Source of the DNA: Oculina patagonica
Lineage: Eukaryota
Reading direction: 5' to 3'
Length of the DNA stretch: 64,000 nucleotides
Assembly: GCF_052425735.1 (NCBI RefSeq)
Contig: NC_135760.1
Location: 19,158,001-19,222,000, forward strand
Made by a program: the position numbers and the translations under genes
Notes under the pieces: generated by a model
Database searches by the model: none
What the model was told of the DNA's origin: nothing
Seen by the model: the letters and a program-made list of their open reading frames with translations, nothing else
Part shown: positions 1-64,000 of the stretch, one piece after another
How positions within the stretch are numbered: position 1 is the stretch's first letter
How the letters are laid out: each line of letters begins with the position of its first letter

Positions 1-477
1 ACTAAGAAATATTGAAAATTTAATGTGAATTTAACATTGGAATTTGAAGTTAGAAATTGGCAGACGGACACCAAACAGTCCCGTGACATCCTGGAGTGTT
101 TTTGCATGGGGGTCAACTGTGTGATGATGTTTCCATTTTTTTCTTCAATCCCCACTGATAAAGAACTGTTGTTGGTGTTATGTTGGTGTTATCACATGTC
201 AAGCCTTTAACAAGGTATGAAAGAACACAAGGATTTAAATTATTCTGGTGCTCAATTTTTGCGTAACTAAAATTAATGTTACTCAAATTCCTGATGGATT
301 CTGTCTTAAACTGTTACGAGCTTAGTATTTCCAAATTATTGCATGTCAATGTAAGGCAAGACAAGACATGCCTTGGTTCTTATGTAATTCTCTTAAAAAC
401 ATATAAGATATTGACTATAATTTTGTCTGTGCTATGGCAATTCACAGTAGGGTGGTCTTGATGTGTCTTTAACTTGT

Positions 478-1463
478 GGACTGGACTGGACTAGTAAAAC
501 GCGGACTAGTAAAACGCGGACTAGTAAAACGCGGACTAGTAAAACGCGGACTTGTAAAACGCCTCTAGACACTTCCTTGGCCACAATCACCTTACAGCTC
601 TCTTTAATACATAATGTTTCAAAAAACAGTAACCTCAGAAAGAAGTCAGAAGCAAATAAGGTCGAAAGACCGAATTTGAACATATAACGGCAAATGTTCT
701 AATGTCACGAACGTAGGAGCCGTGTAGGCCCGTCACCTTTATTTACCACATACTGCCCCCAAATTAAAACAGTACCCTCAGAAAGAAGTCAGAAGCAAAT
801 AAGGTCGAAAGACCGAATTTAAACATTTAACGGCAAATATTCTAATGTCACGAACGTCGGAGTCGTGTAGGCCCGTCACCTTTATTTATCATTGACTGTT
901 GATTTCTGGACGGGCCCCGTTCTACCTCGTGCGAGCAATACAAACGACTGCACTCAACAGACGTCAAGTAGTGGAAAGAAAGAAACATATGCACACAACT
1001 CATAGCATCAATCCCGTTGTTTTAGTAGGGGTTTGCAGAACGAACATGTGCTATACTGCAAAAACATCTCCACGCTAAAACAGACCATAGAGTGCTCAAA
1101 AAAGCTAGAAATATGCCGTCGAAGAAACACACAAGAGCTTCAAACACAAATTGTTTCGCTCGCTAAACCGTTTAGTTTTATCCGATTTACAAGCGCTTGT
1201 TTTACAAGTCCGCGTTCTACAAGTCCGTGCTTAACAAGCCCTCGTTTTACAAGTCCGCGTTTTACAAGTCCGCGTTTTACTAGTCCGCGTTTTACAAGTC
1301 CGCGTTTTACTAGTCCGCCTTTTACAAGTCCGCGTTTTACCTGAGTCCGCGTTTTACTAGTCCGCGTTTTACAAGTCCGCGTTTTACTAGTCCGCGTTAT
1401 ACTAGTCTGCGTTTTACAAGTCCGCGTTTTACTAGTCCGCGTTTTACTAGTCCAGTCCAGTCC
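478..1463. mobile_element. Foldback/MITE-like element with inverted arrays of a 15-bp tandem repeat (GGACTAGTAAAACGC)
   Basis: GGACTGGACTGGACTAGTAAAACGC... at 478-560 is mirrored by (GCGTTTTACWAGTCC)n...GTCCAGTCCAGTCC at ~1190-1463. An internal ~125-bp segment is duplicated (~622-745 vs ~766-888). No TSD identified. Confidence 0.7.
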
Positions 1464-3036
1464 TCGAAATACAGTATGCCAAAACTCCCCGCCCTCTAAA
1501 GATAAGTCCTTGACGGTTCTTGTCGTTTTTCGGTGCCTATTCATCTTCGGCATCTTTCTCATCCACCTCTCGTTCTGTCCTGTGTCTGTCATCACACGAA
1601 AGAAAAGCTGATTCTCAAAAAATCTGCCACAAAAGGAAATTGACAAAAACAATATGAAAACCATATATCGAAAGTTTCTTATTCTAAAATTTTATCATAC
1701 GTCTTAATTCAGAGCTACAAAGAAGTTCCTCCTTTTGAGTTATTGATACTGTTCTTACAGTACCTCTAGCGAAATTTTACAAAATTCCTTCGCGGCGAAA
1801 AGGTAGCGCGAATCCAGAACAGACTCCAATCGAGAGTGGGTTAATTCTAGATTACTATTAATTAACTATTACAACATTCATTTTTAAAATAGTTTCCCAA
1901 GCCGACTAAGCTAACTAAACGTCGAGTGTATCTTTCAGTAAACAAAACATGCCGTTATGACGCCGGAAATCCAGCTCACGCATACTATACCCCGTGACTC
2001 ACGCAAACCTCCGACTTACGTGCTACTACAGTCATTCCTTTCTAAACATTTTTTTTTGACCACCACCGTACCTTTCTACCCAAAAAACTCATGAAACCGC
2101 CCGGTTTTAACCTGTTTTAACCTTTCAAAAATTAGAGCGTTCGAAACTAAATAAGATCCGTAATCACAAACAACATACAGCCGTTTACCAGCACTCTTTA
2201 AAACTCCTGAAACCCTTCAAAATCAGGCAAAATAAATCTTTGAAATAACCTTTATCAATGTTTCTTATTTTTTATTCAGTTCTATAAAATGCCTTTCATA
2301 CACTACTGTCAAACAAAAATTTCAATTTCCTCAAAGTTTCAAGACAAAAGCATAACAAATATTTCGTGCACAATGTAATTTGATTAAGCCAATATTATCA
2401 CGTCTAAAAATACTTCAAGCAATTCAGTGAAAACCCGTTTTTTTTTTCGTATCAACGAAAACCACTTTCGAATAATCAATACATGAAAATAACAATAAGA
2501 TCAAAAGGAAGAAAGGAACCTTTCTAATTATTTGAAGACTTTCAAAGCCGTGATATTATGCATCCAATCCGCGATAAAATTTAATTACAACAAAATCCAA
2601 GTTCTCATTTTGAAGTCCATTTTTTTCAGTTGATACCTTTATCCAACTTGTGAAAAATTCCATTCAAGTTCCTATTAATACTGTACATTCCCAATGTTTT
2701 GCTCAGGTCTTCAGAAGCGTCTTACTAACCAAATCTAAAATAATTCCAAAACATGTTGTACAAACATTCTTCTCTTTGTGACAAACGACTTGACGACCAA
2801 TTGTTCAGAAATGAAAATCGACACAGTTCTTCCTAAATAAAAAAAAAGTTTTACGGCGGAATCAGGCTCAAAAAATATACCGCAAGATCACACCCCCATT
2901 CATAGTCAGAAACCAGCAAACCATCTAGTTTGCTAAAAAAAACACTGCGTGACATCAATGACGTTACCTTTTTCATTTACAAAAATAACTTTAACTTGTC
3001 AAAGTAAGTGCAATTTCACAATGGTGAATATCAGTA

Positions 3037-5106
3037 CAGTATGGGACCCAGTTCTCGGCCGGATCCAGTTCTCGGCCACTTTGTGTTTAACGCGTTTTTT
3101 CACACTCCAGTTGAATTAAAAGAAAAAGGTAATTCCTTCAAACGATAGACTGATTCATGTGCTTTAAGTATCTTGAGTTTGATCGTTCAATTCGATATAG
3201 AAAGCTCACACGTCGAGTTTACGCGGAGGTAGGTGAATTTGCATTCCCGAAAAATTTGTTTGTTTACGGCTCCTTAAAATTCATGGATGTAGTTAAATTC
3301 GTATTTTATCCAAAAGCCCCCACCATACCAGCTAATTTTTGGCATGTGAAACGTAGAATAATTCAGCTTTCTGCTTTAGTTAACTTTTCGTTGAACCGTT
3401 GTATTTTTTGGTCTTAATTTACTTCGAAATTTTTTCTTGCGACGTTTGCGTATTTGCCAGTTCTCGACCACCCTGCTAGCTATCACAGCTTAGCGCTTGG
3501 TTTTTAATATAATTTCATCTGCTGCTGCCAGAATGAAAGAAATAAATGTTTTAAAAATAAAGTTCAATCTTATCTCTAAGTTTTAAGCTGACTCTTGTCT
3601 TGTCTATTATTTCTACAACACTTAAATCTTTCAAGACGTACCTTTTCACTGCAAAATAAACCATCTAAATGCACGGGTCACACAATGCGGTTTTGCCAGA
3701 ACCTGCACATAAGCAACTAGGCGCGTTGAAATCCTTCTTTTCTAAAGTAAAACAAAGCCTCATAAAAATAATTTGGGATCGATATAACATAAATAGGTTT
3801 ACAGAGTGATTTTATGACTATGAAAATTAATTGAGCATTTTTTTTACAGATAATTACGCACAAGCTTTTTAGTGGCCGACAACTGGGCCAAGGTGGCCGA
3901 GAACTGCGCCAACAAATGGAGCTTTTATTTTTATTATTGCTCGGGCAAATAATTTTTTGACCGGTCGATAGCTTTACACCAAAAAGCTGAATAATGTAGC
4001 TAGCTCTGGGAGAAATTTCAAGTTCCTGCGGTTCTTCTGAGGTAAGAAATACAAGTTTACGTCAAAAATGGCCGAGAACTGGGCCAAGGTGGCCGAGAAC
4101 TGGGCCCACAAATGGAGCTTTTATTTTTATTATTGCTCGGGCAAATTAATTTTTGACCGGTCGATAGCTTTACACCAAAAAGCTGAATAATGTAGCTAGC
4201 TCTGGGAGAAATTTCAAGTTCCTGCGGTTCTTCTGAGGTAAGAAATACAAGTTTACGTCAAAAGTGGCCGAGAACTGGGCCCCATACTGTACTTTGCCCA
4301 TGGATGTAGTTAAATTCGTATTTTATCCAAAAGCCCCCACCATACCAGCTAATTTTTGGCATGTGAAACGTAGAATAATTCATCTTTCTGCTTTAGTTAA
4401 CTTTTCGTTGAACCGTTGTATTTTTTGGTCTTAATTTACTTCGAAATTTTTTCTTGCGACGTTTGCGTATTTGCCAGTTCTCGGCCACCCTGCTCGCTAT
4501 CACAGCTTAGCGCTTGGTTTTTAATATAATTTCATCTGCTGCTGCCAGAATGAAAGAAATAAATGTTTTAAAAATAAAGTTCAATCTTATCTCTAAGTTT
4601 TGAGCTGACTCTTGTCTTGTCTATTATTTCTACAACACCTAAATCTTTCAAGACCTTTTCACTGCAAAATAAACCGTCTAAATGCACGGGTCACACAATG
4701 CGGTTTTGCCAGAACCTGCACATAGGCAACTAGGCGCGTTAAAATCCTTCTTTTCTAAAGTAAAACAAAGCCTCATAAAAATAATTTGGGATCGATATAA
4801 CATAAATAGGTTTACAGAGTGATTTTATGACTATGAAAATTAATTGAGCATTTTTTTTACAGATAATTACGCACAAGCTTTTTAGTGGCCGACAACTGGG
4901 CCAAGGTGGCCGAGAACTGGGCCCACAAATGGAGCTTTTATTTTTATTATTGCTCGGGCAAATTAATTTTTGACCGGTCGATAGCTTTACACCAAAAAGC
5001 TGAATAATGTAGCTAGCTCTGGGAGAAATTTCAAGTTCCTGCGGTTCTTCTGAGGTAAGAAATACAAGTTTACGTCAAAAGTGGCCGAGAACTGGGCCCC
5101 ATACTG
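3037..5106. mobile_element. Tc1/mariner-type MITE (TA TSD) with tandemly duplicated 3' part
   Basis: TA|CAGTATGGGACCCAGTTCTCGGCC at 3035-3060; GGCCGAGAACTGGGCCCCATACTG|TA ends at 4289 and again at 5106. 4299-5114 duplicates 3282-4297, apart from an extra ~200-bp internal repeat in the first copy. Confidence 0.8.
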
Positions 5107-8100
5107 TACTTTGCACCGTAAGCTTTTTTCTCTGTCCTTCCGCCGAAGCAAAAAAACACAACCTGATTACACATTAACCCAAAAGTCGACCAAGTGTGCC
5201 TGCAACGATTTCCTGTCAAAACTAAAATGAAAACCATTGCGGTATGCGTCACCCGTAGCGGTTTTGTAGCAACCCCGAGCTATCCCCGTCTTTTTGGCCG
5301 CGCCAGGAGACTACGCTCTAGGACGACCAAAGGGTAAACCTTAAATCGGCCACGCCCGATTAATAACAAGCAGGTCCTAAGCCAGCCAATTAAATCCCGT
5401 ATTGTCTGATCGACGTTCCGTTTTGTATTCTCATTATTTATTCAACAGTTAAAAGACTTCTGGTCTCTGTGAGTTTTGACTACAGGTCGTCAAGAAGCTG
5501 TGTTTGACGGAAAGAAGAACTTTGACTGGCGGAGGTATGTGTTGTTTAGAAAACAAGTTTGTGAAAAGTGGATTATTGTTAGGATAAATTGTTATTTTAT
5601 GATAGTATCATATGAAGCGGGTAATACTGATAAGCGTAGCATCAGGGCCCTATTGGCACTCTGTGGGAAGACATTGTGACACAATCGACTATTGCCACTC
5701 GTAGCCTACGTCAAGTATGAGATTCTAATTGGTATTGATGAAAATATCATTTTGTGTGACTATGCTAAGAAGGCGGTTGAAATAAAAGAGTCCTTCAAGG
5801 TTTAACGCAGCGATAAAATCAAAACGACAAAATTATCGGTACTCTCGAAATGTAGAAATACCTGCTTTTGGTAACTGGTAACTGACATACCGGCCCGTAA
5901 GGTTTGACTACAGAGAACCTGGCGGAGAAGACTGTTTTAAAACTTGTCATTGAATGGGAGAATGAGGGCGGATCTGTATTCAAACTAACTCAAAAGAAAA
6001 TTGCATTGATTCACTGAATTCTAGGTAAAAAATGGAGCGGCAATTATATCTCTAACTGGAGTCAGCTCAACTGGCAACTAATTACTTTAAATATCAAAAC
6101 AAAGGCCAGAAAACCAGTGTTTGGGTTAATTCTGTTAGCCCAAAGACAAAAGTCGTGTGTCTTAGTTATAAATGACTTGTAGGAACTCTTAATCCCTATT
6201 ATTCGCTTCTTGAATCTTCGACTCATTTTACCTTAATTATCACACTCTTTCAAACGAGGAGAAAACTGGCGTGAAAAACTAACGTAAAAGTGCTAAAACA
6301 CCAGCAAACACTGAGATGTTTTAATGCTTCATTTGTTGCGATCCTCCCTTTTTTATAAATGAGGGTGTTGTTAAGTAAAACCCCTTAATTTATTCGATTA
6401 TAAAATTTCTAATTATATTTGAGCTCTTCTGTAGTGTTTAAATTCTGAGAATACTGAGGAAATTTGATGAAGGTTTTGTAAATGTTGTAGTTTAAAATGA
6501 ACTTTAGATCAAAATGATTTTAAACTAGTTTGATCAAGTTGTTTTCTCAGTCGTTTGTTCCAGATTTATTAATTTCTAGTAATCCTTAAACAACGAAAAG
6601 TACAAATCAAACCAGTTTGAAACCATTTTACCTGAAATTCATTTTAAACTACAAAATGGACGCAATTAAGTTGTCTCGCCATGTTATGATAGCAAACATT
6701 TACAATTTGTCGCAGATAAAAAAATACTAATATAACGGGAGTCGGAAAAATATTAATATGCTATGCGAAATGTATAAAAATTAAATACTAAACACTTACG
6801 TCAAAAAAGCATCGAAGTAAAAAACAAAAGACTCGATACACGATACACGATACACGATATTTAAAATATGACAAATAGCCACAAAATATGGATTCAATTA
6901 ACATGAGTAACCAACGCCTGTGAGAATTTTCACTTACTGTCTTGAGATACTAGTGAAGTTGATGAAAGGTTCTGGGAATATATAGGCTGCGGCTGTAAAG
7001 CTGTATGTATGTGGTTAACGTTTGGAAAAGGCTTAACTGCTAGCTAAAAGCTGGCATTCTATTCAGAACTTTTTTGCTTAATTTATTAAAATATAAAAGT
7101 CTTGCCTCTTGAACACTAAAAGACATAATTTTTGTTTGGATGAAAATGTTACCAAAATGGCTCTACATTAGAAAGACATTTATATGGGCAATATTATTTC
7201 CCGCGCGAAATTGGCCAATTAAAGGCTGAAAAAAAAATCCCGTATTTTAAGGTCATTTCTCTGAAATAATAGAGCCTTCAGTGAGTTTTTGTCGAACTTT
7301 GCCTATTCATTGTTTATCTTACAGTCTGAAATAAAATTGGAGGGGGGGGGGGGGGGGGGGGGGGGTCACAATCCCTTGTTAAATTCAAATATAATAAAAT
7401 ACTGCAATATCACAGCGACAAACCGATGAGTGGTGCCGGATCTATTGAAGACCTGGATCAGTAACTAAGTTAAAACGGAAAAACGGGATGAGGTGAACGT
7501 CGTTTATGGAATGGCCGGGCTGGTTGAAATGAATAGATACTGGTGTAGGAATGTCCGGCAAGCTCATGGTGGTTGAGAATTGATCTCAGTTGTTAAATTC
7601 ACGTTTCTGACGATTGTTTCTTATTCTGGACTGGTGATCAGTCTATATCTATTTTACAGAAAGGAAATTATTGCTCAATTCAAACCAAGAGAAACAAAAT
7701 GGTCATCGCCATGCTCACCGTTTACGAGAAAATAATGATTTACCTCCCTTGCGCGTTAACAAGCCGCCATTTCTTTTGTGTGCGCGCATAAACACGTGTG
7801 AAATTGACATTATGCGCAGTAGAGATGAGCAATGCCATACTAAGGATTAACAAGAAATAGCGGCCATATGCTGCAGTTATATAATGATGTTCCGTATTCT
7901 CTATTGTGATGAAGAGAACAGAGCTTCACAACATGAACAGATGTATGACTGAGCAACTTTGTCCTTTCGTAGTGAATGTCATACCAATAATCTCCCCGAT
8001 TAGTGAGGAGATCTGGGTACTAAATTTCGTTCAAAGATGTAAAAAATTAACCAACTGGCACAGTCGTAATTTGACAGTTATAACTAGTTATTGTGAAAAA

Positions 8101-8186
8101 TAACAACGACACTCAATGCCATTTAGTTTAAATAGTTAGTGTACTTATTCATGGTTGTCTTTATTCACTTCAGGAACTCGTCCAAC

Positions 8187-8286
8187 ATGTTTTTCCAAAC
8201 GTGTTTTGGAACGTTATTCGTGTTTCTGGCAACAGTCAAGGCGGCACCGTCACCCATCCCCAATCCGAAAGTCGCTCCTTCTCCAG
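8187..8286 (+). CDS. NOWA-like exon 1: signal peptide and Pro-rich linker
   Basis: MFFQTCFGTLFVFLATVKA|APSPIPNPKVAPSP; acceptor CAG at 8171-8173, donor G|GTAAT at 8287. Confidence 0.75.
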
Positions 8287-11200
8287 GTAATGTACCCAAG
8301 CTGCTAAATCGGTTCTCTATCGAAGCCTGAAATTTGCAGACTGCAGACTAAAGAGTATTCCATTACCATTATTGAGAGCTACCGTAACTTGAACAGGCCA
8401 AGCGCAGTGCTATCAAGGCTAACCGGAACGCTATTTGGGCTAACCGGAGTGAAGGTCTGCAAGTGCTTCATCGGTCACAAATGTACATAGCAACGATATT
8501 ATTAAACAGTAAATAAATCTGAAGTTGCTTAGACCTTCGTGTCCCCCTTCGTACCCCCTCTACTAACTATGGTATACGTTTAGAGACGAAGGATCGATTG
8601 AGGAACAAAAGTAGGAGAGTCTGTGAGTTTGTAGAACTGAATGTCAAATCATTTTCTCTATAGCTTATGTTAAAGTATACTTACCATAAAAGGTAATATA
8701 CGAGACACAGCCAAGCATGGGGAATATCTGAGTATTCCCCTAATTTTTCAAAATTATATTTTATGTTCGCATAAAAATTTTAAACGCGTGCAAGAATAGT
8801 ACTTTATATTTACTTTATTTTATAGCATATTTACAGCTTTGGCTTTCTTACCCCAAGCAGTTAGCCTCCATTTGGCTCAAAAACATGAACGGAATTTGGT
8901 CTTTAGACATTTTCTGTTCAACGAAGCTAACAGTCAGTCCTTGAGTTTCGTTCTTGGAAAACTGTTGTACATATTTTTGCGACCGAAAGTTTTATTAATT
9001 TTGAGAGTTAACAAAATATTTGCTTATTGCCTTTCACAGGCTCTCAAGTTGAATTGTTTCTGGAGAAAGAACTGCAGCTGATAAACAAATACCGCTTGAT
9101 GCACGCTGCTGCTCCTCTCCAGCTCTCTCTCGACCTGACCAACAAGGCCGAGTTATGGGCCACGGAACTGGCCAATCAGGACAAAGAGAAAATTGACGTG
9201 AACTCTAAATATGGTCAGAACATTTTCTCGACCAAGGAAGCTAACGACGCTGTTACCAAAAGCGTGCAAACGTGGTACAATCAAATCAGATTTTACGATT
9301 TTCACAGCGCCAAAGGATCGCTCAAGTCATCTTATTTCACGCAGCTGGTGTGGGTGGGCTCCCAGTCAGTCGGGATAGGAAAGGCGCAGAGTGCAAGTGG
9401 GAAAACCTTCATTGTGGCTCTGTTTGATCCTCCTGGAAACAAGGGAAACTATCTGCATAACGTGTTGCCGGTTACAGGTAAGAAAAGCATGTTTGAGGTA
9501 TATTGACAAGGTAAAGTTTTTAAGATAACTGTCGAGGTTTGGTATGAAAAAGTGATGAAAAAACTCTTACAGTAATACGACTTGTAAAACCATCGTGGTC
9601 TTGAACCAAGTCCGTTATCATAGCTTTCCCAAATGGTTAGCGACAGGTCTCAATCCCTGACCAGAAAAAGTGAACTCAAGACTTTTTGGATTGTTAGAAG
9701 GCAGTCTTGATAAGCAGTCTTGGCTTACAAAGATTTCCGGGAGGCGTTTGTTACGCAAGCACGTAACAATATGTGTCAAATTGTAAGCTCAAAGACTCTT
9801 CTTTCGCAGATTTAGAGTTAATTGGGTAAACAAAATGGGAAGGGTATTGATGCAGACATCGATCCCTGGGTACTGTCTTCATAAGTGCATTCTTAGTTCG
9901 TAGACTTGTAAGACACTTTACCCTCTCTGTGATTTTCTTTCCGTCGTGGGTAACCTGCGGTGACTCCACTTCCATCACATCTTGATGAGGAGTAGTCATA
10001 ATGCAAGTTGCTTTAGCTTTTATGCTAAGGAGGAAAGTAAACTGAATTTTCACTAATTAGTTGGAAGCTGGTTGAAAGGGTTGGCAGCAATGCTTTGCCC
10101 GTACACCGACGTTCGATTGCTTGCCCATCATTAAAGGAGCAACAAGTTCTAGCCATCATATGCAAAAGAGCTCCTAAGTCAGCAAGCAAAGTGTCTGTTA
10201 AATAGACTGACAACTTGCCACAATCTTCGACTGGTAGTCCTTTAAAATTCGGCAGCTGAAAGAGAATTTTCCACAGTTCTGAAGAAAACATCATTTCTTA
10301 TTACACCAATTAATAATGCTTTATCTACAAATTGAGTCTACAGCTGTCAGTTAAGTTGTACGTTTCTGTTTCATAGCATAGTAAGAACAGATTGAAAAGG
10401 ACAATTCATAGAGGAATACTAAGCCTATTTCTTAAAAGTCTCCTAAACTACCGCTGCGTAGGAGACTAATGACTAATGACGTGCAACCTCGTAACCAGGG
10501 TCTTCGTGCGCAGTAAGGAACGAAACTCGATGTACGAGATTGTAATTAAAATGACGTGACAAGCGTATGTAAATATGCCTTTTCATGGACCAGTGCGTGT
10601 TCGTCACACACCTTTCATTAGTAATAGAATATTAAACAAGATTCTCGTGTTACGACCAGCAGGCCACTTTTTCTAGCTTTACTCATGAAGGTCATTTGTG
10701 CAGGACATGGAAAAACGGGCACTAAATCAATTGCCAAAGCTTTGCGGCACCTTGGGTTTACGGTATTTGACTGGGAAGAGCAGGCCTTTGACTTTCTGGA
10801 TCATTGGGTCGATGTTTTCCAAAATGGCACCAAGCCAGATGTGAAACGAGTTTACAAGAATGCTGATGCAGTCGTGGATTTCCCAGGAGCCTTTTTCTAC
10901 GAAGAAATACTGGAAGCTTTTCCTGACTGTAAAGTGCTTCTGAGCGAACGAGAGGAAGATTCGTGGATAAAAAGCCTTGTGCGTCAACTGGAAGCGATTT
11001 TTGCCGACCGATCCCAGATTCGATCCATGCTATCGCCAACAACGAGGAAAATGGATTATATTTTGGACTCCTACATTACTGCCACCATTGGCTCTTGTAA
11101 TACAAAGTCCACCTATGTTTTCAGAAAGCGATATCGTATCCACAACCACCGTGTTAAGTCGACTGTTCCCGCTGACAAGCTGTTGGTGTACAACGTAAAA

Positions 11201-14200
11201 CAAGGATGGAAGCCATTGTGTGATTTCTTGGGGTGCGAGGTCCCGACTGATCCCTTCCCACATGAGAACGTCAAAGCTGAAATTAGCAAGACGGCGTTGC
11301 TCATAAGCAGATGTGGCCGGCAGATAAAATGGGAAATGCTGAGAGGTCTTTTGGCAATCGGTTCAGTTCTTGTAATGATTGTAGCAACATTTCTGGCGAT
11401 CTGTTTGAATCAGTAAAATTGACCTCAAGGTAACTAACAACAATGACTTGTTTATTATGCTTTATTCATGATGTTTAGTTTGTTTATCCGATAAAGAAGT
11501 TGTGGCTCATTTAACTTTTTCGTGTATTGTCAGTTCATGAAAAGACTCTCTAAAAACTGGAAGCGTAAATTTAGCCTTAAAGTTCATCGTGTTCATTTTG
11601 TGTAATTGTCGTTAAATTTTAGATGGCTCTGATCCCCCTTCGAATAAGGTTTCTAAACTTTGCACAAATTTGATGTTCTATTAATCACAACAATAAAACC
11701 AGTGGTCATCGAGCTTTTTCTTGAGTGACAAGCACAAATTTGAAATTAAAATTGTGGGTATCTTAAACAGGTTATACTGTTGCTATGGTAAACTTAGGCT
11801 CGATTTCCGCCGTCTTCTCGGGGCTCATTGTCCCAAAAAAAGCGGCTGGGAATCGAGCCAATGGTAAACTGTTATGTCACAACAAAAATGACCACAACTT
11901 GTTCAGTGTGTTCACCAGTGATTGGGTATTTGTTTGACACCATTTTTGTGGCATTGGCTTGTAAAGAGTGGTGGCATTTTTCCATTAAAGTATTGGTGTC
12001 CGTCTACTAATTTTTAACTTCAAAACATTTAATCTTCAACAATCCTTTTTTAACAAATTTTATTAATCCTTTGAGAAAAACTATCTCCTCCCAAACACCC
12101 CCCACAATAACCAAAAAATTTACAAAACACCGCAATACATAATTTGGTGCACAGGTAATGAGCAGAGAGTTCTTATTTTCGGGGGACTTGTCAAAAAATC
12201 GCGAAATTAAAGACCTGCGGAAACGTATTTTTAACGTTACATAATAAGGTGAGGAGACTAATGGCGTGACATAGACCTGTATATAGATTTTGCTCAGCAA
12301 CGTTTTGGTAACGTTAAGTGTTTCGAGCAACCTTTTGTACGCAACCTACTGAGAACAAATGAGCCATCTGATGTATTAACAAACAAAATGAACTCAAAAT
12401 CTGCAGTTGTTTTGATTGCGCAGTAAGGAACGAACATGTGAACGAAGATTGATGACGTGACAGAAAGCTTGTGCAATAACACATACTGCAAATGTGCCTC
12501 AGTTTCATGGACCAGTGCGTGTCAGTCACTAGTAATAGAATATTAAACAAAATTCTCGAGTTACACGCGAAGCAGAAAATTACGGCCTTAAATTGGACAT
12601 CGCATCAGCGGAGCAGGCAATTCTTTTTAGCTTTACTCATGAAGGTCATTTGTGCAGGACGTGGAAAAACGGGTACTAAATCAATTGCCAAAGCCTTGCG
12701 GCACCTTGGGTTTACGGTATTGACTGGGAAGAGCAGAGCTTTGACTTTATGGATCACTGGGTCGATGTTTTCCAAAATGGCACCAAGCCAGATGTGAAAC
12801 GAGTTTACCAGAATGCTGATGAAGTCGTGGGTTTTCCTGGATACTTTTTCTACGAAGAAATACTGGAAGCTTTTCCTGACTGTAAAGTGATCCTGAGCGA
12901 ACGGGAGGAAGATTCGTGGGTAAAAAGTTTTGTGCGTCAACGGGAAGCGAGTTATGCCAACCGATCCAAGATTCAATCCCTTTTATCACCAACATTTAGA
13001 AAAATGGCGTACATTATGGATTCGAATTCCCACATTACTGCCATCAGTTGCTCTTTAAACCCCAAGTCCACCTATGTTTTTAGAAAGCTATTTCGCATCC
13101 ACAACCACCGTGTAAAGTCGATTGTTCCCGCTGATAAGCTGTTGGTGTACAACGTAAAACAAGGATGGAAGCCATTGTGTGATCTCTTGGGGTGCGAGGT
13201 CCCGACTGATCCCTTTCCACATGAGAACGTCAAAGCTGAAATTAGCAAGACGGCGTTTCTCGTAACCAGATGTGGCCGGCAGATAAAATGGGAAGTACAG
13301 AGAGGTCTTTTCGCAATCGGTTCAGTTCTTGTAATAATTGTAGCAATCTTTCTGGCGATCTGCTTATATCAGTAAAATTGACCTCAAGGTGACTAACAAC
13401 AATGACTTTTTTATATTTCTTTATTCATCATGTTTAGTTTGTTTTTGATCCGATAAAAGAGTTATACCGCATTACGAGGTCTCATTGTCAGTTCGTAAAG
13501 ACTCTCTAAAAACTGGAAGGGTAAATTTATCATTAAGCTTTATTCGTTTTCATTTTGTGTAATTGTTGTAAATATTTTAGATGGCTTTGATCCTCGAACA
13601 AGTATTTTAAACATAACAAACATTTGTATCGTACTATGCTAATCACAACTCGACAATAAAACTAGTGGTCATAGACCTTGTTCTTGAATGACAAACACAC
13701 TCACATTTTGAATCATTTTGGGGTGTCTTTGACAGGTTATACTGTTGCTATAGTAACCCGCCAAAGTGACCACAACTTGTTCAGTGTGTTCACCAATGAT
13801 TGGGTATTTGTTGGATACCATTTTTGGTATTAACTGTTAAAGAGTGGCAGCATTTATCCGTCAATGTATAACAGTTGGAAAATACTGGAAACCCTTACCA
13901 ACCACATCTAAATAGGAGGATTCAACATGGTGGATGGCCAAAATGAACCATTTGTTACGATACCTCCTCCGAAGACCTCAGAAAAGAAGATTCATGGGTA
14001 AAAAGATTTGGAATGAAAAGGGACGAAATTTGTGCAGGAGCCCAAAAAGAACTGAAAGCGGGAAGGCCCAAGCTTATTCTTTTATTCTGTTTAGCGCAAT
14101 CGAACAGAAATCAAGTTTAATTTAACAAGACATCGCTGCGTAGAACACAAGAGCAAAATACTTCCGAGCAGTTAGAATGGAACACTACAATGTATAAACG

Positions 14201-17200
14201 AAAGAGACTAATTATATATGATGGAATCTATTAGATTTCGTAGACAGAAATTTCTAATTCATATAATATAAAGGGACGCTGTGAGCAAGAGACCGCCGGT
14301 TTGACCTTTCTCGCAGCTCAAAAGCTTGCTCGCGCGTATCGCATGTCGTTTATCCGTGATATCACACTACAGTATAACGCAATATTTGTTGAGACAACAT
14401 AGGGACATCTACAAAAAATATAAAAATATAAAATAAAATATTACTGTTGTTCAATTGAGCAAATCTACGAAGAAAATGTATTATTTGCATCCTTGGTCTG
14501 TGAATTCATAACAACTGTACTTATTTGAATTCCACCAGATCCTCAGGCTATGCAATGCTACTTATACAATCACTAACAAGCTTCTTATGTTTCAAAAATG
14601 TAAGCTGCAGTTGGATAACAGTCTTTTTCACACACAAGGTGTCAGCTAAGGTGTCAGACCCCTTGTGAAACGCCATCGCTTTTGCATGCATCGCGTGCCA
14701 TTTTTCTTTAAGAGCTAACGTTTAACACTATGCTCCAGGAGGGGCAGGATGACATGCGCCACAACGAGAATCAAAAGGCCCTCAAGCTGCCTCGTGGCAC
14801 AATGTTGCCCGAGTGAAATTGGTGAAAGCGAACAGCTGTTTAAAGAAAATTTGAGACTTTTCACCCCAAATGCAATTTCCTCCTTGGACCTCCACTCAAC
14901 TAAAACTAAAATTTATTTGTCCCATTTGGTGGTACAGATCATAGTTAGGCGGCGAATTAACGATCTTATTTAATATTCCAGTTAGTTGAAAAAGCAATTA
15001 GTTTAGCGTTTTTATTTTTTAACCTTGATATAGTTTTAATGTTTTTATCTACTAGTTTTAATGTTTTATTTACACACGACCCCACAAGCTATGTAGCTTT
15101 TTTATCCCATCGTGTATAAATAAAGGTTTTTTTTTTTTGATTGATTGAAAAGAACAATCCGTGAACTGATCGGACTTAGGCTTAATTTACACGGGACCGG
15201 ACGGGAATCATTTAGATTGGAGTAGACAACTGCTCTTTCAAAGACCGGGAGCTCTGATGAAAACATTTGATCATATTAACACATGCATGTATAAGTTGCA
15301 CACTACAAGTATTAAATTTTTATATCGAGGAAATATAGTTCTTTGGCTAAATTCCAGAGGCAGTACCAGCTTCTTCGGTCATGAAGTTACATGCCTTGTG
15401 TAAATCATCATAACAGTAAAAGCGAGTCAAAACAATGCGAAAATATTCTACTTCGTTTTGTTGCAAATGCACAGCCATAAATGCAGATATTTACAATAGC
15501 AACTGGTGAAGAAATTAAAATAATTTTATTGGCAATCTGTGACCCAACAAACAGAGACCACACAAACAGAGAATGGCAAACTTGTGCTTTGACCGATGGT
15601 ACATACGGGGGTGGGTGGGGAGGGGGCGGGGGCGGGGGGTAATAATGTTGCCACTGACAATATGTACGCATTGTCATAACCTGCAATTAGGCGTTAGTTC
15701 TCGCGGCGGTGTAGTTTAGCATTGTCATGGATCAGTGCGTAAGTGTTCGTGACTAGCGCGTAACACGAGAATTAATAAAAACAACGACCGGTATAAACTT
15801 GACATCACACCATACATGCGAGTTTTGTGCCATATACTTTGATCATGAGGATCATTTGTGCAGGATTACAAAAAACGGGTACTAAATCAATCGCCAAAGC
15901 CTTGCGGCACCTTGGGTTTACGGTATTTGACTGGGAAGAGCAAATCTTTGACTTTGTGGATGACTGGGTCGATGTTTTCCAAAATGGTACTAGGCCAGAT
16001 GTGAAACGACTCTACCAAAATGCTGATGCAGCCGTGGATATGCCTGGGTGTTTTTTCTACGAGGAAATACTGGAGGCGTTTCCTGACTGTAAAGTCATTC
16101 TGAGCGAACGAGAGGAAGAATCGTGGATAAAAAGTTTTGTGAATCAACTAGAACTGGTGGATGCCGCTCGATCCAAGATTCGGTACATGCTATCGCCAAC
16201 GTCGAACAAAGTGAGGTATATCACGGACTCCTATTGGTACGCTGCTTTTGGCTCTTGTAACCCCAAGTCCACCTATGTTTTCAGAAAGCGATATCGTATC
16301 CACAACCACCGTGTAAAGTCGATTGTTCCCGCTGACAAGTTCTTGGTGTACAACGTAAAACAAGGATGGAAGCCATTGTGTGATTTCTTGGGGTGCGAGG
16401 TCCCGACTGTTGCCTTCCCACATGAAAATATCAATGCTGAAATTTCTTCGACGATCCTCATGACCAGATATGGCCGGCAAATAAAATGGGAAATGCAGAG
16501 AGGTGTTTTTGCAATCGGTTCAGTTCTGATAATAATTGTAGCAACATTTCTGGCCATCTATTTAAATCAGTGATATTTAGACTCGATTAGACTCGCATAG
16601 TGAATAACAACAATGACGTCTTCATTAAACTTTTGTTTATTCTTTTAGTTTGTTTTTCATCAAAAAAAGTTATACCGCATCAAGAGACCAAAGTCAACTT
16701 TTTCTACATTGCCAGTTCGTAAAAAAAAGGCTCTCTAAAACTTGCAGCGTAAATTTAATCATTAAGGCTTAAAATAGTTTTTTATTTAAATCTGGCCATA
16801 AGTGACCAAAAACTTCTTCAGTGTGTTCACCAATGATTGGGGCTCATTTCATACCATTATTGTAGCAATTACTAATAAAAGGTGTCCTAACACTGCTCCA
16901 TCAAAGTATAAGGGGGGGAGTTTGAAAATGAAAACATCCGCATGTTCTGAGAGAAATAGAGGGAATCTAGGCGAAGTTTTTCGTTTTGAAAAAATTGTTT
17001 TAGGATCACCGGCTGTTAACGAAAGTGTTTTAGGAAAATCGTCCGCCATTCCGGTTTGTTTGTCTGAGTCATGACGTCACTCGTGCGCTTCGCTATTCTT
17101 TGTATTCACATGACGTCATCAAAGTTCTTAAATCCAAAATCAAACGGTCCCTAAGGACCCTAAGCTGTATTAAATTTTTCATTGGCTATAAGACTTTCTA

Positions 17201-19796
17201 AATATATATTTTTTCAAAGGTTTTTCAGCTCGATAACATCCTTCGATAACATCTCGATAACATCCTAACATCCTTCCTTCAGGCCTTTTGAATTTCGGAG
17301 TTTTACACCACAAGATACATTCAATAATAGTTACAATAGCAATTAGTTAAGAAATTTAAATTATTCAATTGGCAAGCTGTGACACAAACAATGGATGGTA
17401 AGCCTGTGGTTTGACCGTTACGCACCAGGGGAGGGCTCATGCTACCGCTGACGTGATACGTACGTGTTGTCATGGATCAGTGCGTAGGTGTTCGTGACTA
17501 GCGAGTTATATACACATGAGAATAAACAAAACGACGTGAAACTTGAAATCAGAGCATAAAAGCAAGTCTTGAGACACATACTTTCAACATGAAGATCATT
17601 TGTGCAGGATATGCAAAAACTGGTACTAAATCTATCGCAAAAGCCTTGCGGTACCTTGGGTTTACGGTACTTGACTGGGAAGAGCAAATCTTTGACTTTG
17701 TAGATGACTGGGCCGACGTTTTCCAAAACGGCATCAAGCCAGATGTGAAGCGAATTTACCAGAATGCTGATGCAGTCGTGGATATGCCTGGAACCTTTTT
17801 CTACGAAGAAATAATGGAAGCGTTCCCTGACTGTAAAGTGCTTCTGAGTGAACGAGACGAAGATTCGTGGATAAAAAGTTTTGTTAATCAACTGGAATCG
17901 ATGTCTGCTGGACGAACCAAGATGTCGTATATGCTCTCGCCGACAGCGAGGAGAGTAAGATATGTCGTGGACTCGTATGGCAACGCTCTTTTTGGCTCGT
18001 GTAACCCCAAGTCGACCTATGTTCACAGAAAACGATATCGTATCCACAACCACCGTGTAAAGTCGATTGTTCCCGCTGACAAGCTGTTGGTGTACAACGT
18101 AAAACAAGGATGGAAGCCATTGTGTGATTTCTTAGGGTGCGAGGTCCCGACTGATCCCTTCCCACATGAAAATATCAAGGCTGAAATCACCGAGACACTT
18201 TCCAAGACTAGATATGGCCAGCAAATAAAATGGGAAATACATAGCGGTTTTTTTATAATCGGTTCAGTTCTTGTAATAATTGTAGCAATATTTCTGACCA
18301 TCTGTTTATTTAACTACAGTGATATTGACTCATGAGTAAATAACTGATAACAGTGATGTTTTTATAAAACTTTACTAATCATTTTTAGTTTGTTTTTAAT
18401 CCAATTAAGATGTTATAAGGAATTACGAGACCTAATTCAATTTTTTTTATATATAGCCTTATCGTAAAAAAAGACTTTCTGAAAACTTGAAGCGTAAATT
18501 TCATCATTAAGTTTAAATTTTTAATGTGTGTAAATTAATTCACGTTGCTACTCATTGCGTGCCAACAACGCAGGCAGCATCCGCCTTCATTTCGTACAGA
18601 ATTTACGAGTATGGTTCAGCAGAGATCACGTTTACGCACATATATTGGGTATACAAGCATAAAAACTAAAAATAATGCGTCCTTACTCAAATGAGATCTT
18701 AAATAAATTCGGTCACGAAATTGTAAAGAGTCAATTATCACACAACTCTTTAATCCAAATAAAGGAAACACAAATCTTTTAGAATACCTTTGTTGTTGAC
18801 GTGAGCAGAATGAAACACCAACGCAGTCATTTAACATGGCAGGTAGAGAGGGTCTCAATGGGGTGGGGGCTTTTACGGTTAACGGTTAAAATTTTGGCCT
18901 TTTTACGGCTAACGGTTAATTTATTTCCATTACGGTTAACAGAAGTTAAAAGTTAATTTTCATTGTTTTTAATAGTTAAAAATCAATTTCCATTATTGAA
19001 AAACGTATTTTAGGTCTTTGGACCATTTTTGGGACGATGAAGTAAACTAGTTTGGGTTATTTATAATCACTGACCGATTTTTACGGTTAACACATTTTAC
19101 GGCTAACGGTTAAAATTTTCCATTTTTTACGCCTAACGGCTAAATTTTTGGCCGTTTTACGGCTAACGGTTAACCCCATTGAGACCCTCGGTAGACAAAT
19201 TGAGCCATTTCGTAACTAGCCGGACGCCCACTCTTACAAGTGAATCTTATGCTCTCAAAAAAGGCGCGAAAACTTAAATCTTTTTAAATATTAAAATATT
19301 TGTGTGGCGACCCAAAAGGTTCTAAAGCGGGTTGTCCTAGACTCGTTTTCTCTGAAACCTTATGGTTTTGGACAGTTCGTTGATCGACGCCACAGCACAA
19401 GAAACCACATAGTAACAAAAATCAGAGTCGGATTATAATATTTGCCTATGGCATTGGGTTTTTTGACGCGACCACTTAACAAGTCGTCACGCCTCCCTCC
19501 CCCTTGCCCCTTGCCATCCTGCAGTTCTTCAAGTCACAGCGACATAAAATAAGCTGGCCACTACACAGCGACTTCACAGGAATCCCATGGTACACTGCTG
19601 TCTGTATCCACGGGAACTGTCCACGACACAGGTTCACTATTAGTATGCCCTCATTGCCAAAGGCTCTCTTAATTCTTATGCCATATCCTTAACATTAGTA
19701 TTCCTTATTCGGCCTAGCCATCAGTGCACAGTTTTCATTTCTGCCTTAAGTATCGAAATACTTAATGAAATGCTCAGTGACCTGGCCTTTGAATGG

Positions 19797-19827
<31 letters not shown>

Positions 19828-22800
19828 CAGACCTCACTGCTTTTGTTGTGTTAATCATGTTGTTTTGATGCAAACTAGTTTGCATTTACATAATAAAGGA
19901 GAGAGGTTTGTATCAATGCAAGGTCACCTCCAGCCTCACTACCATTCAAAGGCCAGGTCACTTGGCAGGCAACTGTAAAATGGACTATTGACACTTTCTT
20001 TCACTGCACACCGCTTTCGACAAGGCTGTGTACGATCTCTGTGACTTTCTCTTCTGGATCTTCTGGCTGTGGATTTCATGATGTTCGCGCGATTGCTTTC
20101 GGAGTACTCGCAAGCGTTCACCCAAGTTTTTGATTGGATGAAATAAGTCGGAAACTCTTCGAGTGCTTGAACGAAGATTGGAAAAACTTGCACTTGTTCC
20201 CCCGACTGACGGTCCATGTGCAAATTTTTTACTATGAAAAGGAAAAGTCAAAAACGTGTAATTATACCGTGGTTCTGTCTGCTTTGTGTTAAACCATATT
20301 CGTATTTTCGGTATTAGACTGGAATTATCTTGCAATGGAAGCTAATGCGGGGGGATATCATTAAAAAAGCTTCATGTCATTTGCGTTTGAAAAGATCCCC
20401 TGCATTAGCCTCCATTGCAAGCTAGTTCCAGTCTAATTAATTAGTATTATGCATGGACTGTTAATTAATAGTTTATTTTGTATTAATTTTTATTATAACT
20501 TACTAGAATCACCTGATGTTTTTACCGTGTATAAAGAATTGTTAAATAAAATAAATAAAATAAATAAACAAATAAATAAACTAGTTCCAGTTCAATACCG
20601 AGAATACGAATATGGTCTTTTATAACAACCCGAGAATGCGGCTTGTTTGTCTTGTAAATTCCTATTTGCCTTTTTTCATCTTTTTTTCTTTGACAATGTT
20701 ATTGTAATTGGTTGTACATGTCTATAAAGAGGAACAATAGCATAGAGCGAAAGTAAGTGTTCGTCACATAGGCAACATTCTAGCTGAAAAAGAATTTTGC
20801 GCAGAAAAAGAATACTATTACAGTAAAAATCCGAGCCAGAACAATAAAAAAGAACGGTAAAACATATTAAAGAAACGGAATTGAAAAATAAATTTAAGAC
20901 TTAGTTGACATGACTCTTTTGAAAAGCTTGTGTTTACAAATTACAGGTATACAGATCATGTATGCCTTGTAAATGCACGTAAACTCGGGGATACATTTTC
21001 ATGGATCATTGTGTTATCACACAAGCGAGTTAAACCAAATAAAAAAAAGACGAGTAATTTGACATCACATAAGGGGAGGAGACCATTTGTGTTGGATATG
21101 GAAAAACCGATAGTAAATCCATTGCTAAAGCTTTTCTTTACACTGGGTTTACGGTATTTGATTAAAAAGAAAAAAATGTCATTACAAGAAGCTTAAGAAT
21201 TATTTATTAACATGAATAGGAATGCAAATGTACAGTACACAAAATCCCTATTCATCAATCAGTGTGTTAGACGTGGCATGTTCTTAGGGAGGTACACCGA
21301 GCGAGTAGCTTGACCCGGCAGCAGTAAAGAAACGAACAGAGGTCAAAGACAGTTTTCAAGCTTTACTCATGAAGATCATTTGTGCAGGATATTCAAAAAC
21401 AGGCACTAAATCAATCGCCAAAGCCTTGCGGCACCTTGGGCTTACGGTATTTGACTGGGAAGAGCAGAGTTTTGACTTCCTAGATCACTGGGTCGATGTT
21501 TTCCAAAATGGAACCGTACCAGATGTCAAGCAAGTTTACCAGAATGCTGATGCAGCCGTGGATCTGCCTGGGTGCTTTTTCTACGAGGAAATACTGGAAG
21601 CTTTTCCTGACTGTAAAGTGATCCTGAGCGAGCGAGAAGAAGATTCATGGGTAAAAAGTTGGGCTCGTCAACTAGCATCTATATTAGCTACACGATCCGA
21701 GTATGTGGCCATGTTGTCGCCATCGTGGAGGAAAATGTGGTACGTTTATAATTCCTATGCTGAAGCCGCTCATGGCTCTAATAACCCCAAGTCCACATGT
21801 GTTTTTAGAAAGCGATACCGTATCCACAATCACCGTGTAAAGTCGATTGTTCCCGCTGACAAGCTGTTGGTGTACAACGTAAAACAAGGATGGAAGCCAT
21901 TGTGTGATTTCTTGGGGTGCGATGTCCCGACTGTTCCCTTCCCACATGAAAATATCAACGCTGAAATCACTGAGACACTTCCCATGACCAGATGGGGTCG
22001 GCAGGTGAATTGGGAAGTACAGAGAGGTTCTCTTGCCATCGGTTCAGTTCTTGTTGTAGCTGTAATAACTGGTCTGGCTATATATTTTAGTAAGTGACAT
22101 TCGGCTCAGAGTGAAAACAAAGACTTCTTGTATTATTCCTTAAAATATTAAAGATACTTGAGGGTCAGTGGTTTCTCCTTGATGGTTTCGATTCTAATTT
22201 GAGTTACGTCGCATTTAATTCTACAGCTCATTCAACAAAAATTGTCAGTTCAGCAACAACTCGGTTCAAACTTTACTTGTTAATTTCATTATCCCTTTTT
22301 TCAAAAATTAATGCATGTCATTCGATGTTTACTGCGTTTCCCTTAACGATTTCAAAAACCTTATTTATTCAATAATTCATGAATCCAGGGACTAATTAAA
22401 TCATGGACAATACAACACGTGTATGAGTTTCATATTGGCAAAATACCCCTTATTAGTATTTTTATACAATGAAAGGATACTAATAAGGCCAAGGACAAAC
22501 GCTTTTCTAACCTTATTGATAAATGTTACCAATACCGCCCAAAACTGAAAACCAGCCTGAACACTTTTTTAGGGTTAGAATTTTTAAAGCTATTTAATAT
22601 TTATTTTACCCATAGGCAAAGCGCATATTTAATCCTATTGTGCTGTCACTGTTTTTAAATTCTGTTTTTTTTAATCTGAATTTTGACTTGATAATGGAGC
22701 AGGTAGCGTAGAACATTCTTGGACTCTGATAGCTTTTGTAGATTTTAAGAACATTCTGGCCTTAATAAAAAACCTGTTACAAAAATCTTTTTCTCATTAC

Positions 22801-25800
22801 GGTGTCCATCTAGAATTAGATAAAAAAAACAGCAGTTTGGTTATGTTTACATATTTTAATTCGTAGATCGCGCGTATACACCCGCTAATTAAAGGGTGAA
22901 AGGTAAAGCCTGCTGTCGAGCCAAGTGGCTCATCAGGCCGGAGCTTATCCCGGTTTCTGTAGCATTAAGCGGCTCGGAGTATTTCTACTCCCCCCTGGAT
23001 GGGATGCTAGTCCATCGCAGGGTTACCCCTCAGCAGTAAATTTGCCGGTAACCCGTTATAAACTTGGGTGGAGAGAGGCACTATGAGAGTAAAGATTCTT
23101 GCATGCCCAAGAACACAATGCAGCGCCCTGGCCAGGGCTCAAACTGGGGCCGTTCGATCCGGAGTCCGGTGCACTAACCATAAGGCCACCGCGCCTCCCA
23201 CCAAACGTCAGCCCTCTAACGTCCTCAAGACCCAAGGAATTACATTAAGCATTCCAGAAAAAACACCTGGATACCTATAAAGTTCCAAAAGTAAGAACCC
23301 CTTCCCCTCTTCCGGCGGAAAGTAGCGACGTATCTAAACTATTGATAATTTTTTTTTGACAATTCCCGAATGTAGCGACCTTCTGAGTTTCAGAGAGCAA
23401 CTTCAAGCGTAATTTGACATGTTATGAGAAACAATGAGAATACAGATGCAACAAGCTGAAGTTTAACAATCAGTCAATCACAGTGGGTCTTTCCTTTTAG
23501 GACAAGGTCCGTGATTCGTGAGTGTGACATCCCCCCCCCCCCCTCTCCCAACCACCCTGAAAAAAGGTACTGTCATTACACTCATTAGACTCGCATAGAT
23601 TAAGGACTAGTTGTTCATTGAAATGTAAAATTCAATCGTTTTATGGCACATTGAGCCAATGTCAGTAGATATATTTGTTTAAGGTCCAATGAGTGACATT
23701 TCGAAAATATAACCGTCAGCCGTCAAATGCCGGCCCACAATTTAACCATCCATCGTCAAAAAGCAATGTTTTAAACTGTCAACCTTCAAAGGTACCTTTC
23801 CCCCATGGAGACCCTCCTATTCGCTCAATTATAGAAACTCTGGTGCGCTGACTAATTGGCAAATGGGAACCGATTGAAATGGAGGCAAAAATAATTAACA
23901 TTTATTGGACGAGGTCGAGCAAAGTATCGTGATTTGTCAGTAGCGAGCAGATCGATTATTTGTCAAAGCTGGCACTAACAAATAAAGATATTTTGGGACA
24001 GCTTACGTTGCTTGTGTGCAGTGTCGAGCAGTGAATATTCAAAGAACATGAATTAATATACAAAGTATGATAAAATTAATGATTAATTCGCCTTCAAGTT
24101 ATGAGATTGCTAGAGCTCCCTGACCTTACAATAAAGAAATATTAAGTTAAATTAGCCCTCGTATTATTTAATGCAATGTTATTCAAATTACAATCGAAAA
24201 ACATTGAGGAAAAAACCATCTACGCTCTAAGTGTCTTAGATATTTTAAGAATAAACAAAGACGTCTTTGTTTTAACTTTGAGTAGAGTGTCACTGATTAA
24301 AGCAGATAGCAAGAACAGTTATTACAATTATAACAAGAACTGAACCAATGGCAAAAGAACCTCTCTGCACTTCCCAATTCACCTGCCGACCCCATCTGGT
24401 CATGGGAAGCGTATCAGTGATTTCAGCGTTGATATTTTCATGTGGGAAGGGAACAGCCGGGACCTCGCACTCCAAGAAATCACACAATGGCTTCCATCCT
24501 TGTTTAACGCTGTACACCAAAAGCTTGTCAGCGGGAACATTTGACTTTACAAGTTGGTGGTTGATACGGTATCGCTTTCTGAAAACATAGGTGGACTTGG
24601 GGTTATGAGAGCCAAATTCGGCATCGACGTAGGCATTGTAAAGGTACCACATTTTCCTCCAAGTTGGCGACAACATGGCCACATACTCGGATCGTGTAGC
24701 CAAAATCGATGCCAGTTGACGGGCCCAACTTTTTACCCATGAATCTTCTTCTCGTTCGCTCAGAATCACTTTACAGTCAGGAAAAGCTTCCAGTATTTCC
24801 TCGTAGAAAAAGTTCCCAGGCATATCCACGACTGCGTCAGCATTCTGGTACATTCGTTCCACGTCTGGCCTTGTACCGTTTTGGAAAACATCGACCCAGT
24901 GATCTAAGAAATCAAAGCTCTGCTCTTCCCAGTCAAATACTGTATACCCAAGGTGCTGCAAGGCTTTGGTGATTGATTTAGTACCCGTTTTCCCAAGTCC
25001 TGCACAAATGACCTTCATGGTAAAGTTCAGCTATTAATGGTGGTTGTGCCTCTCTGCCGTAATGTCAACTTACATGTCGTTGTTTTTTTTTTCGTGCAAC
25101 TTGTCACGAACACGTCACTGATGCATGAAAAGACGCATTATTATTCATTGCAGCTACTATACTCTATTCTCATCGGATGAGAGCATTCCTGAGCTATTAA
25201 ATTCACGTTGACATCAAATTTTTATGTCATATCTACGGACAATAGGATTATACATGCAGAACTGATGTCATTTCTACAGATAACCTTGGAAGCTTTCTAC
25301 CTTGAAAAAAATATTGGAAAAATATTTATATTCCACGGTTTAATATTTGGTGCCTAACATCTTAAAAGTGGCACTTCGATTTCAATTTTTGGGATACCAA
25401 TCTTAGAAGATATATCAGTTTTCAAATGTTAGCTAATGTAAGAAAGGAATAATTTTCTACATTGGAATTTTATCTTTGCTGGTACTACACATTCACCTAG
25501 TGTATTTTGTGGCATTGGCTAGTCCTATCTATGTTTGCATATACGAAAAAAATCCTAATTACTTAGAGTATTAAGTCGAGTAATGTGGAGGGGGGGGGGG
25601 GGGGAGGGGCTCGTCAATGAAACATTGAATAAAGAGAGGGGCCACCTGCTCTTTTCAGGCCTGAGGAGGGGGTCCTGACGGACTGAATTTCTATCTTTCA
25701 TTATATTTTTCCCTACCCCCTCTACATAAATAATGACCGGTTCCTAATAGAGAACAGACTAGCATCGTGCGGAATCGTGCAAACGCCGCCTTTTTCTGCC

Positions 25801-28800
25801 TTGCCGTAGTCTGTCTTGCTTGTCAGTGAGAGAACGAAGCGATGACTGAATCATCCAGATTTGCCAAAGTAACGGAAAACTGTTTGGAAAAACTACTAGA
25901 TGATAAGGACGCAAAAACATAAACATTTCATACATCATTTTTGCAAGTTTTTGCTAAAATATTTGCCAGTGAATCATTGACATCAAAGTAGTTTACAAAC
26001 GTGTCTTTGACTGTTTTTCTTGTTTCGCCATCAAAAAATCGTGTGCCTTTTTAGCACTAACAATGTCTTATAAAACAATTATTTACACTCAGCATGTTCA
26101 TATAATATCCGTAAATGTTGCATAACCTTAATTTCCCGTTAAGCCTCGGTCAATTAATCGCTCGTGCTTTCCAATCTGTTTTTACTGTGCTATCCGACGC
26201 TATGAAGTCATATTTGACAACTGTCCTGCAAAATTGTGCGGATCGCGGAGTGCGGAATTTATGCCTGATACTTAGCTGAGGCCATAGCTGGCCGAAAAAT
26301 GAAAAATACGTTTTTGGTCCAGTATAATTTTTAAATCGTTTTTCGGCAACTCCGGAAAAAAATGTCACTGCAAGACGGTAATGTGCATGAGCAGATCATT
26401 ATTTGTTGGCAGTTAATTGCAGATCATTTTGTGGGCTCTCGGCTCGTCAAAAAAAGGAAAAAAAACATATGCATCGAAAGAAACCTTACGCTCTTTGTGT
26501 GCAGTAAATATTGAAAGAACATGAATTATGATGAAATCGATTATTTATTCACACTTTAGTTTTGAGATTCATAGAAAAAGCGGAATTAGCTATCGTATTA
26601 GAGCGGTTTTCACTTGAGTGTCGAAAGTAAATTGCGTTTGCTTTGGTTTTGCATTACTACGCTTAGTGATTGGCTTAAAAATCTCGCGCCACCTTCTCAG
26701 CCAATCAGGAGTAAAACCAAAACCAATCGTGACTCGCTCGCGCACAATTTCCCGCGCTTCGTGCCAGCTACATGTATTTGCTTCGAGTTTTGATTGGTTC
26801 ACTGGATTATCTGTGTCCTTTGTGATTGGCCAGAGTAATTACTTTGGTTTTGGTTTTACGACACTCAATTGAAAACCGCTGTCACAGGATGTTTTGCAGA
26901 AAATATTGCAAAATAAATAGTTAAATTAAATCTTGATTTAGTGGCTTTTAAGGTTTAGGTAATTAGTACCGAAACTTCTAGAAAATCTAAAATATACCAA
27001 AAATAACTATAAATTAAGATAGTGTTAATTGGTTAAGAAGGCGAGCTTAATATCACGTTTTTTATAGCCACTGAACTGAGGCACGGCCAGCGCCCATTTC
27101 TGCGCACTAAAGTGTTTTCTTGTATTTATTTAAGTTCTTGTCTTGTGATTTTTATGTCTTAATACCTAAGTTTAAGAATATTCGTGATTGTGAACGTGAG
27201 TTCAGTTCACTGATAATGGAACTAATATATTTTGATCTGTCAACCATGGGACATCGTGTCTCAATCTTGTCATATACTCCGTGAGAACTACTTTTGCTAA
27301 TACCACCAAAACCCCTTCGGCAACCGAAATGACGCAAGAATGTATCTTAATGAATGTATGATCCATTAGCAACTAGGGAAAGATAATTTAAAAGATATGC
27401 ATGTTAATAAGCAGCTAAAAAACATATATAAGCAACGCTGTAAAACTAATAATTTAGAAGAAAGTTGAAGGAAGAAGGAAGATAGAACTTGTGAGACAAG
27501 AAGCTTGAGGAAGGAAGCTATAGATGGAAGTCAAGACTCGAAGAAAGTAATTTGTAAGTCAAGACGTTGGAAGAAGAAGGACAGAAGAACTGACGTTAAA
27601 GAAAAAGAACTAGATTGTGAGTTATACTTAACAAATAAACCTATAGTTCAATCTTCACGAGTCAGAGTCGCTTGCTGCACGACAATGGAGTACAAGCTCT
27701 AAGCTAATCCCCGCCGGCAGTAAAAGCACCCTTTAACACTGGTGCAGAATCGAATGTCGACAAGCAGCCTGCGACCAACGAAGCAAACCAAAGGAAGAAA
27801 CAAAGAAAAAAGCGACAAAAACTGGATAATCTAACGAAACAGACGATTTCATAGAAGAAGAAGCCTATCTGATTGCTGCAATCAGATTAGAACTTTTAGA
27901 GCTCACGGATGGAGAACTTTAAGACACAGTGAACTTTCTCAAGAGGCTGGAACATTTTTTTTCCAAGAGGCGGACGACTGTTTAGATAAGTTAGATATAT
28001 TCCATTTAAAGATTGCTATTTAGCTTTAACTGTACTTAGTTAATTAGTTATGCCATTTTTCCCTTGCCATTTTCGCTGTTTTCAACTCGTGTTGTGTATC
28101 GTAATGTTTTTGTTTTGGTGCCGTGCATGAAGCATGCAGCATCGAAAGGCGTTACCACGCGAAGTCAAAGTAAAACGTTTTGTCACGGCAACTGCCAAAA
28201 TCCTAAAAGAAAAACGGAAAAGATGAGCGATCACGAGGACGAAGTTTCTCAGAACGATATGGCGGAAACTATGAGAAAATTACAGCGATTGTTTGTTTGT
28301 CAGAATGAATTTTTTGAAGTGACATTGCATGGTATGCAGGCAGCGATTGATAAAGTTGCATCTCCAAATTTGAAATCATCAGTCAAATTAGAGCCGTTTT
28401 CTGGCTACGAAAACGAGGACGTAAACCGTTTCCTCGAAAAATATTTAAACCGCTTAAAGGCCAAAGACGTTCACTTAAGTCCCGAAGCAAAGGCCGCCGA
28501 TCTAGCGAGCCATCTGAGAGGTCCAGCCGAAACGTGGTATTTTTCCCTTGATCGGTTTATACGAAATGATTTTGACAGTCTTGTCCGTGTCCTAAGGCAA
28601 CGATTTTCTTCGGACGATTTTAAATGGCGTCTCCGGCAGTCACTAAGTTCGCGCAAACAAGGACCCAATGAATCCTTGGATTCTTATATTGAATTTATTA
28701 ATAGCACCTGCCAACGATTGGGCGTGCCGCAGCAGGACCAAATGCATTATTTCGTGCAGGGATTGCGCGACGATATTAAGCGAGAAGTGTTAATGCACAA

Positions 28801-31800
28801 GCCTACTGATTATCAAACAGCAGAGAATCTAGCCCGCCTAAAAGTGTCGGTCGATAAAACGATCGACGAACAAAACACCAAAGACCCGGAGAAGGAACTC
28901 CTTTACAAACTTTTGGACAAATTGGTTCCACAGCCTGTTGGTTCAACAGGCCCTGTGAAAGAACCAAAACGAGTCGCAGCTTATCAGCCTGCGAGTGAAT
29001 CAAAAAATGATTTATTCGCAGAGTTTAGAAAGCTGCAAAATGAACTCCGAGATGAAATCAGATCACTTAAAACAGATTTTATGCGTCCACAGCCACCCCA
29101 GGAGACACAGTTCAATCGGCAGTATTCTTCTTTTCCACGTAATGGAAAATATTTTAGAGGTTCACCCTTCAGTTCTAGAACTCCACCTCCTCCATTTAAG
29201 GATGGTTGGACTAGTAACGGGAGGCCAACTTGTTACCGCTGTGGTGAGGTAGGTCACATTGCAAGAAACTGTTATGCTGAACCTTTGGAAATAAGTGAAG
29301 AGCATCAAGTTTCTTTAAACTAAAACGTACTCCTTTATACCGAGACAATAGGGGAGTACGGAAAAGGGAACATATTCATTTAGTAACCAGAAACGTTTCA
29401 CACGATAAACTAAGTCTCGACAAACCATGTTTTGAAGTTCCAGTCGGCACGTTGATTAATTTTTCAGATTCAAATTTAAAAGCGGAGACGAATGATATGG
29501 CCGAACATGTTCATCCAGATTTAAGAGGAATTATTTTTAGTGCCCCATTGCTAACGAGCGAAGATAAAGAAGATAATACAGAAAAAGTTGTCAAAAAGGA
29601 AATTGAAAATTTCAGTGTTACAAATACTTCCAAGGTTTCTCAAGTTGTTATTGCGAGTTTATCGAGTAATGATGCCCCGTTAATAAATTTTTCAGATGTA
29701 AGTTTAGAGACGCAAGAGTCGTCGTTCCAAGAGTTTTCAGGGGATCCAAAAATTTTTAATGTTTCAGACAATTCCGAAATACCGCTTGGAAGTGAAGTTC
29801 AAGACAACGACGACAACGCTACCGAAGAGTTAGTTGACCTATCAATTGAGTTTGGGCACGATTTCTTTTCACGGTCAAACGATACTTTTGAAATTAAGAA
29901 TTTTATTCATCCCGATCTTGAAGATATAGATTTCTCCGTGATCCAAAGTGAAAATAATTTTGAAGAAGATTCTTTTTTTGCCAGTGTTGCCATAAACGAT
30001 AATATATTCATGGACATGCCATGTTTACGCACATATTATCAGTGTGAAAAAGATGTCGAGATAAATCCCAGATTATGTGATGTTGATGCAGATCATCAAA
30101 CTATTGTGGTTGATATTAAGACGATTATGCTAATAGTTTTCATCAAAGTCAGTCTTTATTTATCCACATTGAAATTACTAGTCGACAGCGTAACCGCTAC
30201 GACTATAAGTTTCTGCTTTCATTTTGACGATTGTTTTCGCACAAAGAACCCTTTTGATCTGAGTAACACGGATCTCAATTTTTTCAAATGGATGTTTGCT
30301 TCATGCACTGAACGGCGCTTTACGGAAGAATAATTCAAGGCCGTTACCGACTTTCCAAGTAAGTTGTGCTCGCTCTGTAACTGCATGATCTTAAATTTTT
30401 CCTAGTAGACTTTTGCAGAGTCGCCGCGATGTGGCAAACTTTCCGCGCGACATACAAAAAGGCAAAAACGTCTCTGATCAATGTATTTACCCGATTGAGT
30501 ACAACTTACGCTAATTTCCTTTATTTTGTTTTTGACCTATTTAAGTCTTAACTTTAATTGAGTGTCGTGTCACACTTTTAATTCGAATGGGGACATTCGA
30601 TTTAGATCGGGGGGTAATGTCACAGGATGTTTTGCAGAAAATATTGCAAAATAAATAGTTAAATTAAATCTTGATTTAGTGGCTTTTAAGGTTTAGGTAA
30701 TTAGTACCGAAACTTCTAGAAAATCTAAAATATACCAAAAATAACTATAAATTAAGATAGTGTTAATTGGTTAAGAAGGCGAGCTTAATATCACGTTTTT
30801 TATAGCCACTGAACTGAGGCACGGCCAGCGCCCATTTCTGCGCACTAAAGTGTTTTCTTGTATTTATTTAAGTTCTTGTCTTGTGATTTTTATGTCTTAA
30901 TACCTAAGTTTAAGAATATTCGTGATTGTGAACGTGAGTTCAGTTCACTGATAATGGAACTAATATATTTTGATCTGTCAACCATGGGACATCGTGTCTC
31001 AATCTTGTCATATACTCCGTGAGAACTACTTTTGCTAATACCACCAAAACCCCTTCGGCAACCGAAATGACGCAAGAATGTATCTTAATGAATGTATGAT
31101 CCATTAGCAACTAGGGAAAGATAATTTAAAAGATATGCATGTTAATAAGCAGCTAAAAAACATATATAAGCAACGCTGTAAAACTAATAATTTAGAAGAA
31201 AGTTGAAGGAAGAAGGAAGATAGAACTTGTGAGACAAGAAGCTTGAGGAAGGAAGCTATAGATGGAAGTCAAGACTCGAAGAAAGTAATTTGTAAGTCAA
31301 GACGTTGGAAGAAGAAGGACAGAAGAACTGACGTTAAAGAAAAAGAACTAGATTGTGAGTTATACTTAACAAATAAACCTATAGTTCAGTCTTCACGAGT
31401 CAGAGTCGCTTGCTGCACGACAATGGAGTACAAGCTCTAAGCTAATCCCCGCCGGCAGTAAAAGCACCCTTTAACACCGCTCTATTAAATGCCATGTAAT
31501 TCAAATTACAATCGAAAAACATTGGGAAGAAAACTATCGACGCTCAAAGTGCTTTTTAAAAGTACCGGTATTTTAAGAATTAACAAAGACGTCGTTGTTT
31601 TCACTTATGTAAAGGCAAATGTCATTGATTAAAACAGATAGCAACAAAATGTTGCTACAATTAAAACAAGAACTGAACCGATTGCAAAAACACCTCTCTG
31701 GACTTCCCAATTCATCTGCCGACCCCATCTGGTCATGGGAAGTGTTTCAGTGATTTCAGCGTTGATATTTTCATGTGGGAAGGGAACAGACGGGACATCG

Positions 31801-34800
31801 CACTCCAAGAAATCACACAACGGTTTCCATCCTTGTTTTACGTTGTACACCAACAGCTTGTCAGCGGGAACAATCGACTTTACACGGTGGTTGTGGATGC
31901 GAAATAGCTTTCTGAAAACATAAGGGGATTTGGTGTTACAAGAGCCACTGATGGCATTAACGTAGCAATCGAACATGTACTCTGTTTTTCTCGCTGTTGG
32001 CGATAACATGGACACAAACTTTGAGCGTGTAGCAAATAGCGATTCCAGTTGACGCATAGCACTTTTCACCCATAACTCTTCATCTCTTTCGCTTAGAATC
32101 ACTTTACAGTCAGGAAAAGCCTCCAGTATTTCCTCGTAGAAAAAGTTCCCCGGCAGATCCACGGCTGCATCAGCATTCTGGTAAATTCGTTTCACATCTG
32201 GTTTGGTGCCATTTTGGAAAACATCGACCCAGTGATCTAAGAAGTCAAAGATCTGTTCTTCCCAGTCAAATACCGTAAACCCAAGGTGCCGCAAGGCTTT
32301 GGCGATTGATTTAGTACCCGTTTTTCCCTGTCCTGCACAAATGACCTTCATGAGTAAAGCTAAGCTATCAGAAGTGGGTTGTGCCTCTGCCGTGATGTCA
32401 AGTTACATGTCGTTGTTTTTATTCTCGTGAACTCGCTCTAGTCACGAACACTTCACTGATGCATGAAAAGGTGTATTATTATACATTGTAGCTACTTTAT
32501 TCTATTCTTATCAGTTGAGAGCTAGAGCATTCAGCTATTAAATTCACGCTGACATCAAATTTACATCTCATATCTATGGACAATAGGATTATACATGCAG
32601 AACTGATGTCATTTCTACATGATAAGGGACCGGTCACTATTAACGTAGAGGGGGAAGGAAGGGCGAAAAGGGGGGGGGGTCAAGGCTGTTTCAGTTGGCT
32701 TGGGGGGAGGGCTAATTTTTTCATAAACCTTAAAATGAGGCCATCATTTTTTAAGGTTTTGCAAGAGGACTTGTCTGTGCTTTTGTAAATGGGATTACTT
32801 CAACTGGAAATGGGATTACTTCAACTGGACACCCAGTTAAAAGAATAGTATCATTACTTTATTGCTTTAATATTTCACAATTAAATAAAAAGAAATCCAG
32901 ATCAGCCTGTTAAGTTTTTTATTTATTTATTTATTTGTTTATTCATACAGGAACATGTAGTTTAGCTTGTTTAAACGGAGTCCTGTCTAAATACTTAAAA
33001 ATAAATAAATAACTTCGATAAAATTAATACTAAAGAAAACCATACAAATTACATTTTATTACTACAGTGGAACCCCGATATAACGATCCTCGATATAACG
33101 ATATTCCCGGTATAACGATGAATATTCTATGTCCCGGCAAAAGTTAGAGTAAAATGTATGGGACTAGCTGAACCCCGATATAACGATCTTCGATATAACG
33201 ATATTCCCGATATAACGATGAGAATTTAGCGGGCCGAACGTAAAATCCTCCCGATATAACGATATTATCAGTTCACAGTCACAATTTTTTTGCAAAACAT
33301 CGAATTTAATGCAATAATATTACAGTTACTGAGTTATCTCTAACGTTTCTGTAAACAGCTTTGTAAAATGATATACGAAAATGATACTGTGTTCTTAGCC
33401 TCTTTATCAAAATTATTCTCTTTATCCTCCTTTATATGCAGTAAAAATACTTGCTAGGTTTACCCCGATATAACGATATTTTCGGTTATTTTTCGCCCAT
33501 ATCGTTATATCGGGAGTTTCAATATAACGATTCCTCGATATAACGATATAATTTTACTGCTCCCTTGGCATATCGTTATATCGGGGTTCCACTGTAGAAC
33601 ACTACATTAAAAGGACTATGTCACGGGGATTTCGCACATATTTGGTCTAAACTGTTCTGAAATAAGTGGTAGGCAACTTTACCGATGAAAAACATTATCT
33701 TTGAACTTTTAACTGAAGATATAACCTTTATTTGGGTTTAGAAATCAACCTTCGGCTATAAATATCGATTTTTTTTTTTGAAGGCGCGCGAAAACTATTT
33801 GAAAACGTTGGCTAACGAAGATATATCACTTTTCCAATTTTTCTACAAAATATGATGAAATTATTGATTTATTCAGGCTTCAAGTTTTAAGAGATTCCTC
33901 CAACTTTCTGAACTTATACAATACAGAAAAGTTGAAATAGCTCTTTCATTATTAAATGCCATAAAATTCAAATTACAATCGAAAACCGTAAAAACCGTGG
34001 AGAAAACCAATGACGCTCAAGTATCCGGCTGAGATTTTGAGAGTCAGTAACGACTTCGTTGTTTTCACTATGAAACATCCTAGAGTGCTACGACTTTGTT
34101 AAGCGTCAAGGATGATTGGAACCTTGTGGCCCGCCCAATGTTTGTCCTTTGAATGCAACAGTTGTGTACGAACGGTTAAATATAACTTGAACCAAAGTAA
34201 GGCGTTCCTACCTAGTTTGTAAGCTTCAAGCTTGCTGAGCAGAATCACATGATCGACCATGTGCGGAAAAGCCATCTTAAAATCAGCTAGAACCGTACCA
34301 TTAACGTGGTTAAATGTCTAAATTGAATAGCAGAGTATCAACTAAATGTGCAAGGGCCGTGCTGTACTGCTTCTTAAATCAAAACTGGTTGTTTATATAG
34401 ATGAGGTCGTGAACATTTGAATATTCAAACAGTAAAGACGTCGTTATTTGTTTACTTTTTCTGAGGCGAGTGTCACGGATTAAAACAGATAGCAAGAACG
34501 GTTATTAAAATTACAACAATTACTGAAGCGATTGCGAATACACGTCTCTGGACTTCCCCATTCATCTGCTGAGCCATTCTGGTCATGGGAAGTGTTTCAG
34601 TGATTTCAGCCTTGATATTTTCATGTGGGAATGGAACAGTCGGGACATCGCACTCCAAGAAATCACACAATGGCTTCCATCCTTGTTTTACGTTGTACAC
34701 CAACAGCTTGTCAGCGGGAACAATCGACTTTACACGGTGGTTGTGGATACGATATCGCTTTCTAAAAACATAAGTGGACTTGGGGTTATGAGAGCCAAAG

Positions 34801-37800
34801 GTGGCATTAAAGTAGGAACCACCTATATAGTTCATTTTTCTCACTGTTGGCGATAACATGGCCGCAAATTTGGATCCTCTCTGTTTCAACGATTCCAGTT
34901 GACGAGCCCAGCTTTTTACCCATGAATCTTCCTCTCGTTCGCTCAGAATAACTTTACAGTCAGGAAAAGCTTCCAGTATTTCCTCGTAGAAAAAATACAC
35001 GGGCATATCCACGGCTGCATCAGCATTCTGGTAAACTCGTTTCACATCTGGCTTTGCACCATTTTGGAAAACATCGACCCAGTGATCCATAAAGTCAAAG
35101 GTTTGCTCTTCCCAGTCAAATACCGTAAACCCAAGGTGCCGCAAGGCTTTGGCGATTGATTTAGTACCGGTTTTTTGAAATCCTGCACAAATGATCTTCA
35201 TGATTAAAGCTATGAAAAGTGACTTGCTCCTCTGCTGTGATGCCAAGTTACACGTCGTTGTTTTTATTCTCATGTATTTACTGATTTAACTCGCTTTAGT
35301 CACGAACACGTCACTGATACATGAAAACGGATATGTTCATATGCAAATTCAACACATGTCCTCCATATGGCCCCGCTCACGCAATCCTTAGTGTAGGGCC
35401 GGACGGGTTGACATGATCCGGTACGGAAAAAGCCGTCCAGCTCCTCACTCGAACGGCTTTATTGCAAAATATTGTGAAAAAAGTTCGCTGTTGTTGCAAA
35501 AAATGAATAACAGCAGCCACCACGGTGAAAGAGAGTCTACTATCCGGATGAACTGTCCGATAATGAAGTTTTCGAACAAGCAAACAGTTTTGATACGAAC
35601 GTCTTTCAGATGAAGCGTCAAAAATCATCGTGGGTTGAAAACGCCGTGAAGAAAACAATGTATGAACGTTTTTTTTTTCAAGTTTCTGAGAGAAGTTGGA
35701 GGAACCAGAGAAATCACAAGCATACCTTTTGCCGACAGCTGGATTAATTACTCTGTAATTTCTACATCAGTGTTCGTAGAAGAGACAAAACAGAGTACAA
35801 ACCCGACACACTTTCCTCCTTCCCGAGAAGCATACCAAGATACTTGGACGACAGCGAAACAAAAAATTAACGTCCTTAAAGACAACGAATCCAGCATCTC
35901 GTCCAGATTACGAAAAGTGTCCAGCCCACTTTTACATGTCTTTTAGGCCTACTCTGGGACCCAAAGTCGCCGTAACTTTGGGCGATAGCTTATTTTTTAC
36001 AAAATAACCGGCGATTTTGGGCGATTTAAGGCGATTTTGGGCGACATTAGGCGACTTTGGGCGATTTTGGGTCCCAGAGTAGGCCTTGGGGCGATTTTAG
36101 TCGATTTTAGCTTATTTTGTCCAAAATTACGGGCGAGTTGGGCGATTTTGGGTCCCAGAGTAGGCACTTTTGGAACGAGTTCGTTAACAGAGAATCGACT
36201 GGCTAATTTTAATTAATATAAATTTTAATTTTAAGAAAAAAAATCTGTACACCCAATACAGCTAATACTGGACGACACGACAAGAGTTTATAGTCATTGT
36301 CTGGGAAATAAAGTCACTCATTCACGATGGGTCTTAACGCTCGCAGCTGATTAACAATTATTATTTCGTTTTTTTTTTTCAGGTAGTGGCGTTGGAAAAA
36401 GAGGGCCATGTAAGTTAAATTCTTTCTGTTTGTTTATATTGCATCTTCAGTGTTCCATAGTGCAGTATCGACCGCCTGCTCAGAACAACAAACTTTTCCG
36501 ATATAACATCCGGTGTAACAAATAGAGGATATTACATGGTTGCGCGGAGATATGAAATTTATCTTCGAGTGTTCAAATCTAAGCAAAAGAAGCTATATAA
36601 TAAACACCCTTATCTCACGAACCTCCCCCTTTGATAAATCTCCTCAAAAAGCAAACCTCCCGATATAACTAACCGTCCCCGTATAATAACTCCGGAAAAC
36701 AACTCCCCTAGTACAAAAACATCCACGTATAACAAGTCTCCCGATACAGCGGTCCTCCACAAATCTTCTGTTTGAACAAACTTCCGATATAATACGAAAG
36801 CAATTCTCCCCACATGACGACCGCCCAGTATATTACATCCCCTTTCCTCTTCACTCTGATAATGACGGTCCTCTCTCATTTGTGTTGTGATGCTATTTAT
36901 GTTCACAGCAAAGTGTCCCGATGGATACAAACTGTACAACAACGTATGCTACAAGTACTTCTCGGGTCCAGTGAACTGGGTACAAGCTTCGGAGAAATGC
37001 GCCGCAGACTTTTCAACGCTAGCGTCGGTAAACAGTCAGGCTGAAGACTTGTTTGTAAGGACTGTTCTGGTAAGTTATAAATGTAAATAGCTGTAAGACG
37101 CGCGGACAGAATTTCAAAACGTCTGTCTGACTTTATTTGTTTGGGATTAAAGCCTTGTGCATCCGATTATACCCCTTGAATTAAGACCATTATTTTTAGG
37201 TTTCCATCGATGTAAACATTTTTTTTGCTTATCCTAGTTTCCCTCTAGAGTTATAATTAGCAGATATGGCTATTTTGTATTGAACAGCTATTTTATAGAA
37301 TTCAATACTTCTAAAACAAGTAAACTCAAGTTTCTCTTGGCAGAAGCCTATTGAATACAAACACGCCCAGTAAATTAATGTACGCATTGCGGTCCTATGT
37401 TTCGACTTGCATTCACCTTGAAACGCAGTTTCCCAAAAAAGGATCTGGGGCGAGTGAGAAAATTTCCAGTTGGACTGGGGAGAGGCCCTGAAAATGTATC
37501 TCGTCTCGCGGCCGGTTGCGAGTCTCTCGCGCGCGAATTTATCGGCTCTTCCCTTCTGCGCTCGTTGTTCATCGAAATCTTGAAAGAAATAAAGACCACC
37601 AGTCCACGCACTTATTAACCATAAAGCTCTACAGTATACAATAAATCTTGTGTTGCACAACTCTTCTTAGTTCCTTGCCCCCGGGTGGGGGATAGCGCTG
37701 GGTGTTGCACAACAGCTGTAAAATAAACTCCATATTTACTTTCCGTACACAGACCTCAGGCGGCGTGTCGGATGCCTGGATTGGCGTAAGTGATTTAAAT

Positions 37801-40800
37801 AATCACGGGGTCATGTCATGGTTGGACGGCAGTGAGCCTCTCTTCATGAACTGGGATTACTACCAGAAGAATTTTCCTGGCAAAAAATGCGGCGTCATCT
37901 TCACTAACGTTAACTGGAAGTACAAACCGTGCGATGGAGCCAGAGGGTTTATTTGCAAGCGATCTCTCAGGGGTTAGTAGATTCTAGCATTATATGAAGT
38001 AGTTCTTTTTTTTTTTAACGAGACCCAGCCAAGTTTACTCTTGCTTATGGAAAACGAAGGAGAATAGTTTCAAGCAAAGTGTCAAAAATAACTTTCTCGT
38101 TGAAGCGCACAAGATCATTGCGCCCGCGATCGTGGCCTTCAGTGAATAACTAACGACTGAGAACCAATCAGATTCGCGTTTATAAGTTACGCACTTTTCA
38201 CTGAGTAACAGTAGGTTAATTTATCCTTGGCACAATTTATACTTTCACGACGGCGGAGTGTCAAACAAGAATAACTCACTTGAATTTTGCTCTGAATCAA
38301 AATCATTGTTTGCACGAAAACATGAGCTTGTTTCATACATAAGTAATACTTGCTGTTAATTAATTTTTAGGCATTACAGAATACTTGGTACTCATCCGTT
38401 ACGAAAACAAACTCTGGACTGACAACCTCTACGTCCCAGGAAGCCCTAGGCACCAGGCCCTTAGCAGGCATATCCAAGAAGCGGTAAGCTCGTACTGACG
38501 GTTTTTGCAGGAGCCTAGTATTGACTTCTTCTGTTTCTGTTGGTTATTGCAAAGACAATTTTTTCTTTCTACACAAATGAATGGTTTTATTGCCTTTACT
38601 GCAAAAGCAGGAAGCACGTTGATCAAATATCTCTTATGCCATTCAGCATAATAGTTTTACAGAAAATATATATCTCTTTTGTTAACTAAAGAGCCCCCTT
38701 AATTAACCGTCCTCGTGCGCCCATTTCCGCCTGAATCTGTGTTTAACATCTATTTTCCTTGAAATGTCACCAATGCATTTCACCAGAACAGGGCCGTAAC
38801 CAGACATTTTCCCTAGACGAGGCAAGGTCTTGCTAGGGGATCCTGGGTACATGCCCTTCAGAAAACTTTGAAATCTAGAAGCTCTGAAACTCTTTTTTCA
38901 ACATTTTTCATAGGTATTTTTTAAGAAAAAACAAATGTTGTTCAACTTGGAATTCTTTTCCCAAAAAACATATTTTGTTTTTAATTTTGGGTTAAAATCT
39001 AGACGAGGCAAGTGCCTCGTCTTGCCTCTTGCTAGTTACGGTCCTGCAAAATATATGAATATTGATCACAATAGGAATTAGTGAGTACAGAATTGCAAAA
39101 AAAAAAACACAGTGTCGAGTTCAGCGCTTATGGAATTAACCAAACGAGTCCGTTTCGTTTTCTTTTTGATTTACAGTTTCTGGATGTGTATGGTGACTAC
39201 GATTGGTTTGAACAAGTTTCTTTGGATCATTTCAGGTAAGTACAGATGAAACATAACGGTTATTTAAGCTGTCACGCAACGCTTCTCTGTGTGACACGCA
39301 AAGGTCATAGAATTATTAACAGCACAGCTAAACAAGTACATGCAGTGTCCCATTTTTCCCAGGGTTAATCGAATAGTCGAGAACGCGCGTTGCGTCTTTT
39401 CATGCAAGGTGTTTTCGCGCGCTAGAGTGTTCGCCTACGAGTGGCGTGTTTTTTTCTGATTAATAGTAATCAGGTAATTGTACTGAGTGGAGTACATTGG
39501 AATTCACTTCAGGTAGTAATTGGGAGAGTAACGAGCACGATTATTCTCTGAATTGTACTACACGACGTCCTATTAATAATTAATCGCATGAATCATGACA
39601 AAACATTTCGCGATTAGGAAGTCTGAGAACTTTTTTGTGTGAAGAACTTAAACAGCAGGAAAAAACGCGAAAAAGAACCCATCTAGGTTCACATGATTGA
39701 CGTGAAAATGGCGTTGATGTGATCACGCGCCAATTGAGAGATTAAGCACGACCTTTGTTTTCCCGCGAACGGCAAAAATTCGACTTTTGCCGTCTACCGT
39801 TTGGTGTTCGTACGCGGAAATGATTAGTTTTGTGTTTCTTGTAAATGTGGATTTTTTCCCTATTTTTTTAAGGGATTAATTTTAGAATTCGATAAAAAGG
39901 TAACAAAATGAAAGGCAAGCTCACGCTTACCGTTTGCCGTATAACGTCATACTTAATCTCTCTAATAACGCGACAAATAAGCACGCGCCGGAACCAATCA
40001 AAATCGAGAATTTTATTATAGATAAGATTGTTGAGATTAAGCACCGTCTTGGTTGCGCGATTTCCGTTGATTATTTTATTTTCCCAACAGCAAAGGAAAA
40101 GAAGACAAAATATTGGCGCATGTCAAGCTGAGTTTCACCCCAGATGACGACTCTCCCGCTGACCCGATCAAGCTCCTCCGAGACTCCATTCAAGGAAGTG
40201 ATTCTCCTAAAAGAAGTTCAATCACTGGAACACTCCATGGGGAAAAGGTCGAACTTGTCAACGCTACTATGATTGTTGGTAAGTGTTCATAAAATACGTA
40301 AAGCTGAAGTGTAGATGGAGGACAGTATCACCGCAAAGTAAGTGCCGTATAGGGACAGAGTTACTGGCGCGCGCGCGAGGCCCACGCGCGAACCTACGCC
40401 TGCACGTACGTCTTATATATCTAAGGCGTACATGTACCTAACTTGCGATCAGGTCTTCTTTTTTCGAAAAGGAGGAAGAAAAACGCCTCATTACTCGGAG
40501 TGATAAGAAGGGAGGGAGGGCATGATCTCAGGTTTACATGTATCTTTCTGAAACAGACAATTGAGCCGTTGTTCTGTCTTTTTGCTAGAAATTCCAAGAA
40601 ATCCCATGAAATTCCTTATTACAAACACAGGGATTGACAAATCTCAAACCCCCAGTTTTACAAATTGACAATTTGGCATTAAACCGGGTCAAGCTTTAAC
40701 TAATTGTCTTGTAAACGCTGGTTTTCATGTAGTCTACAAACGCAGTCCGTTTCTGGCTTGTTGTTTCCCCACTGTGTTTAAAATCGACGTCAAAATCTAA

Positions 40801-47307: not shown

Positions 47308-50300
47308 TAGTCCGGCAATATGGTGAAATGATTGTGCGATTTTTGTTAAAAGCACCAAATTTGGCACAGTGATAGTATTAGACGAGCTGATCAATTTCAG
47401 ATATAGGCCCATTCGTAATTCTGTCAGGGGGGCATCTTTTGGACCCAGGGGGTGGGGGTGGGTGGCATTTAAGCTTTATGGCAAAATCTACTGTATCCTT
47501 TGAGTAAGAAGCACCAAATTCTGGCACAGTGATAGTATTTGATGAGCAGATCGATTTCGGATATAGGTTCATCCGCAATTCTGTCAGGGGGGGACATCTT
47601 TTGGACCCAGGGGGTGGGGGTGGGTGGCATTTGAGTTTTATGGCAAAATCTACTGTATCCTTTGAGTAAAAAGCACCAAATTTGGCACAGTGATAGTATT
47701 TGATGAGCTGATCGACTTCGGATATAGGCCCATCCGCAATTCTGTCAGGGGGGACATCTTTTGGACCCAGGGGGTGGGGGTGGGCGACATTTGGGCTTTA
47801 TGGCAAAATTTACTGCATCCTTTGAGTAAGAAGTACCAAATTTGGCACAGTGATAGTATTTGATAAGCTGAACGATTTCAGATATAGTCCCATCCAGAAT
47901 TCTGACAGGGGGGCACCTTTTGGACCCAGGGGGTGGGGGGGGATAGCATTGGAGCTTTATGGCAAAATTTACTACATCCTTTTAGTACGAAGTACCAAAT
48001 TTCGCACAGTGATAGCACTCGATAAGCTGATCGATTTCAGCTGAGGGCTCATTCGACATTTTTCCAGAGGGAGACACTTTTTGACCCAGGGAGAAGTAGT
48101 TGGTAGCATTTGCACTTTATGGTAGAATTACTGAACCCTTTTGGTTAAAAAAAATGACACTATTATAATGTATGATGTATTGATCAATTTCAGTTCTGAG
48201 TTTCCTATATCCAGCATTCTTTCAGAGTTGTCCTTTTTGGACCAAGGGGGAGGTGGTGGTTTTCGTTTGAGTGTTTACACTGTCGGGCCATTTGAGTTCG
48301 CACCATTTTTGCCACGATTATAGAATTAGATGAGATGATCATTATACCTATGGGCCAATCCAAAATGATTTTGGGGGTATTTTTCGGCCTATGGGGATCA
48401 ATAGTATCCTTTTGAGCTTTTTGACACAACTATAGTATTTGTTGAGCTTGATTGTTCAATTTCAGCAATGGGCATTTCTGGTATGCTTTCAGGGTTACGT
48501 ATGTTTTGGTCTGAATAAAGATTTAAGAAGCTGTCTTTCCTGAAACCACCCACTCAAATTCGGGTCAAAAAAATAATTTTACCTTAAACTCTGGCAACTA
48601 GTACTGAATCGAAAGACTTTACCGAGGCTAGAAATAAAACAGATTTGGTTTGATTGAAAATGATTTTCTGGCCACGTTAGGAGCCTATAAATATTTTGCC
48701 CCTTTGGGCCCGCCGCAACATCTGGAAAATTAGAAAAATAGGCATTTTTCGGGTCACTGTCAAATACTTTGTTCGCATCGAACAGTTGACATTTTTTATA
48801 TTAATATGTTTATAAACATTTCTAGTTTTCTAAGAAAGTAGCAAGTTTTCAATTTCTCTTCAAATGCGAAATCAAGGATATAATGACCATTTCTGATCGG
48901 CATCGAATAAAGGTTGAAAAATGACCTTGATTTTGAAGTGAATGATTTCAATTTCGGGACATGGCCGATAACTCCACTCTACGCAGCCGAAAAGTGTAGT
49001 CCTTTATCGGCTAAAATATGCAAAATCCCATGTAAGTTTTCAGTATTTCAAAAAATATGACGGTTTGTATCAGCACATGTGTGAGTAATAACGACGATAT
49101 TAGCGGAAATGTGGTTATGCTGTGCAGGTAGTGCCTTTGCGCTTCTTCTGGATGCTGAGGTTTACAGCTGGATAATTCAGGGAAGACTCGTGACGTTTCT
49201 TTCCCAAGAGTTGTTTTCCCAAGAGCTGTTTTCTTACTCTGAAGGCAATGCCATCCACTGATCTGAAGTATATAAATCAGAGATATTTGAGTCCATTGTT
49301 CTAATCACGAACTTATTGAAGTTTTGGTTGTCATGATCAGAGTCCGGTGCATACAGAAGAAGACTGGTGTCTGTCTTTTCATGACAACACAAGAAGTTTC
49401 GTACATATGTGGATGTTAACATCCACATATGTAAGAAATTGGCTAAGCGCGCTGCACTTGTTTTGCCTCTTGCGGTTCTGTGCAGAAAGAAGAACTCTCG
49501 AAGGTTTCCTTTAATAACATATAACCTCGCATAGCCCATGTGAGTTTCTCTTTCGTTTGGATGGAGAGGGTCTCCGCACCTGGGATCAGAAACAGGGTAG
49601 GAATTTCCCGAAGGGTTGAACCTGATGTGAGACTACAAAGCAAGTGGGGTGAGATTTTTGAAAGCAGTCTAACAAGATGGTGAGAGCTGATGGCGGAAAC
49701 AGTGAATATGGGTGTCGTTGTGTTAGCTTGTGTTTTACATTAATTCCTCCATTTCATTTTTTGAATAAACGTTGAATACCCCTTTTACATTGCTGAAATT
49801 GTCAAGCTCTTGGATTCCTATTTGATTCTTTTAGCATAACGTGCCCAATCATTTCACCAATTTGCTCAAAAATATTCATCCTTCTTCAGGGATCAAATAG
49901 TTCACCCTGGCTGGAAAAATACCGAAATGGTTCATGAGCTAGGCTAATCTTATCAATGTGGTGCTCGTAACCAAAAATTAAATGCACAATCAATTTACCA
50001 TTAGTTGACAACATACCTACCCCTGTATGCTCTCTGAGTATCCCAAAACTATTTCAGATGAGCCCATTCATACTGAAATTGGTGATCACATTTAATGCTA
50101 TAAACGAGCCAAAGATAGTGCTTTGAGCACAAAGCTCAAAACGAGACCACCCCATACGCTTGGGAAAAAAAGGCAACCCTGAAAAAACCCGAAATAGATC
50201 CAAAGATGAAATCAATCAGCCCGTTAATAACTATATTTCTGACAAATTTAGTGGTTTAGTTATTTCACCATAAAGCTTACATGTTGCCCGCCCCAACCCC

Positions 50301-50815
50301 TGGGTTAAAAAGGTGCCCCCTGCCAGAATTTCATACAGGCCTATAACTGAAATCGATCAGCTCATCGAATGCTATCACTGTACCAAATTTGGTGCTTCTT
50401 GATCAACTCATCAAATACTATCACTGTGCCAAATTTGGTGGTTGTTACTCAAAGGATGCAGTAAATTATGCTATAAAGCTTAAACGCCACCCACCCCTAC
50501 CCCCTGGGTCCAAAAAATGTCCCCCCTGACAGAATTGCGGATGGGCCTATATCTGAAATTGATCAGCTCATCGAATACTATCACTGTGCCAAATTTGGTG
50601 CTTTTTACTCAAAGGATGCAGTAAATTTTGCCATAAACCACCCACCCCCACCCCCTGGGTCCAAAAAATGTCCCCCCTGAAAGAATTGCGGATGGGCCTA
50701 TATCTGAAATTGATCAGCTCATCAAATACCATCACTGTGCCAAATTTGGTGCTTTTAACAAAAATCGCACAATTCACCCAAATTTATGCACCATATTGCC
50801 GCCTTTGCCGGACTA
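47308..50815. mobile_element. Academ-like non-autonomous DNA transposon with long TIRs built of ~160-bp tandem units
   Basis: TAGTCCGGCAA...TTGCCGGACTA termini with 3-bp TSD TAT; units start near 47350, 47510, 47671, 47831 and 47991, with inverted copies at ~50270-50770. Internal minus-strand remnant CCHEKTDTSLLLYA...VIRTMDSNI resembles the HEEADT..LLHA...VI.T.DTDV XPG/PIN-like motif. Confidence 0.75.
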
Positions 50816-51297
50816 TATTGGACGGCTATGTATGGGAGCTATGTGCTGCAGAATTAGCAAAAATTGTGCGGATCTGTGGGGAATGTATCGAGTGGTTGAC
50901 CTAGCTGAGGCCATAGCTGGCGGAAAAATAACACGATATTCCGCAAGATTGAGCAGGATAATTGTTTTAATATTCAACAAATTGACGACCAATCGCATCT
51001 TTACAGCTAGATAAATATAGCGCTGGCGAATTTAAGGTCAAACCTTCCATAAGCGGGGCCCCTTTGGGCTTCGTCTAGGTGTCCGCATACGAGATATGTT
51101 CAACCCTTTTTTGGGCCGTTCCTTAACAGAGATTTAATTTTAGTACTCAATAAATTATATGTATAGCTAATATAGCTAAAACTGGACGACACGACAAGAG
51201 TTTTTTTTCATCGTGTGGTAAATTAAATCGTTCAGTCGTAGTGAGTCTTTCCTTCGTAGCTGTTTACTTAACAATTAATTATTTCGTTCTTTTTCAG

Positions 51298-53673
51298 GTA
51301 GTGGCGTTGGAAAAAGAGGACCATGTAAGATAAATTATTTCTGTATTTTTATATCACACCTTCAGTCTCTGTAGTGCAGTATCTACAGCCATTCTTTAGT
51401 CTTAAAACAATAAACTTGTCCGATATAACAGCCGGTATAACAAACCTCCTTATCTTACAAACCTCTCATTCTCCCGATATAACTAACCGTCCCCGTATAA
51501 TAAATCCCCCGATATAACAATCCCCCCGGTATAAAGAACCTCCCCGTATAACAAGTCTCCCGGTACAACGGTCCTCCCGTTGTAACAAATCCCCTGATAA
51601 AATACACTTTCGAAATAACAAATCTCTCGGTATAAGTCCTATAACGATCCCCCTGCCCTCATTTCAGGACCACCCGGTATACTAACCCCCCCCCCCCTTC
51701 CACCACTCTGATAATAGTGAACCTCCCTCATTTGTGTTGTGATCCTCTTTATGTTCACAGCGAAGTGTCCCGATGGATACAAACTGTACAACAACGTATG
51801 CTACAAGTACTTCCCGGGTCCAGTGAACTGGGTACAAGCTTCTGAGAAATGCGCTGCAGACTTTTCAACGCTAGCGTCGGTTAACAGTCAAGCTGAAGAC
51901 TTTTTCATAAAGACTGTTCTGGTACGTTACAAATGTAAATAACGGATGTAGCTACAATCCTGGACAAAACTGGTGAGACACTTGGCCCAATTTCGACTAA
52001 TTTGGGTATCATAGCTTTTTTAATTTAACTTCCTCTCACCCCCCCCCCCCCATTTCAATGTTGTCATGTTGTGAAAACAAATCCGGGTGAATTACAAACC
52101 GTTACCCCATTAAACAACATTAAGCATCGGGAGAGGGAGATAATACCCGGTTGTAAGACATGACATTTCAAAATGTGTGTGCTATTTCGTTTGTCTGAAC
52201 TAGTTTTGTCTAGGATTGGTCGAAACTAGCTTTAAAGGTTTATAATGTTAAGGTCCGAGAAAAAAGGGGATTATTTGTTTTAATTATAAAGGCAAAAGTG
52301 AACATCAAAAGCAGATTAAATTAAGTAAAAATGTTAATGGGGCACTATCATGAAAAATATGCTGCATCTTTGGTCCAAACGGTAGGAAATTATGACTTAA
52401 GGTGGCTCGCAATAGTTAAGGCAGAATTAGACATGCCCATCTTTGGTGTTCCATCGTGGCTATATCAATAATGTTTAGGAAAATCTTTTAGTTTAAACTT
52501 ATACTAGTTTCACCAAATAACAAATCGAGGTCATTGTGACGTCAAAATTTGTTACCATGGCAACGCCATATGAGGTCAAAGATACCCTATTTTGGACCTT
52601 TTGAGGCTAATAACTCAAAAACTGTTCGGTGAAATTTTTTGTTTTTAATATATTTTCATCTCACCGATGGAATGAACATTTTTGCAAACTTTTAAAAAAA
52701 TTCTGTAGGTGGGTTTCGGAGCTACGTTATTTTTTTCATAAATTTAAGGTGGCTCTGAACCCCACCTACAGAATTTTTTTTAAAAAAATTGTTAGATTGT
52801 TTGTTTCGTCCATTAGACAAAAATATATGAAATACAAAAACTTTCACCGTCTAGTTTTTAAGTTATCAACTTGTTTATTGGTAAAACCATTACAAAGTTG
52901 TACTAAAAGTTAAACCTCGACATTATTGGTGTAGCTACAATAGAATGCCAAAGACGGGAATATCTAAACCATTACGAGCCATCTTAATGCACCTAAAACA
53001 CCGAGACCAAGACAAGACCATTATTTTAAGGTTTCCATTTATGTAAATACGTCTTTTGGCTTAGAAGTCTATATAATTCAATACTTCTGAACTCTCGCGG
53101 TAGAAGTCCATGGAATACAAAAACTCCTAGTAAACAAATGTACCCATTGCGGTCCTATGTTTAGTCTTACGTTTCGCTTGCGTGAGTTTGCTAAGTGAAA
53201 CCCAGTCTCCCAAAAGGGTTCTGGAACGAGTGAGGAAATTTTAAGTTGAACTGAGGAGAGTCGCTGAAAATTTATCACACTTCGCCTCGCGGGGTTGCGA
53301 GTCTCGCGCGCGAAATTATCGGCCCTTTCCTTTCGCGCTCGGCGCTCATCGAAAATTTGAAAGAAGAAATAAAGACCACCGGTCCACGCAATTATTAATC
53401 ACAAAGCTCGACAGTCGATGATAAGTCTTGTGTTTCACAACAGCTGTAAAATAAACTCCATATTTACTTTCCGTATACAGACCTCAGGCGGCGTGTCGGA
53501 TGCCTGGATTGGCGTAAGTGATTTAAATAATCACGGGGTCATGTCATGGTTAGACGGCAGTGAGCCTCTCTTTATGAACTGGGATTACTACTAGAAGAAT
53601 TTTCCTGCAAAAAATGCGGCGTTATCTTCACTAACGTTAACTGGAAGTACAAACCATGCGATGGAGCGAGAGG
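51298..53673 (+). pseudogene. Duplicated, disabled NOWA-like exons 3-5 (51298-51324, 51761-51921, 53481-~53673)
   Basis: Close copies of the exons in 36383-37945; CAG>TAG stop at 53592, a 1-bp deletion, and the exon 5 end and donor deleted. Confidence 0.85.
52401..52983. mobile_element. Kolobok-like non-autonomous element (TTAA TSD)
   Basis: TTAA|GGTGGCTCGCAATAGTT...AACCATTACGAGCCATC|TTAA. Confidence 0.6.
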
Positions 53674-53768
53674 CATTATATTGCGCCCGCGATCGTGGCC
53701 TTCAGTGAATAACCAACGACTGAAAACCAATCAGATTCGCGTTTATAAGTTACGCAATTTTCACTGCG

Positions 53769-53857
53769 TTTCAATCAGCATACAAGGAATTTCACTCAAC
53801 TGAAACAGCACTTCTTAGAGTACAAAATGACATCTTGTGTGCTCTTGATCAAAACAA
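53769..53857 (+). mobile_element. Non-LTR retrotransposon (L2/CR1-type) RT fragment
   Basis: [29 protein letters not shown]. Confidence 0.75.
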
Positions 53858-54455
53858 TATCTCTGGAGAAAGACAACGAACGAGTTAGAGAACTGGAAGA
53901 AAACGACAGTGAACATGTGATCATATAGCGCGCAATTCTTCCTCGAAAAACGCTTAAAGATTGTACTGAGAGATTGGCTTCTGGTCCGTGAAAAATTTTG
54001 TCTTTGGCCTTACTAGTTGTCAGAGTGAATTAATTCCTTAAACAAATTCCACGAACAAACTTCTTGAGCAAAATCCTTTAATATCTATGGTACATTGAGT
54101 AGACACACGACGCGTTCTAATTCTAGAAAAATCCAACAAAAGAACCCTGAACGACTTGGTTACAAGTGCCAATCAATCTATTTTTAAATGCTATCCAGAA
54201 CAGAAGCCATGTTCGAAAGTCACGTCATTCGATTTAAGAGTTCACGCGATGAGATCATTTTGTAACACTTGTATCCATTTTGAATAAAATACGTATAAGG
54301 GGTGTTTTACCAGACAATACCGCAGAAAAAGTTGAATTAGCCCTAGTATTAACTGCAATGTAACTCAAATTGGAATCGAAAAAACACACTGCGGCAAATA
54401 GTCTCCCTCGCAGCCGTTTTTAGTGTCGTCACAAAACGAGACTATGCGGCGAGTG

Positions 54456-55322
54456 TCATTGATTAAAACAGATAGCAAGAACAGTTATTACAATTATTAC
54501 AAGAACTGAACCGATTGCAAAAACACCTCTCTGTACTTCCCGATTCACCTGCCGACCCCATCTGGTCATTGAAAGTGTCTTACTGATTTCACCTTTGATA
54601 TTTTCATGTGGGAAGAAAACAGTCGGCACATCACACTTCAAGAAATCACACAATGGCTCCCGGGGGGGGGGGGGGACTCGCATATGAAAGTGACGGGGAT
54701 GCTCGTCGTCTCGCTTAGGGGTGTAAATTTCGGACTTTTGGTCTCGCTTAGGGTGTTCCGGAAAAAAACGCCCAAAACGCCAATATTTTTAGCCATAATG
54801 GTCTCGTTTAGGGTTACACACGAAGAAATATACAAATATAAACTCCATTCTTAGTTTTTTTGTATCTTTTAGGGGTCAAGAAAGGCTTGAGCCACACCCA
54901 GATTGGTCTCTTTTAGGGGTTCTTTTCAAAATTTCCGACGAGCATCCCCGTCCGTTTCATATGGGAGTCCCCCCCCCCCGGGCAATGGCTTTCATCCTTG
55001 TTTGACGTTGTACACCAACAGCTTTTCAGCGGGAACAATCGACTTTACACGGTGGTTGTGGATACGATATCGCTTTCTGTGAACATATGTGGACTTGGGG
55101 CTACAAGAACCAAAGGCAGCGTCCCAATAGGAGCCCACGATATATTTCACTTTCTCCGCTGTCGGCGATAGCATCTCCACCTTGGATCCTGCAGCAGAGT
55201 CCGATTCTAGTTGATTCGCAAAACTTTTTACCCACGAATCTTCTTCCCGTTCGCTCAGGATCACTTTACAGTCAGGGAAAGCCTCCAGTATTTCTTCGAA
55301 GAAAAAAGTTCCAGGCAGATCC
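54456..55322 (-). pseudogene. Sulfotransferase-like copy 12, 5'-truncated and MITE-interrupted
   Basis: Homology starts at DLPG (55322); a MITE is inserted at 54659-54982 within GxKPLC. Confidence 0.85.
54659..54982. mobile_element. MITE with CCCG(G)n termini and 8-bp TSD
   Basis: CCCGGGG..GACTCGCATATGAAA...TTTCATATGGGAGTCCCC..CGGG flanked by CAATGGCT. Confidence 0.9.
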
Positions 55323-56152
55323 AGATCTGAAATTAAAGGCTCTTCTTTTTCAGCTTTAGAGCTAAGATAGCAAGGTGGTAGGGGTATATGCAGACGTCAT
55401 GTCTCCTGTTAGTGTAGTCAGAATATGCTGAAAGCCCCCCCCCCCCCCAGCCCCTTTAAAAGTAGGATTAAACATGGTGGAAGGTCTCCCAGAAGACCTC
55501 CGTGTGGAAGATTCGTGGATGAAACGTTTTGGAATGAAAGCTAGTACAGGAACGCAAAAAAATTAGAAGCGGAGAGGCCCAAGACTTTTTTTCTTCAAAA
55601 TCTGTCGTCTAACGCTGTGGTTCAGGACACACGCCAAACATTAACGAGAATCAAAAGACCTTAAAGGCCGCGTTAAATTTATGGCGGTCTGTATTAGTAT
55701 TCGTTACGTTATAAAAAGACAAATATTCGTTATACAAAGAAAAGTGTTTGTTATATAAAGGTCTTTATTAGTATTCGCTACCCATAGTTAGTTAGTAATT
55801 TTTATTAGTATCTTTTTTGTGTTTTGTTTACGTCAACAAGGGGTGTTTTACCAGTAAAATTCGCATGCACATAATTAACGAATTGTCCATGATTTCATCG
55901 GTGAGTTAATTCATGAATTATAAATAACCAAAGGTTTTTGAAGTCGTTCAGGAAACCAGTGAACATCGAATAACATGTATAAATTAAAAACGATGATACA
56001 ATTCGAAGAGATTCGTTTCTGGACTGACAATACCGCAGAAAAAATTGAATGAGCCCTAAAATATTAAATGCGATATAACTCAAATTAGAATCGAAAAAAT
56101 TGAGGAGTAAATCCATCGGATTAATAGCTTTGTTTTCACTTTTAGGCGAGTG

Positions 56153-56881
56153 TCATTGTTTAAAACAGATAGCCGCGACGATTATTACAATTATTACAAG
56201 AACTGAACCGATTGCTAAAACACCTCTCTGTACTTCCCAATTCACCTGCCGACCCCATCTGGTCATGGGAAGTGTCTTAGTGAGTTCAGCATTGATATTT
56301 TCATGTGGAAAGGGGACACTCGGGACATCGCATCCCAAGAAATCACACAATGGCTTCCACCCTTGTTTTACGTTGTACACCAACAGCTTGTCGGCTGGAA
56401 CAATCGACTTTACACGGTGGTTGTGGATACGATATCGCTTTCTGATAACGCATGTGGACTTGGGGTTATGGGAGCCATGGGCGGCATCAGTGAAGGAGTT
56501 ATAAACGAACATCAATTTCCTCCATGTTGGCGATAACATAGCCACATACTCGGATCGTGTAGCCAATAACGATTTCGCTTGACGAGTCCTACTTTTTAAC
56601 CACGAATCTTCCTCTCGTTCGCTCAGAATCACTTTACAGTCAGGAAAAGCTTCCAGTATTTCCTCGTAGAAAAAATACCCAGGCAGATCTACGGCTGCAT
56701 CAGCATTCTGGTAAACTCGTTTCACATCTGGTTTGGTGCCATTTTGGAAAACATCGACCCAGTGATCTAGAAAGTCATAGATCTGCTCTTCCCAGTCAAA
56801 TACCGTAAACCCAAGTTGCCGCAAGGCTTTGGCGATTGATTTAGTACCCGTTTTACCATATCCTGCACAAATGATCTTCAT
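56153..56881 (-). CDS. Sulfotransfer_4-like protein (copy 13)
   Basis: Intact 242-aa paralog. Confidence 0.85.
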   Translation of the reverse strand: MKIICAGYGKTGTKSIAKALRQLGFTVFDWEEQIYDFLDHWVDVFQNGTKPDVKRVYQNADAAVDLPGYFFYEEILEAFPDCKVILSEREEDSWLKSRTRQAKSLLATRSEYVAMLSPTWRKLMFVYNSFTDAAHGSHNPKSTCVIRKRYRIHNHRVKSIVPADKLLVYNVKQGWKPLCDFLGCDVPSVPFPHENINAELTKTLPMTRWGRQVNWEVQRGVLAIGSVLVIIVIIVAAICFKQ

Positions 56882-57135
56882 GAGTAAAGCTACGAAAAGT
56901 GAAGAAAATTAACCTTTGCTCGTTTCTTCCGTGCTGTCAGTCAAGTTTCTCGTTTTGTGTTTTTATTCTGGTGCCCCCGCTTGGAACATGCACGCCACGT
57001 CTAACACAGTGATTCATGAATATCCATACGTACTGTTCGGTACATTCAGCGTACATTTGCATTCATGTTCATATGTATGTAAATATTGCCTTCTGGTTAT
57101 GTCATGTCGAGTTATCAAGACGGTTTCAGCTAAAC

Positions 57136-57317
57136 TAGCCTGCGAGCAGGCTCTCTATTCGGGGGCAACGTGAATTGAACTCTTCGAGTGCCGAAGGCCC
57201 GTAACGGCGGGCTCACTTCGCTCGCCGACTTGCGCCTTCGGCACTCGCAGGATTGCGCCTTCGGTGCTCGAAGAGTTCAATTCACGTTGCCCCCGAACAG
57301 AGACTGCTCGCAGGCTA
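57136..57317. mobile_element. Palindromic MITE
   Basis: TAGCCTGCGAGCAG...CTGCTCGCAGGCTA with ~60-bp inverted arms. Confidence 0.75.
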
Positions 57318-58656
57318 CCACTGAACATTCAAACAATAAAGGCAAAAATAAAGTTACCCAAAAGGGGTAAGCTCTCAAGCTGACCCCCGCAAGAGAAAAA
57401 CAAATTAAAGTTATCCACATTTTAGTTAAAATGGACGTTTCACGTCAGTTAAAACAAGACAACATGCGTTTTTAAAGCTTTTCTTACGAGGCTTGACATT
57501 AACTTTGTCAAGAATACTTTAGAATTTAATAGCGGGGTCAAGTATAGAAAAGAATTACAGTGAGATGTTTCAAATATTATACAAAATGTTACTGTGCTAT
57601 GAGAAGATTTTGTTTCTATGCTTTTACTATGGTATGAGGTAGTGTTGTGGTTAAACCTGTCGACACCTGTCATATATTTTGCAGCTAGCCATTCTTGTAA
57701 ACCGTACTCGGTTTATACAGAAATGGCGACAGGTGTTTTCATTGTGTGCAACTGAATTTCTTTCACGTAGAATGTTGTCTATGTGACGAACTGTTTCGGA
57801 GACCGTCGGGACCGACCAAAAATTCGCTTCCCGTGGACGTAAGGACTATTAACTCAACGAAGATTTTTAAAACAAGACTTTCTAAATTACTTTTAAATTA
57901 ACTTAGAACTATTGTACATATTTTTATTTATTTATTTTTAATTTCTAATTATGAATTTTTATTGTAAATAGTTTGTAATTAACTTTCCTTTACTTGTATT
58001 TTTTTTTACATTGCTGCTGAAAAGCCCTTTTTAGGGAGCGCAATTAAATTGTATGTATATATATGTATGTAACAGTGTCTGTCTTAGAGGGTGTCCGCCT
58101 TATAGAGAGTCGAGGTACACCAGTAATTCTGAAATAGTGAAGCTGAACGGCTGTGCACAATAAATACACGTCTGTTTTAAGTCTTTTTAAAGTCGCTTAC
58201 TTTAGCAAAATCTACTGGACACTGCATACATCTTCCTTACTTGCTCGGCTTCTTTCTAATTCTCAACAATTAACAAGAACCGAAAGAAGGGAAAAGTTAT
58301 TTACTATGTGAGAACGCAGCGAATAAAACGGTGAATACAAATACAAAGAATAAATTAAATTCTACGGTGATTGGTGACGGTCCTATGAAATGAGAAAGAT
58401 TTAATTTTCATAGGGAAAAAGATAATCTCGTTGGGAACGAGATTAGGAAAAAGAAAAAGAAAAAAAAGAAAGAGAAAGAAAAAAGAAAAGAAATGAGGAG
58501 AGGATCCAGCATGCACCGCAACTAGACACCAGTCCTTTCTGTTACGCAACAACAAATATGGCGTCAGGATTGCACCACGTGGCGACATAAAACCTTGCCG
58601 GTTTCTTTAAATTTGCTCCGATTTTTGCACTCTTCTATTGCCTGTGTACAATCGAA

Positions 58657-59466
58657 ATGGAGCCACAAGGTCCTGGAGATTTTTGCTGGAAGAAAAATGG
58701 AAAATATGTCCGACGGCGAACGGGTATGGACATTTGTGATAATCGAGGTGATGACGAATTAGAAGAAGCCAACGGAATTTCCGTGGATAACATGTCTATT
58801 TGTTCTTCAAACGACTCCTTCTGCTCTGAAAGTGAAGCTGGCAACTTGCAAAGTAGTCAAATGACAACTAAGAGAAATTTGAACAAGTCAAAAACGCTGT
58901 CTCCTGTTGGTTTAGACTGTGAAATGGTTGGAGTCGGAGACGAAAAGTCAAGTGCTTTGGCGAGGTGTAGCATTGTTAGCCACGAAGGAGATGTTCTGTA
59001 CGACGTCTATGTCAAACCCGACAAGCCTATCACGGATTATAGAACACAATGGAGCGGTATTCGCCCAAAACACATGAACAACGCGATATCATTTCGCTCG
59101 GCAAGGAAGAAGGTTAAACGGCTCATCAAAAAACGCAGACTCGTCGGCCATGCTTTACAGTTCGATTTGAAAGTGCTCAAGTTAAGACACCCTTCAGATC
59201 TCATCAGGGACACATCAAAACACATACCGTTGCGGGCCTTAGCTGGGTTTCCCCGGAACTCTACGCCTTCGTTAAAACGCCTTACTAGGCAGTTGTTGAA
59301 GTGGGATATTCAGGTGAATGAACACAGTTCGGTTGAAGATGCTAGAGCTGCTATGCTCTTGTATAGGAAATGTGAGGCGCAGTGGGAAAAAGATATAAAA
59401 GGGAAGGGTGGACAGTCTTATCTTGAAGATGCTTACTGGCCAAACTGGACAGAAGCTGTGAATTAA
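58657..59466 (+). CDS. DEDDh 3'-5' exonuclease, REX4/ISG20L2/AEN family (AEN-like C-terminus)
   Basis: LDCEMVGVG, LARCSIV, DYRTQWSGI, LVGHAL.FDL, RDTS, HSSVEDARAAM, C-terminal YLEDAYWP; single exon. Confidence 0.9.
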   Translation: MEPQGPGDFCWKKNGKYVRRRTGMDICDNRGDDELEEANGISVDNMSICSSNDSFCSESEAGNLQSSQMTTKRNLNKSKTLSPVGLDCEMVGVGDEKSSALARCSIVSHEGDVLYDVYVKPDKPITDYRTQWSGIRPKHMNNAISFRSARKKVKRLIKKRRLVGHALQFDLKVLKLRHPSDLIRDTSKHIPLRALAGFPRNSTPSLKRLTRQLLKWDIQVNEHSSVEDARAAMLLYRKCEAQWEKDIKGKGGQSYLEDAYWPNWTEAVN

Positions 59467-59861
59467 TTGTAAAGTACTAACTATTAATGATATAATTTGC
59501 AAATTGGTGTTAATAAAACTTGCCATTATTAAAAACAATGGCTCAATAATTTTTTTAATAAGCATTTTGTAGCCTCTTTAGTATGATTGCCAGTGACTGA
59601 TTTGGCATGAATCCAATTGGTGATCTAAAAAAAACTATTTGTCATCAAAAAAGACTTTTGCCAATATTTGAAAAGCGGGCATCAAAGATTTTTGATGGGG
59701 CTTGCTCACACCTACACCCTGGGTGCCAGATGGCTCTTATTGGTTTTTGCAGTGGAGGCACTAACTGCAGGCCTTGATAGCAGCTTCACCATAGAAAAGG
59801 AAAAAACTCTGGCCCCGGGGGGGGGGGGGAGGTACTCCCATATGTGGCCTATATAGGTATG

Positions 59862-61112
59862 TACGGCGGCCCAGAAGGGTCACCAGCCGTTTTTGTTTTT
59901 GTTTCCGGCCCAGAAGGGTCACTAACCGTTTTTGTTTTTGTTTCTTTGTTTTTCATTTCTGTTTTAATGTTTTTCCTTTTCATTTTTGTTTTTATATTTT
60001 GTTTCTTTGTTTTTCATTTCTGTTTTAATGTTTTTCCTTTTCACTTTTGTTTTTGTTTTTATATTTTGTTTCTTTGCTTTTCATTTTTGTTTTATTTTTT
60101 TCCTTTTCCTTTTTGTTTTTTCATTTCATTTTTTTACCAGCTATTTTAATTTTTTTATGCAATGATGGCAAGTAAAAGAGACAGGCTAAACACAACTCCC
60201 ATTGGTCAACATTTGTATTGTAGACCTGCAAAGATTTGCTCTAACGAGTATATCCTTTAACGACCTCCCTTTTCTATAAGAAATGATGGGAGGGTCGTCA
60301 GTTAAATATTTCTCTTAGCACTGATTGATTCTCTATTAGGTGCCACTTTTTCATTAAAATATTCTTAAGATTAGGCACTGAGGGGCGAAAGGTACAATTC
60401 TTTTTGCGCGTCTTTTGTTTATTTTGTAGAGCCGACATTCTTTCGCTAAATTTAACTTCTGACAGAATCTTCTCCGAAAGGTTATCTGGATAACCCCTCG
60501 CCCACAGACTTCGTTTAAACTGTGTAGAGCTTTCTTCAAAAGTCTTTTTTGAAGAATTTGTTCTAAGAAGTCTAAGGGTTTCGCCTTTAATGAAACCTTT
60601 TCAGACTCCTGGAGGATGGCAGGAGGAGAATTCTGTGTATTGAAATGACTCTGTCGGTTTGAAATGTGTGCGCACGTCGAGGATATATCTTCTCTTGAAT
60701 CTTTCGCCCTTGTAATGTATCCAGAAAAGTGATCTCTGTGTCTGAAATCTCATGGTCGGATGGTGATTGTTTGCTAGTTCTAGGAACAGATTTATGTCTT
60801 TTTTGTCTATGTTCCATAGGGAAAATATATCATCAATATATTTTTTGCAGACCAGAAGAATATTCTAATGAAAAAAACAGCTGGTAAAAAAATGAAATAA
60901 AAAACAAAACAAAAACAAAAAGGAAAAGGAAAAAAACTAAAACAAAAACAAAAACGGCTGGTCAAACAAAATATAAAAACAAAAACAAAAAGGAAACGGA
61001 AAAACATTAAAACAGAAATGAAAACAAAAAGCAAAAGCAAAAGCATTAAAACAGAAATGCAAAACAAAGAAACGAAAACAAAAACGGTTGGTGACCCTTC
61101 TGGGCTGCCGTA
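59862..61112. mobile_element. Nested TIR element with T-rich/A-rich inverted arms
   Basis: TACGGCGGCCCAGAAGGGTCACCA...TGGTGACCCTTCTGGGCTGCCGTA flanked by AGGTATG. Confidence 0.8.
60354..60755 (-). mobile_element. Penelope-like retroelement RT C-terminal fragment
   Basis: EITFLDT ... ILDVRTHFKPTESFQYTEFSSCHPPGV*KGFIKGETLRLLRTNSS...F...L.ARGYP. Confidence 0.75.
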
Positions 61113-61999
61113 AGGTATGTGCCGCCCGATAGGGTATGGTTTTTGAGGTTCTCGGTCCTTAAATAGGGTATCATTTTTGCTACTTTTGGCAATGTGTTCC
61201 CGCTGTGATCCTTAGATAGGGTACCTAAATTCTATTAGCTAAAATAAACGCCCAGCTAAACGAGAAAAAGATATCTGAAAACTGAATTTTCAGTTCAGGT
61301 ATTAGAAAAGCGATTTTATAAAGATTTGTGTCTTGCCGTGCGCGGTTTGCCGTTATTTGGGTCGTCACGGAACGTTTCTCCTCCCCTTAAATAGGGTGTC
61401 ATTTTTCGGTTTTGGGCCTTAAAAAGGGTATCAATTTTCGCTTTCTTTATCCTTAAATAGGGTCAGGGTTTAAGAACCTTGGCGGCACACCCCTATCCGA
61501 AATTTATGGGAGTACCCCCCCCCCCCCCCCCCGGGACTCTGGCATCCAGGGAAGCAAACAAAAATTTGTCGATTGTAAAACTAAAAAAAAAATAGTTCTC
61601 CAAAAGCCAGCTCACAGTTTACCACTAGACACATCAGATGACTTCCTTTCAGATTAAAAAAAATGTTTATGACCAACAAGTCTCTCTCTTTCATCTTACT
61701 TTTCCTGGAGTCAAATAATTTTCAAAATAAACCTTTTGTCACTTACAAATATTTTTTTGTTCTTTGCTTGCTTGTGATGTTATACTTGGCAGCTGACAGA
61801 TTTCTATGAACAAATAAGAGCTTGTCATAGTATTGACGGGATTATCGACTTTGCCGAGATTTAAACTTCACTTTTCCCAGGGATTTGAATAACACCTGTT
61901 ACCCACCAGAGCTCCAGTGAGTCTTGACTTGAACAGTCAACTGCCAGCCAAAAATATTGCAGCTCCCTATAATAAAGGGGAGATTGCTCCCCAGTTGGG

Positions 62000-62419
62000 C
62001 ACAGGGCACAGAGGAGTCAAGTTTGTCCGCAATTCAAAATCTTTACTGTGCAAAACGACTTTCAATAGCGATCGTGTAAGCCGTACGCCCTACAACGCCG
62101 TCATGCGATACTTAATGTTTACAGATCGTCTGGTCTGATGATATCGTATTCGTACCCTCATGCAACATCCGCAGACAGCAATGTTTGTGGGCGTTCTTCT
62201 CGGCACTTTGCGCCCCTAAAAGCTTTCCGACGATTTTTTCGCCCCAGGCGACCATTGTCAGAATACGATATCACCAGACGATCTGCAAACAAGAATCGCA
62301 TGAGTGGGACGCATGACGGAGCTGTATCACGTACACTTTAATACACGATCGCTTTGAAGGTCGTTTTGCACGGTAGAGATTTTGAATTGCGGACAAACTT
62401 GACTCCTCTGTGCCCTGTG
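62000..62419. mobile_element. MITE with ~78-bp TIRs and 7-bp TSD (possibly P-like)
   Basis: AGTTGGG|CACAGGGCACAGAGGAGTCAAGTTTG...CAAACTTGACTCCTCTGTGCCCTGTG|AGTTGGG. Confidence 0.85.
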
Positions 62420-64000
62420 AGTTGGGTTCTGCAGAAGGGCAACCACCGTCTTCAATAATATACCTTTTTCAAAGGACTAGTTTTACAAGCTTGTCAAGGT
62501 CTGAAGGTTAGTCAAACAATATCCAAACTATATCTAGCCAGGGTGTCAGGCTTTTCCAAGGGGATGGGTAAAAAGAGCAAAGGAGGACAAAGGGGTCTCT
62601 ACTCCTACCTCCCCTTTAGAAAGCCTGATACTCGGGCTAGACGTTTTCTAGAGTCTTTACAAACTCCAGTTCACTAAATTTATTATAAACTATCATCCTT
62701 AACCTTCCATAAGTGGGCACTCCTCCTACTAGGTGGATACTTTTTCTGGTTCAAAAGGTGATTATCGGGAACTTCCACTGAACGAGGTCACCAAGAACTG
62801 ACAAAAATGTTTCACAAGTTTGTATTGAATGTTACCTTACCGGTACTTACAGATGTGCTTTATAAACTGCTTATCTAAATTTTTTCAGAGTTTAGTTTTT
62901 GCATTGTTCATTCTTGAAAAGTTAAAAAAAAACAAAGTTAATCCCTCATATACCTACACCAAAGGGCCATATTACAAGCAAACATGTCCAATGGTAAAAC
63001 ACTTAAAACAGTGTACAATCTCAAAGTGGAAAATACAGTTTTAAACTGGAAAATTATTTTTTGTTTTGGCTGAGAGAACTGTTCTCAGTGATAGCCAATG
63101 AGAGGGCGTAAATTTTTAATTAGTCTCAGACTGGAAACAGTTCTCGGCCTCAACCAATCAGAGGGCGACTATTTTTAATTTAACACGGGACGTCTGTTAA
63201 ATGTCTGTCATACATGGCTGATAATCATCAAAAGTGGAATGCTCACATGCCAAAACCAAACATGAATCATAACCACTCTCTTTTTGCACAATTTTCTTTT
63301 TGCTAGTTACAAGTTATGTGACATCGATGAAAAAGTTTAAAGCCACAATACTATTCATCCAGTCATCGCAAAAGAAAACATTTGCCATGAAAATAAATTA
63401 ATTACTGTGAGTTTTAAAGTGAGCGTGAAATCGAAATTTGCCACGGAGATTGCAGTACATACTTTACTGTGAAATTTCCAAACACATTGGAAGGGAGAGA
63501 AAAAAGACAAAGAATGAAACTTACCGACTTTTCCTTGCCTCATTGTGTTGGCGGTTAACATTTTTACCGCTTAAACCTTGTTGTTGACCTTGTTGTTAGC
63601 CCACGAAGAAGTTCACAGTATCTATTACACATTCTCCCGCCAAAAAACGCACTCATCACGTGTACGGTTTTCCTACGCAGAGCGACTTCATTTCTCGGCG
63701 ATGTTTTCCAGTATGTTGTAAAACTTTGTGTATAGATTTACACAACTGTTGCATCTTAAAGAAATGAGGGATTAATTGTGGCAATCAGGCCAACACTGCA
63801 GTTCCCTGAAAATATCACTGAACCCGCGGTGACCAAGGTCACATCGGCGTTTGTTATATTTGTTTTTCTTGATAAATGGTGTATTTTGTTTCGTGCCGAC
63901 ACAGCAAAGCGGAAAGCGGTCCTCTCTGCGTGTCAGTTGGATAGCACTGGTTCGTCCGAATTTCTCCAATGTTGTTTGTAAAAATTGTGAAATGTACAAC

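What the first reader, a model, noticed from the sequence alone, without database searches (positions are those of the whole stretch)
8187..42319. Hidden NOWA-like nematocyst-wall gene whose 27-kb intron hosts a sulfotransferase gene array
Seen: pieces that look like unrelated ORFs (CAP at 9 kb, lectin at 37 kb, Pro-rich at 41 kb) splice through canonical, phase-matched junctions into one ~917-aa frame. Exon 2 ends in a phase-1 donor (9478) and the orphan microexon at 36383 begins in phase 1; I found no better partner for either. Known: Hydra NOWA has the order SCP/CAP, C-type lectin, minicollagen CRDs. Inference: this is an anthozoan NOWA-like gene with nine sulfotransferase-like copies or remnants and an LTR element nested in intron 2 (9478-36382). 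Automated annotation would probably split it into separate genes.
Basis: partly seen in the sequence, partly recalled or inferred. Interest (0 to 1): 0.85.

Follow-up and report, generated by a model that had tools for sequence, protein, structure and literature searches.

The report
Coral NOWA-like gene, sulfotransferase-filled intron
The scattered pieces really are one nine-exon coral gene for a probable stinging-capsule structural protein, and its second intron has swollen from about 1 kb to 27 kb by taking in a family of working sulfotransferase genes; NCBI RefSeq already carries this exact protein, so it is a tidy but fairly ordinary case.

Summary
Observation confirmed. The window is Oculina patagonica. 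Nine GT-AG, phase-matched exons (8187-42319, + strand) give a 917-aa protein identical to RefSeq XP_078360926.1 (LOC144645285, "uncharacterized"). The gene is therefore not hidden in RefSeq. The submitter's GenBank annotation does split it: CAP exons fused to the first sulfotransferase (KAL9981465.1), and the lectin part given a spurious first exon (KAL9981471.1).

The exon 2 -> microexon -> lectin join appears in an uninterrupted ortholog mRNA (Logan SRR12053382 contig, 934 aa). It also fits the compact orthologous genes in Nematostella and three other corals, where intron 2 is about 1 kb or less.

Architecture: signal peptide, CAP, invariant GVGKRGP microexon, C-type lectin, SEA, CRD, 433-aa Pro/Gln/Tyr spacer, canonical minicollagen CRD. 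This is NOWA-like in domain order, but it has 2 CRDs rather than 8. Orthology to Hydra NOWA was not tested.

Intron 2 (26,905 nt) holds nine Sulfotransfer_4 copies: seven intact, one frameshifted, one fragment. dN/dS among the window's nine intact copies is about 0.37. It also holds a young LTR element. The array continues downstream of the gene (four more copies), next to a decayed duplicate of exons 3-5. Anthozoan NOWA-like genes are already published. Interest is modest.

The parts
8187..8286 (+). Exon 1 (coding part): start codon and signal peptide MFFQTCFGTLFVFLATVKA; ends in phase 1. An in-frame upstream ATG at 8151 gives RefSeq isoform X1 (929 aa).
9040..9477 (+). Exon 2: cysteine-free CAP/SCP domain, closest solved relative GAPR-1/GLIPR2. 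Ends in phase 1 at donor CAG|gtaaga.
   Evidence: In all homologs conservation stops exactly after ..PVTG, and the donor is conserved in L001, L003 and L005.
9478..36382 (+). Intron 2, 26,905 nt. The orthologous intron is 888 nt in L005 and 1,037 nt in Nematostella L001.
10685..11413 (+). Sulfotransferase copy 1 (Sulfotransfer_4, 243 aa, intact). Holds the cryptic acceptor (exon start 10704) used by submitter model KAL9981465.1.
12639..13372 (+). Sulfotransferase copy 2, frameshifted (two frames).
15845..16570 (+). Sulfotransferase copy 3, intact.
17589..18332 (+). Sulfotransferase copy 4, intact.
21079..21174 (+). Sulfotransferase fragment (residues 2-33 only, with a stop).
21369..22094 (+). 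Sulfotransferase copy 6, intact.
24293..25018 (-). Sulfotransferase copy 7, intact, antisense to the host gene.
26880..31477 (+). LTR retroelement. 860-nt LTRs (26880-27739 and 30618-31477) differ at one position. The same 4 bases (CCGC) flank both ends. Internal gag plus zinc knuckle ORF 28040-29320; no RT or integrase domain found.
31632..32351 (-). Sulfotransferase copy 8, intact.
34479..35201 (-). Sulfotransferase copy 9, intact; sister of downstream copy 11 in the tree.
35503..35554 (+). Spurious first exon of submitter model KAL9981471.1 (MNNSSHHGERESTIRMN..). It has no signal peptide and a weak donor GTCCGA. The orthologous introns of 888 nt (L005) and 1,037 nt (L001) were not searched for a counterpart.
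36383..36409 (+). Exon 3, 27-nt microexon encoding (G)SGVGKRGP. GVGKRGP is invariant in four coral orthologs and GIGKRGP is found in Nematostella.
36909..37069 (+). Exon 4: first half of the C-type lectin domain.
37753..37972 (+). Exon 5: second half of the C-type lectin domain. No EPN/QPD or WND motif is visible.
38371..38483 (+). Exon 6: start of the SEA-like domain.
39177..39235 (+). Exon 7: SEA-like domain, middle.
40091..40278 (+). Exon 8: SEA-like domain, end.
40872..42319 (+). Exon 9: variant CRD CPSYCLSQQCMPTQCSPWCC, a 433-aa spacer (26% Pro, 18% Gln, 9% Tyr, no Gly-X-Y), canonical CRD CPAPCPIACAPACTPSCC, then the stop codon.
44733..45457 (-). Sulfotransferase copy 10, outside the gene, broken (stop and frameshift).
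46368..47093 (-). Sulfotransferase copy 11, outside the gene, intact.
51298..53680 (+). Decayed duplicate of exons 3-5: microexon twin 51298-51324, exon-4 twin 51760-51924, and exon-5 twin 53481-53680 with an in-frame stop and a frameshift.
54459..55324 (-). Sulfotransferase copy 12, outside the gene, broken and lacking its N-terminal end.
56156..56881 (-). Sulfotransferase copy 13, outside the gene, intact.
58591..59463 (+). RNase_T-type exonuclease ORF. It is the conserved 3' neighbour of the gene in other corals and marks the ancestral end of the locus.

Best explanation
Positions 8187-42319 (+ strand) are one nine-exon gene of Oculina patagonica, RefSeq LOC144645285. It encodes a 917-aa secreted protein: signal peptide, cysteine-free CAP domain, a conserved linker microexon carrying a Lys-Arg pair, a six-Cys C-type lectin domain, a SEA-like domain, and a Pro/Gln/Tyr-rich spacer of about 430 aa capped at each end by a minicollagen-type cysteine-rich domain. 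By analogy with Hydra NOWA, minicollagens, CPP-1 and Cnidoin (inference), the protein is probably secreted into the growing cnidocyst vesicle. There it would be locked into the capsule or tubule polymer by disulfide exchange between its two CRDs and those of minicollagens, with the CAP, lectin and SEA domains displayed. The invariant KR in the microexon is a candidate convertase cut that would release the CAP domain (inference only). The ancestral gene was compact, about 7-8 kb, with intron 2 at 1 kb or less and an RNase_T exonuclease gene as its 3' neighbour. In the lineage leading to Oculina, single-exon Sulfotransfer_4 genes entered intron 2 and multiplied there by tandem and inverted duplication. 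A block holding the 3' end of the intron plus exons 3-5 was later copied to the downstream spacer. A young LTR element then inserted. The intronic sulfotransferases are independent genes under purifying selection, not debris. Host transcription must read through them, and the 26.9-kb intron is removed as a unit.
For: Gene model: all borders are GT-AG with no stops, and the protein is identical to XP_078360926.1. Join across intron 2: Logan contig SRR12053382_7512 (L002, 3,283 nt) has an unbroken 934-aa ORF reading ..NVRPVTGSGVGKRGPSNCPDGY... Its blastn blocks against the window and against L005-L007 end at the predicted exon borders, at mRNA positions 589, 776, 999, 1109, 1168 and 1364. A JGI contig (P0180, 950 aa) and Montipora capricornis P0181 (999 aa) show the same architecture. 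Synteny: Nematostella L001, L005, L006 and L007 have the same exon order, and the CAP exon lies 0.45-1.2 kb from the first lectin exon. In every homolog the CAP ORF loses similarity right after PVTG. Domains: Pfam finds CAP, Lectin_C and SEA. The CRD motifs are invariant in four orthologs and their only PDB hits are NOWA CRDs 2hm3/2hm4/2hm6 and minicollagen 1zpx. Function of CRD-capped spacers: PMC6910907 and PMC10014300. Array history: there are no sulfotransferases in L001, L005, L006, L007 or L010, but they follow the CAP exon in L003, L009 and the P0008 contig. In the tree all downstream copies sit inside the clade of 3'-intronic copies, with ST9 next to ST11, and the twin exons 3-5 lie downstream. 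dN/dS is 0.26-0.49 at dS 0.29-0.54. The LTRs are 859/860 identical.
Against: No read or cDNA from O. patagonica itself was seen spanning 9477/36383. The RefSeq model is a prediction whose evidence I could not inspect. The ortholog transcripts resemble the compact-gene corals (NVRPVTG and NVKPVSG types), so splicing across a sulfotransferase-filled intron is not directly shown in any species. In L003, L009 and the P0008 contig the flank ended before the microexon, so nesting there is inferred, not seen. Six of the nine intronic copies are on the host's strand and presumably carry their own polyadenylation signals, which could cut host transcripts short. Cnidocyte expression, CRD cross-linking and KR cleavage are all inferred from other species. 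The lectin domain lacks the usual Ca/sugar-binding motifs, read by eye from the sequence. SEA scores 23.7 bits in the whole protein, below Pfam's cut-off of 26.4, and 27.6 bits on the excised piece.
Confidence: 0.85

Rival explanations
1. There are two independent genes, as in the submitter's GenBank annotation. One is a short secreted CAP-only protein that ends in or just after exon 2. The other is a lectin-SEA-CRD protein of 755 aa that starts at its own first exon, 35503-35554.
For: KAL9981471.1 (P0169) is such a model. Exon 2 reads through to a stop after 9 more codons. A Logan contig holds exactly that 159-aa ORF (P0176). Older literature treated Nematostella CAP proteins as short single-domain proteins (PMC3627010).
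Against: The proposed first exon has no signal peptide and a weak donor, GTCCGA, although the protein is built of extracellular, disulfide-rich domains. Ortholog mRNAs join CAP to lectin. Sequence conservation stops exactly at the exon 2 donor in more than a dozen homologs. The same submitter pipeline also chains neighbouring sulfotransferase ORFs through one recurring cryptic AG, which is typical of ab initio artefacts. RefSeq gives the joined model.
Confidence: 0.06
2. Exon 2 splices into the first intronic sulfotransferase (acceptor at 10702-10703), giving a CAP-sulfotransferase fusion protein of 440 aa (KAL9981465.1).
For: The junction is GT-AG and phase-compatible, and a deposited model uses it.
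Against: The splice removes the first seven residues of a sulfotransferase ORF that is otherwise a complete, conserved, single-exon gene with its own ATG. No homolog with CAP plus Sulfotransfer_4 appeared among the CAP search results. Corals with the compact gene have no sulfotransferase at the locus at all. A signal peptide would place a PAPS-dependent enzyme with a C-terminal hydrophobic tail in the wrong compartment (inference).
Confidence: 0.03
3. In the Oculina lineage the host gene is no longer functional. The 27-kb gene-filled intron cannot be processed and the exons are a slowly decaying relic.
For: The intron is about 30 times larger and contains same-strand genes. A partial duplicate of exons 3-5 nearby has already decayed.
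Against: All nine exons are intact over 2,751 nt and every splice site is canonical. The sulfotransferase copies have diverged to dS 0.3-0.5, and at least three other genomes share sulfotransferases after the CAP exon, so the arrangement is old. By contrast, the unconstrained twin of exon 5 has picked up a stop and a frameshift. That contrast argues the true exons are under selection.
Confidence: 0.04

Closest known systems
RefSeq LOC144645285 (XP_078360926.1, isoform X2; XP_078360925.1, isoform X1), Oculina patagonica
   Same: Identical protein, 917 aa, and therefore the same nine coding exons.
   Different: It is named only 'uncharacterized protein'. The record seen here carries no link to NOWA or CRD proteins and no comment on the nested genes.
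Hydra NOWA (nematocyst outer wall antigen; Engel et al. [quoted passage not shown]
   Same: A secreted protein with an N-terminal CAP/SCP domain, then a C-type lectin domain, then minicollagen-type CRDs. The CRDs of this protein hit NOWA CRD structures 2hm3/2hm4/2hm6 first.
   Different: Hydra has eight tandem C-terminal CRDs (PMC10014300). Here there are two, separated by a 433-aa Pro/Gln/Tyr spacer, and a SEA-like domain sits between the lectin and the first CRD. Orthology was not tested because no Hydra NOWA full sequence was available through the tools.
Nematostella NOWA-like genes: NVE17236 'highly derived homolog of NOWA' (PMC6161364) and NvNOWA-1 to -4 (PMC12549020)
   Same: These are anthozoan, cnidocyte-expressed lectin proteins called NOWA-like. 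Nematostella has a clear ortholog of the present gene at DS469607.1:233-254 kb.
   Different: I could not map the published gene IDs to that locus, so identity with any of them is unproven.
Minicollagens, CPP-1 and Cnidoin (CRD-spacer-CRD capsule wall proteins of Hydra; PMC6910907)
   Same: The C-terminal half is a low-complexity spacer capped by six-Cys CRDs. The C-terminal CRD has the canonical CX3CX3CX3CX3CC spacing.
   Different: There is no Gly-X-Y collagen run. The spacer is Pro/Gln/Tyr-rich rather than polyproline or silk-like, and is much longer. It is fused to CAP, lectin and SEA domains.
Nested (intronic) genes and tandem gene-family expansions in coral genomes (for example the sulfotransferase PF00685, P450 and esterase expansions in Acropora, PMC12314368)
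   Same: Complete genes multiplied by local duplication, with Ks around 0.35 between copies and transposons alongside.
   Different: Here the family is Sulfotransfer_4 (PF17784). The array sits inside an intron of another gene and has carried three host exons with it in a later duplication.

Membership tests
NOWA (nematocyst outer wall antigen) | Signal peptide / secretory protein | tested here: met
   The N-terminus MFFQTCFGTLFVFLATVKA|AP is a hydrophobic leader, read directly from the sequence. No predictor was run.
NOWA (nematocyst outer wall antigen) | N-terminal SCP/CAP domain | tested here: met
   PF00188 at residues 45-159, E 9.4e-15, found in all 4 orthologs.
[quoted passage not shown]
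   PF00059 at residues 210-312, E 1e-14, found in 4 of 4 orthologs.
NOWA (nematocyst outer wall antigen) | C-terminal array of eight minicollagen-type CRDs (PMC10014300) | tested here: not met
   Only two six-Cys motifs, at 443-462 and 896-913, separated by a 433-aa spacer. They do resemble NOWA CRDs.
NOWA (nematocyst outer wall antigen) | Orthology of the CAP and lectin domains to Hydra NOWA in a tree | not tested
NOWA (nematocyst outer wall antigen) | Expression in developing nematocytes and presence in the capsule or tubule | not testable with these tools
   Only indirect support: a Nematostella NOWA-like gene is cnidocyte-specific by in situ hybridisation (PMC6161364), and its identity with the L001 ortholog is unknown.
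Minicollagen-type CRD proteins (minicollagen / CPP-1 / Cnidoin class) | Six-cysteine CRD with pattern CX3CX3CX3CX3CC | tested here: met
   CPAPCPIACAPACTPSCC at 896-913 is canonical. CPSYCLSQQCMPTQCSPWCC has 3-4-4-3 spacing. All 12 Cys are invariant in 4 orthologs. PDB hits are NOWA and minicollagen CRDs only, with E 0.014 and 0.22, which is weak because the motifs are short.
Minicollagen-type CRD proteins (minicollagen / CPP-1 / Cnidoin class) | CRDs flanking a central spacer | tested here: met
   The spacer, residues 463-895, is 26% Pro, 18% Gln and 9% Tyr.
Minicollagen proper | Central Gly-X-Y collagen triple-helix repeats | tested here: not met
   No run of four or more Gly-X-Y triplets anywhere in the protein.
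SEA domain | Match to PF01390 above Pfam's cut-off | tested here: inconclusive
   23.7 bits in the whole protein (cut-off 26.4) and 27.6 bits on residues 300-450. 3 of 4 orthologs match at E<0.01. The AF2 model is moderately confident only in this region, with beta-alpha-beta-beta-alpha-beta order. No G/SVVV-type self-cleavage motif was seen by eye.
Sulfotransfer_4 (PF17784) for the intronic ORFs | Full-length match to the family profile and solved relatives | tested here: met
   E 5.5e-56 over profile positions 1-214 of 215. PDB relatives are 9kf1, 8y9p and the schistosome oxamniquine-activating sulfotransferase.
Nested intronic gene arrangement | Complete, selectively maintained genes lying wholly inside an intron of a host gene that is spliced across them | tested here: inconclusive
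   The genes are complete, with dN/dS 0.26-0.49, and the host model is in RefSeq. Splicing across the filled intron was not seen in reads from this species.

The most novel reading that the evidence does not exclude
The gene may encode a precursor that is cut in two. The invariant microexon (GVGKRGP in all four corals, GIGKRGP in the sea anemone) may exist to supply a dibasic convertase site. In that case one transcript would deliver two cnidocyst products: a free GAPR-1-like CAP domain, and a lectin-SEA-CRD wall or tubule protein. A bolder add-on: the tail-anchored sulfotransferases that colonised intron 2 are not passengers but are co-expressed in cnidocytes and act on capsule or tubule components, making the locus a lineage-specific gene-within-gene functional module.
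Probability: 0.15. Interest if true: 0.55.

Novelty: new member of a known kind. Interest (0 to 1): 0.3.

Why it matters
The result fixes a concrete annotation conflict in a chromosome-scale coral genome: the GenBank models KAL9981465.1 and KAL9981471.1 are chimeric or truncated, while the RefSeq model is right. It gives the RefSeq 'uncharacterized protein' a reasoned identity. It shows that the CAP-lectin-CRD layout, once called medusozoan- or Hydra-specific (PMC3627010, PMC4195985), is conserved from sea anemone to stony corals in a variant with SEA, a Pro/Gln spacer and two CRDs. It also offers a clean, datable example of intron growth by gene-family invasion, from about 1 kb to 27 kb, with compact and expanded states both available in related corals. 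That is useful for studying how host splicing tolerates same-strand nested genes. None of this overturns current views.

Tried and rejected
1. The HMMER search of 1.84 billion representatives with the CAP exon was dominated by multi-CAP proteins and found no full-length ortholog. It was uninformative for the join.

2. Exact-sequence look-ups of P0169, P0171 and P0181 for genomic context returned 'not on record'. I therefore could not see RefSeq's gene calls in the intron or Montipora's intron 2.

3. The P0008 contig had gene calls but no DNA.

4. AlphaFold2 on residues 1-470 with a 4-row alignment gave mean pLDDT 39. I made no fold search because the model is unreliable outside residues 318-435.

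5. I tried to tie the Nematostella ortholog to the published IDs NVE17236 and NvNOWA-1 to -4 through paper supplements. These hold only names and expression values, no sequences or coordinates.

6. Searching the papers for SRR12053382 found nothing, so the species of the transcript contig is unknown.

7. Pfam on other ORFs in and around the intron found nothing (29299-30330, 35380-35766, 19988-20341, 47.4-51 kb, 60.3-61.2 kb). I rejected my own impression that there is a reverse-transcriptase remnant at 60.6 kb.

8. NCBIfam gave no useful hit.

9. I considered horizontal origin or retroposition of the single-exon sulfotransferases but did not test it.

Full report
**What is there**

The window has no N runs. 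It comes from the stony coral Oculina patagonica, because its last-exon and sulfotransferase translations match NCBI proteins of that species exactly. Exons 8187-8286, 9040-9477, 36383-36409, 36909-37069, 37753-37972, 38371-38483, 39177-39235, 40091-40278 and 40872-42319 all have AG/GT borders and matching phases. They give one frame of 917 codons. This protein is identical, residue for residue, to RefSeq XP_078360926.1, 'uncharacterized protein LOC144645285 isoform X2'. Isoform X1 merely starts at an upstream in-frame ATG (8151).

**The annotation conflict**

- KAL9981471.1 (755 aa) starts at an invented first exon, 35503-35554. It has no signal peptide and a weak donor, GTCCGA, and is joined to the microexon.
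- KAL9981465.1 (440 aa) splices exon 2 into a cryptic AG inside the first sulfotransferase ORF, with the exon starting at 10704.
- The same pipeline chains neighbouring sulfotransferase ORFs through the same ..ICAG| codons, which marks these joins as ab initio artefacts.

**Is exon 2 really joined to the microexon 27 kb away?**

Three independent lines say yes.
1. Homologs of the CAP exon from more than a dozen cnidarian genomes are conserved up to ..NV(L/R/K)PV(T/S)G and diverge immediately afterwards. The GT donor is conserved in Nematostella and two other corals. This is an exon end, not a protein end.
2. The exons keep the same order and strand in four other genomes, with the CAP exon only 0.45-1.2 kb from the first lectin exon. 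These are Nematostella (L001) and three corals (L005, L006, L007). A 27-nt microexon with identical borders encodes GSG(V/I)GKRGP in between. Intron 2 is 1,037 nt in L001 and 888 nt in L005, against 26,905 nt here.
3. A 3,283-nt Logan contig (SRR12053382_7512, L002) carries an uninterrupted 934-aa ORF with CAP, microexon, lectin and the rest. Its blastn blocks against the window and against L005-L007 break exactly at the predicted exon borders. A JGI contig (950 aa) and a Montipora capricornis protein (999 aa) have the same layout.

What is missing is a read from O. patagonica itself across 9477/36383. The transcripts also look like those of corals with the compact gene.

**The protein**

- Pfam finds CAP (45-159), Lectin_C (210-312) and a borderline SEA domain: 23.7 bits in the whole protein and 27.6 bits on the excised piece, against a cut-off of 26.4. 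Three of four orthologs match SEA.
- The CAP domain has no cysteine and is closest to Golgi-associated PR-1 (1smb, E 5.5e-16).
- The lectin domain has six Cys. By eye it lacks the EPN/QPD and WND motifs of sugar-binding C-type lectins.
- The last exon encodes CPSYCLSQQCMPTQCSPWCC, then 433 residues of 26% Pro, 18% Gln and 9% Tyr without any Gly-X-Y run, then CPAPCPIACAPACTPSCC and the stop.
- All twelve Cys are invariant in four orthologs.
- Against all PDB sequences, the only hits of these motifs are the NOWA CRDs 2hm3/2hm4/2hm6 and minicollagen 1zpx. E-values are 0.014 and 0.22, weak because the motifs are about 20 residues long.
- An AlphaFold2 attempt was unreliable, with mean pLDDT 39. 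Only the SEA-like segment reached 65-78.

**How it most likely works (inference)**

In Hydra, CRD-bearing proteins (minicollagens, NOWA, CPP-1, Cnidoin) are secreted into the post-Golgi cnidocyst vesicle and become part of the capsule or tubule polymer through disulfide exchange between CRDs (PMC6910907, PMC10014300). The present protein has the leader, the two CRD caps and a long stiff-looking spacer. I therefore read it as a cross-linkable cnidocyst matrix, wall or tubule component that displays CAP, lectin and SEA domains. The microexon's GVGKRGP is invariant from coral to anemone, so a dibasic processing site that frees the CAP domain is a reasonable but untested idea.

**Comparison with NOWA**

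The domain order CAP, lectin, CRD matches. The number and arrangement of CRDs (two versus eight), the SEA domain and the spacer do not. I could not obtain a full Hydra NOWA sequence, so orthology is untested. [quoted passage not shown] I could not map those IDs to the Nematostella ortholog.

**The intron and its surroundings**

tblastn finds nine Sulfotransfer_4 copies in intron 2.
- Seven are intact: 10685, 15845, 17589 and 21369 on the + strand; 24293, 31632 and 34479 on the - strand.
- One is frameshifted (12639-13372).
- One is a 96-nt fragment (21079-21174).

Four more copies lie downstream of the gene on the - strand. The copies at 46368 and 56156 are intact, and those at 44733 and 54459 are broken.

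Each intact copy is a single-exon gene of about 242 aa with its own ATG and a C-terminal hydrophobic tail. Pairwise dN/dS among the nine intact copies is 0.26-0.49 at dS 0.29-0.54, so they are maintained genes and the array is old. Their closest solved relatives are 9kf1, 8y9p and the schistosome oxamniquine-activating sulfotransferase.

An LTR element lies at 26880-31477. It has 860-nt LTRs differing at one base, the same four bases on both flanks, and gag plus a zinc knuckle but no recognisable RT or integrase. It is a recent insertion.

**History**

Corals L005/L010, L006 and L007, and Nematostella, have no sulfotransferase at the locus. In L005, L006 and L010 an RNase_T exonuclease gene lies 1-2.5 kb after the last exon. 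Here that gene is 16 kb away, at 58591-59463. Three other coral genomes (L003, L009 and the P0008 contig) have sulfotransferase ORFs within 2-10 kb after the CAP exon. This fits a shared, lineage-specific invasion of intron 2, although the flanks ended before the microexon.

In a maximum-likelihood tree, copies 1-4 form one clade. Copies 6-9 group with all the downstream copies in the other, and copy 9 pairs with downstream copy 11. A decayed duplicate of exons 3-5 lies at 51298-53680. Its microexon twin is intact, and its exon-5 twin has a stop and a frameshift. The simplest reading is that the 3' end of the filled intron, together with exons 3-5, was copied into the downstream spacer. The decay of the twin exons contrasts with the intact true exons and argues that the host gene is still under selection.

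**Verdict**

However, the exact protein is already in RefSeq, anthozoan NOWA-like genes are already published, and nested genes and tandem sulfotransferase expansions are familiar features of coral genomes (for example PMC12314368). What is new is modest:
- a reasoned identity for LOC144645285;
- a demonstrably wrong pair of GenBank models;
- a conserved KR microexon;
- a well-bounded case of an intron inflated about thirty-fold by a living gene family.

Noticed in passing
window 51298-53680 (+): A partial duplicate of host exons 3-5 lies 15 kb downstream of the originals. The microexon twin differs at 1 of the 21 coding bases compared and keeps the same AG and GT borders. The exon-4 twin is 89% identical in protein. 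The exon-5 twin carries an in-frame stop and a frameshift.
   Followed up: yes
window 44733-56881 (-): Four further Sulfotransfer_4 copies, two intact and two broken, lie outside the host gene, between it and the exonuclease gene. They nest within the clade of 3'-intronic copies.
   Followed up: yes
window 10685-11413 and the other intact sulfotransferase ORFs: Every intact copy ends in a roughly 20-residue hydrophobic stretch (..AIGSVLVxIVxxxLAICxNQ). This suggests a tail-anchored membrane sulfotransferase, which is unusual for this enzyme class.
   Followed up: partly
window 10702-10704 and equivalent sites in other copies: The submitter's GenBank models KAL9981465.1, KAL9981466.1, KAL9981467.1 and KAL9981474.1 chain adjacent sulfotransferase ORFs, and in KAL9981465.1 the CAP exons, at a junction that removes the downstream copy's start (after MK.ICAG in three of them). 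The acceptor itself was located only for KAL9981465.1 (AG at 10702-10703). These look like systematic ab initio artefacts.
   Followed up: yes
window 26880-31477 (+): A very young, pol-less LTR element. Its 860-nt LTRs differ at one base, it has TG..CA ends, CCGC on both flanks and a TGG.. primer-binding-like site, and it encodes gag plus a zinc knuckle and a 344-aa ORF with no Pfam match.
   Followed up: partly
window 58591-59463 (+): An RNase_T / DNA_pol_A_exo1 exonuclease ORF. It is the conserved 3' neighbour of the NOWA-like gene in L005, L006 and L010.
   Followed up: partly
L009 2241-2978: In another coral genome (ERZ25878340) a Sulfotransfer_4 ORF also lies about 7 kb upstream of the CAP exon, so in that species the array may extend 5' of the gene as well.
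   Followed up: no
L001 10355-11153: In the old Nematostella assembly the CAP exon region contains about eight tandem repeats of a short piece encoding SVRSWYNQIR, between the two halves of the CAP domain. This is either an intronic minisatellite derived from exon sequence or an assembly artefact.
   Followed up: no
window 3282-5098; 47313-48259 and 50401-50801: An 804-nt tandem duplicate at 97.9% identity lies upstream of the gene. Internal tandem repeats at 47.3-48.3 kb have an inverted copy at 50.4-50.8 kb. No Pfam match was found in their ORFs.
   Followed up: partly

What the first reader, a model, noticed from the sequence alone, without database searches (positions are those of the whole stretch)
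10685..56881. Birth-and-death array of 13 intronless, tail-anchored Sulfotransfer_4-like genes
Seen: 9 intact ~242-aa copies, 3 disrupted copies and 1 remnant in 46 kb, all single-exon with a C-terminal hydrophobic anchor. Known: the VIxAGxx[KR]TGTxS...GWxPLCxFL family (Pfam Sulfotransfer_4) is best known from fungi and bacteria and differs from animal cytosolic SULTs and from N-anchored type II Golgi sulfotransferases. Inference: a lineage-expanded, possibly horizontally acquired, membrane-tethered small-molecule or lipid sulfation system (detoxification, chemical defence or symbiosis). Substrates are unknown.
Basis: partly seen in the sequence, partly recalled or inferred. Interest (0 to 1): 0.8.

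Follow-up and report, generated by a model that had tools for sequence, protein, structure and literature searches.

The report
Coral array of membrane-anchored sulfotransferase genes
A stony coral chromosome carries 13 side-by-side copies (9 intact) of a small single-exon gene for a sulfate-adding enzyme with a membrane anchor at its tail end; the enzyme family is known and looks old in animals rather than recently borrowed from microbes, but this anchored form has never been studied.

Summary
Window 10685-56881 (Oculina patagonica) holds 13 PF17784 (Sulfotransfer_4) loci: 9 intact single-ORF genes of 240-248 aa, 3 broken copies and one 31-codon stub. The array is bounded by unrelated genes.

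All intact copies keep the PAPS-binding loop (GxxKTGTKS), the Arg89/Ser97 pair and the Asp that aligns with the catalytic Asp of the schistosome enzymes. The AlphaFold model (pLDDT 97) best matches Cpz8, SgdX2 and the schistosome sulfotransferases. Each copy ends in its only hydrophobic segment, 0-7 residues before the stop, which is a tail-anchor layout. Each 5'-complete copy also keeps a conserved upstream promoter block.

Paralogs are old (dS 0.3-0.5), under purifying selection (dN/dS about 0.37), and vary most at residues 96-135, which contain positions aligned to schistosome drug-contact residues.

PF17784 is the 'S. mansoni-type' family, and schistosomes have a multi-copy locus too. Tail-anchored relatives occur in Nematostella, other corals and, in large numbers and with introns, in tunicates. 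Animal sequences form one clade apart from the bacterial, fungal and algal ones (100/100). Recent horizontal acquisition is not supported.

Best reading: cytosol-facing, ER-anchored, PAPS-dependent small-molecule or lipid sulfotransferases. Substrates are unknown.

The parts
10685..11416 (+). c1, intact 243-aa PF17784 gene with C-terminal anchor
12639..13375 (+). c2, copy with a single 1-bp deletion in a TTT run near 12720; rest of the ORF and all motifs are intact (young pseudogene or sequencing slip)
15845..16573 (+). c3, intact 242-aa gene
17589..18335 (+). c4, intact 248-aa gene (longest luminal tail, NYSDIDS)
21080..21177 (+). c5, 5' stub: about 31 codons with a stop, keeps its upstream motif
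21369..22097 (+). c6, intact 242-aa gene (modelled copy)
24290..25018 (-). c7, intact 242-aa gene; first copy of the minus-strand block, convergent with c6
31629..32351 (-). c8, intact 240-aa gene
34473..35201 (-). c9, intact 242-aa gene (ATG at 35201)
44733..45457 (-). c10, pseudogene: start codon is GTG, internal stop, frame shift near codon 140
46365..47093 (-). c11, intact 242-aa gene
54459..55324 (-). c12, pseudogene: first ~63 codons missing, internal stop, 321-bp MITE inserted at 54662-54982
56153..56881 (-). c13, intact 242-aa gene
10583..10607 (+). upstream conserved block of c1 (13-mer plus GTGTTCGTCAC)
12505..12517 (+). upstream 13-mer of c2
15725..15753 (+). upstream conserved block of c3
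17470..17498 (+). upstream conserved block of c4
20999..21011 (+). upstream 13-mer of stub c5
21252..21264 (+). upstream 13-mer of c6
25103..25128 (-). upstream conserved block of c7
32441..32466 (-). upstream conserved block of c8
35299..35324 (-). upstream conserved block of c9
45550..45575 (-). upstream conserved block of c10
47156..47181 (-). upstream conserved block of c11
57007..57019 (-). upstream 13-mer of c13

Best explanation
The locus is an old tandem family, evolving by birth and death, of single-exon genes. Each gene has its own compact promoter and encodes a PF17784 ('S. mansoni-type') PAPS-dependent sulfotransferase with a C-terminal tail anchor.

**Proposed mechanism**
- The protein has no signal peptide and is made in the cytosol.
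- Its single, very hydrophobic C-terminal helix is inserted after translation, most likely into the ER membrane. This is inferred from the high hydrophobicity and the short, nearly uncharged tail.
- The catalytic domain therefore faces the cytosol, where PAPS is made.
- PAPS would be held by the loop G7-x-x-K10-T-G-T-K-S15 (5'-phosphosulfate) and by R89/S97 (3'-phosphate).
- Asp65 would act as the base that deprotonates an acceptor hydroxyl, as Asp91 does in the schistosome enzyme.
- The acceptor pocket is partly built by helices at residues ~96-135. This is the part that differs most among paralogs, so the nine intact genes probably sulfate different small, probably lipophilic or membrane-associated, acceptors.

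**Shown:** sequence family, fold, motif conservation, C-terminal hydrophobic segment, selection pattern, promoter block, phylogeny.

**Inferred:** PAPS use, the role of Asp65, ER targeting, cytosolic orientation, substrate class and substrate diversification.
For: - **Family:** Pfam PF17784 at 190-194 bits, full profile length.
- **Solved relatives by sequence:** Cpz8 (9kf1, E 4e-25), SgdX2 (E 1e-21) and schistosome SULTs (E 1e-15 to 5e-19).
- **Fold:** AF2 model with pLDDT 97.4 and pTM 0.90. Foldseek best hits are Cpz8 with PAP (TM 0.87 by target), SgdX2 and the schistosome SULTs. Heparan 3-OST, TPST and NDST follow only at E about 1e-2.
- **Catalytic Asp:** SmSULT D91 / ShSULT D100 (PMC7167500) aligns to D65. 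D65 is invariant in the 9 copies and present in 66 of 75 family members.
- **Cofactor residues in the family alignment:** K10 (57 K plus 18 R of 75), G12 and T13, R89 (73/75), S97 (73/75).
- **Tail:** the only hydrophobic segment, KD19 2.4-3.3, ending 0-7 aa before the stop; N-terminal KD is 0.41 or less. The model shows helix 208-241.
- **Selection:** median dN/dS is 0.37, falling to 0.05-0.1 in the motifs. dN peaks at codons 96-135, with dN/dS up to 0.85. ShSULT drug-contact residues I158 and S166 align to positions 116 and 124 in that block; position 124 reads D/R/R/W/W/E/N/R/M across the paralogs.
- **Promoter block:** 12 hits against 0.17 expected, all 80-140 bp upstream of a copy and on its strand. 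It is also conserved in another coral.
- **Known chemistry of relatives:** Cpz8 sulfates phenolic small molecules (PMC11677658). SmSULT sulfates a hydroxymethyl group of oxamniquine.
- **Membrane precedent:** the fungal PF17784 proteins LdrG and LdrH sit on ER and lipid droplets (preprint 10.1101/2022.11.24.517872).
Against: - No biochemical, localisation or expression data exist for any tail-anchored member.
- No transcript was found, so expression and the single-exon mRNA structure are inferred.
- dN/dS never exceeds 1, so the variable block may reflect relaxed constraint rather than adaptive diversification.
- The fungal members that bind membranes do so through amphipathic helices and act in lipid-droplet biogenesis, and no catalysis has been shown for them.
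- The ER assignment, as opposed to mitochondrial outer membrane, peroxisome or lipid droplet, rests only on general rules for tail-anchored proteins.
Confidence: 0.62

Rival explanations
1. Recent horizontal acquisition. The genes entered the coral lineage from a bacterium or fungus, which would explain why they lack introns, and then expanded.
For: The coral and Nematostella genes are single-exon. By sequence, the closest solved structures are bacterial: Cpz8 at E 4e-25 against 1e-15 to 5e-19 for the schistosome enzymes. Bacteria hold thousands of PF17784 genes (PMC13449962), some with a C-terminal hydrophobic tail. Among animals, names were found only for anthozoans, tunicates, flatworms and a rotifer, so the distribution looks patchy.
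Against: The careful ML tree separates all labelled animal sequences except the rotifer from the bacterial, fungal and algal ones at 100/100. Cnidarian labels fall on one side of a branch (83/90), and two divergent Nematostella paralogs lie inside that group. The family is present in both complex corals (Acropora, Montipora) and robust corals (Oculina). The Clavelina homolog has 3 introns and SmSULT-OR has 1. GC and GC3 match the neighbouring genes. The best bacterial identity is only about 34%.
Confidence: 0.08
2. Non-catalytic membrane or lipid-droplet proteins. The fold is kept as a scaffold that regulates lipid droplets or ER membranes, as reported for fungal LdrG and LdrH, and no sulfation takes place.
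For: Two fungal PF17784 proteins localise to ER and lipid droplets, and their loss changes droplet number and size; no enzymology was reported. The natural function of SmSULT-OR is unknown.
Against: Every residue expected for PAPS binding and catalysis is invariant across nine paralogs separated by dS 0.3-0.5, and dN/dS is 0.05-0.1 in those motifs. A scaffold role would not require the P-loop Lys, the Arg/Ser pair and the catalytic Asp all at once. Three solved relatives are active sulfotransferases.
Confidence: 0.08
3. The same enzymes, but aimed at a different membrane or serving housekeeping sulfation of one endogenous substrate. On this reading the many copies provide dosage or expression diversity rather than substrate diversity. 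The target could be the mitochondrial outer membrane, peroxisomes or lipid droplets, and the substrate could be, for example, a sterol.
For: dN/dS stays below 1 in the variable block. Tail sequences differ among copies, for example NYSDIDS in c4 against NQ or KQ in others, which could change targeting. The promoter block differs between sub-lineages. In Acropora, PF00685 paralogs in tandem arrays differ in expression (PMC12314368).
Against: Amino-acid change is concentrated in the block that aligns with drug-contact residues of the schistosome enzymes, not spread evenly. Paralog lineages have been kept across coral species, which argues against plain redundancy.
Confidence: 0.2

Closest known systems
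Schistosoma sulfotransferases SmSULT-OR / ShSULT / SjSULT (PDB 4MUA, 5TIV, 5TIZ); the founding members of PF17784 / IPR040632
   Same: Same Pfam family and fold. The catalytic Asp and the PAPS-binding residues align. Both are animal genes, and both lie in a multi-copy locus of paralogs (PMC7405262).
   Different: The schistosome enzymes are soluble, with no C-terminal hydrophobic segment in the crystallised chains. Sequence identity in the Foldseek alignments is only about 21-26%. The schistosome gene has two exons whereas the coral genes have one. The schistosome locus has 7 genes, against 13 loci here.
Cpz8 (Streptomyces, caprazamycin pathway; PDB 9KF1/9KF2) and SgdX2 (sungeidine pathway; PDB 8Y9P)
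   Same: These are the best sequence and structure matches (E 4e-25; TM 0.84-0.87 by target). Both are PAPS-type small-molecule O-sulfotransferases, and Cpz8 accepts phenolics such as 4-methylumbelliferone (PMC11677658).
   Different: They are bacterial, soluble and encoded in biosynthetic gene clusters, with about 30% identity to the coral proteins. In the tree, the labelled bacterial sequences fall on the far side of a 100/100 split from the coral proteins.
Aspergillus oryzae LdrG / LdrH (PF17784 proteins on ER and lipid droplets)
   Same: Same Pfam family, and they associate with membranes on the cytosolic side.
   Different: Binding is through amphipathic helices rather than a terminal transmembrane helix. 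The reported role is in lipid-droplet biogenesis, and no sulfation has been shown.
Animal cytosolic SULTs (PF00685), including the tandem expansion in Acropora tenuis
   Same: Same broad P-loop sulfotransferase superfamily and PAPS logic. A tandem expansion in a coral has been discussed as detoxification capacity (PMC12314368).
   Different: No PF00685 match at E 0.01 or better. Cytosolic SULTs use a catalytic His according to textbook knowledge, whereas this family uses Asp. They are soluble.
Golgi type II sulfotransferases (heparan 3-OST, NDST, TPST)
   Same: Membrane-bound sulfotransferases. They share a remote fold similarity (TM 0.38-0.46, E about 1e-2).
   Different: Opposite topology. 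Those enzymes have an N-terminal signal anchor and a lumenal catalytic domain that depends on PAPS import. Here the N-terminus starts directly with the first beta strand and the P-loop, and the only hydrophobic segment is at the C-terminus.

Membership tests
PF17784 Sulfotransfer_4 / IPR040632 S. mansoni-type sulfotransferase | Profile HMM match above the curated cut-off over the whole domain | tested here: met
   190-194 bits against a cut-off of 22.8; profile positions 1-214 of 215
PF17784 Sulfotransfer_4 / IPR040632 S. mansoni-type sulfotransferase | Fold of the solved members | tested here: met
   AF2 pLDDT 97.4. Foldseek: Cpz8 E 8e-15 (TM 0.87 by target), SgdX2 4e-14, schistosome SULTs about 1e-12
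PF17784 Sulfotransfer_4 / IPR040632 S. mansoni-type sulfotransferase | 5'-phosphosulfate-binding loop and 3'-phosphate-binding Arg/Ser | tested here: met
   GxxKTGTKS at residues 7-15, plus R89 and S97, are invariant in the 9 copies. R89 and S97 are each 73/75 in the family alignment. The roles are assigned from general sulfotransferase knowledge.
PF17784 Sulfotransfer_4 / IPR040632 S. mansoni-type sulfotransferase | Catalytic Asp (SmSULT D91 / ShSULT D100) | tested here: met
   Aligns to D65 in the VD[LMF]P motif; invariant in the 9 copies and 66/75 in the family
PF17784 Sulfotransfer_4 / IPR040632 S. mansoni-type sulfotransferase | PAPS-dependent sulfotransfer activity | not testable with these tools
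   Needs recombinant protein
Tail-anchored membrane proteins | Single transmembrane segment at the extreme C-terminus | tested here: met
   KD19 of 2.4-3.3 at residues ~220-241, with 0-7 residues after it; modelled as helix 208-241
Tail-anchored membrane proteins | No signal peptide and no other hydrophobic segment | tested here: met
   Best KD19 elsewhere is 0.82 or less; N-terminal KD19 is 0.41 or less. Hydropathy only; no dedicated predictor was available.
Tail-anchored membrane proteins | Post-translational insertion (GET/TRC40 or a related pathway) with a cytosolic N-terminal domain | not testable with these tools
   Needs localisation and protease-protection experiments
Cytosolic SULT (PF00685) | PF00685 profile match | tested here: not met
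   Only PF17784 was reported at E 0.01 or better
Golgi type II sulfotransferases | N-terminal signal anchor with a lumenal catalytic domain | tested here: not met
   No N-terminal hydrophobic segment; fold similarity is only remote
Birth-and-death multigene family | Intact genes and pseudogenes together in one array | tested here: met
   9 intact, 3 broken, 1 stub. The same mix is seen in another coral's array.
Birth-and-death multigene family | Paralogs group across species rather than within a species (no strong concerted evolution) | tested here: inconclusive
   Window copies interleave with copies from other coral assemblies, but support is mostly 80-91 SH-aLRT and the species behind those assemblies are not named. 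dS of 0.29-0.54 between paralogs argues against homogenisation, but dS is locally low at codons 11-35 and 151-200.
Recently horizontally transferred gene | Nested within a donor clade and absent from related animal lineages | tested here: not met
   100/100 split between the animal clade and the microbial group. Present in Nematostella, Acropora, Montipora and tunicates.
Recently horizontally transferred gene | Base composition unlike the host | tested here: not met
   CDS GC is 0.43-0.455 and GC3 is 0.44-0.48. The flanking RNase_T ORF has 0.447 and 0.452.

The most novel reading that the evidence does not exclude
Tail-anchored PF17784 enzymes may form an unrecognised third topological class of animal sulfotransferases: ER-anchored and cytosol-facing, distinct from both the soluble SULTs and the lumenal Golgi enzymes. 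This class is shared by anthozoans and tunicates and has radiated into large tandem families in both. These two sessile marine lineages are known, from my own knowledge and not tested here, for sulfated sterols, alkyl sulfates and other sulfated natural products. On this reading the arrays would be the missing biosynthetic or defensive sulfation toolkit for lipophilic metabolites. The restricted animal distribution would reflect either repeated loss or an ancient transfer between marine lineages.
Probability: 0.3. Interest if true: 0.65.

Novelty: new variant of a known kind. Interest (0 to 1): 0.42.

Why it matters
All characterised members of this enzyme family are soluble: the schistosome drug activators and two Streptomyces pathway enzymes. 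The natural role of the animal members is unknown. This locus shows that most of the family's near relatives carry a C-terminal membrane anchor, 69 of the 102 full-length representatives among the 150 best matches. It also shows that corals and tunicates maintain large, old, selectively constrained arrays of such genes.

If the anchored enzymes sulfate lipophilic metabolites at the cytosolic face of the ER, that would add a new compartment and topology to animal sulfation. It would also give candidate genes for the sulfated lipids and sterols of marine invertebrates, and might point to the natural substrates of the schistosome enzymes.

For coral genomics specifically, this is one more example of tandem expansion in a small-molecule-metabolism family, with a clear promoter module that could be used to study its regulation.

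Tried and rejected
- **Transcript evidence.** An exact-protein look-up of c13 found nothing on record. The short contigs encoding a 70%-identical homolog turned out to be a holobiont metagenome scaffold and an unannotated sequencing-run (Logan) contig with the same layout, not evident mRNAs. Expression and UTR structure therefore stay untested.
- **Structure mapping.** Model coordinates are not exposed to scripts. I could not measure how far the variable residues lie from the active site and used the ShSULT alignment instead.
- **Bacterial genome scan.** The scan with the family alignment failed because no stretch was conserved enough. The single-protein scan with P0224 only recovered its close Desulfobacterium-type relatives.
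- **NCBIfam.** No model matches.
- **Intergenic ORFs.** Pfam scans of ten intergenic ORFs gave nothing relevant.
- **Literature.**
  - No paper in the library treats tail-anchored sulfotransferases.
  - None links Ciona SAAF to a sulfotransferase.
  - The Acropora sulfotransferase expansion paper concerns PF00685, not this family.
- **Positive selection.** No sliding window reached dN/dS above 1. Site models (codeml, HyPhy) were not available.
- **Placing the schistosome proteins in the tree.** Their sequences could not be obtained as protein ids, so they were left out.
- **Rows left out of the trees.**
  - Fragments and hits on short contigs were omitted.
  - The fused Acropora model P0002 was omitted.
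  - Three long proteins were cut to the domain.
Full report
**1. The observation**

The window has no N and a GC content near 0.40 throughout. Names attached to identical or near-identical proteins place it on a 29.98-Mb contig of the stony coral Oculina patagonica.

tblastn with one copy finds 13 loci between 10685 and 56881 and none outside. Nine are intact ORFs of 240-248 aa: c1, c3, c4, c6, c7, c8, c9, c11 and c13. They are 69-86% identical in pairs.

The other four are damaged:
- c2 differs from an intact gene by a single 1-bp deletion in a TTT run after about codon 27. It is either a very young pseudogene or a sequencing slip.
- c10 has GTG in place of the start codon, an internal stop and a frame shift.
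- c12 has lost its first ~63 codons, has a stop, and carries a 321-bp MITE with 44-bp terminal inverted repeats.
- c5 is a 31-codon 5' stub that still has its upstream motif.

Copies c1-c6 lie on the plus strand and c7-c13 on the minus strand, so the two blocks converge between 22.1 and 24.3 kb. The array is bounded by a CAP-domain ORF (9027-9506) and an RNase_T exonuclease ORF (58657-59466).

**2. What the genes encode**

Each tested copy matches Pfam PF17784 (Sulfotransfer_4) at 190-194 bits over the whole profile and matches no other sulfotransferase family.

The closest solved structures by sequence are:
- the Streptomyces enzyme Cpz8 (E 4e-25);
- SgdX2 (E 1e-21);
- the Schistosoma japonicum, S. 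haematobium and S. mansoni sulfotransferases (E 5e-19 to 3e-15).

An AlphaFold model built on a 75-sequence alignment is very confident (pLDDT 97.4, pTM 0.90). Its best structural matches are the same proteins: Cpz8 with PAP bound has TM 0.87 normalised by target. Heparan sulfate 3-O-sulfotransferases, TPST and NDST follow only at E about 1e-2.

The catalytic base of the schistosome enzymes is Asp91 (SmSULT) or Asp100 (ShSULT) (PMC7167500). I fixed the numbering offset with the Y54F and S166T mutant chains. With that offset the catalytic Asp aligns with Asp65 of the coral protein, in the motif VD[LMF]P.

Asp65, the loop G7-x-x-K10-T-G-T-K-S15, R89 and S97 are invariant in all nine intact copies, and are conserved in 66 to 75 of 75 family members. 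The roles of the loop (5'-phosphosulfate) and of the Arg/Ser pair eight residues apart (3'-phosphate) are assigned from general knowledge of PAPS-dependent sulfotransferases. They were not tested here.

**3. The tail**

The only hydrophobic stretch in each protein is at residues ~220-241. Its Kyte-Doolittle mean over 19 residues is 2.4-3.3, and 0-7 residues follow it. Nowhere else does the value exceed 0.82, and the N-terminus runs straight into the first beta strand and the P-loop. The model shows one long helix from 208 to 241.

This is the layout of a tail-anchored protein: made in the cytosol, inserted after translation, with the catalytic domain left on the cytosolic side. The high hydrophobicity and the short, nearly uncharged tail suggest the ER as the destination. 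That is an inference from general rules and was not tested.

The orientation is the opposite of the Golgi type II sulfotransferases. It would give the enzyme direct access to cytosolic PAPS.

**4. Gene anatomy and regulation**

Homology between copies ends 8-125 bp upstream of the ATG (265 bp in one pair) and 0-370 bp downstream of the stop.

Within that short upstream stretch lies a conserved module:
- TCATGNATCAGTG;
- a few bases later, GTGTTCGTGAC;
- an AATAAAAAC box about 65-70 bp before the ATG;
- AACTTGACATCAC.

The 13-mer, allowing one mismatch, occurs 12 times in the window against 0.17 expected by chance. Every occurrence is 80-140 bp upstream of a copy and on that copy's strand; only the 5'-truncated c12 lacks it. 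The module is also present at the same spacing upstream of two of five copies in another coral's array. Synonymous sites have diverged by 0.3-0.5, so this conservation points to function.

I read the module as a compact promoter with a TATA-like box and a short 5'UTR, which would make the genes truly single-exon. No transcript data could be obtained. The factor that binds the block is unknown. The block contains an RCGTG core in most copies, but I draw no conclusion from that.

**5. Evolution of the array**

- Pairwise dS is 0.29-0.54 and dN is 0.08-0.20. The median dN/dS is 0.37.
- The motifs are under strong constraint (dN/dS 0.05-0.1).
- Amino-acid change is concentrated at codons 96-135 (dN up to 0.48, dN/dS up to 0.85) and in the anchor, where hydrophobic residues substitute for one another.
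- Two oxamniquine-contact residues of ShSULT, I158 and S166, align to positions 116 and 124 of the coral protein, inside the variable block. Position 124 reads D, R, R, W, W, E, N, R, M across the nine copies.

This pattern fits diversification of the acceptor pocket. No window exceeds dN/dS of 1, so positive selection is not shown.

In a tree with copies from other coral assemblies, the window copies do not form a species-specific cluster. They interleave with copies from other assemblies, for example c9 with P0007, c6 and c13 with P0005 and P0008, and c3 and c4 with P0039 and P0046 (support mostly 80-91). Another coral contig shows the same kind of array, again with intact and broken members.

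Together with the pseudogenes, the stub, the MITE and a young LTR element between c7 and c8, this supports birth-and-death evolution. The locally low dS at codons 11-35 and 151-200 is not explained. It could reflect short conversion tracts.

**6. Where the family occurs, and the transfer hypothesis**

An exhaustive search found 8,688 representative clusters (50% identity) at E 1e-3 or better. Among the 102 full-length representatives in the best 150, 69 end in a comparable hydrophobic tail.

Named relatives include:
- Acropora, Montipora and Oculina loci on two other chromosomes;
- two divergent Nematostella paralogs;
- many paralogs in the tunicates Clavelina, Styela, Ciona and Phallusia;
- a bdelloid rotifer;
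- a basidiomycete yeast;
- a brown alga;
- Desulfobacterium-type bacteria.

A careful maximum-likelihood tree of 94 sequences separates the bacterial, fungal, algal and rotifer group from all other animal sequences at 100/100. Cnidarian labels fall on one side of a branch (83/90), and so do tunicate labels (71/70).

Gene structures differ between lineages:
- The Nematostella gene is single-exon and sits inside an intron of a JmjC gene.
- The Clavelina gene has four exons.
- SmSULT-OR has two exons and lies in a locus with six paralogs (PMC7405262).

GC and GC3 of the coral copies match the neighbouring genes. InterPro names the family 'Sulfotransferase, S. mansonii-type' (PMC11625862).

The family was therefore already present, with its tail, before the hexacoral radiation. 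It is shared with chordates and is not a recent microbial import into corals. An ancient transfer, or repeated loss from an ancestral animal gene, cannot be told apart with the labelled sequences available.

**7. Function**

The characterised relatives all sulfate hydroxyl groups of small molecules:
- SmSULT sulfates the hydroxymethyl group of oxamniquine.
- Cpz8 sulfates phenolic compounds (PMC11677658).
- SgdX2 is titled an 'activating' sulfotransferase of a secondary-metabolite pathway.

Two fungal members sit on ER and lipid-droplet membranes.

I therefore favour PAPS-dependent O-sulfation of small, probably lipophilic acceptors at the cytosolic face of the ER, with the paralogs differing in acceptor preference. 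Which role applies cannot be decided from sequence. The candidates are detoxification, biosynthesis of sulfated lipids or sterols, and sulfate used as a leaving group. The natural substrate of even the schistosome enzyme is still unknown.

**8. Verdict**

The horizontal-transfer idea and the 'fungal and bacterial' framing are not supported.

This is a new, membrane-anchored variant of a known enzyme family, arranged in a way that already has an animal precedent. Interest is moderate. The anchored class is widespread and uncharacterised, and the array offers clear experiments. Nothing here contradicts current understanding.

Noticed in passing
window 26880-31477: LTR retroelement between c7 and c8. 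Its two 860-bp LTRs are 99.9% identical (26880-27739 and 30618-31477). They flank a gag/zinc-knuckle ORF (28064-29323) and a 293-aa ORF with no family match. No pol was seen, so it is a recent insertion of a non-autonomous or truncated element.
   Followed up: partly
window 54662-54982: 321-bp MITE-like insertion with 44-bp terminal inverted repeats (93% identical), bordered by G and C runs, inside pseudogene c12.
   Followed up: partly
window 40907-42319 (+): 470-aa ORF very rich in Pro and Gln with a Cys-rich C-terminal end, in the most GC-rich part of the window (0.49). It has no Pfam match and sits in the 9.5-kb gap between c9 and c10. It could be a low-complexity secreted or matrix protein, or a chance ORF.
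   Followed up: no
window 47313-48340 and 50253-50801: Satellite-like repeats with a period of about 160 bp. A second block in inverted orientation lies about 2 kb away, between c11 and c12.
   Followed up: no
window 10685-10790 and equivalents in all copies (codons 11-35 and 151-200): Synonymous divergence is 3-5 times lower (0.09-0.27) than in codons 26-50 and 86-135 (0.5-1.4). The first 100 nt are about 93% identical among four copies. Short gene-conversion tracts or constraint at the nucleotide level could explain this; it is unresolved.
   Followed up: partly
L002 10001-10735 (Nematostella vectensis): The single-exon Nematostella homolog lies on the same strand inside an intron of a JmjC/RIOX1-like gene. 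It is a nested gene, not part of an array.
   Followed up: no
L003 10001-11483 (Clavelina lepadiformis) and the hits: Tunicates carry dozens of PF17784 paralogs on many chromosomes, with introns near codons 86, 134 and 172 in the one examined. This is a second large animal radiation of the same subfamily. Some tunicate paralogs replace the hydrophobic tail with a Trp-rich C-terminus.
   Followed up: partly
window 1140-1664: Minisatellite encoding GLVKR-type repeats on one strand (weak GLTT-repeat match), outside the array.
   Followed up: no
P0002 (Acropora digitifera, 420 aa) and P0121 (403 aa): Database gene models that fuse a PF17784 domain to another domain (PF23187, or a trypsin-like C-terminal end). 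They may be annotation merges of neighbouring genes rather than real fusions.
   Followed up: no

Follow-up and report, generated by a model that had tools for sequence, protein, structure and literature searches.

A tandem Sulfotransfer_4 array in the coral Oculina patagonica with a constant scaffold and probable diversification of the acceptor pocket

A birth-and-death tandem array of the Sulfotransfer_4 family, comprising nine intact and four broken single-exon genes of ~242 amino acids each, occupies positions 10685–56881 of the window, the 64,000-nucleotide stretch of Oculina patagonica DNA analyzed here. These genes probably encode PAPS-dependent small-molecule sulfotransferases in which a constant scaffold carries a pocket diversified by positive selection. 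The PAPS-dependent sulfation of small-molecule acceptors is a predicted activity, extrapolated from distant relatives with 21–31% identity, and the sequences suggest a repertoire with different substrate specificities. The pattern is familiar from detoxification-type enzyme families; here it occurs in a coral family that is uncharacterized.

Gene content and family membership

The array proteins match Pfam PF17784 (Sulfotransfer_4) over the whole profile with E~1e-56; three copies scored 190–194 bits against the HMM (cut-off 22.8), covering profile positions 1–214/215, and every relative carries the domain. As hmmscan at E<=0.01 returned PF17784 alone, with PF00685 (cytosolic SULT) absent, and as an Asp occupies the catalytic position, classification as a cytosolic SULT of the SULT1/2 type was rejected. 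A Golgi type-II membrane sulfotransferase was rejected as well, because the N-terminus begins with strand 1 (MKIICAG), in place of a signal-anchor, and hydrophobic sequence is confined to the C-terminal end. The search yielded more than 560 close relatives, A. digitifera (Acropora) and O. patagonica being the species named among them, and the family appears to be widespread among stony corals. The annotation of its members is solely ‘hypothetical’ or ‘uncharacterized’, and no cnidarian study of PF17784 emerged from a literature search.

Each copy is characterized below by its residues 8–9 and 66–69, in the numbering of the 21369 copy, whose sequence also served for the AlphaFold2 model. The intact genes on the forward strand lie at 10685–11416 (243 aa, HG/FPGA; ORF, PF17784 E=4e-56), 15845–16573 (242 aa, LQ/MPGC; ORF, tblastn and alignment), 17589–18335 (248 aa, YA/MPGT; ORF; the lineage whose pocket signature is kept in a second coral) and 21369–22097 (242 aa, YS/LPGC; ORF and PF17784). 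On the reverse strand, an intact ORF is present at 24290–25018 (242 aa, LG/MPGN; alignment), followed by intact copies at 31629–32351 (240 aa, QG/LPGN), 34473–35201 (242 aa from the conserved ATG, FQ/MPVY; its ORF runs further upstream, to 35273) and 46365–47093 (242 aa, FP/MPAN), all three identified by ORF and alignment, and at 56153–56881 (242 aa, YG/LPGY; ORF, PF17784 and alignment). The 24290 copy (g24290) reads RINHQLVKSN versus RIHNHRVKSI, which shifts the family-conserved His153 by one position.

The broken copies were delineated by tblastn and pairwise alignment, together with translation for the forward-strand copy at 12639–13375 (RG/FPGY). In this copy, 1 nt is deleted at codon 28, 6 nt are inserted at codon 126 and the catalytic Asp65 is replaced by Gly; its nearest relative is the 10685 copy (89.5% nucleotide identity). 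A short 5′ fragment on the same strand, at 21085–21177, spans codons ~4–34. The reverse-strand copy at 44730–45445 (LPGY), nearest to the 56153 copy (92.4% nucleotide identity), has gained 1 nt at codon 5 and lost 1 nt at codon 139, and the one at 54456–55324, also on the reverse strand, is 5′-truncated, with homology from ~codon 64, and is interrupted at codon 175 by a 332-nt insertion.

A CAP-domain ORF (9027–9506, forward strand; PF00188 E=5e-16) flanks the array. In a second coral, too, the homologous array is preceded by a CAP gene, which thus serves as a synteny marker; that array is syntenic with different copy content. Between array members lies a gag ORF of a Ty3-type retrotransposon (28064–29323, forward strand; PF03732 and PF00098). 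A conserved element, TTCGTGAC, is found upstream of the genes.

Fold, cofactor site and catalytic residues

The AlphaFold2 model of the 21369 copy, which has the sulfotransferase fold with its P-loop-like α/β core, was of high confidence (pLDDT 97, pTM 0.90), and its best Foldseek matches were Cpz8 (TM 0.87), SgdX2 (0.85) and Schistosoma sulfotransferases. All of the top 19 matches with E<1e-10 are sulfotransferases of the same family as the array proteins; TPST, 3-OST and NST were among the more distant matches. The 5′-phosphosulfate loop (K10-T-G-T-K-S15) and the 3′-phosphate pair R89/S97 are invariant in nine of nine intact copies, and across 99 diverse family members their conservation is 96% or higher. 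At a threshold of at least 90% in the 99 diverse members, the conserved set comprises K/R10, S/T15, D65, R89, S97, H153, G174 and W175, and these eight residues are invariant in the intact copies of the window, apart from His153 of g24290. Asp65, fixed in the intact copies, aligns with the catalytic Asp91 (chain residue 93) of SmSULT, which hydrogen-bonds the acceptor hydroxyl (PMC4618941, PMC7167500). A block of the form HN...VPxDxLLVxxVxxGWxPLCxFL belongs to the fixed scaffold too, and of the 242 columns, 121 do not vary among the nine intact copies, in keeping with the original observation that stretches of the scaffold are nearly fixed.

The sole hydrophobic segment in every copy is formed by the final ~20 residues; the hydrophobic stretch (~221–239) is followed by two polar residues and is part of a helix (208–241) in the model. 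Many animal relatives have such a tail. From its sequence, this C-terminal helix may be a tail anchor, which would leave the catalytic domain in the cytosol.

Variable positions, recombination and selection

Positions 8, 9, 66 and 69, as well as many within 98–135, differ among the copies, and the cofactor motifs and Asp65 are fixed. The ten dipeptides originally listed for AG-xx-KTGTKS are all present in the copies given above and all differ, and the strong variation noted at residues ~97–140 was recovered. The list of paralogs had to be amended, the RG copy being a frameshifted pseudogene that has lost its catalytic Asp to Gly. The variants of D-x-P-x-x-F are likewise as listed, but variability does not extend to position 68, which is Gly in nearly all members (entropy rank 145/215). 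Two focal sites, 34 and 209, had not been noted previously. Across all pairs of 19 genes from two corals, identity is 0.82 at ordinary sites versus 0.22 at 14 focal sites. The pattern exceeds chance: likelihood-ratio tests for site heterogeneity and positive selection are significant and the same positions are in the top 30 of 215 for variability among 114 independent coral homologues.

Recombination has turned the paralogs into mosaics (PHI p<0.0005), and in AU tests every segment rejects the trees of the other segments (p<0.004 throughout, mostly <1e-4). Single-tree site models were therefore rejected as insufficient, and the site tests were rerun on segment-specific trees. For the nine window genes on a single tree, 2ΔlnL was 36.9 for M1a/M2a, 40.2 for M7/M8 and 37.6 for M8a/M8; with segment-specific trees the M2a signal became weak (2ΔlnL 7.5, p=0.02). 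The locus illustrates how selection tests on tandem paralogs can be inflated by gene conversion. With 19 genes from the two corals and four segment-specific trees, the ω>1 class persisted (M1a/M2a 2ΔlnL 30.1, p=3e-7), with ω=2.9 for 4.9% of sites (9, 34, 69, 106, 120, 124 and 209). Overall, the class comprises about 5% of codons with ω≈2.9–4.5. Site posteriors, which are NEB rather than BEB, exceed 0.9 for sites 9 and 69 and are 0.63–0.73 for sites 8 and 66. The partitioned fits held branch lengths in their M0 proportions, and the codon code written for this analysis reproduces iqtree2 GY+F3X4 exactly (lnL -3592.90). In FEL-type per-site tests, which are underpowered with 19 genes, only site 135 reached significance (p=0.02), and none of sites 8, 9, 34, 66, 69 and 124 did so individually. 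The ω values could still be inflated by recombination within segments and by multi-nucleotide mutations.

Region 97–138, taken as a block, has ω≈0.6–0.7 and a roughly doubled dS, and is therefore not uniformly selected. Roughly half of the excess divergence there is synonymous as well. At amino-acid-identical codons, dS is 0.63–0.70 within the region versus 0.27–0.38 elsewhere; on account of this approximately two-fold excess, an artefact of multi-hit codons was rejected as the source of the raised dS. Four-fold sites of invariant residues, of which just five codons were available, showed no dS excess in the region. The non-coding flanks are ~57–63% identical, nearer to the divergence of this central segment.

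Alignment to the S. mansoni sulfotransferase places positions 9, 34, 66, 113/114 and 127 at Pro16, Ile42, Leu92, Gly143/Asp144 and Thr157, all of which contact oxamniquine in that enzyme (PMC12414012, PMC7167500, PMC4618941). The mapping combines alignments with published contact lists (PMC12414012, PMC7167500) and is based on homology, not measured distances, with a register that is uncertain by one residue in 98–117; an initial map from a nine-gene profile, which put Phe39 at position 28, was replaced by a full-length family-profile alignment (Phe39 at 31, Ile42 at 34). Entropy is 1.57 at contact-homologous positions versus 0.73 (p=4e-4), and 8 of the 17 such positions fall within the top 30 of 210 for variability (p=7e-4). 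As an a priori set, these 17 positions have an ω of 0.81, compared with 0.42 for the rest (p=1e-6), a value that exceeds those of all 30 random site sets and does not differ significantly from 1 (p=0.10). Only three of ten M2a sites fall exactly on a contact-homologous position (p=0.04). Variability along helix 118–135 follows an α-helical periodicity (moment 0.75, p=0.0002), with a variable face that is largely hydrophobic; as a pocket indicator, hydrophobicity did not distinguish top-variable from moderately variable positions (0.62 versus 0.50, p=0.30). Diversifying selection at ligand-binding sites is thus seen in an ω>1 class and in contact-site enrichment, on NEB posteriors and homology mapping, with FEL tests non-significant. 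Variable sites with dN/dS <= 1 that lie off the active site would have spoken against the original reading; instead, they include a class above 1 and, judged by homology, are enriched near the acceptor site. The originally proposed diversification of the acceptor pocket is hence supported by the sequences, with the caveat that region 97–138 as a block has ω below 1. The acceptor cavity itself would be formed by residues 8–9, 34, 66 and 69, cap helices 91–107, 111–116 and 118–135, and helix 196–209.

The pocket signature of one paralog lineage persists across species: the 17589 copy (g17589) shares 11 of 14 focal residues with its closest relative from the second coral, B55003, and 10 of 14 with B14266. 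Between g17589 and its nearest second-coral relatives, dN(focal)/dS is 0.33–0.39 at a dS of 0.34–0.47, whereas it reaches 1.3–8.3 for several within-species paralog pairs at similar dS.

Explanations and related enzymes

The array probably arose by duplication of a ~1.3-kb unit, partial inversion and loss of copies, with exchange between paralogs producing the mosaic genes. Residues 8–9 would lie where the phosphosulfate loop opens, and 66 and 69 directly after the catalytic Asp. Positive selection on ~5% of codons, concentrated in the cavity, would then have given each copy a distinct pocket, which, once diverged, would be conserved within its lineage. The likely outcome would be enzymes that sulfate different small acceptors, be they xenobiotics, dietary or symbiont metabolites, or endogenous lipophilic compounds.

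Relaxed constraint would produce variation if the cap and a few loop positions tolerated any residue and redundant copies drifted, with no specificity change of consequence to the animal. The ω below 1 in region 97–138, the contact-set ω indistinguishable from 1 and the non-significant per-site tests all fit such drift, as do the 4 of 13 copies that are already pseudogenes and the one intact ORF with a displaced His. However, M2a and M8 significantly outperform M1a, M7 and M8a, models that already include a neutral class, the focal residues of g17589 are kept in another species despite the synonymous divergence, and variable positions occur only on one helical face and at contact-homologous sites; drift of this kind is therefore considered unlikely. 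A recombination artefact, in which conversion homogenizes the scaffold, an older central segment stays unconverted and ω>1 results from wrong trees, draws on the PHI and AU results, on the raised dS of the central segment at amino-acid-identical codons, on flanks that resemble this segment and on the fall of the nine-gene M2a signal from 36.9 to 7.5. It is nevertheless very unlikely to be the explanation: the 19-gene signal stays strongly significant on segment-specific trees, and sites 8, 9, 34, 66 and 69 sit in the low-dS scaffold segment, so that an older segment cannot explain them. Moreover, scaffold motifs are conserved family-wide, bacteria included, and their constancy is therefore explained by purifying selection, not conversion.

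It is also conceivable that the variable face contacts a membrane, a partner protein or another subunit, in which case copies would differ in localization or partners, not in substrate. The predicted C-terminal membrane helix, the largely hydrophobic variable side of helix 118–135, the association of fungal PF17784 proteins with lipid droplets (bioRxiv 10.1101/2022.11.24.517872) and the placement of the acceptor site by homology, not three-dimensional distances, are all compatible with this. By contrast, the alignment of 9, 34, 66, 113/114 and 127 with residues that touch the drug in Schistosoma crystal structures (PMC12414012), and the positions of 66 and 69 beside the catalytic Asp and of 8–9 at the opening of the phosphosulfate loop, make such a contact face highly improbable. 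A further-reaching form of the preferred reading, pocket diversification on a constant scaffold, seems doubtful as a whole: a ‘conserved chassis, swappable pocket’, in which exchange keeps the scaffold uniform and shuffles pocket segments while selection preserves distinct signatures, giving stony corals a membrane-anchored, cytosol-facing battery tuned to lineage-specific chemicals. If true, with targets such as dinoflagellate symbiont metabolites, algal allelochemicals or sterols, it would represent an unrecognized arm of cnidarian chemical defence or symbiotic metabolite handling.

Corals are exposed to a chemically rich environment and harbour algal symbionts, and their conjugation enzymes are barely characterized. 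The locus is a compact, testable case: it provides nine natural variants of a small enzyme, with most differences falling at about a dozen positions predicted to lie in the pocket, and a solved homologue indicates the ligand site. Identified substrates would fill a gap in the picture of cnidarian xenobiotic or metabolite handling, and would also yield a naturally occurring mutational map of specificity in Sulfotransfer_4, a fold that includes a schistosome drug-activating enzyme.

The Schistosoma enzymes SmSULT-OR (PDB 4MUA/4MUB), ShSULT (5TIV) and SjSULT (5TIZ) share PF17784 and the fold with the coral proteins (Foldseek E~1e-11), at only 21–26% identity. The 5′-PSB loop and the R...S 3′-phosphate pair are common to both, the catalytic Asp lies in the same D-L/M-P loop (Asp91, corresponding to coral Asp65), and the drug-contact residues align with coral hypervariable positions. 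Whereas the fluke enzymes are soluble proteins with longer cap insertions, encoded by one or a few genes, those of the coral are shorter, have a predicted C-terminal membrane helix and are encoded in a tandem array. The bacterial enzymes Cpz8 (caprazamycin; PDB 9KF1/9KF2) and SgdX2 (sungeidine; 8Y9P) are the best structural matches (TM 0.85–0.87, 29–31% identity) and the top PDB sequence matches to the family profile (E 1e-59 and 3e-56, respectively). Unlike the coral genes, they are single genes in biosynthetic clusters and their products are without a membrane tail; to our knowledge, they have no paralog repertoire. Both use small-molecule acceptors, and Cpz8 sulfates simple phenols too (PMC11677658).

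In Acropora, clusters of cytosolic SULT (PF00685) and P450 genes have arisen by tandem duplication in repeat-rich regions, the copies differing from one another by Ka>0.1 and Ks~0.35, and a widening of ligand range has been proposed (PMC12314368). That study, which is without site-level analysis, reported relaxed constraint with mean Ks significantly greater than Ka (PMC12314368); it concerns PF00685 and not the PF17784 family. The Oculina array resembles these clusters in its tandem duplication within repeat-rich regions and in Ka>0.1 and Ks~0.35. The Acropora SULT cluster, however, belongs to PF00685 and has a catalytic His, whereas the Oculina array belongs to PF17784 and has an Asp base, a putative tail anchor and an ω>1 class.

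Organization of the array and of its gene copies

With one copy as the query, tblastn recovers 13 related segments within 10685–56881 of the window, which is recognizably eukaryotic in its GC content (~40%) and in its few ORFs, retrotransposon ORFs included. Nine of these copies are intact, all of them single-exon ORFs of 240–248 aa. A block of genes on the + strand (starts 10685, 15845, 17589 and 21369) is followed by one on the − strand (starts 24290, 31629, 34473, 46365 and 56153); the array is thus partly inverted. The other four segments are broken: 12639–13375 (+) has lost 1 nt at codon 28 and gained 6 nt at codon 126, 44730–45445 has gained 1 nt at codon 5 and lost 1 nt at codon 139, 54456–55324 lacks its 5' part and carries an insertion of 332 nt, and 21085–21177 is a short 5' fragment. 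Homology between copies reaches ~200 nt upstream and ~350 nt downstream of the ORF, so that the duplication unit is ~1.3 kb. A CAP-domain ORF lies upstream of the array and a Ty3-type gag ORF within it; on its far side is a 269-aa ORF (58657–59466, +) with an RNase_T-type 3'–5' exonuclease domain (PF00929, E = 2e-16).

The frameshifted 12639–13375 copy also carries Gly at the position of the catalytic Asp65 (VVGFPG; numbering follows the 242-aa copy at 21369). At 24290–25018 (−) the ORF is intact, and a 3-nt loss together with a 3-nt gain turns RIHNHRVKSI into RINHQLVKSN, displacing His153, a residue shared by 93 of 99 diverse family members; judged from this change, the copy may be impaired or becoming a pseudogene. 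The octamer TTCGTGAC is found, oriented with the gene, 63–99 nt before the start codon of six of the nine intact copies (at 15746, 17491, 25103, 32441, 35299 and 47156), inside the conserved 5' flank. It is a candidate promoter or 5'-UTR element, with nine matches in the window versus 1.5 expected.

Protein family and location of the variable sites

The array proteins match PF17784 (Sulfotransfer_4) over their full length (E ~ 1e-56). By sequence, they are related in the PDB to Cpz8 (9KF1), SgdX2 (8Y9P) and the Schistosoma oxamniquine sulfotransferases; Foldseek recovers the same relatives with an AlphaFold2 model (pLDDT 97, pTM 0.90; 99 diverse relatives as input), at TM 0.85–0.87 to the bacterial enzymes. 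Cpz8, SgdX2 and the drug-activating schistosome enzyme SmSULT are the nearest characterized proteins and have family, fold and catalytic arrangement in common with the coral proteins; the latter differ from them in a predicted C-terminal membrane helix, in shorter caps and in their arrangement as an array. Asp65 aligns with Asp91 of SmSULT, a residue described as catalytic that forms a hydrogen bond with the hydroxyl of the acceptor (PMC4618941, PMC7167500). The C-terminal ~20 residues are hydrophobic, as is common among animal relatives, and form part of an unbroken helix (208–241) in the model; no N-terminal signal or anchor is present in the array proteins. This combination points to a tail-anchored enzyme whose catalytic domain would face the cytosol. 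Other architectures occur in P0002, a 420-aa protein of Acropora digitifera in which an extra PF23187 domain is fused to the sulfotransferase domain, and in P0121 (403 aa) and P0141 (578 aa), which have additional N-terminal regions.

The original prediction described a nearly fixed scaffold with variation focused on the two residues of AG-xx-KTGTKS and on a D-x-P-x-x-F motif, and read this as diversification of the acceptor pocket. All ten dipeptides and every quoted motif variant are present in the window, although the copy with RG is a pseudogene that has lost the catalytic Asp, and position 68 of the motif is not really variable. The near-fixed stretches are borne out by 121 invariant columns and a mean column identity of 83% among the nine intact proteins. 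They correspond to the cofactor scaffold, namely the K10-T-G-T-K-S15 loop, the strand 83–87 followed by R89...S97, and the HN...VPxDxLLV..GWxPLCxFL block, and these columns are the most conserved across the whole family (8688 clusters at E ≤ 1e-3). Over all pairs of a 19-gene set (the nine intact copies plus ten genes of a second coral), identity is 0.22 at 14 focal, strongly variable positions versus 0.82 at the rest of 1–215. When 215 positions are ranked by variability across 114 close coral homologues taken from the protein database, the top 30 include 8, 9, 34, 66, 69, 98, 103–114, 120, 124, 127, 130, 131, 134, 135, 138, 201–206 and 209; the pattern therefore belongs to the coral family and is not an accident of nine genes.

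The 17 oxamniquine-site residues of SmSULT (PMC12414012) were mapped by homology, using a family-profile alignment to SmSULT and its counterpart ShSULT and the Sm/Sh residue correspondences given in PMC7167500. Pro16 falls at coral position 9, Met38 at 30, Phe39 at 31, Ile42 at 34, Asp91 at 65, Leu92 at 66, Met233 at 200, Leu236 at 203 and Thr237 at 204; Val127/Val128 fall at 101/102, Ile140 at 110, Gly143 at 113, Asp144 at 114, Leu147 at 117, Phe153 at 123 and Thr157 at 127, the register being uncertain by one residue in 98–117. These positions are enriched for variability: their mean entropy in the 114 homologues is 1.57 versus 0.73 elsewhere (Mann-Whitney p = 4e-4), and 8 of the 17 are among the top 30 of 210 (p = 7e-4). 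A fixed-sites codon model using segment trees gives the a priori contact class ω = 0.81 versus 0.42 for the rest (2ΔlnL = 24, p = 1e-6), exceeding all 30 random 17-site sets (maximum 0.70); as a whole the class does not exceed 1, since invariant residues, Asp65 among them, belong to it. Variability along helix 118–135 follows α-helical periodicity (moment 0.75, p = 0.0002), with a variable face (120/124/127/131/134–135) that is mostly hydrophobic and ranges from Gly to Trp.

Recombination and selection among paralogs

The array genes are mosaics. The PHI test is significant (p < 0.0005), a GARD-like search favours 4–5 segments and places breaks at codons 96/97 and 138/139, and AU tests on four segments reject, for each segment, all three of the trees obtained from the others; a Sawyer-type run test identifies an exchange tract between the genes starting at 17589 and 34473 (codons 149–179). 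The original prediction listed residues ~97–140 as strongly variable, and the central segment (97–138) is so: its tree length in the nine genes is 5.7 versus 1.7 (1–96) and 1.5 (139–204), 3.3–3.9 times longer. Synonymous divergence at amino-acid-identical codons is also raised (0.70 in 97–138 versus 0.27–0.34 elsewhere), so that much of the excess is not specifically non-synonymous, and ω there is only 0.60 with segment-specific trees. Codons 1–96 and 139–204 have about half the synonymous divergence of 97–138 and of the non-coding flanks. This difference suggests conversion tracts restricted to these conserved parts of the gene.

Averaged over the nine genes, pairwise dN is 0.146 and dS 0.391, and by pairwise rates no 20-codon window exceeds ω = 0.72. 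Codon models were fitted with a purpose-written GY94/F3x4 likelihood program, whose M0 fit agrees with that of iqtree2 to the fourth decimal (lnL −3592.90 and a tree length of 2.587). With a single tree, M2a is favoured over M1a (2ΔlnL = 36.9) and M8 over M7 (40.2) and M8a (37.6), with ~6% of sites at ω ≈ 4 and posteriors, here and below NEB rather than BEB, above 0.9 at 8, 9, 69, 120, 124, 127 and 131. Segment-specific trees reduce the M2a test to 2ΔlnL = 7.5 (p = 0.02) and leave P > 0.8 at 9 and 69 only, to which a five-segment version adds 8 and 34. The 19-gene set, which covers two species, retains the ω > 1 class under four segment-specific trees (M2a 2ΔlnL = 30.1, p = 3e-7; 4.9% of sites at ω = 2.9), in fits that hold branch lengths at M0 proportions and in which within-segment recombination may remain; P exceeds 0.9 at 9, 34, 69, 106, 120, 124 and 209 and is 0.6–0.8 at 8, 66 and 131. 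FEL-type per-site tests with free synonymous rates, which have low power, single out only site 135 (p = 0.02) and find purifying selection at 45 sites.

Cross-species comparison, proposed mechanism and other features

The ten second-coral genes (ENA ERZ25067872) comprise seven members of a syntenic array and three genes at dispersed loci. That array (L001–L004 stitched, 62.8 kb) is likewise preceded by a CAP gene, and both arrays contain scattered LINE and Ty3 ORFs. The two differ in the number of copies, in their orientation and in pseudogene content: the seven intact second-coral copies all lie on the same strand, whereas the window array is partly inverted. The gene at 17589 clusters with three second-coral genes (joint tree, bootstrap 92–99). 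Of its 14 focal residues, 11 are shared with B55003, its nearest relative in that coral, and 10 with B14266 (YA, I34, MPGT, F98, S113, A120, R124, V127). Its cross-species pairs have dN(focal)/dS of 0.33–0.39, versus 1.3–8.3 in several pairs of paralogs within a species whose dS is no higher; the absolute values are biased upward because the focal set was picked for variability, but the contrast remains informative and is consistent with copies that changed after duplication and were then constrained.

We propose that the invariant scaffold would hold PAPS while Asp65 takes the proton from the acceptor hydroxyl, in a cavity walled by residues 8–9, 34 and 66/69, three cap helices and helix 196–209, and that paralogs would differ chiefly in this wall. 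Copies would be made and reshuffled by tandem duplication, inversion, pseudogenization and inter-paralog exchange, with new pocket variants favoured by selection and then kept; this would yield enzymes, anchored in a membrane, whose acceptor preferences differ from copy to copy. Such a case, in which an enzyme family duplicates and its binding site diversifies, is of a familiar kind, here in an uncharacterized family. Coral tandem expansions of PF00685 and P450 conjugating enzymes have been read as relaxed selection (PMC12314368), and our literature search found nothing on PF17784 in cnidarians.

Elsewhere in the window, overlapping ORFs on both strands at 1033–1664 are built of a 15-nt minisatellite (FTSPR/GLVKR repeats) and are probably non-coding repeat DNA. 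A Pro/Gln/Tyr-rich ORF of 470 aa (40907–42319, +; local GC 49% versus ~40%) is without a Pfam match and ends in C-x3-C-x3-C-x3-C-x3-CC, a spacing of cysteines that characterizes the minicollagen-type domains found in nematocyst wall proteins.

Follow-up and report, generated by a model that had tools for sequence, protein, structure and literature searches.

A pol-less LTR retrotransposon of a stony coral with a conserved putative −1 frameshift cassette joining gag to a conserved orphan reading frame

The window analyzed here, a 64-kb stretch (64,000 nucleotides) of contig NC_135760.1 of Oculina patagonica, contains a recently inserted, young Ty3/gypsy-type LTR retrotransposon of this stony coral. 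The element and its terminal and priming sites are as follows:

26880-31476, plus strand: LTR retrotransposon of 4.6 kb, with two 859-nt LTRs, TG...CA ends and a 4-bp target duplication
26876-26879, plus strand: left copy of the target-site duplication, CCGC; the identical four bases abut the outer end of either LTR
26880-27738, plus strand: 5′ LTR of 859 nt, TG...CA, with one mismatch relative to 30618-31476
27740-27756, plus strand: PBS-like sequence as read from the DNA, starting with TGG, one base past the 5′ LTR
30604-30617, plus strand: PPT-like sequence with a run of six G, abutting the 3′ LTR
30618-31476, plus strand: 3′ LTR, paired with the 5′ copy
31477-31480, plus strand: right copy of the target-site duplication, CCGC

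Direct repeats, TG...CA termini and the short target duplication place the element in the LTR retrotransposon class. No PR, RT, RNase H or IN domain was found across the 2.9-kb internal region, and the element is therefore non-autonomous, as the initial annotation had proposed: the LTRs, the target duplication and the PBS-like and PPT-like sites bracket only gag and a second open reading frame, hereafter ORF2. Membership in the non-coding LARD/TRIM class was ruled out, since the internal region is mostly filled by two conserved ORFs, and an Rfam search with the whole element returned no match. While no second copy of the element lies within the 64-kb window, at least two copies were found on one chromosome at unrelated sites, namely a sulfotransferase array and an intron of a TPR gene, and at least four in one other assembly. 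With regard to the priming sites, a similar PBS-like sequence occupies the equivalent place in the related locus L011 and is found near the start of locus L002, and conservation with L002, L009, L012 and an autonomous relative, L014, covers the PPT, roughly 25 nt preceding it and the first 10 bases of the LTR. A complementarity of 11 nt linking the PBS region to the region preceding the PPT was also considered and dropped, since it is not conserved in L011 or L012.

The coding features and the region in which they overlap are the following:

28127-29323, plus strand: gag, 398 codons from the first ATG, in a frame open from 28064, with Pfam matches
29314-29320, plus strand: heptamer TTTAAAC, a slippery X XXY YYZ sequence as read in frame with gag, invariant in ten copies
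29326-29360, plus strand: putative frameshift hairpin and predicted stimulator, 13 bp here, of which 12 bp are conserved, with a 9-nt loop at 29339-29347
29314-30333, plus strand: ORF2, shifted by −1 from the gag frame, with 339 codons followed by a stop (30331-30333) and with homologues at 35-90% identity

Pfam matches of gag to Retrotrans_gag (PF03732, 2.2e-12), zf-CCHC (PF00098, 7.9e-07) and Ty3_capsid (PF19259, 4.7e-06) identify it as a Ty3/gypsy-type gag with both a Ty3-type capsid and a CCHC knuckle, and it is 92% identical to O. patagonica LOC144645887. Its 3′ end reads TCT TTA AAC TAA, with the heptamer occupying the last two sense codons and the stop codon (29321-29323) following directly. 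After a 5-nt spacer, positions 29326-29338 pair with 29348-29360, including two G-U pairs. The gag end and the 13-bp hairpin 5 nt after the heptamer had been read in the initial annotation and are present in the sequence, as is a −1 frame that stays open to 30333, at 339 codons compared to the approximately 337 proposed. The hairpin alone folds at −17.2 kcal/mol (−14.7 to −17.2 kcal/mol across six lineage variants), and its 96-nt context has a z-score of −3.4 relative to shuffled sequences. By itself, the heptamer is not unusual, with 26 occurrences of TTTAAAC in the window vs. 30.6 expected; the significance of the signal lies in the position of the heptamer at the end of gag, in the hairpin and, above all, in the conservation of the cassette in ten diverged copies.

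These ten loci (the window, L011, L002, L007, L001, L010, L009, L012, L015 and L016) represent four or more diverged lineages, with the relatives coming from five or more further assemblies or sequencing runs. The heptamer, the adjacent stop codon, the 5-nt spacer, the 12-bp stem and the −1 arrangement are kept in all of them, while the flanks have diverged and the 30 nt upstream differ between lineages. The cassette is in fact the most conserved stretch of the entire element. Here, synonymous change is suppressed, with dS values of 0.09-0.28 at the hairpin vs. 0.5-2.4 elsewhere in ORF2, and all eight invariant residues in the cassette are encoded by invariant codons, compared to 12 of the 36 found elsewhere in the disordered region of ORF2. 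All 12 conserved stem pairs are paired in every copy, with one compensatory and three wobble changes; because the stem is nearly invariant, covariation adds little, and control shuffles equaled the observed score in 75 of 500 cases. RNAalifold detected no conserved nested structure other than this hairpin, comparison with Rfam frameshift elements gave no match, and a metagenome scan for the cassette pattern yielded 0 matches. The locus thus combines what characterizes −1 PRF signals, that is, a heptamer within a −1 overlap, a stable structure 5 nt behind it and an arrangement conserved in relatives. Taken together, these sequence comparisons strongly support that the frameshift signal has been retained and is used, and from them we infer the slippage itself.

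A further feature may form part of the same signal:

29414-29419, plus strand: GTCTCG, complement of the invariant loop bases CGAGAC (29341-29346) and candidate long-range pseudoknot partner

All ten copies have this hexamer unchanged, 94-100 nt from the heptamer. The Ser and Leu codons that it comprises never vary, whereas Ser and Leu codons vary in 15 of the 17 other columns with an invariant residue. The energy of the loop-GTCTCG duplex is −10.4 kcal/mol, a match of this kind arises in about 5% of shuffles when one sequence is taken singly, and covariation in the pairing is zero, both sides being invariant in the ten copies. Possibly, the hairpin is reinforced by pairing of its loop with GTCTCG some 50 nt downstream. 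With its invariant loop and the complementary hexamer, the cassette is a compact candidate stimulator of frameshifting, acting over a long range, in an animal retroelement.

We also examined the reading frame behind the cassette. In the window, the −1 frame opens 15 nt upstream of the heptamer (12-27 nt among the copies), ORF2 is always −1 to gag, and homology detected by tblastn begins at ORF2 residue 1, i.e., at the heptamer. Six copies, with an amino-acid identity of 35-50% between lineages, have an uninterrupted frame of 339-451 codons. Values of dN/dS for ORF2 were 0.36-0.60; for seven of the eight pairs, the diverged ones included, the bootstrap 95% confidence interval lay entirely below 1. 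As judged by these substitution rates, ORF2 is shown to be under purifying selection across lineages, a check that the initial annotation had suggested. Constraint on gag is stronger, with dN/dS of 0.06-0.26.

The predicted ORF2 product is acidic (pI 4.6; 61 D+E vs. 32 K+R) and contains LINFSD twice, in addition to both HPDL..I.FS motifs. The short motifs of ORF2 may resemble known docking motifs of the clathrin-box, SUMO-interaction and adaptor-ear kinds. Two features mark its C-terminal part:

30100-30213, plus strand: predicted hydrophobic helical segment or segments, approximately residues 263-300, from hydropathy and AF2
30220-30288, plus strand: C-terminal tail motif FR.K...DLSN.DLNF..W, conserved in all full-length members

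Kyte-Doolittle maxima over 19 residues reach 2.0-2.8 at the hydrophobic segment in six of six full-length members, and the tail motif forms an island of nucleotide conservation, with 77-80% identity between the most diverged lineages. In the AF2 model (pTM 0.25), residues 1-255 have a pLDDT below 50, whereas a helix at 259-311 reaches 75-92. The models thus depict some 255 disordered acidic residues with short repeated motifs, followed by a hydrophobic helix and a conserved tail; hydropathy and the single-helix AF2 prediction suggest that this helix may act as a C-terminal membrane anchor. The acidity, the duplicated motif and the hydrophobic stretch agree with the initial description of the product, as does the lack of a PR, RT, RH or IN motif: ORF2 had no Pfam match at E≤1. 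A PDB profile search returned only noise (E=0.3-1). When 1.84 billion representatives were searched exhaustively with a profile, 15 matches were obtained, all ≤296 aa and all fragments or copies of the ORF2 family. ORF2 was also compared, profile against profile, with two parts of the autonomous relative, namely the gag-PR linker and the 730-aa C-terminal extension of pol, and the probabilities were below 1%; the top alignments fell on look-alike short acidic-hydrophobic motifs and were not significant. An env-type ORF was also considered and discarded, as the conserved N-terminus has no start codon, the N-terminal part is acidic and predicted to be disordered, and only a C-terminal anchor is predicted.

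The search for an autonomous partner, likewise suggested at the outset, led to L014, a chromovirus-type relative. L014 encodes PR, RT, RH, IN and a chromodomain, its gag is 54-57% identical to that of the window, and it has the PPT and the 5′ end of the LTR in common with the element. L014, the closest autonomous relative found, lacks the cassette and has knuckle, linker and PR in one frame. Its gag nests among the gags of ORF2-bearing elements, and in L010 an L014-like element has recombined with a gag-ORF2 element of the L001 kind. The element itself was not assigned to the chromoviruses, since it has no IN and hence no chromodomain, which is found in L014; its link to them consists only of gag similarity and common cis signals.

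As a whole, the locus is probably best explained by production of a Gag-ORF2 fusion through −1 frameshifting in a pol-less element. Most ribosomes would terminate at the gag stop codon, while a minority would pause at the hairpin and slip by −1 on U UUA AAC, yielding the fusion. The Gag part would carry this product into assembling particles, as with Gag-Pol. ORF2 would contribute an extended arm, acidic and disordered, that bears repeated docking-type motifs, and through its C-terminal hydrophobic helix some of the Gag would be anchored to a membrane. The enzymes, reverse transcriptase and integrase, would be supplied in trans by a chromovirus-type partner of the L014 kind. A minority fusion of Gag with another protein had been proposed initially, and the proposal is supported by the conservation of the cassette in ten copies and by homology starting at the heptamer. 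The accompanying idea of a membrane tether fits the predicted C-terminal helix. Points against this explanation are that ORF2 is less constrained than gag, that covariation in the stem is scant, that a gene model for a sibling copy starts at an internal Met and that the cassette is missing from the closest autonomous relative found.

Among the other readings, the one in which ORF2 is real but translated separately, starting at an internal ATG (codon 62) or on a subgenomic RNA produced by splicing, with the cassette being a relic or serving another RNA role, is in our view unlikely. Independent initiation is conceivable because the NCBI gene model for a sibling copy (P0001) starts at an internal Met, and several members have a Met just ahead of the first HPDL motif, where this model begins. 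This Met, however, is not conserved: the first ATG of ORF2 ranges from codon 62 to 90 among copies and is at codon 78 for L002 and codon 90 for L009. Furthermore, the conserved block SL....F.VPVGTLI.FS lies upstream of every first ATG, homology extends up to the heptamer, and a cassette that is the best conserved stretch of the element, with synonymous change suppressed, is at odds with a relic. We regard as quite improbable that ORF2 is a transduced fragment of a host gene, carried without benefit and open by chance. LTR retrotransposons do capture foreign ORFs, and ORF2 has no homology to retroelements, but the profile search found nothing outside the ORF2 family itself, every homologue locus that was read adjoins gag, and the frame is open with dN/dS below 1 across lineages for which dS exceeds 1.

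The initial annotation had offered, as an alternative, a degenerate spacer that remained once the pol domains had been deleted. Although the product has no enzymatic motif and is mostly predicted to be disordered, this alternative was rejected as highly improbable: motifs are conserved, the frame is open, dN/dS is below 1 at 35-50% identity, and there is no similarity to the gag-PR linker or any other part of pol of the autonomous relative. Moreover, a true deletion derivative (L008), in which gag is joined to mid-RT, is very unlike the ORF2 elements. Finally, a PF03732 gag with a retained −1 frameshift and no RT or IN is reminiscent of a domesticated, immobile host gene of the PEG10 type. That reading is extremely improbable and is contradicted by the copy number and the LTRs, that is, by the near-identical repeats with their target duplication and by the presence of at least two copies on the same chromosome and at least four in one other assembly.

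Tentatively, and with more doubt than conviction, ORF2 might be an accessory 'parasite-of-a-parasite' factor made at Gag-Pol-like stoichiometry. As a Gag fusion, its membrane anchor and docking motifs would then be located in or on assembling particles, where they would enable the pol-less element to capture the enzymes of its partner, or would direct particles to a membrane compartment or into vesicles. Were this so, the element would be a naturally occurring system of Gag-cargo fusion and might represent an intermediate step by which retroelements gain membrane-interacting accessory genes. More generally, non-autonomous LTR elements are usually viewed as stripped-down passengers. A family in which the gag-pol recoding has been kept and a new conserved protein placed behind it would show that the frameshift module can be reused for cargo besides pol; it would also be a natural case of a Gag-cargo fusion, with a bearing on the gain of accessory and membrane-interacting genes and on parasite-helper conflict between elements.

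Non-autonomous LTR elements with a retained gag that depend on an autonomous partner reportedly include maize Zeon-1, with Cinful, and mouse ETn, with MusD, while maize Bs1 is said to be an LTR element with transduced host fragments. Like the gag-keeping elements, the coral element is LTR-bounded and pol-less, with cis signals common to, and recombination with, an autonomous lineage; it differs from them in having a conserved orphan ORF in the place of pol, entered through a conserved −1 cassette. In the literature searched, we found no description of a gag-X frameshift element with an orphan ORF replacing pol. The cassette itself is built like the gag-pol −1 PRF signals of retroviruses and Ty3/gypsy elements: the heptamer occupies the final codons of gag, a stable stem-loop follows after a spacer of 5 nt, and the −1 ORF overlaps gag. 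It differs in that the downstream ORF is not pol. PEG10, a domesticated Ty3/gypsy gag-protease gene, is a single host gene without LTRs that has retained a −1 frameshift. The coral element shares with it a PF03732-type capsid, a CCHC knuckle and a −1 frameshift arrangement without RT and IN, but is multi-copy and LTR-bounded, and its second frame encodes an orphan protein predicted to be disordered with an anchor, whereas that of PEG10 encodes a protease. LTR elements of bdelloid rotifers likewise carry captured, non-canonical ORFs of foreign origin, and their accessory ORF3s include small ORFs that encode transmembrane domains and for which a role at membranes has been proposed (PMC5408684). 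These, however, are third ORFs located downstream of an intact pol in autonomous elements (PMC5408684), whereas the coral ORF2, which has no signal peptide or ectodomain-like fold and is putatively fused to Gag by recoding, takes the place of pol.

The window element, which measures 4,597 bp, was identified as an LTR retrotransposon of Ty3/gypsy type that is both young and non-autonomous, given that its two LTRs show a single-base difference, that CCGC flanks it on both sides and that, besides gag, its 2.9-kb interior contains nothing but ORF2, the orphan open reading frame that follows gag in the -1 frame. The window gag matched the Pfam families Retrotrans_gag, Ty3_capsid and zf-CCHC, and the following features were located:

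26880-27738, + strand, 5' LTR of 859 nt, direct repeat with TG start and CA end
One base past the 5' LTR, + strand, PBS-like sequence starting with TGG, read from the sequence
28064-29323, + strand, gag reading frame, free of stops from 28064, with 28127 as its first ATG, terminating ...TCT TTA AAC TAA
29314-29320, + strand, slippery heptamer TTTAAAC, read from the sequence
29326-29338 with 29348-29360, + strand, 13-bp hairpin stem with two G-U pairs and a 9-nt loop, beginning five nt downstream
29314 to a stop at 30331-30333, + strand, ORF2, -1 frame, 339 codons open
Abutting the 3' LTR, + strand, polypurine-like tract (G6), read from the sequence
30618-31476, + strand, 3' LTR of 859 nt, direct repeat with TG start and CA end

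The initial annotation was accurate with regard to the non-autonomous character of the element, the gag end, the hairpin and the end of the -1 frame at 30333, the length of that frame being 339 codons instead of about 337. No second copy was found within the 64-kb window, where the element is inserted in the spacer between two units of a Sulfotransfer_4 tandem gene array. The ORFs of this array are intronless and roughly 208-266 aa long (mostly ~242 aa), and all six that were checked matched Pfam Sulfotransfer_4 (E 1e-39 to 1e-57).

10685-11416, 12749-13375, 15827-16573, 17589-18335, 21369-22097, + strand, Sulfotransfer array ORFs
24290-25018, 31629-32351, 34473-35273, 46365-47093, 56153-56881, - strand, Sulfotransfer array ORFs
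24165-25278, 31483-32619, 34501-35274, copies of the array unit

Two further ORFs were observed in the window. One, of 470 codons (40907-42319, + strand), lies in its only GC-rich stretch (GC 0.49, strong negative GC skew) and gave no Pfam match; the other, of 269 aa (58657-59466, + strand), carries an RNase_T/DEDD 3'-5' exonuclease domain (E 2e-16). Accessory ORFs of rotifer retroelements include exonucleases of the DEDD superfamily (PMC5408684).

TTTAAAC is by itself not unusual in the window (26 occurrences versus 30.6 expected), so that the weight rests on the position and conservation of the heptamer. The hairpin alone has a fold energy of -17.2 kcal/mol, and in its 96-nt context a z-score of -3.4 was obtained against dinucleotide shuffles. 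The cassette of TTTAAAC, the TAA gag stop, the spacer and a 12-bp stem was retained in all ten loci in which it was found (the window, L011, L002, L007, L001, L010, L009, L012, L015 and L016); the 30 nt 5' of it are wholly different from lineage to lineage. In the ten-locus alignment, every cell of the 12 conserved stem pairs is paired, with wobble in three pairs and a both-sided U-A to C-G change in one. Covariation statistics were weak because there is so little variation, and the evidence for the stem is one of sequence conservation, not covariation. Furthermore, dS was 0.09-0.28 over the first 16 ORF2 codons and 0.5-2.4 further downstream.

The hairpin loop holds an invariant CGAGAC (window 29341-29346), and an invariant GTCTCG is located 94-100 nt from the heptamer in 10 of 10 copies (window 29414-29419), the predicted duplex between both amounting to about -10 kcal/mol. 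GTCTCG spans one Ser and one Leu codon, both unvarying; elsewhere, the codon varies in 15 of the 17 columns with an invariant Ser or Leu residue. For a single sequence, a loop-complement match of this kind arises in ~5% of shuffles. We consider the two invariant motifs a candidate long-range pseudoknot. A second nucleotide island was observed 3' of the hairpin (window 29431-29445 and homologous sites), with the sequence GTTCCAGTCGGC, which encodes VPVG; its four codons are third-position invariant in four compared lineages, bar one Pro/Ala change, and no pairing partner was found for it.

ORF2 homologues with 89, 79, 77, 49, 44 and 35% identity were recovered, together with more diverged members from an exhaustive profile search and loci reached via gag, and a related gag was present directly 5' of the ORF2 homologue at every readable locus. 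L009, L011 and L012 are complete LTR-bounded elements with the layout of the window element, L011 being a sibling copy on Oculina patagonica chromosome CM126637.1 (gag 92% and ORF2 89% identical). Some copies are degenerate, and their decay is not limited to ORF2: both genes of L007 are affected by one or more frame changes, as is gag in L015; L016 has a truncated ORF2 with at least one frame change and an adjoining DNA transposon, and in L010 ORF2 ends early, after ~76 codons. The transposon ORF in L016 (11046-12575), directly 3' of the ORF2 remnant, is of Harbinger type (THAP, HTH_Tnp_4, DDE_Tnp_4).

Six copies have an open ORF2, of 339-451 codons; identity between their lineages is only 35-50%, and dS is ~0.7-1.6 in pairs. 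The dN/dS values of ORF2 were 0.36-0.60, the bootstrap interval excluding 1 in seven of eight pairs, which indicates purifying selection; those of gag were 0.06-0.26. Synonymous divergence was lower in ORF2 than in gag between the window element and L011 (0.076 vs 0.29) or L002 (0.68 vs 2.1), which suggests recombination mosaics or an extra RNA-level constraint in ORF2. In line with the initial description, the window product has an acidic pI (4.6) and includes two copies of LINFSD, a pair of HPDL..I.FS motifs and a hydrophobic stretch; it shows no PR, RT, RH or IN motif, and no Pfam match was obtained at E ≤ 1. AlphaFold2, run on an 18-sequence alignment, returned pLDDT below 50 for residues 1-255, a disordered-type N-part, followed by a helix predicted with confidence at 259-311 (pLDDT 75-92) and by another at 320-338. 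The C-terminal segment reaches 19-residue hydropathy maxima of 2.0-2.8 in all six full-length members, some of them with two adjacent hydrophobic stretches, and the N-part (pI 4.2-4.5) bears conserved short motifs, namely a duplicated pair (LI[ND]FS ... HPDL..I.F), SFQEF.G, LGS and LVDL. Neither a PDB profile search nor a word-seeded profile search (20 matches, with Oculina patagonica as the one named species) revealed homology outside the ORF2 family, to which all 15 matches (all ≤296 aa) of the exhaustive search of 1.84 billion representatives also belong; the first ~45 residues were not profile positions in that search, so a pol sharing only that stretch would escape it.

With regard to how ORF2 is entered, wherever a copy allows both genes to be read, its frame is -1 relative to that of gag and opens only 12-27 nt 5' of the heptamer. 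An independent start appears unlikely, because tblastn homology begins at residue 1, the heptamer position, and the first in-frame ATG is codon 62-90, 3' of the SL....F.VPVGTLI.FS block conserved in all lineages. Non-AUG initiation or splicing could conceivably give access to ORF2; its translation independently of gag is a minor and rather improbable alternative. That ORF2 is a host-derived passenger fragment is likewise a minor alternative, and a very improbable one. The initial annotation had also envisaged a long spacer left after deletion of pol. We rejected this, and a pol remnant in general, since ORF2 is conserved, open and under dN/dS below 1 across lineages and has no similarity to the gag-PR linker or remaining pol of L014, an autonomous relative. 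It also differs from the layout of L008, a plainly deleted relative in which gag (with at least one interruption) is joined to mid-RT and the IN region is split; such a simple deletion derivative bears no resemblance to ORF2.

L014 is an LTR element with an LTR spacing of 10.5 kb, a gag 54-57% identical to that of the window and a 2,158-codon ORF encoding PR, RT, RNase H, IN and a chromodomain. One frame change divides its gag between two frames (contig coverage 4x), and its CCHC knuckle, ~100-residue acidic linker and PR share one frame; the TTTAAAC-hairpin cassette is absent. Its pol is unusually long, with ~730 residues past the chromodomain (about 12344-14542) that have no Pfam match and are unlike ORF2. 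L014 has ~50 nt in common with the window element, L002, L009 and L012, extending from just 5' of the PPT across G6 to the opening bases of the LTR. The pre-PPT stretch (window 30579-30617) is conserved in non-autonomous elements (also L002, L009, L011, L012) and in L014. CGAATG and CATTCG, four bases apart, form a short inverted repeat there in the window element, L011, L012 and the L002 lineage, and a role as a cis signal in plus-strand priming or packaging is possible.

Sequence comparison identified L010, from the same assembly as L014, as a recombinant element (6901-9711): part of its LTR, its leader and most of gag are 85-97% identical to L014. From the 3' end of gag through the cassette to ORF2 codon ~76 it belongs to the L001 lineage, and an LTR segment follows directly. 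In the gag tree, L014 is nested among ORF2-bearing elements, beside L010. Such recombinants are the expected product of template switching between co-packaged RNAs and hence provide indirect evidence that L014-type elements are partners of the window-element family.

These observations establish a non-autonomous element with a conserved -1 cassette and a conserved orphan ORF2 starting at it. A minority of ribosomes would slip at the heptamer to yield Gag-ORF2, which the Gag moiety would carry into particles; the C-terminal helix of ORF2 could anchor the fusion to a membrane, its acidic arm could present docking motifs, and RT and IN would be supplied by a chromovirus-type partner. Gag-retaining non-autonomous LTR elements, gag-pol frameshifting and PEG10 are already known. 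Accessory ORF capture by retroelements has been described as well (PMC5408684). Our literature searches turned up no account of a family that lacks pol yet retains the recoding signal to express a conserved non-pol protein.
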